Source: Somniosus microcephalus
Taxonomy: Eukaryota
Length of the DNA stretch: 64,000 bases
Assembly: GCA_052327205.1 (NCBI GenBank)
Contig: CM126222.1
Span: 47,306,001 to 47,370,000 of the forward strand
Direction: 5' to 3'
A program made the translations under genes and the position numbers. The notes beneath the pieces are model-generated. The model was not told the DNA's origin. It searched no databases and saw only the letters and a list, made by a program, of their open reading frames with translations. Of this stretch, positions 1-64,000 are shown piece by piece. Position 1 is the stretch's first letter, and each line of letters starts with the position of its first letter.

Positions 1-1479
1 GACGCACAGGAAACCACACAATACCCTGGCCGGTGGAAGGACTAGTCATCTCATGTTTGCATCAGAAAAAAATGTGCTAAATGCTCCCATCAAAATTCAG
101 TTTCCCTTCGTTGTCAAGGACAAAGAATGATAAGCACGCTTGGGAAACAGCTTATTTCATTTGCCAACAGCATCCAGACTTCTAAAAAACATTATAAAAA
201 TTCACAGAAGTTAACCACTGCCTTACAAATGCTGCTTTTCAATCACTGCCCTGCTATCAAGCTAAAATCGTTCGGTTTTCTCACTGAAACAAAATGCAGA
301 TTAAGCAAATTGTATTTCTTCAAAATGCGTGACTTGAGGCAAAAGTGTCCTTGTTGCGGTTGCATAATGTACCAACTAGAAACACACTGAACTCTACACA
401 TTGTCATCACGGTGACTGCCTCAATATGCATTCACAGCTGATTGAGCAGTTCTCAAGTGAATTTGTTACTCAGCTAGGGTTTGATAAACAAACCATTTAA
501 CATGTGCAATCAATGCTGATTTTCAACAGGAAACTATGGTTTGTAAAGCAGGAAAGGGATTGGTTTTATTTAATTTTTATATGCATCACATATCATGTCT
601 TCAGATAACTGTTCCTGTCAAGCTCAGGTGCGCATCTCCCTCAAGGGACGAAACCTGCCACGGCTGTGCTAACTGTGTATTCTTAACTCCAGGGTAGGGA
701 CTTCCTTCCCTATTGTTCCCATGATGTACAACTAGGCACAAGGCCATCACAGGATTATTTCTGGCTAAGGAACGCTGTCAGCTGTGAGAGCTCATACTTT
801 TCTCTTTCCAGCTTTTATTATATTGCTTGGAATTCCTCTAAAATAGTTTGTTGTCAGGGCAGCTTCTCATCTTTTGCCATTTGCCCCATTTCGAACACAT
901 GGAAATATATTAGTTAACCGCCCCCTGGGTTAACTATCATAATGAGCAGTCTATTAAAATGCTCATATGATGCTTAATAAAATATTGCTTCTGGCATTCC
1001 CTTCAATTCCTTTTTTTCTCCCCGATTTTATGTAAAAAAAAGTAATGAGGTAGTAACTACATTTAGAATTTGTGTGTGCTTTTTAAACATAATGGTCCAG
1101 GTCATTAGAAGCAATTTTGGGCGACAACACGAAGACTCGTTTAAATGACCTGACAGATGTGCTAACGGTTCCCTCGAGTCACTCCAGCTCAGTGTTCTTG
1201 CACAAAGCACTTCCTCCCTGAGCTACCTTGACAACGACACACACACAGAACAATGGGTTTCTGAGCCTGCGGAACATCACAGAAAACCTTTTCTGGAACA
1301 CCCCGCCGCAACACAAACCATTTGTAATTAAAAAAAACATTTATATCACAACAAAAGTGTAAACAAAAGACACCTGGAGGTCATATTGGAAATACTTATC
1401 AAGCAAGCATACGCAATATCAGAACGCATTTGTAGTTTAATTGCTGTTGAATTATCCTATCCTATCTGGCTCTTGCCAA

Positions 1480-2150
1480 AATTGCACAGCTTTGCCTCCG
1501 ACTCCATTCCTCTCCCTGGCTGCCGGCTCAGTCTAAGCCGGACAGTGCACAATCTCTGTGCCCTGCTTGACCCAGACCTAAGATTCAAATCCTATGTCCT
1601 AACCAATACAAAGATCACTTATTTTCACCTCTGCAGCCGCCTTTGCCCTAAATCACCTCACTTTATCCAGACTTTATTACTCCAATGCTCACCTTGCTAG
1701 TCTCCGAGTTCTGCTCTTCATAAATTGCAAATCACAATTCCGTCACCCGCATCCTACCTCTCTCGAAATCCTGCTCCTCTATTAATCCTGTCCTTGCTTT
1801 GCCTCATTGACTCCCTATGCATCAACTTCAAAATCCTTGACTTCATCTGCATGTCCCTTCACGGCCTCACCCCCTCCCTACCTCTGCAACCTCCTTCAGC
1901 CCCACATTCTAGGCTGCAATCGCTGCTCTTCTGACTCTGGCCTCAATCCTTCCCTCCACTGCACTACCTGTCTTGGCCCCTTCTTAAATACTTTCGCCTT
2001 GCTACCTCTCTCCTCATTCAAAAGCCTCCTCAAAGCCGATTTGGTCACCATCCTATCCTTACACTGCTGCTCAATGTCTGGTTATTTTTGCCTCTGTAAA
2101 GGGCTTTGAATGTTTTATTTGGGTTAACGGTGCTAATTAAGTGCAAGTCG
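1480..2150 (+). mobile_element. Decayed L2 LINE 3' fragment
   Basis: Residual L2 ORF2 C-terminal wording (DSIPLPGCRL...VHNL...LDPDL). C/T-rich body. L2-type tail ctgtaaagggctttg...ggtgctaattaagtgcaagtcgtt. Confidence 0.7.
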
Positions 2151-2539
2151 TTCAGTAACATCGTGCACGTCTGATATCACTAAATTTTATCCAAACAAAT
2201 GTCCTTTTCTAACTAATGTTTGGATTACAATCTGCAAAGGAAACATTTTGGTCACTTTATATTTTTACTGATCAAACACTTGCTCTGGCATGTTACCACT
2301 GACATGCCTTCCTGTCCTGTCACTATCAATGGGCAATAATCTATGGTCATTTAAATCACTGGCTTCTAACATACAGATAACTGACTACAGCCAAGCAGTC
2401 ATAAAACTAATGCTGACTATACGACTAGATAATGACAAAATCAAGCTTATGTTACAAAAGTGCCTTCTATGGGCAAATAACTTGCAAGGCAAAAAGAAGG
2501 AAACAAAGATTTAATACAATTTGCTGAAAGCAATAATAA

Positions 2540-2695
2540 ACTGGTTATAACAACAGAAAACGCTGGAAAAACTCAGCAGGCCAGGGCAGCATCCGTGGAG
2601 AGAGAAACAGAGTTAACGTTTCAGGTCGAAGACCCTTCGTCAGAACTGGAAAAAAAGCAGGAAAAGGGATAGATTTTAAAGCAAGTGGGGGCTGG
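2540..2695 (-). mobile_element. Penelope-like element terminal fragment
   Basis: acagaaaacgctggaaaaactcagcagg...gttaacgtttcaggtcgaagaccc matches the start of the Penelope insert at 27815, which carries GIY-YIG C-terminal coding remnants. Confidence 0.65.
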
Positions 2696-3932
2696 TTATG
2701 TAGCTTCACTATTTTGTGCATTTACTAATTTACTAATTTTTTTCATTTGCTTTGATATTAATATAGGTTGAGGATGAGGGAAGAAATGCAGAATGAGATA
2801 CAACACGAGGGGTCTGTCAGGGATACAGTGCGGGACAAGGCACAAGTGCCGTTACTCATGTCCTTGAACCTAGCAAAGGCACCAGGTAGAAGCAAAATGG
2901 AGCGTGGACTCCTTGATATCAATTGATAAATGGCTGGATGCCAAGAAGCATTTAATCAAATCAATACCAAGACAAGTAAGTACACATGGCTCAGTTGGCA
3001 AAACAAAACCGAAATAGTTTACTCTCCAGGCTTCTGCACGTGTCTGTAGTATTATACGCAGGCGGTGCAGCAATTACGGACAGGACTCAATCAAGCAAGT
3101 AATGATGGGACATGAACAGGAACATGTACAAAAGGAACAATTCTTCAATTTCACACACTGCCATTCTATCAAAGCTGGTTTGAGTCATACTGCCGGGCCG
3201 CTCTCCTGCCTGTTTCAACGTTGCTTGGTATTTCCTCTTTCAAATGAATGTAACCAGTTTCAGTAAGCCTACAAACAGTGCTTTCAATTAAATACTGAAA
3301 CTTCATTACAATATAAATTGCCATATTTAAAAACTTATTTTTAATGCATTTACTCTCAAAGGAACTGAGATAAAAAGCCTTTATTTATGATGAATGTTGG
3401 ATCTTACTTTTGTTATAAACTTTTGGCAGTAGAAGGTAATATATTGTACTAATGATGGAATTGTTACTCAACTTCAGAATTACAATCTGTAATTCTGTAA
3501 AACTCAAGTGTGGATCCCATTGAAAAGCGAGTTTACATATTTATAAAGTTTTAAGCATTACCCATGCACAATGTTTATGAATCATGTGATTACCATCGAA
3601 GTAAAATTAACAACTGCTTCTCCCCTAAGCTACTAGACGCTGAACTTCCATTGACAGTATCATACGACACAGATTTATTAGTTGTTAAAGATTTGCTTTG
3701 TAGTAATATATATACACAACTTAATTCATGTAAAAAGATTTTAAAAATTCATTGAGATCTGTAAAGTTTCCAGTTTTCTAAAGAAGGATTTTACGAACAG
3801 TGCAAAAGGTGACAAAAGCATTTCACTTGCACTTTGCAAAGGAATGTGAATGGGCGGTATCAGAGGGTGGAGACACCCAGGTACAACTCAACCAATCACA
3901 GTTTCTATGGAACGAGTGAGAAAAATTCTCAC

Positions 3933-4481
3933 CGGGCTGCTCTCGCACTCTTCTCAGCAGATGGCTCAAGAGCAACAGTGATGCAGGCTGGAAGCAGATC
4001 GACTGCCCCACCCCCACAGGAGAAGTCCACATGGTCCACGGAGACCAGAAACGGAGCAAAAAAGAGCACAACATGCGAAATAAATATACATGCACAAACA
4101 TTCAATAAGGGCTTACAAGAGATCAGAGGAAGGTGCCACAGTATATCATATTAAATCTACCTTTTTGTTATGCTTCATTATATAGTGCTATAATGCAACA
4201 TTGTCTTATTGCTGCCTGTTAAAAACTTAGATATTTTTTAAATCTTAGTGGTGAGTTGTGTAGATGTTAGAATGAGGACCCATCAGTTTCCTTTGAGAAA
4301 CACTGCCATGTAATATAAAGCAGGCAGCTTCAGGAAACATAATGCAGGTGCACAGAGATAACAGTTTGCAGAAAACGTTAAATTAAGGATTGTAAGTTTA
4401 TTCTGCGTTATGAAGAATGAAGGAACTTCCGAAAGTAAATGTTTGGACAACCTTGACATACTTCTGTAACATGGTGATGGT
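3933..4481 (-). other. Candidate exon region(s) of an unidentified minus-strand host transcript
   Basis: Strong acceptor (tggttaatttttcttacag|ACC at 4481) with an upstream CTAAT branch-like motif. Donor CCG|gtgaga at 3933. Unique sequence. An ATG-initiated frame MLCSFLLRFWSPWTMWTSPVG...VREQP runs into the donor. Product not recognised. Confidence 0.3.
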
Positions 4482-6429
4482 CTGTAAGAAAAATTAACCA
4501 CACACAACACAGCACACACACAAGCGGCAACGGATTAGTGATAATGGATGCTTCTAATGGAGCCACAATTTTCCTCAGCCGCTGTATACATTTAAAATAT
4601 ACATAATATATGGCATTGCAACTGAGACTTTGAAGATGGTTAAGACTGAGGTAATTTATGCAGCTGTCATAACTATCAAACAACCACTGAAAATCTTTCA
4701 TTACCAACCACCGGATTTCTAATAAAGAAATCACATAACTATTCTTGGTCATTTGTTTGGCCATTTATGCTTTGTTATGGAGTTGAAGAGAAGGAAGAGA
4801 GAGAAATTGTAATTAGTAAGCTTTTGCTTATAATGTTCTATTAGTCAGAGGTTGGAGAACAGATTTGCCCATTATTTCAATCAGGTAATGGAACAGTGCA
4901 TGGCATGAAGAGGCCAATATTTCGGGAACAGAAGGGGAAGAAATAACTTTGGAAAGATAGTTTTAAAAATATGTCTCCACTTCTTTTTGGTCTCAAATAC
5001 ATCCCTGCATGACAGCTTAAACAGATAAACATCTGGCAACATCAACACAATTTGCATTTACATAGTGCCTTTAACGTAGAAAAACATCTCTCCTTGGAAA
5101 TCGGCTGCTGGGAAGTGAATCAATGCAGTAAGGAATCACTCTCCTTTCCATCTTATTTTGTCCCTCCACAGCACCTCCCTAACAGCACGACTGATAGCAT
5201 GAACTCAACATGTGTGGGATGATGGGCTCAAAGCTATCTATGTCTTACTACTCATTGGATTCCAATGTCACCACACCAGTCCACTTGAAAAACTGCTTCT
5301 TTTTTTCCTTATATGTTGAAAGTACCAATTGAATATTACACATATATTTCATACACATGTATTGTCCCTAAAATGTTAAATCTTTTTATCTTCATTTACA
5401 AACATTCTGTTATTTATGTGCTGTACCACTCTGATGGAGTCCACGATTGTCATGGTTTTTACATGATGATTCTACAGAACGCAAATGTAAAAATACAGAA
5501 TATAAAGAGAAAGCACATTGACTTTTTTGAACGGCACGTACAATGCTGCAAAACAAAATGAAAGATTAAAATAACACAATAATGTCTTCTTAAGTTAACA
5601 TGACCAAACAGTTTTCAACAAGTTGGATGAATGAGTAATTCAACCAGTTTCTTTTTCCTGCAGTTGTACTGTCCCAAACATTGAGCATTTATAATTTAGA
5701 CAAAACCTTTAGCTCCTGGCGCTAATGATGAATTCTAACTGCTGATGTACAATGAACCAAATCTGTTAAATTCAATACCTCTTCTGGGACACATTGAAAC
5801 ATGGGAGCAGTTGGCGCTCGGTATTACAACCAGAACTCACGGGCTACTATAACCTGCAGCTGAAGTGTGGAGATGAGCTGATGCTCTTTCAAATTCAAGT
5901 TCAAATCTGAACGTAGGAGTTTGAATGCATTAAAAATATTTATTGCATTAGCAAATGTCACACAAATCGCAGGATACATCCATCATAGCTTGCATTACAG
6001 AAAAAAAATCCCAAGAGTGCTTTTTAAACTTTCAGATGACAAAAAATCAGAATTCAACAGCTTTATTTTTAGTAGCATTTTACTACAAGTGGAATTGTTT
6101 CTGCAGGGAGAGCTACTCTGGGAGCATTTAATCTTTTGAGTGCTACAGTAGCAGCTTCCCCCAAAACAAAATTACAATTTGTTCCGAAAGTACAATGAGT
6201 AATGCATGTTTCACTTTTTAAAAACACTCAGTACGAGAATTTGGCAGATATCCAACTGAGAGATTTTAGGGAAACGATGAATTTGAAAAGATGAAGAAAA
6301 AAGGCTTTGCAACAGCTGAAGAGTTAATGAAAAAAATTGCTCATCTCCCTGAAGGTGATTTATATTATTATATATTTGATGCCCTAAAATAAATGGGAAA
6401 ATTTCACATTGTTCAACAATACTTTGAAA

Positions 6430-6650
6430 AATATCAGCTCAAAGTCCCAGGTTTATTCCCTGGTCTAATAGGTCAGCTGTGGGAATAGGGATGTCATAAT
6501 TGGTCTCAGTGGCCCTTGGTTGGGGGTGGAAATCAGCCTGGGTTATTTGGATTTTGGTTGTAATGTCAGCTTCCTTTAATAGCTGAGTGTAATGGTGCAT
6601 AGCTGCTGCCTGCAGACCCAGACCGCAGCACAATTAACACCTTCAGGAAC
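6430..6650 (+). mobile_element. Ancient tRNA-derived SINE fragment (AmnSINE2-like family)
   Basis: cccaggtttattccctggtct...aattggtctcagtggccc...aaatcagcc aligns by eye with the copies at 50850-51205 and 17000-17350. Confidence 0.5.
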
Positions 6651-6909
6651 GAAGCAGAGAAAATTAAATCAAGAGAAAAAAAATGACAAACCTCTATCAG
6701 TTATATTTGAAAGCAGGAACCAGGCCATTTTTCAATGTCAATTTAGATGTAGTCACCTTAGGTGCATGCCACATACTAAGCGTAAGCGGCTGAGCATATA
6801 TAATCTTTCTAATTCTGGCTCAATGTCCTTAGGTTTATCTGTGAAGTGCCCGGGGACTTTTTTTTTAAATATTAAAAGCGCTATATAAATGCAATTTGTT
6901 CTTTATGAT

Positions 6910-7270
6910 GAGACTGACCCTGTACATACTGGAGGTCCACATAAGTACACTTTGAGCAGGGGTCACTAACTGATTTATTTCCTTAGCAGTGCAGGAGTTG
7001 CTAAGGACAACTGTATCACTCCCTTTGCTCCCATGGCTAAGGTGAAAATAATTCAGCACAGACTCGGGATTCAGTGTGGCTCTGGGACATTCCTGGTCTA
7101 TATATGGCTCAGTAGCAATTGAGCCATTGAGGGAGCTCATGTATTTATATTTTATATATACTATAAGAATGCATAACACAGCATAGACCCATGAAGTGAA
7201 GCTCTGAATCTTCCTGAACTGTTTGACTGAGTGCCATACTGGCCAGCACACTGAGCTACTAGGGGCATTT
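6910..7270 (-). mobile_element. Ancient tRNA-derived SINE fragments (same family)
   Basis: The reverse complement contains gtgacccctgc and gtctgtgctgaatt plus head-like segments. Two head-like pieces suggest two fragments. Confidence 0.5.
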
Positions 7271-7654
7271 CACATTAAAATTTTAAATAATATATATACT
7301 TACTGTTCTCCTCATCAGGGAACTTCAGGACTGATGTCACAAAGCACTTAAATGTTCTTCCGAGTAGAAAAAACAAAGTTAGATGCTGTGAGATGGAAAC
7401 CATAAATTTCTATGGAAGGAGTAGCTAGATGGGCCAAATGGCCTTCTGATCTGTACTTATCCTTGTGATTTAAAGGAAAATGGGCTGAAGAACACTTTGC
7501 GTTTCGCTGAAGAGCATATCTCCTGTTGGATTGGAAATATCTTCAATTTAGTGAATGACTAACATTCCTATAGAGAACTGACATTTGCATCGCAGCTTGC
7601 ACCTAGTCACTGTTGGCATATTCCAGGTATCCTGGAGCAGCTCAATTCAGTTGC

Positions 7655-8095
7655 TCAAGGATTAGATTATGAGGAGAGATTACATAAACTAGTCTTGTAT
7701 TCCCTGGAATATAGAAGATAATTTGATTGAGGTTTTTAGGATTTTGAAAAGAATTGATTGGGTAGATAGAGAGAAACTTTTTCCGCTGGTGGGGGAGTCT
7801 AGGATAAGGGGACATAACCTTAAAATCAGAGTCAGGCCATTCAGGAGAGAGGTTAGGAACCACTTCTTCACGCAATGGGTGGTCGAAGTGTGGAACTCTC
7901 TCCCACAATAAGCAGTCGATGCGAGCTCAATTAATAATTCTAACTCTGAGATTGATAGATTTTTGCTAGACAAGGATATAAAAAGATATGGAGCTAAGGC
8001 AGGTGGATGGAGTGAAGATACAGATCAGCCATGATCTCATTGAATGGCGAAACAGGCTCGAGGGGCTGAATGGCCTAACTCCCGTTCTTATGTTC
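7655..8095 (+). mobile_element. CR1/L3 LINE 3' end
   Basis: ORF 7723-7911 (IEVFRIL...RGHNLKI...FFTQWVVEVWNSLP) is the CR1 ORF2 C-terminus. CR1 3'UTR and ttcttatgttc tail follow. Confidence 0.92.
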
Positions 8096-8639
8096 ATTGG
8101 CAAAGAAGTCAGCGCTTTGTACCAGCCGGGAAGGAAAATAAACACCAGCTGAATGTTTGTAGAATCATTAATCCTTCATCGTATATCCATTTACAGTAGA
8201 TTTTTCTACAGATCCCCCACAATTTTAGAAAATAGACGTTTTCCTTCTCTTATAATAAAGCTTTCCTTGACTGAGAAAGCCCAGATTGGCGATACCGCCC
8301 CAGATCGCTGCCATTGTGAATCTACAAGAACATATTTGAGACCTTGAAATAACATGCCCCAACTGTACCTCTTTCTTATTGTGCTGCCCCTTCTCTGGCC
8401 CCACAGTGTGAGAACAGTATTGTAAGAAAATGAAAATATTAAAAAGAATTGGTCTGATCCCAAGATAAAAATCTATACTTTTGTTTATCATAGACAAACG
8501 AGTTCTTTGTATTCAAGATCCAACTGATTACGGTGAATACTAGAATCCCTTGATTTCAACCAGACAAAAAACTTAAAAAATATCCTTCAACAACAATTTC
8601 ACTTATATACTGATTTATCATAGTGATCAGATACTGAGG

Positions 8640-8920
8640 AGAAGTTTGGCAGTTCAAAAAAGTAACAAAAGGCCCAGTTGAAGGAGAGGCTTTTGAAAGT
8701 GGGGAGGTTTGTGGTTTAAGAAGGGATGCAATGAAGGCTCTGCCACCAATGGCAGAGGGGAAGAGAACAGCATGCACAGTGGGCTAGAGTTGGAAGAGCA
8801 GAAGGTGCAAGCTGGGATATGGGGCGAGAGAATGTTGCAGAGACAGGGTGGCACATAACAATGGAAATACCTACAGAGAGGAATAAGGATTTTGAAATCA
8901 ATGTGCTGGGGGATGGGGAG
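8640..8920 (-). mobile_element. Decayed L2 LINE fragment
   Basis: Same motifs as the L2 at 52120-53075 (gaaggc...ccaccaatgg; aggattttgaaatcaatg). Confidence 0.55.
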
Positions 8921-9639
8921 CAGTCAGGAGTGTCTGCTGAAGTTCTTCAGTTCTCAAGTTATTCCACTTCTGTCATTTTTAGATGGACAGACAAATGAAC
9001 CGGACCACCCATAAGGTTGGAAGAAGTGGCAATTTTATCTTAAAAACATACTTCCACCACAATAGAATAATTGCGCTAACCACAAAAAATTACCGTTAAT
9101 AACTACAAAATCTCATCTTCCAATAGCTGCTCATGTTTTGCATTAAGTACCTCTGCTTTCGAAGTGTCCTGATACAAGGTTCTAATGTGGAATTTCTCTC
9201 CAGAGCTTTGCAAAGCCTCAAAATAATGTGAAACTGTTGCTTTTTGTGGAGTACTTGGTCCCATCCCAAGGAAACAATGATAGCTTGAAACTTCTAAATC
9301 CCAAGGTGTCTCTCAGGAATAGAAAAAGTTAAATTTAATTACAGAAAATCCTGAGAGCATTGAGAACTCCAAAGCATGACTTTTCAATTTACCATTAAGG
9401 CCAACTAATAACCATTTAGTTAAGGAAAATACGAACAAATGTCAGTCACAGGAAATTAAAATTTCATGGATAGTTATTTCTGCAAATCTCAAAATATTTT
9501 TCAGTGACACATTATTTCCCAGACAAATTATAAGTCTAATCTCGCTGTATAAGCCAAAGGTCATTTAGCTTTTAATTTGGAGATGTTTTGGGGGGGAAAA
9601 TGGACAATAAAACATTGTAAGCGGCAGAATGACTGATAA

Positions 9640-9820
9640 CCATAGACTATGCTGCCTCCACCATAGCTTGATGGGTAAATGCAACATATGGGAATGGGAG
9701 GGGTGCAGTTCTGTACACACGAGGGAGGCCCCAATGCCATGATCTGCACTCAGTTGACCCATCTCAGCCTGGGCTGGGGACTAATGTACCAGGATTCCAG
9801 CCCAGATCGCTATTCAATGA
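9640..9820 (+). mobile_element. Ancient SINE fragment (AmnSINE2-like family)
   Basis: gatctgcactcagttgacccatctcagcc and cagatcgctattcaatga resemble the family core seen at 17000-17350. Confidence 0.45.
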
Positions 9821-10168
9821 GCTTTGTATAAGAATGGTTCAGCTTTGAAATCCCACATGACTGAATAACTTAATAGCTGTCTCGGCACACATATGAAAAG
9901 GGGGTGGGGGGATGCCAGAGGATCACTATCAGCTATGGAACAATACTCCTGCATCAGACACCGGATAGAAGGGAGAGATAAATCATTGTATAGTTTTGTG
10001 CTTTTTTTATTAAGCCAAGAGCTGCTCTTCCATCTGTAAGAAGTCCCAGCAGCAACACTGCATGCTTGCAAACCTCCAGCAGTAATGTTTCAAACGCTGC
10101 ATTGTTACGTACAATGTAAATGACTAAGTGTATTCCTGTCCTCCTACACTCACTCCAAATGTTTTTAA

Positions 10169-10929
10169 TGGCCCGTCATTTCCGAAAGGAGGCTTCCTGC
10201 GTGCGGATACCTCCTATCGGGAAAGAAATCGACGTCCTTACCTGAGGGCTCCAGAGGTGCGGCCATTTCCGATGCTGGGCCTCTCCACAGTCGAAATGCG
10301 TAGGGCCCAGGTATCCCAGGGGCGCAGGCGGTTCGCAAGCGTCCCTGGGATCATGTGGGCCAGGCGAGCCAATGGGAGAAGGGAATCTCCCTTCATACTT
10401 TTGACAGGTAGACCTGTCAAAAGTATGAATGGCGATCACCCCAAAAACACATCAAAAATTAAATAGATTTTTAAAAAACCATCACGTTTTAAAAATGAGT
10501 TAAAATTACAATTAAATATTTTAAACAAAGATTTAATTTTTTGAAAAAAATAATTAAAGTTTTTTACGGGGCTAAAAATAAACTTACCTTTTTTAAAAAG
10601 TATTTAAAAATTATAAATGTGTGAAAAAAATTATTTTTTTACTTTTTTAAAACTCTTATGCTGGTAAAAGCAGGCCTTAAGCCTGCTTTGACCAGGCGTA
10701 AGATTTTTAAGTGTTTTCAGCGGGCGGAGGTTCTGCAGAAAGCGGAACTCTCCCCCCGCAGAGGCCCTTCTCCAGGGCAGGCGGAGGATCTGTCAAGACG
10801 ATTCTTGACAGATCGGAAATACCGGTTTTCAGCGCGTGCACTTCGCATGCCTGAAACCGGCATTTCCGATTTCTCTACGGGTGTGTACACAGCCCGTACA
10901 CACCTGTAGGCATCGGAAAATACGGGCCC
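10169..10929. mobile_element. Non-autonomous PIF/Harbinger-type DNA transposon (MITE family A, copy 1)
   Basis: TIRs GGCCCGTCATTTCCGA ... TCGGAAAATACGGGCC. GC-rich arms around an AT-rich core. Colinear with 22538-23232. Confidence 0.85.
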
Positions 10930-11351
10930 TTATGTTTAAATAAACACAATTATAACACACAGGGCATTTTTGCCAATGAACCTTATGGGTTAAATGAATT
11001 GATCTGCTTGGAATGTTTGAGATTTCAGGTCTGTCCAGATTGAGGTACTTCTGGGAAGTTAGTCATGCAGCAATAACTGCACTCTCACGCAGGAGAAGAG
11101 TACATTGGTTTTAAACTAGAATATTATTCGATTCCAAAGCTTTATTCATGTTGTTTTACGCTGGAAAAATGCCAGAAGAAACAGATGCCCATAAAAGCTT
11201 TGCCCAAATTCCAAAAACAGTCATATCAAAGAGGTTTGTTGACAACTGCGCCACCCACATTTTACTAAGTTGTTGTTTTTGTTTCTTCACACTCTTCACT
11301 TGGAAGGAATAGTGTGAGGTAGTGAAAGGGTTCGCAGGCTGACATAGTCTG

Positions 11352-11583
11352 GGGAAGGCGCCGAACACCTCGAGTCTCTTCGCCGGGAGCAAGCAGAAGC
11401 CAAGCGCAGGCAGCGCAAGGAGCGCACATCAACTTAGGCACCCCACCCACCCGCCCCTTCAACCACCGTCTGCCCCACCTGTGACAGAGACTGTAGGTCC
11501 CGCATTGGACTCATCAGTCACCTGAGAACTCATTTTTAATGTGGAAGCAAGTCATCCTCGGCTCCGAGGGACTGCCCAAGAAG
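11352..11583 (+). mobile_element. RTE-clade LINE 3' end
   Basis: Encodes the RTE C-terminal Cys/His motif region (CPTCDRDC...IGLISHLRTH). Near-identical to the reverse complement of 46081-46290. Putative 6-bp TSD agtctg at 11346-11351 and 11584-11589. Confidence 0.85.
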
Positions 11584-11589
11584 AGTCTG

Positions 11590-11852
11590 ACCGACAGTGT
11601 GAACACGCCTTCCATGGCCCTAACCATCTTTATACCAGCCAATAGGGTGGTTAGTCCTGTATGGCAGAAGGGTTTTATGGGCTCCCACAACCCATACGAT
11701 GAGGGTGGCCTCCCACATCCACCAGACATGAATATCCCACTGGCTGTCAATCCCAAATTCAGAGCTCTGGTCTCCACATGCTGGAGTGGGGTTTGACCCC
11801 TTCACCTTCTGAATCGGAGGCATGAATGCTGCCACACAGCCAAAGGCTCACT
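11590..11852 (-). mobile_element. tRNA-head SINE (interrupted by the RTE insertion)
   Basis: ctggagtggggtttgacccc...accttctgaatcggaggc...cacacagccaaaggct is the reverse complement of a tRNA-derived head with A/B-box remnants. Confidence 0.6.
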
Positions 11853-12306
11853 CCTATTTCACTAAGTTAAGATGATAGTATAGTGAGACGAACAAGGCAA
11901 AGCCCAGGGCTCCACAAGATTTAGGGTTCCTGAAGTTGATTTTTTAAATTCCAGATTTGAGCTTTAGCAAAATCTGCATCCAACATTCTCAGTTAAAATT
12001 TCCGTTCAGCTTTCAAATGTATTCCTGATGTCTTCGGGGAAAACCACAGGGAGAAAAAAATCAAATGAAGGCTTTAATTTTCAATAGATGCAACAGAATT
12101 TTTGTGATTTAAATTGGAGTATTTGCAAATGCTTTACTAATAAATATTCTCAAATTCTACGTGACGTTAAATTTTAATTTAAAATGAGCTTGTTCGATAT
12201 ATATTTTTTAAAAACAAGCTTCAGTCAGTTCCACTTAAGTACATAAAGAAAACATATAACATCTTAACTTTGCCAGTACTGGTTCAAATTAGTAGTTCGA
12301 TTGATT

Positions 12307-14081
12307 GGCCCGGATTTTGCATTCATCGGTGATTGAACAGCACTCGCCCTTCATTACACTGGCAGCTTCCCACAGACTTTTTATGGGCTTTTGAGTGGCA
12401 ACCTGTGGTCATCGGGCATCTGATACAGCATGGCGCCCTCTACAGGGGATGTGGGACCTGTGTGAACAGGGCAAGCAACAGCGTTTCTCCTCAGCCAATC
12501 AGGTTGAAGAATCCTCACCGAGACCCGTATGGGGCGACTTTTGGCAGCGCATTCAGGTGTTAACGATCCTCCGAGGTGGCCAAGATGGGTCTTAAGCTGA
12601 AACACTTGTTTTACCCCACGCTTAGCGCATGATGCCCTCTTGGTGACCAGTTGAAGCCTGCGCTAGGAACGGCTGCCCAGAGCCTGGTTGAACAGTTGAT
12701 GCCACTTAAAATGCCTGCTAGCACTCATTAAAGAGCACAGCATTTTGGTGGCTAGCGCTTGTCCTAACGCCCTCTCCTAACAGTGACCAGCTGTTTGAGA
12801 GTAAACGCGGCCTTGCTGTTGATTTCAAGCGCTACTTAAAGGGATACTCACTATTTCATGTTCATTGCTGCTGGAGCTGTGAAAAGGACCTCTGAAACAC
12901 ATCAGGAGACTTTCTGAGACACTTTGTCAAGACTTCACCAACACTCAAGCAACATTTATTCTGGAAATTCTCTGAGGACTTCACCTAAAAAGAGTGCGTG
13001 CTGTGCAGGAGATAGGAAGTGCTTGGTCATGGACATCTTGCTAGGGGTCCCCTGTGGTCTGGACAAGGAATGGGAGGAGGACACGCGGCCAGGCAGAGCA
13101 GCATCAGCTGCTGCAGGAGAGAGGGACAGCAGGGCAAGGAGGCGAGGTGGCGTCCTTCACCCCTGTAGGTACAGGACATCCCTCCTCCTCTGGACCTCCT
13201 CCACCAGGACCTCAAGAGCCGCGTCCGAGAACCTTTGTGCCCTCTCCCTCGGTCCCCGAGCCATCCTGCAACGTGCCTGTGTGTGCCAGCCAGAGCCCTC
13301 CACACCTTCAGTGGAAGTGGGTGCGAGGAGCCCACATATACTGCTCCACGAAAATTGAGCACTGCACTCATTTCAGCCTTTGGCCAAAATAACTTCCGCA
13401 GAATCTAAACAAGGAAGTGTAAGTTAGAATAGTTAAATCATTGCAAGTTCATGTACCGGAAACAAAATAAAGAGGGAAAGAAAGAAGGGATTAAGAGAGA
13501 GAGATAAAAGAGACAGAAAGAAAAAGTAAAAAAAAAGTTTTAATGTTTAATTTTTTTTAAAAATCTCCAATAATTAAAATTTGAAAGAATGAAACTCCAC
13601 ACTTTAAAAAGTAAATTTTCAGTGCCAGAGAGGTTGTTTGGTAGTAATAAATACTTACTACCAATATTCCCTCTTTTTTTTGGGTGCGCGGCCCCTTTAA
13701 GGCGCGAAACTTAAAATTAAAAAAGCCGGTCTCGGGTTGTGCGGGACCGGCAGAGAGCTGCACAGCCGCGCAGCCTATAGGGAGCCACTAAAAATTCACT
13801 CAAACTTGAATGGGCAAGCTCTAACTTATTCTCGTATGTCTGTGGGCAACTAGTGGGTAAGTACCGCAACTTCACGCCGTTCTTGTGTTTGAATGCCGAA
13901 TCTCTCGGCGAGGTACCAGTGTAGCGAAGCTTGTGGAGGAGCAGGGCAAATCGGACATCAACTTCCTGATTTCTGTGTTTAACTGCGCATGTGCGGACGC
14001 CAGAAGTTGCGGTCCGATTTACTCCTTAATAACGGTGAGCGCGGATAGCCTCACCATTATTACTACCGCAAAATCCGGGTC
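12307..14081. mobile_element. Non-autonomous Harbinger element (1.77 kb) with a possible transposase 5' remnant
   Basis: TIRs GGCCCGGATTTTGC ... GCAAAATCCGGGTC flanked by the 3-bp TSD ATT/ATT. The internal + strand segment ~13030-13350 (MDILLGVPCGLDKEWEED...RRRGG..PCRYR) resembles acidic/Arg-rich N-termini of vertebrate HARBI-like transposases (recalled, weak). Confidence 0.8.
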
Positions 14082-15770
14082 ATTATTTTTTTTTTGTTTT
14101 CGCACATTATTCTCTAGGATTTTTTAATCAGCACTTTACAAAAACATAGGACTGTGGTGGTGCTATGAACTAAATCCCATCCTGCAGTAGAGCTCATCAC
14201 TCTTCTGTGTACTCTCAAAAGCCAATCCTGTCTAATGTGCACATTAAACTTCTGCCCAGAAGCTTTCTAAAACAATACTTTATTAAAACACACACGTTTT
14301 AGAAGTGTTTTACATTACTTCGGGTTTGAATTTATAGGATTACATTTCCTTTTTTAATTTAAAGCCATTCAATTCATATTTCAGTTCTCACTTTTTAAGT
14401 GGAGAACCCCCACCTCCATCCCCCCCAACAAAAACAAGCCATGTTGCACAGAAGACCAACTGATTAACTTCGAGCAGCCTATTTGAAATAAATATTGCAG
14501 ATTTGAAGAGTGTGTGAATCAAAATGCAGGAAACAAAATGCAAGTCGAGGTAAATAAATAATTAGTAATTAAAGAATAAGGAAATACTTGTTGCAGATAT
14601 TTAATCATCAATTTATTTTAGTGCTTTCATGCTGACTCTCAGCATCAAGTTTATTGTGCAAGCCTTTTCATTTTTTTTAAAGTTTATTTATTTTCGCTTT
14701 ACTGCTGTGAGAATATATTTTCTAACAACCAATATTCTTTTACTTAGTGACAAGTGCTAGTGTAGAACAGTGACCTTTCCTGCTTGCCTCAGCAGGTCTT
14801 TAAGCATGTGATAAGAAAAAGTAAACACCATGAATAATCCTGCTGTGATTTTTCACAACTTTTTATCCAATTAGAAGCTAGGGGGTTTACAATACTCGAT
14901 ATCCTGATAAGCCAACAATAGAAGAATTCATTTCGCATTATAGTCAGCTCAATGGAATTAAAGTTCTTTTAAGACACAGAGGGAATTGTGCATGTTGTGG
15001 GCATTTCCATGCTGCTTTATTTTAAGTTAGAATGAGGAACTCCACTATGTAAACTTTAAATGCAGATACATTCCTTATCATGAGCTGGTAATTTTAAACG
15101 GCCACAGAAATCTAACCAAAGAACAAGAGCATCAGTATATGGCACTGCTTACTGGAAAAAAAGCTATACAAAGATATCTTAGTATTTGAAGGGAAAGACA
15201 ATCATTAACCATTTCAATAACACATTCAATTAAATAAGACCAAAGTGGCAATAAACCAAAATATTATAAACTTAAAGTACTCAAAAGCTAATAAATACGT
15301 GACATTTAACTGACAGCCGGATCAACAGAGCCTGATAAATCTGTATTACAGCTCAATATAACTGCATTTTAACCACATGGTGATGATGAAAGGCCTGTCA
15401 ATCAGGATTAAATGGGCTCTTCGGCAAAGACATGAACTTTTCCCTTTGACCTTTGTTAGCATCAAATGATGTTAGCACTGTCTTGCTAAAAAAGCTGAAG
15501 AAGCCAACCTTCTTCCAGATGGCAAAGGCCTTTCCACTTGGGATATACAGAATGAATTCCCAACCACCTTACACGGTCCAATTTCTTGGAACTCAGATGG
15601 ATTGGGGTAGTCTATTAGTTCCAGCGATGATTTAAATCAGTATTACAAGACTCATACTCCATGGTCCCCTGGGGGGAATTACCCTGAGTCAGTGTGTCCT
15701 ACTTTGATTTGATAATTGATAACATTTCCTTTTTAACGGACTACCTTCTGTAGTTTTTCCACATTCTCAC

Positions 15771-15936
15771 AGGCACATCAAAGTAGAAAAGGAACAAGGC
15801 CAGAATACATTCCCAAGCATTACATGCCATTGGTGTAAACGTATCAAAGAGACTTTGTTCCTTCTAACCAGATGATGGGTGGAGGAATATTCTGCACCAC
15901 AATTAAGTTTTTCTTCCCACCACAAGTACCTCAATT
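15771..15936 (-). other. Candidate cassette or non-coding exon (166 nt)
   Basis: Acceptor ttttatttttccactcatttttgttcctctccag and donor CCT|gtgaga. One frame is open (ELRYLWWEEKL...TLMC), but the product is not recognised and the length is not a multiple of 3. Confidence 0.25.
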
Positions 15937-16999
15937 CTGGAGAGGAACAAAAATGAGTGGAAAAATAAAAACACGTCAATAATCATACGAGAGATTTGCT
16001 TAGATCCATGAGCAAAAATGGAAAAATAGAAGAGAAATACGGGTCTGCGGCAAGTGTTCTAATACCTCTTGAAAATACGACATCATTGCATGGAAGGTAG
16101 TTATACAAAGCTCATTGTTATAGTTTGTTTGTAAAGTATATATTTTTTTAATGTGTTGTGTCGTTCTCAAGCACAGTACAGCCTTCTCTTAATTCAAAGA
16201 TCTTAGATTAGAATTGAAATCGTGCAAAAAATGTCATCAGTGCTGTCAAGATACTGGGCAATTTAAATCTTTTCAGGCAAAAAAAAATCAACTTTAAATT
16301 AAGAGGAATAAGCTGTTTAGGTAACTTTGAGGATTGCACTCCTTCACGTTAGTAAACAGCTTAATGAAAACTCTTACTCTGAAACGGACTGGTATCATTT
16401 AAAAAAAATACAATAATGATGCTATCTTCAGTTGCTTCCAGCTCTTTCCCCCTCCCATCCCACAGTACTGAAAACAACCCTGCAATACAGAAAGACTGGA
16501 GTTATACTCCACCTGTTATGGAAACCAAGCTCTGTGAAATGGCCTCCTGGAGGACATCTCACGTCACTTGGCTTGGTTAAACTAACACATTTGTGTCAAT
16601 GTGTACGCAAAACCACTTGGCACTGACCCAAAAAATTGCAATATAACTGTAGCCTTAAATTGTCAGAAATTGTACACTCTCTGGAACCACAAAGTTTCAA
16701 TAAATAATTGAATAATTAGCTGGTAGAATGCATTAGATTCAGCTGGAATTATACAAGGCTGAGTTGTGTTTCATGTGAGGCCATTGTTTAGTTTAGCACT
16801 TAAGAAATTCAGAAACATAACAAATAATGTCATAACCCGCAGAAAACGTGTTTGACCTCAGCAATTAAATTTTCTTAAAATTGCAGCAGTTTTAAAATTC
16901 ATTCCCAATGCTCCCTGAATGAGAATTTATAAATGTTCACATGAATAAAGACTTAACATAGGCAGTTTTATTTTTTCCCACCCGCAGAATGGCTCTTTT

Positions 17000-17350
17000 T
17001 CCACCTTGATTTATACTGAGGTACAGTTCCCTCTGCTACCTCAAGTCCCTATTCCTCAATGTGTGAACCTACACAGTATCAGCAGGCTTTTTCACAACTA
17101 GGACATCACAGCCAAACCTAATTACCTCCTTAGCCTTACACGCCCTTTCCATCAGGAGTCACTGGATAGCAAAGAAGAAAGTCTGGATGATATTTCCGCC
17201 CCCCACCCCCACTCTTGCCTAGGGACACTGAAGCCAATTACTGGTCTGGCTGAGATCAGCTAACTCAGCAAAAAGAGATTCAGGCTGGAAACTTCCTGGT
17301 CTGTTTGGCTCAGTCTCATACTGAGCAGTGCATTTACCCATTCGGCCAGC
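17000..17350 (-). mobile_element. Ancient tRNA-derived SINE (AmnSINE2-like family), near complete
   Basis: ggctgagatcagctaactcagca, gagtcactggatagc and head cttcctggtctgtttggctcag...gcatttaccc. Confidence 0.65.
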
Positions 17351-19029
17351 ATTTTTTCCTGTCATAAAAAAGTAAAATCTAATCTCTTCAAGGACGTTTC
17401 AAGAAGAATGTGCATTCTGCCATCTCTCTACTAAAGTGCTGCATTATTGCAGTAATCATAACAGTAGTTACTTCTTCAGAACTATTGTACCATAAAGTTA
17501 AAATATCAGGTTTGATTTTTAACTTTACATTCTCTGAAGGTTATAGAAGGCAAACAGACCTTGTAAGGCATTAAATAATAAATTTAGAATCAAAGGTTCA
17601 CACAAGGGGAGGTATAAATTGACTAAACCCAAAATACATTGTGCTGCTTCATCTTAAAAGTCCATTCACAAGAAAAGTGAAACTTCATAATGTACCCACT
17701 GTAATGGGAAAAACAAACTTTGATTCAGGAAAAAAAACGTTCACGTTGGAGACTGAATTCAGAGTATTTCCTGAGAGGGTGGCGAGCACATTTGAACATG
17801 GATTCTCACAATTAACAGTGCTCTTTAGTGACACATGTCGATCTGGAGTTTCAAGGAATAGTCTCTCAGACATTAAACTACACTTCTGTTTCCATGACTC
17901 CTTTTGTGCAATCAATGCAATTTTACATCTGCGAGTCATTCAGTGAACGAGCTGCACAAAAAACAGATGCATTTTACCAAATATGTGCAAGATTTATTAA
18001 AGCATGAGAAGATTTTGCTGGCACACGTACAAGAAAAAGGTACTTTGTTTTTTTTTAAAAAAAGCTTTCACACATGTAGATCCACTTTCATGGATTTCAA
18101 AAGCAGATGGTCAATGGCCACTGGGTCCAAAACAGCAATGGCACAAACTAGCTATAAAATGTGACCTGCAGCATTAGTATAATCACAAACACATGCAAAC
18201 CTTTCTGTCCAGAGGTTAACATGGATTCGCCAGATTTCTCCATAACACAAATTTCACATTGAATGCACTTTTCTATAGCTAATATGTGGAATGTTTGGAA
18301 TGGTTTTTTTTTTTTTGAGCAGCCCAATACCGTACCTAAAAATGTTCAAAGTATCAGAAAGATATCCACATGCGAACAACACTAAGTAGGTACAAAACGA
18401 CATTATTGGCAGCTGAGCACCGGAGATCTTACACACACTAATGACTGCATATTCCAAGAAAGTGACTTGTGCCTCTCGAATTATTTCAACAGTAAATCAG
18501 CATAACATAGAGTAAAATGACAATGCTTGCTGCTGGGAGCTGTCGGGCAGTTGTGTGTACTTGAATATTTGCATATTAAATTAACATTAATATATGCTAC
18601 CGTGTGTACACCAGTTAGATGACTACTGGCGCAAATTTCCATGGATTCTTTTTTTGCGACAGATGTGATAATCTCCAAAATAAAATGCAAGCTGAACTAA
18701 CCTGTTTTATAGCACACAGTGCGTACACTGAATATAGGATTTCCCAGTAACCAGCTGCAGATATTTTCTCAATAAACCTACAATGATGTCATAGTCGCTT
18801 ATCCTCCTGTGTGATCATCCATCATTAAGGAAATGAAGTGCACTGACAGCTGGTGCTTGCGCCAGCAGCGAAGTTTGGCACATAAAACAGACCATTAACA
18901 AAACAAACCCGCCGCAGAAAATTAAAACCAAAAATATAAAGATTTAAAATACAGATACCACTAACAGACTATACGATAAGCTCGGGGTTTAGAGGATGGC
19001 TATACACTGATACAGTCTACTTCTGATAA

Positions 19030-19236
19030 TTCAACAATGTGATAGGGTGGTGGAAATAGATTCAATAGTAGCTTTCAAAAGGGAATTGGATAAATACTTG
19101 AAGGAGAAAGAATTGCAGGGAAATGGGGAAAGCGCGGGGGAGTAGGACTAACTGGATCGCTCTTCGAAAGAGCCGGTGCAGATCCGATGGGACGAATGGC
19201 CTCCTGCTGTGCTGTACTATTCTATGATTCTATGAA
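19030..19236 (+). mobile_element. CR1 LINE 3' end
   Basis: agggtggtgga...ttcaaaagggaattggataaatacttg...gaatggcctcct and a (ttctatga)n tail. Confidence 0.85.
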
Positions 19237-20556
19237 TTATATAGAGCCTTTAACATAGAAAAACATTGCAAGGTGTTTCACAAGAGCACAAGAAAATAAT
19301 TCAAAGACTCTTTTTTGGCACTAAAAAACAGCAATTCTCCAATAATTTGAATTAAGCAACAAATAGCAATGCAGAGTAGAAATTTAGTGCTTAAAAAGTT
19401 GAATTATCAAATAGTTTGAATTAAGTCATATTGAAAATTAAAGAGCAGACTATTATTTCTGTTGATAACTATAAATTGCAATTTCCTTAACACAATTGGC
19501 AATCCTTCAGTATGACGTCACCCTGCACATACAACAGGGACATACTTTTGTCAGTGTTTGTACAGAGTGATATTTATATCAAAACAAGCCAAAAAGCAAA
19601 TATGGATGAACAGCAATAAAATATTCAGTACTTCTGAGTGAATCATAATTTCAAGGCAATTATCTCAAATTAAGGTTCTGATAATCATTCTAAATCAGAT
19701 TTACACTGGAGGTTCATGATATTTTCTGAACCCCTCAATTAAATGCTCCAGGTTATTAATGTCCATGTAATCAGGTTGTCAAGAACACAAATGTACCAAT
19801 TTTTATTCAAAAAATTGAGGCATTTTGGCAATTTAAAAATGGCAAACAGAACAGACACAACAACCGGCCACACGCTGGAGCAGCCCCCAGTGAACTGGGA
19901 TTTTAACTGGGCCGGGGAAGAATGTGGAATGTGGCGATGGGTTGGACACTGGAATTGTAATGGTTTCTATTGCAGTTCAAGCTTCACTTCCACCTGTAGG
20001 AACACAATGCTCTATAATGATCTCCGATGTCTCATTTGTTTTGTTAACTGAAGCTCCTCAATGCTCCTGTGATCAAGTGAAAGCCCATCTTTCAAAATCA
20101 GACTACAGATGCTGCTGACTGAGTTAGATTTCTTTATTGAGAAATAAATGTGACTTGCACTCCAAGGTTGTTTCCAAAATAATTCAAATATTTATGAAGG
20201 ACAAAAGACAGGTGGGAATTATTTTCCATTTACTAATGTATAGTGAGCCTATTTGTACTATTAAATTAGCCCCACAATCTGCATGATAATGGTGCTATAA
20301 CACAAAATCTACAGGATCACAATGAATCTTAATAATAGTGTGCATTAGATTACATGCCAGATACCAGGCCTTCTGCTGAAGGCAGAATAAATATAAGGAA
20401 AAAACATTTCTATAAAATATACCATTTCACAACATGTAAAGTAATGCTGTGGGTCCCATGACCTCTGACCATTGGTGGGCTGTGGTTGGCTGGAGTATCC
20501 ATGCCCAGTAACAATATACATACAACAGAACTGATATTTTGCCGGACTTATACCCT

Positions 20557-21340
20557 GGGCGCGATCTTGCCAGGCCTGGGGAGGCAGGTATGGAGGCGGG
20601 ACTGCCGAGAAAATGGTAGAATTTGGGGGCGGGTGCCCAACCCGCCTCTGTGCCATCTTCCCAGGAGGCGGGTAGCCGACCCACGCCGGGTCCTGTCTCC
20701 TTGGAGGCGGGAAGGGGATGACAGCCACTTAACTGCCTGTTAACAGGCAGATAAGAGGATTATCCCCATTTTACCCACACAAGTGCGGGCTTCCCGAAGG
20801 CTGCGAACCCTGCCAAGCGAGCAGTGGGTCTGCGGGGTGCAAAAGTGCGCTGTGAAGGTGAGTGATGGGTGCAAGTGTGGAGAGGTGAGTATCTGAGGTA
20901 AGTGGAAAGTGTCAGAAAATGTTTACTTACCTTTGTTTCTTCCTGCAGGCGTCAAGAGTTGGGTATGCGGAGAGTCTCGCACCTCCGCGGCAGAGATGGC
21001 AGATTCTCCAATGCAGCAACCATCTCATTTCTGCTAAAGAAAGAGGTTTGATGAGTCTTGAATTCAAGCACTCATCAAACTACAGAGAATGTCAGTATTT
21101 GACAGCTTCACAGAGCTGTCAAACGATGACAATTCATCTGTCAAAAATTTTTGACAGATGAAACGACATACGTTGACGTTCTCTGTAACCGGCTTTCCCT
21201 TAATTGGCCTGCTCAGCCCGCTTAACAAGGTCAATCAAGGGAAAATAGCGCGGGTTGGCCACAAATTGATGGAGGCGGGACATCGACTCGACAAGCAGCA
21301 GTCCCGCCTCCAACGCGCCCCCATTGACAAAATTGCCCCC
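20557..21340. mobile_element. Harbinger-type MITE (family B)
   Basis: Imperfect TIRs GGGCGCGATCTTGCCA ... TGACAAAATTGCCCCC. The right arm is closely similar to the reverse complement of 27157-27400. Confidence 0.75.
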
Positions 21341-22537
21341 CCGTCCCCATCAGTATCAATACAATATTTACAGAACCCACAAGCACTATTGTCTTATTTA
21401 CTTGTGTGCTGTTTCTTCATGCACTAGTTTATTGAAATTTAATGCACAATATGCTAGAAGATTGATAAAACTATATCTTAAGCAATGATTACATAAATAT
21501 CCATAAGGTCTCATAAAATTAGAGTAGTCACTTTAACAAATTGCCAAAGGAAATTGGCAACACGGTTATCACACTGAGTCAATACAGAATGGAGTGTGTA
21601 AGTAATCCAATATAGGCAACAATTATTCTGTAAAAAGCGATAGATGGCAAAGGATTGCTCTTGCTAAAGCATTTACCACCACCCTGGCACCTCCACGATC
21701 AAGTAAATATTATGATAGAGATGCCCAAAATGTTTTAAGATACAAAAGAGCACCCATTAAAAAATTACAATAGTAATTCAATTGTAAACTAACCATATTA
21801 AAAACAGTTCCTTATGAGGAAATGCTTGAATTCCTTACAGCAAACAGTTAAGAATTTGGGGGAAAAAAATTACTACAACACAAGACACAAGCTATGAGAT
21901 TTCTCACACATGTTACAAAAGCAATTTGGGGTATTTTATGAAAAAAAAGAAACAACATTTTGCATTTGGTTAACGTCTACATGCCCAGATCTGAATGAAT
22001 AATTTGTCGCCTGTCACACAAAAATCCAATTCTGCTGTTAAATATTTGCGCACTGCAAACATCAGTCAATGATATCTCTATTCACTGCCTAAGCTTTGCG
22101 TAGGGTCCTTTCCTGCCCAGGGGAAGATTATTCAACAACTAACCTCCTCTGGGAATTTTACTGCAAGGGAAATTTCTTCAATCTGGAATTGGGAGTGCAA
22201 GATAAAATTACAATGAACGTTAACCTATGGAAATGTTTTACTCAATGAGTGTGATGAGGTATGATTATAGGTACATGATCGTAACTATCCCTGCTCCATT
22301 AAAATGACAAAACATGAGCTCACAAGGGATATCCGGAAAGTGTATCAATGCTTGTAACCATCTAACTGGGTGCTTTGGGTGTCAAAACAGCGTGAAACAG
22401 TCAAGGGAACAGCAGTGGTGACAATATCCATACAACACCAGAGACAACTTAATCACAGAGCAGTGGGCTTGTGCTGAGGGATTCTTTTTCTGTCTCAGTC
22501 CAGTATTTGGCATCTACAGGATTTTTAAAAAATCATG

Positions 22538-23232
22538 AGCCCGTATTTTCCGATCGGAGGCTTCCTGCGTGCGGAGGCCTCTGATCTGGAAAAATCTACG
22601 GACTTACCTGAGGGCTCCCGAGGTGCGTATACTTCCGCTCCTGGGCCTCTCCAAACTCGAAATGCGCAGGGCCCTCGTATCCCAGAGGCGCACGCAGTTC
22701 ACAAGCATCCCTGGGATCATGTGGGTCATGGGGAGCCAATAGAAGGGAATCCCCCTTCATACACTTGACAGATAGACCTGTCAAATATATGAATGGAGAT
22801 CACCACAAAAACACTGTAAAACATTAAATAATTTTTTTTTTAATCACATTTTTAAAATGATTTGAAATTACAATAAATTAAATATTTCAAACAAAAATAA
22901 ACTTACCTTTTTAAAAGTATTTTAAAATGATAAATGAGTGGAAAAAAAATTTAAAACTTTTTTTCAACTCTTATGCTGGTAAAAGCAGGCCTTACACTTG
23001 CTTTTACCAGGCGTAAGGTTTCTAAGGGTTTTCTGCAGGCGGAGGTTCTCCAGAAAGCAGAACTATCCGCCCGCAGAGGCCCATCTCCAGGGCAGGCGTT
23101 CGATCTGTCAAGAGCATTCTTGACAGATTGGAAATGCCGGTTTTCAGCGCATGCGCTGTGCATGCCTGAAACCGGCATTTCCAATGTCCTTATGAGTGCG
23201 TACGCACCCGCAGGGATCAGAATATACGGCCC
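22538..23232. mobile_element. Harbinger-type MITE (family A, copy 2)
   Basis: TIRs AGCCCGTATTTTCCGATC ... GATCAGAATATACGGCCC with 3-bp TSD ATG/ATG. Colinear with 10169-10929. Confidence 0.88.
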
Positions 23233-24189
23233 ATGATATTTTAAACCATGGCAATGCTACTGGAAGACAACCAAGTTGAGCAAAGATTTCACTACACCAG
23301 AAGCTAAACAGGAAAACATTTGATGTCACTGCATGTTTAAATATTGTGCAGATGTAAATGTGAGGGAGCACACAGCTTACCGCAATGTAACCGCCTTGGG
23401 GTATTTTGTATTGAGGTTTGAACTAATGATATATTTGATTCAAAGTGTTATATATTTATTACACTGCATCCCCTTATGTTAGATTTTATAGGTCCATCCT
23501 TTCCATTATTGGTTTACATTTCTAATTACTTTACTCTAATTATTTCTCTTTTTGCAGCTTTTCTCTCTCATTATTACTGCTGTAATGTAAACTTCATTCG
23601 TTTAGACATATTTATAAATACTGTCCTTTTCTTCTTTATTTATACTCAAATCCATGCCGGAATGCCAATAATATTGTACATAAACAGCATTTTGTACATG
23701 AAGGAGGATAGTGTAGCTCTTTAACACAGATTTCTATGGCAGATACACTGTGGTGCCAACAGAATAAGTGAAGTGCTTAGCGAAGCTTAGACTTGATAAT
23801 GGTTCTTTGGTCAAATGAGAACAGGGGGAGTAAGGACTGACACAAATGAAGGAGATTGGGGACAAATAGGGTAAATTATATTAAGCTATCGAAAAGTACT
23901 GTACATCATTTGAATAAAATGGTACTCCCCTCTTGCACTGTAAAAAACATATGCTGCTGTCAACAAAATATTATAATTACAAGATGGAAAAAGTTAATAA
24001 TCAAATCAAAGATTTCTACCACAAACAAAACACTGCATCATCAACTCTGTATTTCTGCCAATCTGGCACACTGTTAATTGAGAATGTGAACAGTGTTTTG
24101 ATTCTGGAACTCAAGTATTTTGCAAGATTGACCACGTCGAAACTATCAGCAACCCCAATGATTTTTCCTCTATTACCTTAACTGGTAAA

Positions 24190-26308
24190 GTAATCCAAAC
24201 ATTTAAGGAGATATTTCATAACTCTCAACAGAAATATATTCCAGTGAGAAAGAAAGATTTTAAGAGAAGGGAGCACTATCTGTGGCTAACTAAGGAAGTA
24301 AAGGATGGTATCAAATTGAAAATGAAGGCATACAATGTTGCCAAGATTGGTGGGAGGCCAGAGGATTAGGATATTTAAAAAAACCAGCAAAGGATGACTA
24401 AAAAAATAATAAAGAGAGAGATGAATTATGAGAGTAAACTGACAAGAAATATTAAAACAGATAGTAAGAGCTTCGACAGGTATATAAAAAGGAAGAGAGT
24501 AGCTAAAGTAAACGTTGGTCCCTTAGAGGATGAGAATGGGGTATTAATAACGGGGAACGGGGAAATGGCAGAGACTCTGAACAAATAGTTTGCATCTGTC
24601 TTCACTGTAGAAGACACTAACAACATCCCAATAATGGATAATCAAGAGGCCACAGGGAGGAGGGAACTAAAGACCATCACGATCACTAAGGAAAAAGTAC
24701 TTGGTAAAATAATGGGACTAAAAGACTACAAGTCCCCTGGACCAGATGGCCTGCATCCCAGGGTCTTAAAAGAAGTGGCTGCAGAGATAGTGGATGCATT
24801 GGTTGCAATATACCAAAATTCCCTGGACTCTGGAGAGGTCCCAGCGGATTGGAAAAACCGCAAATGTAACGCCCCTATTTAAGAAAAGAGGGAGACAGAA
24901 AGCAGGAAACTATAGACTAGTTAGCCTAACATCCGTCATTGGGAAAATGCTGGAGTCCTTCATTAAGGAAGCGGTAACAGGGCATTTGGAAAATCATAAT
25001 GCAGTCAAGCAGAGTCAGCATGGTTTTAGGAAAGGGAAATCATGTTTAACAAATTCGCTGGAGTGCTTTGAGGAGGTAACGAGCAGGGTGGACAAAGGTG
25101 AGCCAGTGGATGTGGTGTATTTGGATTTCCAGAAGGCATTCGATAAGGTGCCACATAAAAGGTTACTGCATAAGATAAGAGCTCACGGAGTTGGGGGTAA
25201 TATATTAGCATGGATAGAGAATTGGCTGACGAACAGAAAGCAGAGAGTCGGGATAAATGGGTAATTTTCCGGTTGGCAAACGGTAACTAGTGGGGTGCCA
25301 CAGGGATCGGTGCTGGGGCCTCAACTATTTACAATCTATATTAATGATTGGATGAAGGGACCGAGTGTAATGTAGCCAAGTTTGCAGATGATACAAAGAT
25401 GGGTGGGAAAGCAAGTTGTGCAGAGGACTGAAAGAATCTGCAAAGGGATATAGACAGGCTAAATGAGTGGGCAAACATTTGGCTGATGGAGTATAATGTG
25501 GGAAAGTGCGAGGTTATCCACCTTGGCAGGAAAAATAAAAAAGCAAATTATTATTTGAATGGAGAGAGATTACAAAATGGTACAGTTCAGGGGGACCTGG
25601 GGGTCCTTGTGCATGAAACACAAAAAGTTACCATGCAGGTACAGCAAGTAATCAAAAAGGCAAATAGAATGTTGGCCTTTATTGCAAGGGGGTTGGAGTA
25701 TAAAAGCAGGGAAGACCTGCTACAACTGTACAGGGTATTGGTGAGACCACACCTTGAGTACTGTGTACAATTTTGGTCTCCTTATTTAAGGATATACTTG
25801 CATTGGAGGCAGTTCAGAGACGATTCACATGGTTGATTCCTGAGATGAGGGGGTTGACTTATGAAGAAAGGTTGAGCAGGTTGGGCCTATACTCATTGGA
25901 ATTTAGAAGAATGAGAGGTGATCTTATTGAAACCTATGATACTGAGGGGGCTCGACAAGGTAGATGCAGAGAAGATGTTTCCCATCATGAGGAAATCTAG
26001 AACTCGGGGGCATAGTTTCAGAATAAAGGGTCGCCCTTTTAGAACTGAGATGAGGAGGAGTTTCTTCTCTCAGAGGGTCGTAAATCTGTGGAATTCTCTG
26101 CCCCAGAGAGCCGTGGAGGCTGGGTCATTAAATACATTTAAGGTGGAGATAGATTTTTGCAAGATAAGGGAGTGAAGGGTTATGGGAAATGGGCAGGGAA
26201 GTGGCTTTGAGCCCAAGATCAGCCATGATTTTATTGAATGGCGGAGCAGGCTCGAGGGGCCAAGTGGCCTATTCCTGCTCCTATTTCTTACGCTCTTATG
26301 TTCTTATG
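24190..26308 (+). mobile_element. CR1/L3 LINE, 5'-truncated, ~2.1 kb, broken ORF2 reverse transcriptase
   Basis: [61 protein letters not shown] and FADD (tttgcagatgat at 25381) are spread over frameshifted ORFs. CR1 3'UTR and cttatgtt tail. Confidence 0.97.
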
Positions 26309-27156
26309 TAACACTTATCTGTCTTTGAGTAAAGCAAATTTTCTTTGTATGAGTTATTTTAGTATTTTAGTAATCAGTATTTTAACTAACTTCCATTTAT
26401 ATCCTCTGGTGTTACTTTCTTGGTGTACTTTGAAAAACAAATCGGTCTTCATTTACCTTATATTTATATCAGTTAGTATTTTAGATGCTTTAATGAGATC
26501 ACCCCTTACCTTTCCACTTTCTAGACCAATTGCTCTCAAACTGTTTGGGAACAGAGAGGGGCCAGGTCCAGATTTTCCAACTCCTGGTCTGTTGTTGCTG
26601 CCACCTACCCATCCCTCTCTATCCCTTACTCTCTCCTATTGGTTTTCCCCATAGTCTTGCAATGTTTTCCTTTTCAAGTATTTATCCAATTCCCTTTTGA
26701 AAGGTACTATTGAATCTGCTTCCACCACCCTTTCAGACTGTACATTCGAGATCACAACAACTCGCTGTGTAAAAACCTCTCTCTTCATCTCCTCGCTGGT
26801 TCTTTTGCCAATTATCTTAAATCTGTGTCCTCTGGTTACTGATCCTCCTGTTTGTGGAAACCGTTTCTCCCTGTCTACTGCATCAAAACCCTTCATAATT
26901 TTGAACACATTTATTAAATCATGCCTTAACCTTCTCTGCTCTGCTCTAAGAAGAACAATCCCAGCTTCTCTAGTCTCTCCACATAACTGAAATCCCTCAT
27001 CCCTGGTACCATTCTAATAAATCTCCTCTGCATCCTCTCCAAGGCCTTGACATCCTTCCCAAAGTATGGTGCCCAGAACTGAACACAATACCCCAGCTGG
27101 GGGCTAACCAATGGTTTATAAAGGTTTAGCATAATCTCCTTGCTTTTGTACTCTAT

Positions 27157-28484
27157 GGGCTGGATTTTGTCAATGGGGACGTGATGGAGGCGGGACTCCC
27201 ACTTTTTGGGTTGTAGTCCCGCCTCCATCGATTTGTGGCCAACCCACGCGATTTTCCCTTGATTGACCTTGTTGAGCTCAGCAGGCCAATTAAGGGACAC
27301 CCGGTTACAGGTGATGTCAGGGATTGACATTTCATCTGTCAAGAGCTTTTGACAGATGAAATATCAGCGTTTGACAGCTCTGTGAAGCTGTCAAACACTG
27401 ACAATCTGATTTCTAACTTGAGTCCTTCTCCACAGACTCAGTTAAAAATCTCTCCAAAACAGAAAGCAGAATGCTGCAACTTTTGACAGCTCGCAGCCAT
27501 TCTGCTTTCTGTGCCGGTGAGATGAGGGACTCCCGAGACCTGAAGGAAGGAAGCCTGCATTAGTAAGTAAAGGTAAGTAAAACTTATTTAAACACTTTGC
27601 ACACACCAAACACACTTACCTCTGCACTCATGCACCCATCACTCACCTGAATATCGGACATCTCGACCCCGCCAACCTTTTCAGACCGACAGTCCGCCTT
27701 GCTAACTTGGCGTGATTTGGAGCCGTCAGGAGGCCACACTTCAGGGCTAAAAATAGGGATTAGGCCAAAAACTGCCTGTTAACTACCGGTTAACAGGCAG
27801 TTAATTGGCACTAACAACAGAAAATGCTGGAAAAACTCAGCAGGCCAGGCAACATCCGTGGAGAAAAATTAGAGTCGATGTTTCGGGTCTAACCCTTTTT
27901 CAAAACTGGAAAGGAAATGAAATAGATTGAAAGGCAGGGCTGGGACAGAACAAAAGAAGTGAAGAGACATTAAGAGGTATTCAAAACGAGACGAGATGGT
28001 GATAGGACTAGTGGAGACAAAAGACGGCTCAGATTAGGTGTGAAATGTTCTGGCAGAATGAGAGACAGCTGCCATGTGGGAGAGAGAAAAAAAAGGAAAG
28101 GGGGGGGGGGGGGGGAAACCAAAACAAAGGGGTGGATAAAAAATATAAGTGAAAATGTAATAGGGGCCGAGGTTATGATCTGAAATTGTTGAACTCGATA
28201 TTGAGTCCGGAAGGCTGTAAAGTGCCTAATTGGAAGATGAGGTGCTGTTCCTCGAGTTTACACTGAGCTTCCGTGGAACAATGCAAGAGGCCAAGGACGG
28301 TGAGGTCCGGTTAATTGGCACTAATCCCCTTCCCGCCTCGGGGAGGCAGCTCCCAGCACAGGTCGGGTACCCGCCTCCTGGGAAACAGGCATGAAGGTGG
28401 GTTGGGGGCGGGAAGGGTTCGTGCCCCCCGATTCTGCAATTTTCCCCCCACACCCGCCTCCACGGGGCTTGGAAATTCGAGCCT
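27157..28484. mobile_element. Harbinger-type MITE (family B) inserted into CR1
   Basis: TIRs GGGCTGGATTTTG ... GAAATTCGAGCCT with TSD TAT/TAT. Homologous to 20557-21340 in the opposite orientation. Confidence 0.85.
27815..28309 (-). mobile_element. Penelope-like retroelement 3' fragment inserted into the MITE
   Basis: The minus strand encodes LGLLHCSTEAQCKLEEQHLIFQLGTLQPSGLNIEFNNFR (GIY-YIG C-terminus). Flanked by the perfect 15-bp direct repeat GTTAATTGGCACTAA (27800-27814, 28310-28324). Confidence 0.85.
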
Positions 28485-28959
28485 TATGCCTCTATTTATA
28501 AAGCCAAGGATCCCATATGTTTTTTTAACAGCCTTATCAACTTGTCTTGCCGTCTTCAAAGATTTGTGTATGTGAACATCACCCTGCCAAACCCCTGCCA
28601 ATCCCCTCCCCACACCCCCCCCCCCCCCGCCCCCTCCCCACCCTGGTTTCTCTGTTCCTGCACCCCTGTTAAAATTGTACCATTTAGTTTAGTTTATATA
28701 ACCTGAGTGTAGTCTGCAAGAGAAGTAAAGGTGGTATATGAGGACGTTAGAAATAGGAGTCTGGGGGTGGGAGTGAAGGGGGAGTGTTGAAAAGAGGATG
28801 GTGAGCTAGTACAGCAGAGACCATAACACAGAATAATAGCTAGTACAAAGAAGGGAGACATGGTCAATAACTGACAGAAATAAAAGCAACTTAGATTCAC
28901 GTGAGAGAATAAAATAGTGAAAGTAATTAGGAATTTGGGTGAAGAGACCAGAAGCAAAA

Positions 28960-29355
28960 ATAAAAACTTGAAATAAGAGTAAATGATCAACATGAAAAAC
29001 ATCCCATGGCTTTTCACAATGTTGGGTATCGATGTTGAGCCAGGAAGACAGAGATTAGATAAGGCAGAAACTTTGGCTGAAGCAGTGCGTTTTAGGACGA
29101 TTTTTAAAAGTGGAAAGAGAGGTGGAGAGGCAAAGAGGTTTAAGGAAAGAGTTCCAGAAAGTGTGACTTCTGTGACTGAAGGCTCTACCGCCAATAATGG
29201 GAGAACGGAGTGGGGTTTGAATGGAAAGCCAGAATCAGAAACACAGCTTGTAGAATGAGTTATAGGACTGAAGTCGTTTGCAGAGGTCGAGCAGGGCAAG
29301 GCAGTGGGGCAGGGGGTGGAGGGGTAGATAAGGATGAGGATTTTAAATTTATAAA
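28960..29355 (-). mobile_element. L2 LINE 3' fragment
   Basis: Parallel to 52120-52500 (gagaggtggagagg...gtttaaggaaagagttccag; gataaggatgaggattttaaa). Confidence 0.7.
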
Positions 29356-29479
29356 CCAGCATATTATTTTGCTAAATGATTGACCATACATGATTTACAA
29401 TCATGCCTGTTCGAAAATGCTGGAAAATGCACAAAATGTAATTAATTTAAAACAAAAAATGAGCAACATTTTCTGGTGG

Positions 29480-29830
29480 CCATGTCCCTTGGAATCCCCC
29501 AAAAAGTTCTAGAACCACCTTTCTGGATTGTGAATCTTAAACATCGCCAATCTTTCCTCATTACTCATCACCTGTGTAGTTAGGAGCAGTATTGTTGATT
29601 TTCACTCAACCCTTTCTAGGTTGATTTGACCAGTTGTATTGTAAAACCTCAGCATGACTTCCATAGGCTTATATTCTACGGTTCCGCCTCGATGTCCGAG
29701 CATTCTGTGAGCTTTTTTAACAGCATTTATCAACAGTAATTCAGTTGAATCTCTGAACCGCAATGTCATACCACGAATGAACATTAACAACTTTGCCCAA
29801 AGCCCCATTACATATTTATGTATTCCATGC
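29480..29830 (-). mobile_element. Old, decayed CR1 fragment
   Basis: Minus-strand AVKKAHRMLG...VEYKPMEVMLRFY matches the CR1 ORF2 motif VKKANRMLGFI..GIEYKS.EVML.LY. Confidence 0.6.
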
Positions 29831-30490
29831 TTAATAAAAATAATCATTCATTGTGGTAGTAATGCACATCTTTCATCAAATTAATTAGAAATTATTTTCC
29901 TTCCATTGATCTGGAAAGGCCTCCAGAAAAGTAAAAGCAGTTAAAAAAAAGACAAATTAAGAACACATGCTGCCTCTCCTAGAAATAACCTGGTCTTACA
30001 AAGTATTTCCCACCCAGACTCACAATTCCTTAATAGCTGCTTTATATATAAAGCAAGCAAGTACTTGATTAAACAAAAGATTGTGAAAATGTAAATATGC
30101 CCCCCCCCCCCGGTTATGTAACATTTTTATTGGAAGTTCCTGAAAATTATTTTCTTTGGTTTGTCATCACAAGTCTGGAATAATAGGATCAACTGGACCC
30201 TTTTTTTTTTTTAAAGAGCATCACCTGGTATGTGGCGTTATGATGGGAAGCAATGGGTCACAAAAGAAATGCGGTTTTGCCCTGGAATTTTTCTTTCCTT
30301 TCCCCAGTGGGGATTTACATTATCAAAGTGACACCACTCAAAACATAAAACCACCTAAGTCCCAGCTCAGATCACGATTGTGTGACGTGAATTAAAATCT
30401 TGTGTCAGTGCAGTATTTGAATCAGTAAAAACACAAAACAAAGATGAAGAAGAAAGCATGTCATCCGCTGCCACCTGCAGTATAGGACTA

Positions 30491-30813
30491 CAGGAAACTT
30501 TTTTTTATCTGGCACGGACGGGACCGACGTGGTGCCGGTTCATCAAAAATTCCAGATAACCGAAAGCTATAGTAAAAGATACGGAGCTGAGAGCTCCGTA
30601 TAAAGCAACAAACCCTGTTGCTTAGCAACAGGTTCAGAACAATGGCCACAAGTTGCAAGCGTCTCTGTAGCTTAGCAACAGCTGCAGCCACACCCTTGCA
30701 CAGCAACAGATGGAGGAAGGCAAGTAATAAAAGTTACCTGAACCTACTCCTGAATTTTGCCGGTTAACCGAGATTTCCGGTTATTTAGGTGCCGGTAAAT
30801 CGAAAGTTTCCTG
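30491..30813. mobile_element. Tigger/pogo-type MITE (Tc1/mariner)
   Basis: TIRs CAGGAAACTTT ... AAAGTTTCCTG with TA/TA TSD. Repeated subterminal ccggtt motifs. Confidence 0.85.
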
Positions 30814-30959
30814 TATTTTATATTTTAGAAATTGTATTTTTGTTTGCTCATCCAGGTGAGTGCTGGGGATGTGAACACTTTTCCACTTATGATACCTAGT
30901 GTCAGCATCAAGTATGCTGAGATCAGGTACAGCAAGGTCTAATGCAGAGTAATATTAGA

Positions 30960-31585
30960 AAAGAAAACTTGCATTTATATAGCCCTCTATGATGTTCTCA
31001 AGATTTCTCAAAAGTGCTTTGCAATCAATGAATTACAATTGAAATTGTTACAGTTAGGTAGGCAAACGGCAGCCAATTTGCACACAGCAAGATCCCATAA
31101 ATAGTAAATGAGAGAATGACCGGTTAATGTATTTTTTTTTGGTGCTGTCTGTTGAGGGAGGATATGTTGACCAGAAGAATTCTCTGCCCTTCTTCAAATA
31201 TCACTGTGTCATTTTTTTTTTACATTACCTGAACAGGTAGACAGGGCTTTGGTTTAACAAATCATTGGAAACACTGCCCTCTAATAATGCAGCAATTGCA
31301 CAGTACTGCACTGAAGTGGCTGTCTAGATTATGTGCTCAAGTTCTTGAATTTTGTTTGCTAACGCTCCTGTGAAGCGCCTTGGGACGTTTTACTATGCTA
31401 AAGGCGCTATACAAATGCAAGTTGTTGTTGATGTTGTTGAACCCACAACCTATTGACTCTGTGGCAAGAGAGAAAAGAAAGACTTGCATTTATATAGCGC
31501 CTTTCACGACCACCGGACGTCTCAAAGCGCTTTACAGTCAATGAAGTACTTTCGAAGTGGTTACCAAGTGAGGCAAAATGACACT
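30960..31585 (-). mobile_element. Deu-domain SINE (SacSINE1-like) with two short tail fragments inserted in its head
   Basis: gcagccaatttgcacacagcaagatccc and cagtactgcactgaagtg...ctagattatgtgctcaag. An L2-type tail lies on + at ~31350-31436 and a second SINE tail at ~31470-31559. Confidence 0.75.
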
Positions 31586-32379
31586 TAAAACATTTTTAAA
31601 AATTCTTTCCTAACAAAATTTAAAAATCTCCCAGTGATAGATTCAAAGTCTTATGGTTTGGTTTACAGGATTAAAAAAATTTTTTTTAAACACATTCTGG
31701 AAGCAAACACGAATGTCTTTGGGTCCCAGAAACAACTCAGAACTCTCACATGGAGAAAAAGTAGTTTGGAGCCTAGCAGGTTGAAATAATCTGTCAACAG
31801 GCTGAACTATTTTCCTAAATAGGTCTATTTAGGTCTAACCTAACTAATAAGAAACATTTTCAGCGTGAATTTAACTGGAATGTTGTGAGGACCTTTATTC
31901 TGATGTAAAGATGTAGATAAGAATGTTAGAGCTGCATGGCAGCAGTTCAATGCACCAGTCAGGAAAATGCTGATGAATACTTTTAAAGTCAGGCAAGGCT
32001 GGAACAGAAACAGACAATAATAGAAAGATGATGTGCAGAATGAAGGTAGTGTAACACAGGCAGTAGTTTGGAATATTTGCTGGTATTTCTTGCCAAGTAG
32101 CTAATGTCACTTTGCCAGTTGGAGGGAAGAGAGAGAGAGGGGGAAAGGAAGGGGGAGATGGGACTGATGTTTGCGCCAAGGCCAGAGGGTTATGTTTGAA
32201 GTGCTTTGCTGCTGACCCTGAAAACTGCAGCTGGAGTCAACAGCCAGGCTGGACCGTAATACTGCTAACTCGAGAATCAAAATGGGGAAAGCCTCACTGG
32301 AGCATTGCTGCACCTATGACAGCTTCAGCAGAAACTGGGGAAACAAAGGTTTTGTAAGGTAAAGTGTTACTTATGAAGG

Positions 32380-33100
32380 ATAGAACAATGTTACTGGGTC
32401 ATTTAACAAGTTTTGTAAAGTGGTATTGCAAAGGTTATATTTGCAAGGCTTGTATCTTTCAATATCAGTAAAGTGCATCATTCATGTGACAAACAGTAAA
32501 TTTTCTGCATTACACTGAACTGCCGTAGTGTTTAGGCTCCAGTGGAAACTACGGTAAAAAAACGACACTCCAAGTTTGAGATTACTGGTGAGTAATATCA
32601 TGGGAAATTGATACATTTGTCTAGAAATAACCTTCACTTATAAAGGCTTCAGATCAAAATGTCTTCAATCTCTGTTGCAAATACAAATGCAAGAACAACA
32701 AATTCAGATTTATATAAAAGAGGCCCTTGATCAAATAACGATCAGCTTGTTGTGTTTTTAGAAAGTGGCATTTTGTTTTTGAGGTCGCGGAGTTCCAACC
32801 TTGGAACAAGCAGATTGAGCTTGCAATTGTTGCAAGTCTTTGTGCTCACCAAGCAGTACAGGCCGTTCACCAGTGGTCAAAAGTGGAATTTTATAGGGAC
32901 TTCTCGTGTTTCAAGTGGAGTGCTTTAATGATATTAGTCAGCAACTGCTGTCACCACTGATACCCACTTCAAGAAGCCTGACCTATCAAAATCACGTGCA
33001 TCTGTAGATCAGTTTGAATAGATGTATATCCTAATGTGCGGTTTCAGAAAATGCACATGTAATACTTTAGCAAATCGCTTCTCCAATCTTTTACCAGCTC
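32380..33100 (+). pseudogene. Possible highly decayed BED-finger hAT transposase
   Basis: Frameshifted motifs appear in the order expected for hobo/Hermes/ZBED-like enzymes: KFCKV..VKC...GSSG...KRH, then YRPF (32857), then TAVTTD (32944). Confidence 0.3.
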
Positions 33101-34142
33101 ATTCTATTCATTGAAAAGCTCTTGCCATACGATAGCATTTTATTCTGGCTGCTGTGATGTTAGGTTCACCGTTCAGCTTTGATAATTTAATGTTATTTTT
33201 TAATTGCTTAAACTGTTATTGAGCTATTTTTTACATGCATGGCACCCTTGCCTATGTTAAATATCTGGTGTACACCAAAATGGATGGATCTTTTCTAAAG
33301 TTTTGTCTGTCAGGATAGAAGTAGAGCCTCCATACTATTCAAGGCCATCAGTAATTTTATTCTTTTAAGTTCAAAGCCAATGACATAGTTTTACCTTCAG
33401 CTGTTTTTGGTTACTAGAAATTTAGCAACAATGTGAAAGATCAAAAACCCATGTGCTTTTTGTTTAAGGAGTTTACTTTAGGAGCCTCAAGGAGCATAAC
33501 TTGGATGTTGGAATCCACTTGGTGATACAGAGCAATTCCTCTTATTGAAAAATGCAGATTTATTTAGCTTGTCATAAAATCAGTATCAGTATACCCACTA
33601 AACATCAACATTTTCAATGGAATCTGGATTTGACGGCACTTCTTTCTTGCACCTCCTAAACTTCTGCATTACTATAGGGCTGCAACAAGGAACACATTGT
33701 AAAAGCAGAATGTAGCATTCAGATAGGCCCGCAGGACAGGATACATTATCAATAGAAAGAAATTCCAAATAGAATAAATAGAGATGCTGTTATAAGAAAT
33801 TTATTTCATAGCAGATCACATAACTCAAACGACAAAGTCACAATCGCATTATGTGGGCTACTTCATAAATCGACCAAATGTAATATGCAACAACTTCCTA
33901 TGCAGTATTCTATTTATACAAGGCATGTGCTCCAGTTTCAAGTACTTTTGTTGAAATTTTTAATAAATTTGCCTTTATGTAGTGGAGCTTTAGTGATCTT
34001 TTTTCTTGAGTTTTATGAAGTTTGTCAGTTATTAGATGCGAGGTCTTGCGGTGCGAGGCACTTTGATTTTTTTAAATTCTGATTGCCGTTACCTGATGAG
34101 AAAGTAGTTCCAGTCAGGTTGTAATTTCACAAATGTAGAATA

Positions 34143-35336
34143 CAGGAATCCCTCCCCAACCGCGGGGGATACGTCCCTGAAAACCCCCGTGGTTGGTAAA
34201 ACCGCGGTTGGCAAATATAAGACCTTATGGGAAAAATGGGGTATGGGGGAACACGGCCGCATTTACACTCGTCAGAGCCTAAGTAAGTTGCTTTATTTCA
34301 AATAACACAATAAAAATGATCATCAATCGAGGGGGGTGAATGCGGAGAAGTGACATCGTGGCTGGTTGATACAACTGGGTCATCAACTGGGCGGTTTCTT
34401 AAAGAATTCTGTAATGGATGATTGACTCATTTTTTTCTGAATATCTTTCTGGACCTGCTTGTATGGTCTCATTAAATCCTCCAAACCTCGCTTGAATTTT
34501 AAACTACGCTCCAAGAATGGGTCCATCTCCATAAAGAAGTCAGAGAGATTAGTAGCAAGGAGCATTGCCTTGCTAAGGTTGGCACTTGTCATCTTTGACT
34601 TCTCCACCATATCCTCATCTTCGTCCTCTGCCTCAGCTCATCAAGGTCCTCCTCAGTCAACTCCTCGCCGTGCGACTCAAGGAGCTCCTCGATGTCATCA
34701 GGCTGTATGTCGGCCAGCCCCTCGCCTCCCAAACGTCGTGCAACCTTCACAATACGCTGAATTTCAGCGTCAACTATAGGGAAGCCTCGGAAGTCATTCA
34801 CTGCCTCCCTCCAAAGTTTACCCCAGCAGGCGTTGAGTGTCGTCTTCTTCAGTTCATCCATCGATTCTTTTATGTTGGTGATGCAGGCAGCGATGGTGTA
34901 ATCCTTCCAACAAGTTTTCACCGTCAGTCTTGCGTCATCCTCCATAGCCTCCATCATGCGGTCAAAGCTGCGTCGTATGTAGTATGCCTTGAAGGTGGCT
35001 ATCACACCTTGGTCCATGGGTTGAAGGAGTGAAGTCGTGTTGGGAGGCAGGAAGACTACTTCAATATTATGGGTAGCAACAAGACGACGTTCACACACAC
35101 ACACACACAGTATTTCCACAAGTGGAGCGAGACCACGCGTGGTCGTAAATATGCTGAAAAGAGTGGCGCGGATGAATGCAGTCTTGTGCTTGGAAGCGCG
35201 ACCCGTGAAACTTGAAAAGTAAAAACCGCGTATACGCAAAATTCACTGCCGCGGTCGGCAAAATTTGTCGCAGAGAGGAAACCATGTATACTTGAAATCC
35301 GTGTTTGGCAAAACCGTGGTTGGGGTGGGATTCCTG
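34143..35336 (-). mobile_element. Internally deleted Tigger (pogo/TIGD1-like) DNA transposon
   Basis: 23-bp TIRs CAGGAATCCCTCCCCAACCGCGG ... CCGTGGTTGGGGTGGGATTCCTG, TA on the left. ORF 34589-35239 contains VVFLPPNTTSLLQPMDQGVIATFKAYY...CWGKLW, and ORF 34383-34610 ends QSSITEFFKK. Confidence 0.93.
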
Positions 35337-35727
35337 TCATGTCAAACATATGGGAGCTAACAATTTATCACATGATGCTACTGGCCATATATGCTGCACA
35401 AAGTCTTCTTACTACTCCTTCAGCCAGGTTTTAGTGCTCAGTCCCAAGGTAATTTACCCATTACTAAACCAGTAAACAAAAGCAGAAAGCTGAAACTTCA
35501 GTAACCATTAGTAGTAGCATTATTAAAATGGTATTGCTTTTCGTTATGCTATGCCATGTTCATTAAATGGCAGGGCAGGCACCCTGTTCCCAGGCCTCTG
35601 CTAATGCTCTTCTACACAGCAACAACTGTCAGGTGCACAAGAAAGGTGAGCCTGGCTAAATCTGTAACTTGCTTGGTGGTTGATGTGGGGCATTGTTGGC
35701 AAAGGTAAGATTCCCCCCAGAGACTAA

Positions 35728-36527
35728 GGCCACGATTTCAACAGCGCTGAGAGGGCCGGTTTGGAGGCGGGTCAAGGGATAAAATTGTTTTGATTGACGG
35801 CGGGTTCCAATCCGGCGGGAAGAGGATTAGAGCTACTTACCTGCCTGTTAACAGGTACTTGATAGTAGTTGACAGGCTCTTTTTCAATTTTGCCACTTCT
35901 GCCTCAGGTTTCCCGATGTCCGGACACCACGCCAGGTAAGTGTGGCGTGTTGTGAGTCTGCTCTAATGTTTCTGGTTGATGACAGCTGCAGAAGTGGTGT
36001 GAAGGATCCAGTGGTGCACTGGTGAGTCTCAGAGGTAAGAAAATGTTGGGAAATTCATTTTTAATGCATTTACACATTTCTTTAGGGAACAAGTTTTGAA
36101 ATCCATGTCCAGTGACACCTCATTGGGAGAGCCTCTCATCAGTGACAGATCGCTTCTGTCACCTCACCTGCAGTTGCCATCTGTTCCAACCTATGGAGGG
36201 AGTCATTGGAGAGCCTGGGTGCAAGAGGTCACCTTTGTGCAGTGATTTTCAGTGTTTGCAGCACCTCAATGCTGTCAAACACTGAGAAATCAGCAGTCAA
36301 ACAAAAATTGTGCGTGGTCCCTTTAAGAAAACCGGCAGATGACGCGTCATGAAATGACATCATCTGACCGGCTTCCTCTTAATTGGCCAGCAAGCCCACA
36401 GGGCGGGCTTAACAAGGTCAATCAAAGTAAAACCACGTCCGTGGGCTGGATGCAGTTGGGGGCGGGACTGGAAGCCAGAAACCACCTGACCCATTCCCAA
36501 GCCACATCCACTAACATAATCACGGCC
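35728..36527. mobile_element. Harbinger-type MITE (family B, older copy)
   Basis: GGCCACGATTT ... AATCACGGCC with TSD TAA/TAA. Shares cttaacaaggtcaatcaa and cttaattggcc with 21180-21240. Confidence 0.75.
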
Positions 36528-37969
36528 TAAAACACGCAAATAAAAACCAAATGACAGAGATAAAAGGAAAAGGGTTAAGAAATCAAAGCATGGAACAAAG
36601 GAAAAAAGTCCGACACCATAGCAGATAAAACTGCATTCAAAGACAATGTAGGTAACATTTCCCATGGACTAGCAGATACACCACCATATTCAACAGGCAA
36701 GTTACATTATTCATATTTGTGTTGATGCCAACTGGAACACAAAACATGCTGGGCAAAACGATTATTTTACTTAGAATGTAAAACAGAACTTGGCAACATT
36801 ATGAACATTTAAAATTTAATAGAAATAGATGGGCATGAATGGCCAGTGTCATGGGTTAAATTGTCCATTATCTTCTCCCCACCACCTGATACTGATAGTC
36901 AAAAGAAATAAAATGTAATTATGCAGATTTTAATATACTATGCCACCTCAGTGGTGTTATCAGCAGCATGGATGAGACACATGTGTTTTTTTTATATATG
37001 GATTCAAAATTACATTGGCAGTGCTTCCAACAACATTGTGCTAATGGACTAACCTCATACTGTAGCTGCCCCAATTTAGAGGATAATTGCTTCAATGTGA
37101 ATTCTGCACATGTTCCACATTTCATAAGACCACCTTTGTGCTCCCACCCACTCTATTTTCATACAAAAAGCATCAGAGTATAATAATAATAAAAATATGG
37201 TATACAACATACAGTATTACCAGAGCTTTTTTGCTGTCCTGAATTTAAATGCAATGTCTGGACAAGTGCAGCAGGCATATTTGCAAATATGCAAGTTCCA
37301 AGCCAGTGAAGAGTTAGGTATTTTATAAAATCCCATTTCTTTCCTTAAGTCTTATTCTGTTCATGCACCTTCTCCAGCTAACAGGAAACTTGCTTCCAAG
37401 CCTCCATCAACGTTTGTTTATGCCACCCACCAAGAAGTGTGTGAAAGCAGCTCAATGACTCCCCTTCCAATTCCCCCTCTTTTCCTAATGGGAAGTTACT
37501 GGCCTCTGGTCAGAATTTCCCAACAGCCATATGACTGAGATCAGAAACTCAACGTGCAAAGAATCACAAGTATGAACCTGTGTCCTGCTTCTTTGTACCA
37601 CCTAGATGATTATATCTGGTGTAATAACCCAATACCACCCTCTTCATAGCTTTCTAACTGTTTGTTGTAGGAGCCTACCTCAAGTTCTCTATGAAGCTAT
37701 ACGGCCACAGCCATTAAGACTACAGTTTAAGAAAGACATTACAACTGCATACTCAGAAAGGAGCACCTCTTGCTAGCATTATCAAGTTATCAATTATTAA
37801 TTCATTGAGAGAGATGGGCCTTTTAAAGCACTGATAGGTGGGACAACAATATGTTAAACATTTATATTGATTACTGAAAATCTCCAAGAACCAACAGCTT
37901 AAAAAATTCAGAGTAACTGGAAAGAAAGGGTAGGTTTGCTATAGTACATATCTTTACATAAAAAACAAA

Positions 37970-38380
37970 CACACATTTATATAATCTCACTTATCATCTC
38001 ATGCAAAAACATCCTAAAACACCCAAATTACTTTGAAGTGCTTTGTTGTGTAGGTAAATGCGGCAGCCATTTTGCATACAGCAAGATTCCACAAACATGA
38101 ATGACCAGTTAATTTTATTTTTGGTGTTGATGGATGATGGTTGATGGAGGAATGTTGGACGGGACATTGGGAAAACACCTTCTTTGAATAGTGACCTGGG
38201 ATCTTTAATGTCCACTTGAATACAAACAGTATCTTGGTGTAACATTTCATCCAGAGGACTATGCAGCACTCCATGATCTGGAGTGTTAGCTTAGATTATG
38301 CGCTCAAGTCCGGGAATAAGGCTTGAACATTCTTACTCAGGAGGTGAAAGTATTATCAATTGAGCCAGAATGACACGCTC
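37970..38380 (-). mobile_element. Deu-domain SINE (SacSINE1-like)
   Basis: gcagccattttgcatacagcaagattcc, gggatctttaatgtccac and head tagattatgcgctcaagtcc...gcttgaac. Confidence 0.75.
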
Positions 38381-38919
38381 AAAAATTAATTTACATAGAG
38401 TATAAATGTGCAAGAGAAGCTATTCGTCCTAATGAGTCAAGAGGGAAGTTCTAACTTAAGATCTAACACTACTCTATTTAATTTTGACTTTACTGAAGGC
38501 CACACCTTGTCTTGTATCCTTTCTGTCGCAGCTAAAATTGAATGTCTTGAAGTAGCCTTCTGGTGAAGTGGGTGGCTCAATTTTCCTTCCTATGCTGCAC
38601 TTTAATTAGGATGACATTACTGTTATAAGTTACTTACCTTACTAAGACATGGATAGCAATGCATTGGTACTCAAAAGAAAGTTTGCAGCCTCTGGTACAT
38701 TCTAAATATGAGCAAAAACTCCAGAGGTGAAGGTTTTCTAAGAAGGTACATCTTAGATTGCATTTTCTTCTACAAGCCTCATACTAATTCAGTTCCGATC
38801 TACTAAGATTATTAATAGCAGTGGTAGGACATATGCTGGGTTAAAAAAAATACCTGGGACCCACCTAATATAATTCAATTATTCCAACAGAGCCAGAGGC
38901 ATGCCTAAAGCCGGATTAC

Positions 38920-39330
38920 TTGATTAAAGGATAGAACAGCTGACTTGATCAGTGCCCCTGCCATTGGGATCAATATCTAACCCTCCGACACTGGCACACT
39001 ATGGCTACAGTATCTACAATCTAGAGATGCACTGCAGCAATTCACCAACATCTCTCTTCCCTGCGACCTCTGCCAATGAGAAGGACAAAAGCAGGAATGT
39101 TGTGGGAGCACCATGACCTCCAAATTCCCCTCTTAAGTTATATACCATCCTGATTTGGACATATATTGCTGTTCTTTCATCGTCACTGGATCCTGGAATT
39201 CCCTACCTAACACCAATGTGGGAATACCATCACCACAAGGACTGCAGTTGTTCAAGAAGGCCCACCATCACCTTCTCACAGCAACTTGGTAAGTGGGTGC
39301 ACCGGCAAACCTACATTTATTGCCCATCTC
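38920..39330 (+). mobile_element. LINE 3' fragment (CR1-group, second family)
   Basis: gatgcactgcagcaattcacc, tcctggaattccctacctaac (SWNSLP) and ttcaagaaggcccaccatcaccttctc are typical of a common shark non-LTR 3' end. Confidence 0.6.
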
Positions 39331-40170
39331 AGGACAAATTTTGAGATATTAATTTTCGTGTTCCCACTGAAACTGTTAGCCAAGGGTTCAGGTATGACTT
39401 GGTTTGTTTTAATTCTCATCATCATCACAAAGAGAGGGGAAATAAATGGAAATTTAAAAAACGAAAATTCACCAAAAAGTATGCAAATTATGAACCTGTT
39501 CATATTTTCCTCAAACTCAAAAGAAATACAGTATTTGCAGCTGGTTGAGTCAACCACATTTTATTACCCGTGACATTAAGACAGTGGCTCATTAAATACT
39601 ACTAGTTTGGAGAGGCCTAGTTATATTCCCATGAGTGATGCGCTGTCTGCTCTGCTTCACATACCCTTTAATATTCTAGTTCTAAAAACATTGAAGACTA
39701 TAACCACCAACATTAAATCAAGGCTCCCCTCCTGATTTCCCTCGTGTTCTTTCTGGAGCAGCACACAATGGGACTTTTCCTGTAAAAAAAAATAGGAATC
39801 CACGTAAAGATAGGGGCGCCATTTTTCTTTTTATAAAGCTAACCTCCCTCACACATCAGTGCACCGGCTTTCTCTCATCATTAACTTTTAGAACTTAATT
39901 TCTCATTGTACAGACCCAGTCCATCTTCCCTCTCCCACGGCAAACACATTTTTCTCCCTTTCTGTAATTTTTGCAAAATATGCCCTGTCTTCAATGTGTT
40001 CCCTCAAAAAGTTCTACAGTTTTCGTTACCCAGTTGCCCGCTGCAGACATGGAGACTAACTTCCCATCTATATACCATGTGTTCCCAATCACATGACTAC
40101 ACTGAATACAGCTCCACCCTTCATTTAAATACATTCCCCCACACACTCAATTCCTGTTCAACAAATTTGA

Positions 40171-40842
40171 GCAGGTACAGCAAGCAATAAGGAAGGCAAA
40201 TGGCATGTTGGCCTTTATTGCAAGGGGGTTGGAGTATAAGAGTAAGGAAGTCTTACTGCAATTGTATAGGGTCTTAGTGAGACCACACCTGGAGTACTGT
40301 GCACAGTTCTGGTCTCCTTATCTAAGGAAGGATATACTTGCCTTGGAGGTGGTGCGACGAAGGTTCACTAGATTGATTCCTGGGATGAGAGGGCTGTCCT
40401 ATGATGAGAGATTGTGTAGAATGGGCCTATACTCTCTGGAGTTTAGAAGAATGAAAGGTAATCTCATTGAAACATACAAGATTCTGAAGGGGATTGACAG
40501 GGTAGATGCTGAGAGGTTGTTTCCCCTGGCTGGAGTGTCTAGAACTAGGGGGCATAGTCTCAGGATAAGGGGTAGGCCATTTAAGACTGAGATGAGGAAG
40601 AATTTCTTCACTCAGAGGGTTGTGAATCTTTGGAATTCTCTGCCCCTGGGGGCTGTGGATGCTGAGTCTTTGAGTATATTCAAGGCTGAGATTGATAGAT
40701 TTTTGGACTCTAGGGGAATCAAGGGATATGGAGATCGGGCGGGAAAGTGGAGTTGAGGTCGATGATCAGCCATAATCTTATTGAATGGTGGAGCAGGCTC
40801 GAGGGGCCGTATGGCCTACTCCTGCTCTTACTTCTTATGTTC
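40171..40842 (+). mobile_element. Young CR1 LINE 3' end
   Basis: Uninterrupted 183-aa ORF 40205-40756 (LEYKSKEVLLQLY...RPHLEYCAQFWSP...VNLWNSLP) plus 3'UTR and tail. Confidence 0.96.
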
Positions 40843-41599
40843 GAAACAGAAAATCAGCATTCTGCAGCCATGGTCTGCATGCTCACACTCATGGGCCAAA
40901 ATCTGCATGTATAGGCCCTCCACGAAGCATGTTCCTGAGTTCTTACCAACTCATGCTTCTACTGTGATTGCTGTACAATGTGAGGAGGAATCTTTGACAT
41001 TGTGGGCAAGAATTACTAATCTCACAACCACAGCAGGAGCATCAGTAGATAGGAACTCACAGTGCTTAGAGGGAGAGGGGAGCAATAGTCTTTAGGGGTG
41101 GGAGACAGGGGAAAAGCTGGGAGCAGCACTTAGTAGATGGGGAGTGAGGAGAAGACAAAGAAAAAAAGAGAGAAGATAGGAGTGGCACTTTTTGGGAGGG
41201 GGAAGCTGTATCTGGTTGGTCTGTTGGAAACCTAAATGTCATTTACATTTCTAATCTTCACAAAAAAGAAATCAATTATGAAGTATAAAAGTCCTTAAAG
41301 TTAACCAGAATGTATTGTTGTTAATCAAAAAATTCAAATTTTCCAGAGGATAATGTTCCCAGATGTCCCCACAAAAGCACTAGCAATTGAAGTGGGAGGA
41401 GTATTTAGAAGAACTGTTACAATTGTAAGTGTGTGGCCTACAGCCCTGACTGTAACAATCCGATGTTCAATAAGACTACACTCGAATCCCATAATTAGCT
41501 ATTACAGCATTGCTTTAAAAAAAAATTTCAACATTTTTCTCTTGGTAGTAGATCATCTGCAGCTACCAGGAAAGGTACATTTTAAGGTATCAGACTTGG

Positions 41600-42110
41600 C
41601 TCTGTGATTGCACATTTGTGACCGAGTGAGAAGGTTGTGGATTCAAGTCCCACTCAGTCCTGAGCACATAATCTAGGCTGACACTTCAATGCAATGCGGA
41701 GGCAGTGTTGCACTGTCAGAGGTGCTGTCTTCCAATGAGACATTAAACTGAGGTCCCAAGTAAATTAATTCCTTGTAACTGGCCACCGTCGGCAGCATTG
41801 GTCAGTCCAGATAAGCTGAGCTTTCAGCCCAACGTACTCCATTTCTGCACAACTAGTACATATGGACCTTCCCCCCATCATTGGCGAAGTCAGAGGCAGC
41901 GTTGGGGCTGTACAACTCGTGGGATTGCAGAGTCAGGGGCCCCGAGCAGATTCAGTTCCTAAACCAAACCTTTACACAGGTCACCACCCCCTCAAGGCAA
42001 ATGGTGCCCCTGATAACAACAGTAACTACAGTTCAAAAGTACTTTATTGATTGTGAAACACTTTGAGACAGCTTGAGGTCGTGAAAGATGCTGTATAAAT
42101 GCAAGTTCTT
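41600..42110 (+). mobile_element. Deu-type SINE head and tail with a divergent middle
   Basis: Head gaaggttgtggattcaagtcccactc...ctaggctgacac. Tail gtgaaacactttgag...gctgtataaatgcaagttc. Confidence 0.6.
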
Positions 42111-42831
42111 AAAATATATTTTTTAATTGCCAACAAATCGTCAGCTGATAGAAAGCGAGGAGTTTTATTACACAATAATGTTTTATAGAGGCCGGCGTAC
42201 ATGCAACCTCCAGAAAAGTCCTGTTCATAAACATGTGGAAAAATTTACTTCCTAAACAATGTTGAGCTATTCTCTGCTTTCTTGTGAGTTTTCAGTCTCT
42301 CTATCTAGCCATCTGCCTATCTAATTGTGCCTTGTTCTGATATGCATCAATTACAGCAATAGAAAAACCTTTGAACAACATACAAGGTAAGTACCATTAT
42401 CCTCTGATCCAGTGTTTCCTGACTCCACTTCAGGCTCCCTAGTTGGGCTCTGGAAATTGTAGTTTTATTGTTTTTCAGCTGAGAAGGAGAAAGGACACCA
42501 TTGCCAAAAAGGCCGAGCATGGTGATTCTCCAGGGATCAAATCAAAGATTCACCATTACATTACCTGCAGCCAAAAAATCTGTTGGAAAGTTTGAAATTC
42601 TTGAAATGCAGAAAGACAAGAAAGCCTTTCGGACCACCATTCCCATGTAATTGAATAACATGTTAATTATACATATCAGCATTGATCGGTTTTCTAATAT
42701 ACATTCTGTTTTCCAGTCAAAGCCCAAGAAAATGCAATGCATTGAATACTGATGTCCACACAGACCAAACCCGGGATTAAAAATAACGGATCGGTCCGGA
42801 CAGATACATGAGGAATAGACAGGTGGATGAG

Positions 42832-43365
42832 ACAGAAACATAGAAGATAGGAGCAGGAGTAGGCCATTCGGCCCCTCGAGCCTGCTCCGCCATTTAATGA
42901 GATCATGGCTGATCATCCAAATTCAGTACCCTGTCCCTGCTTTCTCCCCATATCCCCTGATCCCTTTAGCCTTAAGAAATATATCCAACTCCTTCTTGAA
43001 TATATTTAATGAATTGGCCTCAACTGCCTTCTGTGGTAGAGAATTCCACAGGTTCACCGCTCTCTGGGTGAAGAAATTCCTCCTCATCTCTGTCCTAAAT
43101 GGCCTACCCCTTATCCTTAGACTGTGACCCCTGGTTCTGGACTCCCCCGCCATCGGGAACATCCTTCCTGCATCTAGTCTGTCTAGTCCTGTTAGAATTT
43201 TATACGTTTCAATGAGATCCCCTCTCATTCTTCTAAACTCCAGCGAGTATAAGCCCAATTGACCCAATCTCTCCTCATACGTCATTCCTGCCTTCCCAGG
43301 TATCAGTCTGGTGAATCTTCGCTGCACTCCCTCCATGGCAAGAACATCCTTCCTCAGATAAGGCA
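42832..43365 (-). mobile_element. CR1 LINE 3' end
   Basis: ORF 42923-43381 (PYLRKDVLAMEGVQRRFTRLIPG...NLWNSLPQK) plus 3'UTR. Confidence 0.95.
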
Positions 43366-45869
43366 ACCATAGGGCTGCCACTGCCTGTGATGCTATCCCT
43401 CAGCAAGAGTTAGCACGCTCAGGAGAGATAACTGGGATGAAACCGAAGGATGTTAGCTTGCAGAGAGGTCTGTAAAATTTTGCAAAGATCTGTGAAGCTA
43501 TTTTCAAGAGGTTTGCTTCTATCATTTTATCACAGATGGGCCGCCAGATGTGCAGACAGACAGGGCCACCACTAGAACTGCTTTTTCATAGAAGCTGTAT
43601 ATGTGACTGGTGCCTTCTAAGAATTAATCTACTTAGGAAGCACTTAAGCACTGTATGCAAAGCTGCTAATATATTGGGCTAGGCTTGCATGTATTGATTC
43701 TGTTACATATTCAATACATTGAAAACTTTTTGTTCCTTACCTTTAAAGCAAGTACTTAAAAACAGCCTTGGCCAGCGTTGAATTACACAATGAACAGTTC
43801 ACAAAGAGGCAGAGCACAGTACAAAGTTTTACATTTAATTCTTTAGCAAAGTCTCCTTTTAAAAATAAAACCTGTTTCTTGGTACTAATAACTCTTCAGT
43901 CCCGAGTCTCCCATTAACCACAGCCGCTGTAAAACCACATAACTCTATTGAAACATTAACAAGAAGGATTACCTCCACTGCCATGTATGATGAATAGCTA
44001 CTAATGAGTTCCTGCTGTGCAACTGGTCACTTCAATAATATGAAGAGCATCTTCCATCAATAGCTGACATGCAGCAAAATAGCTTTATTCATCCTCTGTA
44101 GCCAACAGATTTGGTTCAAGCACGTTTTGCACATTGCATTTTAATTAAGTCAGACAAATTAATTTGAGGCAATAAGAATTTGTTTAGACTGTTGCATTTT
44201 CATTCACCTTCACGTTACAGTTCTCCAAAGACAACAACATGGATGACTGGCCTGCTGAAAACCCTATTTGCAGAGTCAGGTTAATTTGATATGAAGGACA
44301 CTTTATACAATCTAGGCAAACTATTCAAAATCCCTTAGCCAACAACAGGACAAAGAATCCTTCTACTAATTTTATGATACCAGGCACAGGTTATTCAATC
44401 TGGAGTACTGGGTGACTACACGAATCAAAGGTAATTAATGTAGTTCAGGTGTATTGTTGCACCTTTCCATGTCTGCAGGAGATGCTACAGATTTATCTAC
44501 TTACACCTCCTTATATTTCAAGTTCTTGACCTTGGGACAGTTAGACTAACATTTACAGTAACTTCAGATATAGTTTGAAATACAGAATCAAAAATAAAAC
44601 ATTTAAATCTGAAGATGTATTATCTATTTATATTATAAAAAAAGTGTCCATTTATTGTCTGTTTTGCGTGATGTCTTGTTCCGTACTAACCACATGACTG
44701 TTCATAAAAATCAGTTGCCTTAAAGCAGACCGTCTTTCCAGCACTGATCAACAGTTCTCCTGATTTCATTTTTCCACGTCTTTTGTACAGCCAAAACCAC
44801 AATCACAATCAGCAACATGCCAGTCCAGGATTCGGAGCAGGAGCAGTAGGCTCAGATCTGGAGCAATCATAAGTGCCTGTAATGATAAGGGTGGATTGCA
44901 AGTACCAGCACGCAGAGCCGGGCCTGCATTGGGCAACAAGTAGAAAGCGAAGTTAGACCTGGATTGAGCAGGGAGGGGAATCTCTTACCAGTGTACATTG
45001 CAGCAGTTCTCTGATGTGCCAATACAAGCTGGGGTTGTGGCTCTAGATCCAGTGCAACAGCAACAGGACGACCCTCCAGTACAGGGTAGAGGGGCATCCC
45101 AACCCTTTGCACCAGACCTCTGCATATTCCTGGCCTAAGCCACCTATCTAATCTCCCACTCCCTTGTTCATACCGAATGAGGGATGATATCATTACAGAG
45201 GGTTGGACAGCTCAGTCGAGTTCCAATATTTGCTGAGACAAAAAGACAAAAGAGAGAAGACCATACAAAAATTGTGTGTGAGACACAGAGAGGGAAGGAG
45301 GAGCTTGCAAAAGGAGTGAGAAGAGAGAGTTGGAGAGATAAAGATGTAGCACGAGTGAAAGCCAGAGAGACAGGCACTACTAAAACAAAAAGGAAGACAA
45401 GCAGAGAGCCTGTTACAGAAAAATAGAGATACGTTGTTTTTACTTTTGTCGATGAGCAACACCGTTGGCAGTCAATTAGTGTATATTACATGGAAAAGAT
45501 GATTGAGTTACAATAGTTTGTGAGGAAAGCAGATTACTACAAAAATCGCTATGTGCAGTATATTAACAGTTAACAGGCAAAGTGCATGAAGATAATAAAG
45601 GGCAAGTAACACTGGTTGGAAGAAGATATCGGTGTGAATAATAACCTTACACAAACAAAAAGTGGAGGACAGGATCTTTCATAATTAGAGTCACTAACAA
45701 ATTGTAAAACCTATTTAAAAGCACAAAACAAAGCTACTGATAAGATAGCTCGGCAGACGGAAAATACACCAAGGTTGCTACCAATGCGATACTGTTTACC
45801 CTGTGAAAAAACACCCATCAAGAGGGGTTTTGTACAGAATAATCTTCTTTTCTTTTATGGCTATAATAA

Positions 45870-46070
45870 AATTAAAAATATTATTTATACTCTTAATTTC
45901 AGAAAAAGACCCTAAATTTGATTAACATTGCACGGAGCCATTAGGTTTTTGGACGCTGAGTATTAGGGTGCCATTATACCACAGGCACCAGTGTCAGTTA
46001 CACTGCTGACTGCACCTCACACTGTGCTCAGCAAGGAGAGAGCTCTCCAAGTACATGCCTTTACACATCA
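45870..46070 (+). repeat. Left arm of an inverted repeat pair (partner 49875-50045)
   Basis: ctgactgcacctcacactgtgctcagcaaggagagagctc and aacattgcacggagc...ggtttttgga occur reverse-complemented at 49890-49995. Confidence 0.85.
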
Positions 46071-46080
46071 GCAGAACTCC

Positions 46081-46790
46081 CTCTCTCTCTCTTAGGCAGT
46101 CCCTCGGGACCGAGGATGACTTGCTTCCACATTAAAAATGAGTTCTCAGGTGACTGATGAGTCCAATGTGGGACCTACTGTCTCTGTCACAGGTGGGGCA
46201 GACGGTGGTTGAAGGGGCGGGTGGGTGGGGTGCTTGGGCTGACTTGCGCTTGCTCCCGGCGAAGAGACTCAAGGTGTTCGGCACCTTCCCGGATGCTTCT
46301 CCTCCACTTTGTGTGGTCTTGGGCCAGGGATTCCCAGGTGTCAGCGGGGACGTTGCACTTTTTCAAGGAGGCTTTGAGGGTGTCCTTAAAGCGTTTCCTC
46401 TGCCCACCTGGGGCTCTCTTGCCGTGTCGGAGCTCCGAGTAGAGCGCTTGTTTTGGGAGTCTCGTATCGGGCATGTGGACGGTGTGACCCGTCCATCGGA
46501 GCTGATCGAGCGTGGTCAAAGCTTCGATGCTGGGGATGTTGGCCTGAGCGAGAACACTGACATTGGTGTGCCTATCCTGCCAATGGATTTGCTGGATCTT
46601 GCGGAGGCAGCGTTGGTGGTACCTCTCCAGTGCTTTGAGGTGCCTGCTGTACATGGTCCATGTCTCTGAGGCATACAGCAGGGCGGGTATCACTGCTGCT
46701 CTGTAGACCATGAGTTTAGTGCCGGGTTTGAGGTCCTGGTCTTCAAACACTCTCTTCCTCAGGCGACCGAAGGCTGCACTGGCACACACT
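46081..46790 (-). mobile_element. RTE-clade LINE 3' fragment (~700 bp)
   Basis: ORF 46187-46789: ASAAFGRLRKRVF...LLYASETWT...LRWTGH..MPDTRLPKQALYSEL..G.R..GGQRKRFKD. GA-repeat tail. Confidence 0.95.
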
Positions 46791-47109
46791 CTCTAGGCAA
46801 CAGCCATCGTTCCATCACCCATGCCGTACAGAAACATCTAAACTAAACGTACATTCCCTAGCAACCACTAACCAAATACTGCAACACTTCTTGTATTCAT
46901 TGTCACAACTAAAACAGATTTTTTTTTACATTGCTTTGAGAAGATGAAACTACCTGGTACCTCATCCTAATTTACAATACGTTGGCCTTAAATTTCTGAC
47001 CCATCTAGGGTAGAAAATTGACTAGTAGTATTGTATTTCTGTTTATACTCATGGTAAATGAAGGTGTGTATATTGAAACGATTTTCCCATAAAAACTCAT
47101 GACTAATTT

Positions 47110-47228
47110 CGGCCCTAATTTCTTATGTGGCTTGGTGTCAATTATTTGTCTTATAACACTCCTGTGAAGCGCCTTGGGACATTTTACTACGTTAAAGGTG
47201 CTATATAAATGCAAGCTGTTGTTGTTTT
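47110..47228 (+). mobile_element. L2-type 3' tail fragment
   Basis: ctcctgtgaagcgccttgggacattttactacgttaaaggtgctatataaatgcaagctgttgttg. Confidence 0.75.
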
Positions 47229-49874
47229 TGTATGCCACTTATGAGTTATTCAGTTGCACCAACTTGCTGGATCTGGTATCGCATCCTAGTGTTCGATCTG
47301 CTTTTACAATTTTTTTAAAAATACGTCAAAATATAAGTTAAACAACTAGTGGCTTATTTTATTCAATTTAGACAGACATAATCATCAGCCTTCTAGCATC
47401 TGTCTCTGTATGTTGTGTGCACAAAATCAATTGCCTCAGTCCGTCCACCTGGACATTGCCAGCCCTGTTGGTGAAGTGAGAGCATTCTTCCATTTTCAGT
47501 TAGTTTTAATGGGAAAATCATTTCAATATACACACAGACTAAACCTTCATTTGCCAGGCATTCTGCTGTAGAGTTGCAATATTGACAATCCTATCAGTTT
47601 GTGCCCAAAACATACTATTCCTTTAAGTTCTGGATCACATGTCCCACAATACTGTTCACTACCAAAAACATGGGTCAGGATTGGATTCAACATATTACTG
47701 CAGTAAATATGTTATTGCTGTTAATTAATAAATCTACTTCTCCTAGTGTGTTTATTTCCTAACTGAACAAGCCAGAAGGTTTTCCAACAATTATTATATT
47801 CTTACGTATTCCATTTAAAATTCCAACCATTTGGAGTCAAACTTCCATACCGCATTGAACCACTGTGGCACCTACTGGTAAAATGCTGAATTGGAACCAT
47901 AGCACAGTGATAGGGAGGATAAGAAAACTGGCAGGTGTATCCTATAAATCATAATGAAAGGTAGAGCTCGTTTAAGTGTGAAATGTTAAAAGAAAAACCT
48001 CTTCCACAATGACATTCATCAAATCTATAAACTTGATAAAATGCCAGTGCAGTGCACACTCTGTAACATATTAACATAAATGTACATCATTCACCACTCT
48101 TTCATGATTCTGCAGAAATCACTTACCACTGCACTAGAGTCAACTGCTTTTTACAAAAGAGCTTCATCAAAAATTAACATGAACAGACCAAACCATATCT
48201 GTTGTAATGGAAAATTTCTAAAACTGCTAGCCACTGAATATCTCTGGATAGCAAGTTGCTTGCTTTCTAGGTATCTCACAAGGTTAAGATGCTATAAACA
48301 GTTCAGTAAAGGCAAAGGGACTGACTGATTATCTGGTTCTTCATTTCTATCTCTCAACCAGTATCCAACTCAGTGCAAAATACTCATGAGGCACCGCATC
48401 ACTATGTTCTTAAACAGACATTGCGAATTACTTCAGTTTGCATTTTTGTAGTAAGGACTTGTTGCTACAATACTCTGGTGTGTACTTATATTATACAAGT
48501 GCCAGTAATATGTTTCAGCAACAACCAAAATAATCAGCCGATGAGATACTTTTGAAATCTGGTATAATAGAAGATGGGAAAATGTTATTTGATAATAAAT
48601 TTGAAGTCACTAAGAACTAGCAAAAAATGTAACTATAGAAATGAAAATGTTGTCACTGACATGTGCTGTCAACATGTCTTGTTAATGCAGAACCTGCAGA
48701 ATGTGAGGCCCATCGAACAAGCCCGTGTGTGGTTTAATCCACTTGGTTTGTTTTTGTTACATTTTCTACCAGCACAGGTTACTCAACATCCTCCAACAAC
48801 TGCGAGGGTGGGACACTGCCATTTGTTGTCTACTGACCAATCACTGTCAATGCCACTCAACCTTTTTTTGTTTATGAATATTTGAGCAGAGATGAACAGG
48901 ACAATTTCAGGCTTTGTTCAGAGCTATGACTATACATCTCGCCCTATGGCCTCCATAATTGATGTTACTTCACTATATCCTCCCAACTCACACAACTTAT
49001 TCAGTCTACCCCACTTGTTAATCACTATGTGAAATAAACACGTTTTTCCAACTATCTTTCAGTTATTACACTCCTACTCTTCCAAAACCACTTTGCTTTG
49101 CTTGCTTTCCCAGTTTTCAAAGGCCCCCGAAAAATCCATCTCTTCAACCATGTCTTTGGTTTCCTCCTACCCACCATCAAATTCTTTTATTTCCTGCTCA
49201 GTGTTTTACTTGCCTCTCTTGTAAAGCAATGTTCTTTGTGAGAAGTGTTCTACAAATGTAAGTAATTATCTGGTGTGTTTTGAGTACTCTAGAAGAAAAA
49301 GGGAAATATGAATGAAGACATACAAACTTTACTTTAAATGACTACCAGTTTGAAAAGATAACCATTTCAAACGGTTGCTTTTTATGAACAGGTTTGAAAC
49401 TTAATTTCTAGCCGTTCCTCACCACCATCCTTTTTAAGTGCACTGAATGTGAGGTTTCAAATAAAACTTCATTTTAGAATGATTATTGGGACTTCAATAA
49501 CACAAACATGTGATGGGAAGCACAACCATTAACCATGGTCATTAACTGCCATGCATTAATGCAAAAGTAGCAGTATAACTTTCTGATCCACCACCCTAAT
49601 GTGCTGAAGTGAGATGAGAGACCACTTCTACTCCTGCTCAGGCTTCAGTGTGTGCAATACAACTGCAGCCTGGTGAAAGGCCATGTTTTAAAAGTGCTCA
49701 GGTGGTCCACTGGACCTTCTGAACAGTTTAAAAAAAAAAAATTTGAAATATGCATGTATTCTGTATGAAACCGTGTTCTAAAATAAAATTGCCAATAAAA
49801 TTATTTTAGTGTCAAGATCAAACTGATGTTCCCGCTTTTGCCCTCTGAACATTAAAAATTAACTGCGGAGCTTT

Positions 49875-50045
49875 GGTTATGTGGGAAAACATGTACGTGG
49901 GGAGCTCTCTCCTTGCTGAGCACTGTGTGAGGTGCAGTCAGAAGTGTCACTCAAATAATACTCAGAAGCATCCAAAAACCGCTCCGTGCAATGTTCAAAG
50001 AAGTTTAGGGTATTTTTCGAAATCAAAAAAGTAAATTATATTTAA
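49875..50045 (-). repeat. Right arm of the inverted repeat pair (partner 45870-46070)
   Basis: gagctctctccttgctgagcactgtgtgaggtgcagtcag...tccaaaaaccgctccgtgcaatgtt...tttagggt. Confidence 0.85.
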
Positions 50046-50146
50046 CATTTGACCAGACCATCATCATTTGGGGTTCATTTTTAAAATTAGGAGTTATTGC
50101 TGGCTCTCAACATTAGCCATACAGAATAAAGCTACTTCCAAGCAGA

Positions 50147-50690
50147 TAGAAACAGAGAAACATAGAAAAATAGGAAACATAGAAAAATAGGAGCAGGAGT
50201 CGGCCATTCGGCCCTTCGAGCCTGCTCCGCCATTCAATATGATCATGGCTGATCCTCTATCTCAATACCATATTCCCACTCTCTCCCCATACCCCTTGAC
50301 GCCTTTTGCATCTAGAAATCTATCTATCTCCTTCTTAAATATATTCAGTGACTTGGCCTCCATAGCCTTCTGTGGTAGAGAATTCCACAGGTTCACCACC
50401 CTCTGAGTGAAGACATTTCTCATCACAGTCCTAAATGTCCTACCCCGTATCCTGAGACTGTGACCCCTCATTCTAGAGCCCCCAGGCAGGGGAAACATGC
50501 TCCCTGCATCCAGTCTGTCTAGCCCTGTCAGAATTTTATATGTTGCAATGAGATCCCCTCTCATTCTTCTAAACTCTAGTGAATACAGGCCTAGTCGACC
50601 CAATCTCTCCTCATACGACAGTCCTGCCATCCCAGGAATCAGTCTGGTGAACCATCGCTGCACTCCCTCTATGGCAAGTATATCCTTTCT
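50147..50690 (-). mobile_element. CR1 LINE 3' end
   Basis: ORF 50262-50663 is the CR1 C-terminus. gaaacata-type tail repeats. Confidence 0.95.
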
Positions 50691-50849
50691 TGTTCATAAA
50701 ACTCCCAGTAAACGTTAACCTGGTAAAGCCACATCATAAAAGTTTGATCATTTCTGTCGCAAAGCACTATTTCCATTTTCAAATGTAAATGTAAGACTGT
50801 AACTGCAAGAACAATACAAATAAAAACAAATTCACAGCTCCCCCAATGA

Positions 50850-51205
50850 CTTAGTAGCTAAATGTTCAAAGTGATACTAAGTCATGCAAGAGCTTCAGTT
50901 CCTGATCAGTGCTGAGCCAGCTGGTCTCAGCCAAAGTAGCTACAATTGGCCTCAAAATCCCATGGCTGGCAAAAGAAAAAAAATCAGCCTGGTTTCTAGC
51001 CAGAAGCCCATGCTGGAAAGTACATATTTGTGAACATCAATTGAGAATGAAATTGGGCTCGGCAGTGATGCCCTCAATGGTTGAACAGCCTGCTGATACT
51101 GTATAGATTCGCACATGAAAATGGCCGCTGAGGTGAGCTACCAAAAACTGCCGACACCTGTGAAATCACACCACAAACAAAAGTCAGCACTTTCAGGAGA
51201 AAGGA
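50850..51205 (+). mobile_element. Ancient SINE (AmnSINE2-like family)
   Basis: gtgctgagccagctggtctcagcc...ctacaattggcctca...aaatcagcc...gctggaaag; homologous to the reverse complement of 17000-17350. Confidence 0.65.
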
Positions 51206-52119
51206 AAACTGAGGGGGGGGGGGGGGGGGGAACAAATTCACAGACTTATGTATGTTTTAAAACATTAATGATACCTTCTTAAATTTAAAGAACCAAACCA
51301 ACTTCACGTTTGAGAACAAACATAAACTGCAGAAACTTTACGATTATGTTACATGACATCATCTGAGCCTCGATTACTGCCTTGTAATTCACGGAGAAGT
51401 AGCCATTATCCTCTGTACAATGTCTCTATAGACAGTGAATAGAGACCTGACAGATTCCATAATCTGCTAAATCTGCCCCAGCTTCTTGTCCTAACAGGAA
51501 TCTCAGCTGGAGCTCTTGACCATCAATCACGGGTTTTCAACAGGTCACAAAAAACTCTTGACAAGCTATTGTTAGCAACAGCTGCAATGGATGTACGACA
51601 GATGATCTATCTATATTTAAAAATGTCCTTAACTGCACAAAAAGAGCTATAAAAAAAACATGTTTTTAAAATATGTTCTCCAAATAATCTTTACAAGCTA
51701 CTGCAGCAGTCAAGTTCCATAGACATTTCAAATCAACTTCTATGGTCACGGACGCCTTTATAGTCCTCACAAAAGCACAGCATTTATGCAAAAAATGTTT
51801 TTAAATGGTATTGAATTCTGTGATGCTAGATTTGAATTTAAATTTTATCAATACACATAGAAGTTAGTTTAACATTGTCTCAAAATTGTATTCTTATAAC
51901 TTTCACACTGGTACTTCAAACCAAACAAACTTCCCTATAATTTTGCACCATTGCTATCAAAATCATTTAGCAATTTTGGTTATACATGCATTTAAAATCA
52001 CATTGGGGCAAAAAGTTAGGTAATCACTCCTATTGAGACAAATGAATATTTTGGACAATTATCTGTTTGAGTTAGTGGCTTCCCAATATATCCTTTAAGC
52101 TTAAAGCCTTAATTTTTCT

Positions 52120-53075
52120 ATTCATGTATGACGTAAAACATCCCAAAGCGCTTCAAAGGAGCATTAACAAACAAAATTTGACACTGAGCCACATAAGGAG
52201 ATATTAGGGCAGTTGACCAAAAGATTGGTCAAAGATGTATGTTTTAAAGGGTATCTTAAAGGAGGAAAGAGAGGTAGAGAGGTTTAAGGAGAGAATTCCA
52301 GAGCTTAGGGCCTCGGCAGCTGAAGGCATGGCCGCCAATGATGGAGCGATTAAAATCGAGGATGTGCAAGAGGCCAGAATTGTAGGTTCACTGATATCTT
52401 GGAGGGTTGTAGGGCTGGAGGAGGTTACAGAGATAGGGAGGGGCAAGGCCATGGAGGGATTTGGAAACAAGGATGAGAATTTTTAAATCGAGGCGTTGCT
52501 CAACCGGGAGCCAATGTAAGTCAGCGGGCACAGGGGTGATGAGTGAACAGGGCTTGGTGCCAGTTAGGATACAGGCAGCAGAGTTTTGGATAAGCTTAAG
52601 TTTATGGAGAATGAAAGATGGGAGTCCGACCAGGTGTGTGTTGGAATAGTCAAGTCTAGAGGTAACTAAAGCATGGATGAGGGTTTCAGTAGCAGATGAG
52701 TTCAGGCAAAGGCCGAGTCGGGCGATGACAGAGGTGGAAGTAGATGGTCTTAGTGATGGTGCGGATATGTGGTCAGAAGCTCATCTCTGGGTCAAATATG
52801 GCACCACAGTTACAAACAGTCTAGTTCAGCCTCAGACAGTTGCCAGGGAGAGGGATGGAGTTGGTTGCTAGGGGATGGAGTTTGTGGCGGAGACCAAAGA
52901 CAATGACTTTGGTCTTCCTGATATTTAGTTGGAGGAAATTTCTACTCATCCAGTACTGGATGTTAGACAGGCAGTTTGATAAATTAGAGACAGTGGAGGG
53001 GTCGAGAGAGGTGGTGGTGAGGTAGAACAAGGTGTCGTCAGCGTACATGTGGAAATTGACGTCGTGATTTCAGAC
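52120..53075 (-). mobile_element. L2 LINE 3' ~950 bp
   Basis: ORF 52821-53048 (MYADDT.FYL...WMSRNFLQLNI.KTK.IVF) is the L2 RT catalytic region, followed by an L2 3' region. Confidence 0.92.
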
Positions 53076-53094
53076 ACAAAGTTATTTGAAGAAC

Positions 53095-54172
53095 CATTTA
53101 TATAGTGCCTTTCCCAACGTCAGGAAATCACAAAACACTTTACAGCCAATTAAGTATTTTTGAAGTGAAGTTGTTGTACTGTAAGACAGTGTTTCTCAAA
53201 CTGGGGTCCGCGGACACCCAGGGGTCCGTAGAGACTTTCCAGGGGGTCTGCGACCGGAGGTCACTTCAGACCTGCTCCTCTTTATAGAACCGACACTGAT
53301 TCAGTTCTTGCGAATTATTCTCAACGGCTGGGCCCGGCTCCTCACTGAGGCCCACAGCTCTCACTCACTTTGCAATGAGCGCTCCCTGCCGGTTGAGCCG
53401 ATTCCTCTTCCTGGCGCCGCAACTTTGTGCCATCCTCCCGACACATGATCAGAACGCCTGCAGGGCCCTTCAAACCTGTACCTGAACGTGTTCACACAAA
53501 CATGTGCAATTCCACAGTGCAGCTGTTACAGAACATGCCAGTGGGACAGTATGGCAATCAGTCGTGCTTCCAGCAACATCCCAGCATGTGCATGGGTGCT
53601 TGTGCCCTCACTCATCTTGGCGAGCTTACTGATGGCTTTAAAAATTGTCCAGCTCTAAGTGGCTAAAGGTGGCCATCTGTTGCTGTGATGTCACTGATAT
53701 CTGTAAGTAAATACCTGCTTTCTTAAAAGCATTCTTTACATGCACCATCTTCGTATTTTATAGTATTTTAATTTAGATGGGGGGTCTGTGATTACTAATC
53801 CATTTGAAAAGGGGTCCTTCAACCAAAAAAGTTTGAGAACGACTGCTGTAGGAAACACAGCAGCCAATTTGCACACAGCAAGTTCCCACATACAGCATTG
53901 TGATAATGACCAGATAATCTGTTTTATTTATGTTAGCCGTGGAATAAATATTGGCCAGGTTCCGGGAGAGATCTCAATCTGCTCTTCTTCAAAATAGTGC
54001 CATGGGATCTTTTACGTCTCATCCAAAAGACGGCACCTCCGACAACGCAACATTCCCTCAGTACTGCACTGAAGTGTCAGCTTGGATTATGTGCTCAATG
54101 CTGGAGTGGGAATTAAACCCACAACATTCTGGCTCAGAGGCGAGAGTGCTACCACTGAGTCACGACTGACAC
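53095..54172 (-). mobile_element. Deu-domain SINE (SacSINE1-like), split by a hAT MITE
   Basis: Deu core cttcaaaatagtgccatgggatcttttacgtctcatccaaaagacggcacctccgac. tRNA-like head at ~54095-54170. Tail at 53095-53186. Confidence 0.85.
53187..53845. mobile_element. hAT-Charlie-type MITE
   Basis: TIRs CAGTGTTTCTCAAAC ... GTTTGAGAACGACTG, 8-bp TSD CTGTAAGA/CTGTAGGA (7/8 match), repeated GGGGTCC subterminal motifs. Confidence 0.88.
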
Positions 54173-55984
54173 CGAGAAAACTATCTCTATCAACACTGTT
54201 AACATTCACACTATGCCACCAATATTCAGTCATTGTTGTGCATGTAAAAATAAAAATAGAAATATATTGTATCTACTAAATATAAAATATTAAATCTGTG
54301 CTATGACCGGCAAAGAACATAGTATAGATATGAGTATTCATCGTTTATTCTGCACCTCTTAACATTTAAAATGGTCCTGGCCTCTCGAGTCAGTATAGCC
54401 CAAGGAAATAACAGAAGGATTTCACCTCGCCAACTCCAAAAAAGGGGCTGCATATTTGCTCATCATAATAATGTTCAAAAATACTTTAAATTATTTCAGC
54501 TTTTGTAGATTAATTTGATCAGAAAAGCTTTTAGCAGATTCACAAATATAGGAGTAAATTGATTTTACATTCTTATTTTCTGAGTTGCCAACTGAAAATG
54601 GAATGGGAAAAAAGCCATGTGCACGTGAAGAAATGCATTTGCATGTTTCCCCCTTAGGCCTGATGGTATGTCGTAAGTCTCAGACTTTCCTGCCTTTACC
54701 AATAGGAATCAGGCTTGGTTTTCTCCCAGTCCCAGCTCCAATTACTTCTGCTTTCTCAGACCCTTCATTTTAGTTGCTTTAATAGTAAGAGAAAGAAAAA
54801 AGAATCACGATTCAAGGCCATAATTAAAGAGCAAGAGCAAGGCCAGCAGTGTTTTTTTAATTTCCATTTCAACTAGCAGTAATAACAGTAAGAGAGTGAT
54901 TTAAAAAAAAAATCAAAATTGAAACTTACGGAAAAACAAAATTAAAAACTCATTTACTGTTTTCCCCACAGCTTTATAAGTAATTTCAAAGCTTATTCAG
55001 AAATAAAAAATGTTAGAAATACAGCAAGACTTTATATCAGAGATTTTTGAATAAATGTTTTTAATTAATTATTTTAAAATGTTAAAATAGATAATGAAAT
55101 ATTAGCTTTATGAGCATATATGGTATAAGCAGTACTTAGCAGTATCATCAATACTTGTACAACAAGGAATGTTCATTTTCCTTTCAAACTTCCCCCCCTC
55201 CATTTATTGGATTAAGCATGTATTTGAGTCAGCCCAGTTCTGATGTGGAAGGCAAAATGCAGCACTGTACTGTTAAGTTCCACCTGTTGCTCTGCGTTCA
55301 TAAACTTCTTTTCACACACAAAAAAACTTTCTATTTCTTAATTGAGGCTGAAGAATGTCGGTGAGGCAGACAATAATGTGCATGCCTCTGCATATGATGT
55401 TCGAGCCTTTTCCCAATACTAGAGCCAGCTTATCACCCTCACTATGAAATTTTGTTGATGATACTCCCAATCAGATTGCTCTGATCCAACCATTTCTTCA
55501 GTGTCAGCTTTCACAGATTGCAGTTTCTCACTAATGGACTTATGTACACCTATCTAGAAGTATGCAGCTAAGTTTCAAACTCAAGAAATACTGATGGGAT
55601 TTGAAGACCTGGTGAGACAAAATAAGTTAGTAGGTTTAATACATTCTGATGAAACACTGTTAATGTAACCGAGATGACAATTTAATAAGTACAGGACATT
55701 AACAGACATACAGCCGAACCTACCAATGCTTCATGCTTTGTCTATTTTGACAGGAATACAATTGGCATTAATTAAATCACTTTCCACTGTTGGTGAAAAT
55801 CTCCAAATGTGTTTTGAATTTGTTCAGACAAGGTGTCATTTACAGGTGCGCAAGTCACAACAGTTATCACTATTCAAATAAAAAATTACATCAAAGTTAC
55901 TTGTTTAACATTGTATGTTATATCTAATCCCAGACTACATGTCCCTACACATCTACCAAGGTCCCCAAGGAATATTTTAATGAA

Positions 55985-56512
55985 ATTAGGAAAAGAGCAG
56001 TAATGTTGAACTCATATAAATCTTAGTTTAGCTGCAGCTGCAATACTGTGGAAGCTTTGGACTTGAACCCACAACCTTCTGGCTCAGAGGTGAGAATGCA
56101 ACCACTGAGCCAAAGCCAACACCTTATGTTATGAAGAGAAACTTGGGAAGCTGGAGCTTGTTCACTGAAGCCGAGAAGGTTAATGTTGGCCTGGTAGAGG
56201 TCTTCAAGATTAAAAAGGGTTATGATAGGGCAGTGATAGAGTACAAATTTAAGATAATTACAAAAATAATTAAATGGAAGGTTAGGAAAAGAAATCTTAA
56301 ATGGAAAATGGTTAGAGTGTTAAATTCTCTGCAGCAAACGGTTGTTGAAGCAGTAATTTTGAAAGGGAATTAGGTAGTTGCTTAAAAAAAGAGTATTAAA
56401 GAATATTGGGAGCAAGTTGGAGAGTAGGATTAGATTAAGTGGCTCATGTGGAGAAAACAACAGCACAGACTGATGCCCTATTTCCGTGCTGTAACTTTCT
56501 ATGATTCTATCA
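55985..56512 (+). mobile_element. Old CR1 3' end with a SINE head inserted (~56058-56122, minus strand)
   Basis: Decayed LVEVFKI.KGYDR...RVLNSL..TVVEA and ttctatgattctat tail. Insert ggacttgaacccacaaccttctggctcagagg. Confidence 0.7.
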
Positions 56513-56649
56513 TATTTTTAAAATTGAATTGGAATTCAATAAATTGGCACAATTATTAACAAACAATCTGAATATTCAAAAAGTTAATTAGTCTGCAAGT
56601 CATCTTCAGTTGTATATTATCTGTTTACTTTACTTTTGGATGTTGTTCA

Positions 56650-58250
56650 AAATTCTTGAACCTGTCCAGAAGAATATCCATTTTGAAAATCACTACACTA
56701 ACTATGTTTGGATCCTCCAACAAGGTTCAGTTTGGGGTAGTAAAAGTATTCTTGAGCAACTCTGTACTTATCAGACTGTTTTCATCAGTCCTATTTTACT
56801 GGCTGTCCTCTTGCCTGAATTGGTGTCAGAAGGAATAACTATCGCCAAGGTCACCCAATGAAAAACATTTGGGTATATTTGCTGAAGTGTGAAGTGTGGA
56901 GTTGGTCTGCTTGCCTGTCATCAGATGACTGATAGAATGCTCTTCTGCTCTAGCTGAGACTTGAGCTTGCCTTCTAAACATAAACATCTGCTGCCTGAAT
57001 GACTGAAACTCAAGCAGTAACCTGCCCTTGTCCAATACAGGAACTAGACTTTTTTGCTCTCTTCTGTCGATGTCTGTCCTCTTCACCTCATCAAAGTTTC
57101 CAAAGACTTTGACTTATTTATTGCCGTAGTCATGCAACTTGCTGCTGTCCTGTGGCAGATTCCTATGGTCAAGTGTGCTAAAAGCTTCAAAGTGCTTAGA
57201 GTTTTAAAAGCAGTTTTAAATTATATGACTAAGACGCAGATAATTCTTCATGGCTTCGTCATGAAAGCTTCCGCGACCATCCTTCTTATTGCCTTTCTCA
57301 TTTTATGCTGAAATGTAACTGGAACATATATTGTGGCTTTTTAAAGTTGCTGGTAGGACCAGAAAAAAAACCAGGAATACCCATGATGTCATGTAATTTC
57401 CTGATCACAAACACATTCTCAGGAGTCACAGGCTGCACTCTGATTCCGATTGCCTCTGGTTTCCTTTTATGAAAAAAAATCTGATTCAAGAGCACTTCAA
57501 ATGTTACAATGTCAAATTAAACTTCTGTCACAAGTCTCTATGTGAGGGCCACCTGCAATCTGTTGATTTGATTACTTTAAGCTTATTTCCTACAATTCCC
57601 TGTAGCTAAGCAAGAATCTCTGATGTGCACTGTTGCAAAACAGATTACCAAGAGCTACAAAACAAAACTCAGCCCTTTTCAGAATAGGATTCCTGGAGAG
57701 GAGGTGCTTGAAGCACAATGTAAGTTTGGGGTTTCTGTAGTTGATGTTCAATGAATATGCTGCATGGTGAATGATGAGTCTTTTTTTTTACTGTGCCACA
57801 GATTGCACTGAAACCATATAGGCTAACAATTAGACATTCTCAATCTTGATTTCCTTGGTTAAAGAGGAACTGCTAAATATATCTCATTAAACTTTCTGCT
57901 GTTATTTTGTTATGCTTATCATGTGCCAAGAAAATGCTTTTTGGAAGCATTTTGTGTTTTCATCCACCATTGACATAATGTTCTTGATTATTTTCATGTG
58001 TGGATTCAACAATCCCAATGATATGTTATTTCACAACAAATTAAACTAAGAACAGCTCTTCAATATAGTCATTAACACATAGTATAAACTCTCATTACCA
58101 GCTACATAAATAAGTGACTTCAAGGTCTGCTTATAAATACATGCTCATTTTCAGCAAATCTATAGGGTCCTGAAAATCCAGAATGCACATCTGTCTACAG
58201 TTATTGCAGCGTTTATGCAGCAAAGCTGCCAATAATTCTGTGCTTTAAGA
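56650..58250 (-). pseudogene. Fossil hAT transposase, ZNF862-like
   Basis: Colinear minus-strand motifs: MSMVDEN (~57977-57955), LKVIKSTDCRWPSH (57581-57540), KPEAIGI..KLHDIMGI (ORF 57298-57495), FEAFSTLDHRNLP...DYGN (~57192-57120) and TLAIVIPSDT..GKRTASKIGLMKT (~56855-56776). Many stops and frameshifts. Confidence 0.72.
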
Positions 58251-60276
58251 TGTATATGGTCTTTAGAACGCTTCCCCACAGACAGCTGCCTGTATAGATA
58301 ACTGAATATATAACAAAACATTACTTTCTGTTGTCAATTTTTCTCATCATAAATGCTGTCCACATTTATAATGGAACTGCATATGTAAATCTGTTACATT
58401 GTTATATACATCCTTCCACCAGTGATGGTATTGTAGTACCTAAGTTTTATGTCTCCCAGTTCCCCAACCTATATTGCCGAGAAACTCCTATGCTCCAACC
58501 AGTCTCCTTCACTCTTTCCCAAATTGCCATAAGTTTTTCCATATAACAAGGTAAAATGAAAATATATTATATAAAAATAATGACTTCAAAATAGGGATTG
58601 AATTACATGTGTATCCCGGTCCAATTGTCCCCCGCCCTCACCTGAAGTCTACACTTGGTCTTGATATCCAGTGAACAATTCCATGGGTGACACATACATA
58701 CACACATATATACTCGTCGATCTCCTGTGGCATTGCACATGGTAAGTCGGAGAATATAGCCACTCTCTTACTTGTCTCTGATGTCTTTGTGTTGCTGTAT
58801 ATCTGTCTCTCCTTTTCTCTTCTCTTCTGCTTCCCTTCCTTTAACTCTTTGCTCCCCTTTGCCTTTTTCTTTTCTTTTGGGTGGGAGGCTTCTCTTCCCA
58901 TAATCACTCGTGCTTCCTCCCACTCACTCACTCCCACTGCATCCCCTACTCCTTCACTTTTTCAATCTCTCGTCCCCTTCCTGCCACCCCCTCACTCTGA
59001 TCACTACTCTACCTTTTCTCCTTCGAACTACATATGCAACCAATATATCCTCCCCTCCCCCTTGCCCCGCTGCCACTTATCGCACCCGTAACCTTCCTTC
59101 CACTCCAAGTTCCCACTCTCTCCCCCCAAAGATGGGTGGCACATGCAATGGGCCCTCTTGGCCTCTTCCTTCCTTTTTTTGTTCAATGAGGCTTTCAAAA
59201 CTCAACTTACTTAGAATCATAGAAAGTTACAGCACAGAAGTAGGCCATTCTGGAGAGCTGCCCACTTTAGTCCTACATCCCAACTTTTTTTTAAACATAA
59301 TGCTGCAAATTAAACCTCATCAAGTAAAAAATGTGATTTAAAAATAAATTAAATTATGAGGAAAGACACTATCTGTCCACCTTGTTCTCTATTTGTACGC
59401 ATGTCCCTTCCTCGCTGTCTCATAGGTGTAAGTAATTCGTATCTCTGTCTCACAGGCATAAAGAATTAGCAATTATCTTTTACAACTGTCAGCAAAACAC
59501 AGGTGGATAATTAAATGGCTTCAGAATTAAATTTTGTTTTTGAAAAGTGAATTAACATGAAGTCTCTCTCTACTCCTGCTTTCTCTTTCTCTCTACCCCG
59601 AGTATCTCTCTGCCCCTAAGCTTATTACTCTTTTTGTAGTTTATAGAACATAAAAAATCTACAAAAGGTATGGAATCAAAAGTATTTTTCCTCATTCTCT
59701 CGCAACAGGGACAAAAAGTCAATATAAATTTTACCTCAATAAAGCTATTGACATTTGTCCTTTTGTTTTTCAAAATTATTTGAATAAAAGCTACTGAGTA
59801 GAAAATGCTAGAATTTAAAGAAAAATATTTTCTCAGTAGAGTGGAGTGAAAAGTACTAATGCACCCTAGGAAATTAAGCACCCTGCATTGGCTCAAACCG
59901 CATAATCGGATTTCAGTTCACAGAATCTCAGCTCTGGGCAAAAATATAAAGTTCAAGCCCAAGCTTTTGGGAAAAGCTGAGGCTTTTGAGCAAAATCTTT
60001 CTTGGATACATTATAAGGCATAATTCAGTGAATACATTTGAATCATATTATTGGGAAATATGTAATTTAATGAATTTTCTATTTTGTTTACACCATTATT
60101 TTGGAGATCAAAAATTTCAGTTAGAGGAAAAAATAGCTTAATGTAAAAAAAACTCAAGTAATTTTGGGGAAAACAGGTGGCCAGATTGTGCAATCACAGA
60201 GCAAAATGCTTTCATCAAAATAGTAGCTATTGTGTGTCGTATAGTGTGACACCTTAAACACTGAAAAGACCTATAA

Positions 60277-60309
60277 CAGTGCCACCTACAGGACTAACTA
60301 GTACTGCAG
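60277..60309 (-). promoter_or_regulatory. Candidate CTCF site with upstream motif
   Basis: Minus strand CTGCAGTAC-tagttag-TCCTGTAGGTGGCACTG: a core-like sequence plus an upstream TGCAG module, in unique DNA. Confidence 0.5.
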
Positions 60310-60365
60310 GTACTTATGAATTTTTAATGAAACACGCAATCCATGTGCTAAATTGAATATACAAT

Positions 60366-61111
60366 GGCCCAGAAATTGGTGTCGGGGGCTTCCCGTGGGT
60401 GCAAGCCCCCGACCTACACTTACATAGCGCGCTGACAGTTGAAGCCTGGCCCTGCGTGGATTTCCTGTCAGTGGCCCGGTTCAGCTCCCGGCGCGCTGTG
60501 CTTGCGTGATCCAGCGGCGTAGTTAGTTCGATGAGCCGGCTGGGATCACGTGAGCACTGGGCAACCAATCGGAGGTTGCAAAAGTTCATTCATGAGTTTG
60601 ATAGTAAGAACTGTCAAACTCATGAAAACTCCAGGTGCCCAAAACAGTACTTAAACTTCAAATAAAAGTTTTTAAAAATCCCACTAATTAGATGAACTAT
60701 TAATAACTGTAAAAAACTAATTTAAACAATTATTCAAATTTTTGAAAAAAATAATTTTTTAACAAATCGAGTCTAAAAATACACTTACCTTACTGTAAAG
60801 TCTTTAAAAATAATAAACCTGTGGGAAAAAAATTCTAACTTTAATTAATAGACCACTTACCTTTTAAAACTAAGTACTTATGTCTGCTTTTTTCTCGCGT
60901 AAAAACTGGAGGCCTTATCGCACGGGCAACCCTGTAAAAAAAAAAGGAATTTCAGCGCGCACGCGTTCGACCTCTGAACCCCTTGGTTCAGAGGATCGGA
61001 AATGCCGGTTTTCCGCGCATGCGCTGTGCATGCAGAAAACCGGCAATTCCAGCGGTCCCACGTGTGAGTACACGGTGCTTACTCACGCGTTGGGACCCGA
61101 ATTACTGGGCC
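60366..61111. mobile_element. Harbinger-type MITE (family A-related, divergent copy 3)
   Basis: TIRs GGCCCAGAAATT ... AATTACTGGGCC with TSD AAT/AAT. Same architecture and shared motifs (ctgggatcacgtg, gatcggaaatgccggttttc, gcgcatgcgc). Confidence 0.85.
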
Positions 61112-63079
61112 AATAGATATATAAAAATCAGTTACAGTCAAGGGATATGTGTGTACATGCTGAAAATATATATACTGTACATGCAGAGAAACCTCGATGA
61201 CAGTAGCATAATAGTGCCATCCTGTTCACCCATGTGTATTTCAATATCTGAATTACAGCATCCATTCTCAACATAAATAAGGTACAAACCAGGAGTCCAC
61301 TGCTCTTGTACTGTAGCTACCAGCCACGGAGAAGGCATAGTTCCTTTTTGAAATGCCTCAGGGATTTTTTCAACATTTTGATGCAGGAAAATTACATCAT
61401 GGATATGCACAGAAATCTTGATTTTAAGTAGGGACTTGCAATACTTAGAGGGATTCATGCATCCTCTTAACTAAAAGCTCTACAATGTTCTGTTAGTTAT
61501 CCATTTGAGAACACATCATATTGACCACACATGCAAACATCAAAAATACGCCACTTTGAACTTAACCTTGATTGTGATTCAAACCTCCAATCAACTGTAC
61601 AAGACAAACAACTGGGTCTGCTCAAAACGATGTACATAAATAGTTCACAAGAGTTTAAAAATGTCAAAACTATGCCGTTTCAGTTTGACAAGCAATGTAT
61701 ATTTAATCTACAAATGACAAATCTACAAACCAAACTCGAATGTAACCATTAACTAACGGGGCTTCTAATTCCCATACTAAAACAGTAATTGCAGCATATT
61801 TTACTAACTATGTAATTAAGATGTTAAAATCAATCACATTATGAAAGGTTACACATTTTATGATTCAGTAGTGACACACAGTTGCTAAACCATTTACTAT
61901 TACATGATTACTGCAAATTACACATTGAACTGACTTCTTTTGTGTATGTTGTCTAAATTGGAAGCAGCTGTTTGTAAAGCTCATCGCAAATGAATTATTC
62001 CTTCTCACTAATGTATTTATATTTAAGACATTTGACAAATCATCAGCACAGTTTATTTGTTCTGATAAATGTTCACAAAAAGTAACCAAACTTTACACTG
62101 ACCGGACCAAGAGAATGGTTCAAAATGTGTATGACAAAAATTCCAGTTTCAAATTCAAAGCTCTATAAACATATGACTCCCTGTGTTCGATTTTATTATG
62201 CAAATTGCACCCTAAAACGATGATGCATTCAAGTGTGTGATGAATGCAATCAAAGAAATAGGCAAAATTATGGTTTATATATCCATTCCCCATAATTTGA
62301 CAATTCAGCTCCAGGGTTTTTACCTCCCAGGCATTGACAGCTAGCCAAAACGTTATTCTGTATAAATATACATTTTGGAACCACACTTAACTAGACAACT
62401 GAACAATGCTGATAAAACTCCCTCTGGCAAAAAAATGATGTAGAGGGTTTAGGAAAATCTCTTGAAATAAATAGGTTATCTCTTGGGATAAATGTGAGAA
62501 TATGTCATCGTAATAAAAAAAAGTTTTGTACAACATTATCAAAACCTTTGGCACAAAGTACTTTCACATATATTTCAATGTTTAATGTCCCTCTGTCCTA
62601 TGGTTGTGGTAGAAATTGAAATTTTAAAAAAAGTGGCAAAATACAAAATATTATTGCTGACCTTCATATTTTGCAGCATCAATTATGCACATATGGTATA
62701 TCCAAGGTTGTGCTGCACAGGGAGCAATTATTCTTAAAACTTAAAAAAAAACTTAAGATGTTGTGATGAGAGGGGCAATATGTTTCGAGATGGACTGAGT
62801 GACCTGATTCATCTGTACTTAGCTTTGTGAGAGGATTCTGCAGCACGTTGACCTTTTCACAAATCACTGGCTGGATCAGCTAGCTGGCTCACTTTACATA
62901 ACAAGATGTAGAAAATTAAAGGGGTAAACTTGCTTGCATTCCAGTGTTTTACAGCAATCAGGTGACATAAATAATCATAAATCAATTGAAGAATTTGATA
63001 GTACTGTTACAAACAGGTTGGATACACACAGGACGCTCCATGCTAGAGTAGGATGCAACAGATAGAACACAAGGGGAAG

Positions 63080-63225
63080 CTAGATAAGTGCATGACAAAG
63101 AAAGAAATAGAAGGATATGGTGATAGAGTGAGATGAAATAAGGTGGGAAGAGGTTCGTATGGAGCATAAACACTGACATAGACCTGTTGGGCTGAATGGC
63201 CTGTTTCTGTGCTGTATATTCTTTA
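63080..63225 (+). mobile_element. CR1 3'UTR fragment
   Basis: ggagcataaacactgacatagacctgttgggctgaatggcctgtttctgtgctgt. Confidence 0.7.
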
Positions 63226-63914
63226 TCATTTTAACAAGATACCTGAACAGATCTATAATATTATTAATATTATGTCTTGTTTTAGGGACACTTGGGAAAA
63301 TGCCAACCAGGAGTAAGAAGATTGAAAAATGACAGGAGAGAGTGCCACACATGGGTGAGTGTAAGTGTTACAAAGCAGAATCATCTTAGATGTACCCCCG
63401 CATAGAAGAATTTTGGAAACTTCCCTTGATTGAAAAGTGCCTTTCATTGTTACTGAACGCGGAAACAAGTGAGAAAAAGTATTACAAATGATAGAACGAT
63501 CAGGTGAACATGGCAAAACAAATAGGCAGAAATGTATATGAAGGAACAAAGAAATCAAAAGGGGTGAACAAGTGGGCCTCCTGGGCACCCCACAGGCGTT
63601 CCATAATAATGTCTCTAAGACCCAATGAACCCTCAATAAAGAGAGAAATGCTTAACCAAATTTTATTCAAATAGTAATAGATTAGTACGACTGTATAGTT
63701 ACATTTTTGCTTCCTAATTATGCCGTTTGGTATGATTGAATCAATATGAAAAATAACAAAAACTAGCCTGAAAATGAATGGTAGAGGATGAAATGAAACT
63801 GAGCCCCACTAAAGCCAAGTGCTTGACAGTAAATCAGTGAAAAATTAAAGTAACCTACCACATATACACACTTGTTTAATTTGAAATGTCTTTTGGGTTT
63901 TTGGTGGAGAATAA

Positions 63915-64000
63915 GGTCTCAAATTCCCAGATTTTACATAAGTGCCCCGTGAGATCCGGGATTCTGCTTGCGATGCGCATGAGCGAAAACCCGGAACTTG
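63915..64000. mobile_element. Start of a probable further Harbinger-type element (cut by the window end)
   Basis: Abrupt rise in CpG, with gcgcatgagcgaaaacccggaacttg resembling the gcgcatg/ccgg arm motifs of the other MITEs. Confidence 0.4.

Follow-up and report, generated by a model that had tools for sequence, protein, structure and literature searches.

PIF/Harbinger elements (PHIS) such as Harbinger3_DR/3N_DR and Ping/mPing are described, in the accessible text of three studies, as having short TIRs that start with GG, a 3-bp TSD and an extended palindromic target, a DDE transposase together with a Myb/SANT gene, and MITEs whose ends are common with the autonomous element (PMC4482050, PMC2836001, PMC9921582). 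All these features recur in the shark family analyzed here. How PIF/Harbinger transposases cut and join DNA is known only indirectly. The Angel MITEs of zebrafish form one whole-element palindrome, and their inverted-repeat structure is kept despite divergence, as it is in the present family, where it is distributed over nine local hairpins. The original prediction for this locus assumed that normally only the TIRs of such cut-and-paste elements matter, a premise that is outdated, since internal sequences were reported to alter mPing mobility (PMC9921582, accessible text).

The window is a stretch of 64,000 nt from the genome of Somniosus microcephalus (assembly GCA_052327205.1, contig CM126222.1, positions 47,306,001 to 47,370,000). 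It contains three plus-strand copies of one Harbinger/PHIS MITE of about 760 bp, each from a different subfamily; at least 13 subfamilies exist. Copy 1 (subfamily A) spans positions 10170-10928, corrected here from 10169-10929, with the TIRs GGCCC...GGGCC and the mismatched flanks AAT (10167-10169) and CTT (10929-10931). The predicted ends of the other two copies were retained: copy 2 (subfamily A2) lies at 22538-23232 with the flanks ATG/ATG, and copy 3, from the young subfamily B, at 60366-61111 with the flanks AAT/AAT and a non-CpG divergence of 2.6%. The MITE is very abundant in this genome, in which about 10^5 transposase-like loci were observed.

The predicted Harbinger-type identity was supported at several levels. 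The TIRs of the 13 subfamily consensuses are short and start with G or GG (GGCCC...GGGCC and variants), and rare triplets are duplicated at both sides of MITE copies, showing a 3-bp TSD. The extended palindromic target is ANAY-AWT-RTNT; AWT dominates, and 100 of 132 left flanks are AAT or ATT, not the TWA of the narrow PIF/Harbinger group (Han 2015). Shared-end alignment matched the MITE ends to those of two-gene autonomous elements. L110, an example of an intact-looking autonomous copy, has these ends and a 386-aa frame predicted to encode a DDE transposase (PF13359, E 1.7e-43); the Pfam matches of the autonomous transposase are DDE_Tnp_4, Plant_tran and DDE_Tnp_1, which together with the 3-bp target, as opposed to TTAA, place it outside the piggyBac superfamily. 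The second gene lies convergently on the opposite strand and matches a Myb/SANT domain (PF13873, E 1e-11). No splice joint on L110 was seen in the reads of two RNA-seq runs. The 16-6-16 layout of hairpin 1 had also been considered as a tyrosine-recombinase (Crypton/DIRS) site; this was rejected because the partners are DDE Harbingers. By their sequences, the copies are thus shown to belong to an abundant Harbinger-type family sharing its ends with predicted autonomous DDE and Myb/SANT elements. Comparison of the consensuses showed that the subfamilies are mosaics of one another.

The hairpin observation was confirmed and proved to be understated. All predicted stems are present at their positions and aligned as positionally homologous across copies; instead of three hairpins per element there are about nine, each GC-rich end being tiled with 4-5 of them. 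The left end of copy 1 carries the subterminal hairpin H0 (10179-10224, 16/18 consensus pairs intact), which is common to autonomous elements, Hb (10304-10361, 19/21 pairs) and hairpin 1 with an outer extension (10385-10436, 21/22). What we take to be an E-box-like site lies inside Hb, and a presumed CCAAT motif follows at 10369-10373. In the AT-rich middle, the minus-strand motif at 10580-10590, which we assume to be splice-donor-like, aligns with a motif in the autonomous right end. The right end contains Hc (10654-10703, 20/21), Hd (10720-10759, 15/15; weak or lost outside K, A and A2), hairpin 2 (10784-10817, 12/15), He (10820-10862, 16/19), which is kept in 13/13 consensuses and in autonomous right ends, and hairpin 3 (10863-10919), the outer stem of which extends into the right TIR. 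Copy 3 has an H0 of different sequence (60381-60413, 11/11), Ha (60426-60497), Hb (60498-60557, 19/19), hairpin 1 (60589-60626, 16 Watson-Crick pairs and one T·G, a mismatch that is fixed), hairpin 2 (60971-60994, 10/10), He (60998-61050, 15/15) and hairpin 3 (61052-61100, 16/19). In copy 2, hairpin 1 has two mismatches, and an 11-nt deletion leaves hairpin 3 with 5/17 consensus pairs. The predicted perfect 18-bp stem of hairpin 1 exists in copy 1 but depends on a rare A>G change; the subfamily consensus is 16 bp with a 6-nt spacer.

Folding of the consensus ends gave z values of -4.3 to -23.8 on both strands (25 dinucleotide shuffles each), compared with a window median of -0.17. Covariation between subfamily founders, proposed as the test of the original prediction, is real: 48 compensatory pair changes were found between consensuses, compared with 9.8±2.9 under global and 19.1±3.0 under within-helix permutation (0/3000 in both). 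They represent 39 separate events at 36 column pairs (22 once K, the most divergent subfamily, is left out), and 15 of the 36 compensated pairs adjoin another one. Hairpin 1 was rebuilt in K with matched insertions in both arms, its core being replaced while a 20-bp stem was kept, and Ha, weak in K, A, A2 and J but gained in C, B, D, G and H, was perfected through exchange in both directions from B to D1 and D2.

One possible explanation, which we hold only tentatively, is that the hairpins are selected DNA structures (cruciforms or ssDNA folds) that help the ends to synapse, the element to excise or a replicative step to proceed. Compensation would then reflect mutations gained step by step and sorted, within a very large population of elements, by how efficiently their carriers transpose. 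Founder substitution rates are 0.102 in stems, 0.199 in arm loops and 0.125 in the AT-rich middle; stems thus change at half the arm-loop rate, which points to selection, with the caveat that the stems were chosen for being paired. Folding z stays below -4 in 13/13 consensuses despite the turnover of single hairpins, and strand symmetry suits a cruciform. Of the autonomous partners expected to share the hairpins, the right ends do carry the MITE array (z -6.8 and -9.8, against values near 0 in the interior), but hairpin 1 was absent from nine aligned left ends, and neither the left promoter region nor the interior is folded. A second family has the identical hairpin-tiled architecture. Selection of this kind would, however, have to accommodate founders that were amplified with stem mismatches (A2, J, C2, H1) and 160 single breaks against 48 compensations, and matched multi-base changes are hard to attain stepwise. 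Nor was pairing strictly preserved, as had been proposed: five hairpins persist in 13/13 consensuses, one was gained (Ha) and two, Hc and Hd, were lost in B-H, which include the youngest subfamilies. Hairpin 2 is weak in J, D1, D2 and H1 (about -2 kcal/mol in J, D1 and D2) and was deleted in the multi-copy L102/L079/L089/L182 lineage, which includes one full-length autonomous element.

Alternatively, the stems could be dyad sites bound by the Myb/SANT helper as a dimer, by the transposase or by host factors; both halves of a site would shift as binder preference drifts, pairing being incidental. At 5 dispersed sites, a TTCCnnn/TTGCG motif does change jointly in K, A and J, but this pattern breaks down in C-H. 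Furthermore, the covarying positions are the variable ones, the 20-bp stem remained when K swapped the hairpin 1 core, and in K, B, D and H the match between the two TIRs is poorer than that between local arms. We consider this reading unlikely.

RNA structure, also put forward originally, is very improbable, be it in a MITE transcript or in a small-RNA precursor. MITE sequence does occur among the 101-nt RNA-seq reads of two runs of one study, at 964 of 16.7 million records and 4661 of 14.4 million. These reads run in both directions and exit both ends into unlike flanks, like read-through from many copies. Mismatched pairs are G·T about as often as A·C (13:13 and 27:31), so that neither strand shows the G·T excess expected of RNA, both strands of the consensus ends fold alike, and four loci gave 0 Rfam matches at E<=0.1.

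Inserted, dormant copies behave differently from founders. Their stems mutate at 0.024-0.028 and their loops at 0.022-0.026, and 19,891 cells contained 13 compensatory doubles compared with 986 single breaks. These 13 are half of the 26 doubles (16.8 expected), some of which are common to sub-lineages. Private restoring changes numbered 12 (14.4 expected), showing no excess in resident copies; the raw count of 46 was set aside as it stems from polymorphic sub-lineages, in which non-restoring changes are likewise inflated (67 vs 24.1). On these counts, the idea that resident copies undergo ordinary template switching at replication was rejected. Inserted copies decay neutrally, so that compensation is confined to the transposing lineage, a restriction equally predicted by selection on DNA structure. 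The contrast between the 39 founder events against 160 single breaks and the dormant copies (p 1e-21) is overstated, as founders are more diverged. Transitions make up 34% of founder changes (108/316) vs 53% in dormant arms (1094/2059), C<>G changes 22% vs 10%, and 38% of founder changes are adjacent (17% expected). Of the compensations, 26/39 are transversions. A transition/transversion test favored one-step copying over two steps with the dormant spectrum (p 3e-6), but the effect vanished with the founder spectrum, under which both predict 34% transitions; the transversion excess therefore cannot separate the two.

The best fit is arm-to-arm conversion, listed last among the original alternatives, with selection on DNA structure still the main rival. 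That hairpins are re-matched by copying tied to transposition, together with mild selection that acts on dyads in the DNA rather than on RNA, seems to us an evenly balanced proposition. No copying event was observed directly. Short palindromic protein-binding or promoter sites would seed the hairpins; template switching, a process able to build stems and to mend them (bioRxiv 10.1101/2021.04.15.439925, accessible text), would lengthen and re-match them in the active lineage during gap repair after excision, with one arm serving as template for the other in repair synthesis linked to transposition. Counting against copying are the halved stem rate, the five hairpins kept throughout, the confinement of hairpins to the ends and the concerted motif change, as co-evolving binding sites would show.

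The flanks hold a second pattern. They are identical in only 80 of 167 MITE copies, with mismatches at 25/64/28 by position (14.9 expected). Flanks of a control family were identical in 17/22; the middle-base contrast with this family is not significant (p 0.07). A/T mismatches at the middle base amount to 50/148 (0.34), close to the 1/3 estimated for equilibrium when the donor base stays at each end in half of the events. A reading without any TSD (Spy-like) was rejected since the middle base on the left is correlated with that on the right (OR 3.8, p 1e-4), as was decay after insertion (98 young copies had 33 mismatches where 5.8 were expected). Paralogous empty sites equaled the flanks of 12/15 matched copies, and in 14/18 mismatched copies one flank equaled the target and the other was foreign (7 left, 7 right), the asymmetry seen in piggyBac carry-over; 4/18 matched on neither side. 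Three mismatched copies had two-base swaps to a canonical triplet, and several foreign triplets are non-canonical. The pattern is consistent with overhangs of the donor TSD that travel with the element to its next site, in the manner of piggyBac: the transposase would cut across the TSD, and the element would retain donor overhangs of 3 nt, which would anneal to the target on insertion and then be resolved in either direction. Mismatched flanks would then be a genome-wide record fixing one step, retention of TSD-derived overhangs, and up to 3 host bases could be altered at each jump. Where the two triplets differ, annotation and dating that rely on TSDs are misled as well.

It is conceivable, though rather doubtful, that both patterns reflect ends exposed as single strands at each jump, with piggyBac-like 3-nt overhangs and hairpin arrays selected as ssDNA or cruciforms because the transpososome needs them to assemble or a replicative step depends on them; if true, this would help explain the large number of transposase-like loci. 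The arrays point either to a structural need that has gone unrecognised in a cut-and-paste element, or to copying that is linked to transposition. The latter would generate R-scape-like covariation without RNA, calling for caution in structure inference from repeats.

The freely accessible main texts covered here yielded no account, for Harbinger, of hairpin arrays that covary or of donor TSDs being carried over. The family differs from PIF/Harbinger, as described in the accessible text, in its AWT target instead of TWA or CWG (PMC4482050) and in ends tiled with covarying hairpins (PMC4482050, PMC2836001, PMC9921582); mismatched flanks in half of the copies are a further difference. Compared by features, it resembles the Pangu group of PHIS in its ANT-type TSD, GG ends and two ORFs, but the second ORF has a Myb/SANT domain, whereas that of Pangu is without a known motif, and the Pangu host list includes no vertebrate in the text available (PMC4482050). 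As with template-switch stem upkeep, multi-base compensatory changes would pass from arm to arm, but here only in a transposing lineage, in nine local hairpins and without an RNA gene (bioRxiv 10.1101/2021.04.15.439925, accessible text). In the staggered TSD cleavage model of mPing, a cut across the 3-bp TSD would likewise leave overhangs on the element; that study, in its accessible text, scored excision repair and target choice, and 45/46 insertions from a TCA-flanked donor were at TTA/TAA, so that carry-over looks rare in mPing (PMC4561436). In piggyBac, according to the accessible text, the element departs with TSD-derived overhangs, as we propose here, and differing donor and target sites give an asymmetric TSD, one side repaired to each; the transposase family is another one, the overhang has 4 nt vs 3 nt here, and about 2% of insertions are non-canonical, compared with mismatches in about half of our copies (PMC7351741, PMC8717057).

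The three window copies of the MITE (copy 1, 10170-10928; copy 2, 22538-23232; copy 3, 60366-61111) align as homologues, and they and the six quoted hairpin stems are all present where the original prediction had placed them. Used as queries against the 6.45 Gb genome, the copies gave 9214, 4796 and 8663 first-look candidates, of which 40 were scored per query, so that the sampled copies are skewed toward the closest ones. A 23-letter right-end motif matches the genome exactly at 14,110 places, its reversed control at 0. PF13359 candidates number 96,622 (150 scored), and both MITE-like ends are present in 16 of 20 regions around transposase matches. Because the left ~115 bp and the right ~265 bp are common to the MITE and the aligned autonomous elements, and the intact-looking autonomous element L110 carries, besides a DDE frame of 386 aa, a Myb/SANT exon in convergent orientation, the element is, judged by its sequence, a PHIS/Harbinger MITE with living-looking autonomous partners. 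Among named sequences, those closest to the partner transposase come from sharks and rays, which points to a cartilaginous fish as the host. The MITE targets AWT within the palindrome ANAY-AWT-RTNT; a palindromic Harbinger target site was reportedly described by Sinzelle in 2008. Parts of PMC9921582, PMC2836001, PMC13668399 and PMC2872659 were also drawn on.

Of 207 full-length copies, 194 were placed in 13 subfamilies (4 to 37 copies each; non-CpG divergence 2.2-8.9%) and 13 were left out of any group; subfamily F has 4 copies and a consensus with many ambiguous sites. Both GC-rich ends are tiled with local hairpins (folding z -4.3 to -23.8, similar for the two strands), and in two autonomous copies strong folding is confined to the last 200 bp (z -6.8, -9.8). 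The Angel MITE of zebrafish, a palindrome over its whole length, is a precedent for inverted-repeat structure that outlasts sequence divergence. Hairpins H0, Hb, 1, He and 3 are kept in all 13 consensuses, and Ha is a gained hairpin. The strict conservation of pairing that had been proposed does not hold: Hc and Hd are lost in subfamilies B-H, and hairpin 2 weakens to about -2 kcal/mol in three subfamilies (J, D1, D2) and is deleted at four loci (L102, L079, L089, L182).

Covariation between subfamily founders, as originally claimed, was confirmed. A chain of 11 contrasts contained 48 compensatory doubles; another 18 doubles were non-compensatory, and single breaks numbered 160. Partner permutation gave 9.8±2.9 compensatory doubles globally and 19.1±3.0 within helices, 48 being reached in 0 of 3000 rounds; these p-values are rough, since contrasts are non-independent, subfamilies are mosaic and each consensus supplied its own fold for defining helices. 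Distinct compensatory events number 39, or 22 without subfamily K.

Inserted copies accumulate mutations in stems as quickly as in loops, show compensation rarely (13 versus 986 single breaks) and have private restoring changes at the expected level. Neither host selection nor ordinary replication thus accounts for compensation, which arises in the transposing lineage. Arm changes in the transposing lineage include fewer transitions, more C<>G exchanges and more adjacent changes than in inserted copies; transition shares in the AT-rich middle are 26% and 35%, and the transition test does not separate the explanations. Adjacent compensations make up 15 of 36 pairs, and K has matched insertions in its arms. 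The distinct mutation spectrum, mosaicism, adjacent compensations and matched insertions favour arm-to-arm template switching in repair synthesis, which would rematch stems in the transposing lineage and may be tied to gap repair after excision, a link suggested by yeast work. We give arm-to-arm copying with mild selection an even chance of explaining the paired changes; the template-switch mechanism is covered in part of bioRxiv 10.1101/2021.04.15.439925. Between founders, stems change at 0.102 and loops at 0.199, folding is restricted to the element ends and a second MITE family has the same hairpin-tiled design, all of which counts against a purely neutral process and speaks for structural selection on the hairpins, the main rival explanation but a less likely one. 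Since one motif changes in concert at five sites across K, A and J, binding sites are suggested to seed some stems; that the stems are dyad sites for a binder, which the same motif would favour, is unlikely. RNA structure, another of the proposed readings, was not borne out and is highly improbable: G·T mismatches are as numerous as A·C mismatches, there is no Rfam family match in 4 loci, and RNA reads on the MITE run in both directions and continue into unlike flanks.

The second family (~845 bp, ends GGGC...GCCC, degenerate 3-bp TSD mostly matched) has copies at ~27157-27815 (plus strand, truncated) and ~20600-21345 (minus strand), a related piece near 36200-36500 and sampled loci L306-L330. 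It contains CTGTCAA/TTGACAG dyads that resemble the ones in hairpins 1 and 2, apparent compensatory changes between its two window copies and splice-donor-like motifs that point in both directions.

Subfamily E (~1.0 kb; L157, L182, L200) is clearly a chimera by its sequence, the left ~420 bp of the autonomous element being fused to the MITE from Hb onward. C1 derivatives of ~1.5-2.8 kb (for example L167, L198, L209, L214 and L217) contain a second, inverted right end, with right-end pairs spaced about 0.6-1.2 kb. MITEs lie head-to-tail with a single common ATT triplet at L012:2250-2270, and at L100:2980-9021 an autonomous element is nested in a MITE, within its AT-rich middle. The autonomous copies L103 and L107 are on one contig with identical flanks and are therefore one segmental duplicate, not two insertions. 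CpG observed/expected in the arms is 0.85-1.12 in all 13 founders, which suggests that the active lineage escaped methylation-driven decay; the ends hold motifs that we take to be promoter-like. The window also contains five LINE-like 3' tails, presumably of CR1/L2 type and 66-84% alike (7668-8095, 25635-26290, 40171-40841, 42835-43369, 50174-50691), and, at 30590-30800, short perfect hairpins clustered with repeats of the motif TTAGCAACAG, possibly another small inverted-repeat element.

The flanking triplets provide a more directly testable result than the hairpin covariation. Among 167 copies (27 of the 194 grouped copies had damaged ends), 80 have identical triplets, and mismatches by position are 25/64/28 versus 14.9 expected from decay; in young copies (n=98), middle-base mismatches are 33 versus 5.8 expected. 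Where middle bases are A/T only, 50 of 148 differ, 25 each way, which fits the equilibrium estimate of 1/3 for ends that each retain the donor base in half of cases (p 0.93), and rejects 1/2 (p 1e-4). Empty paralogues were recovered for 43 of the 167 (9 with fewer than 3 matches dropped, 1 without majority). Taking as empty site the majority of paralogues, not true alleles, one flank equals it in 14 of 18 mismatched copies (7 left, 7 right; neither in 4), and the flank equals it in 12 of 15 matched copies. At L240, L180 and L143 the left flank is swapped at two bases to AAT/ATT. Flanks are mismatched in 4 of 14 autonomous copies. In the second family, 22 of 25 copies had clear ends, and triplets are identical in 17 of these 22 (main versus second family, p 0.03 for whole triplets and 0.07 for the middle base); with hairpins present and flanks mostly matched there, no evidence links the two features.

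In the literature searched, whose reach ended short of supplements and Repbase, no description of covarying hairpin arrays or of donor-TSD carry-over in Harbinger was found. As described in part of PMC4482050, the TWA group does not match the AWT target of the MITE, nor does Pangu match the Myb/SANT gene of the autonomous partner. The flank pattern also agrees with the staggered cut across the TSD that PMC4561436 proposes for mPing, although 1 of 46 mPing insertions had this outcome. Our analysis gives strong but indirect support to a piggyBac-like pattern, the mismatched flanks probably representing asymmetric TSDs as described for piggyBac in sections of PMC8717057 and PMC7351741.
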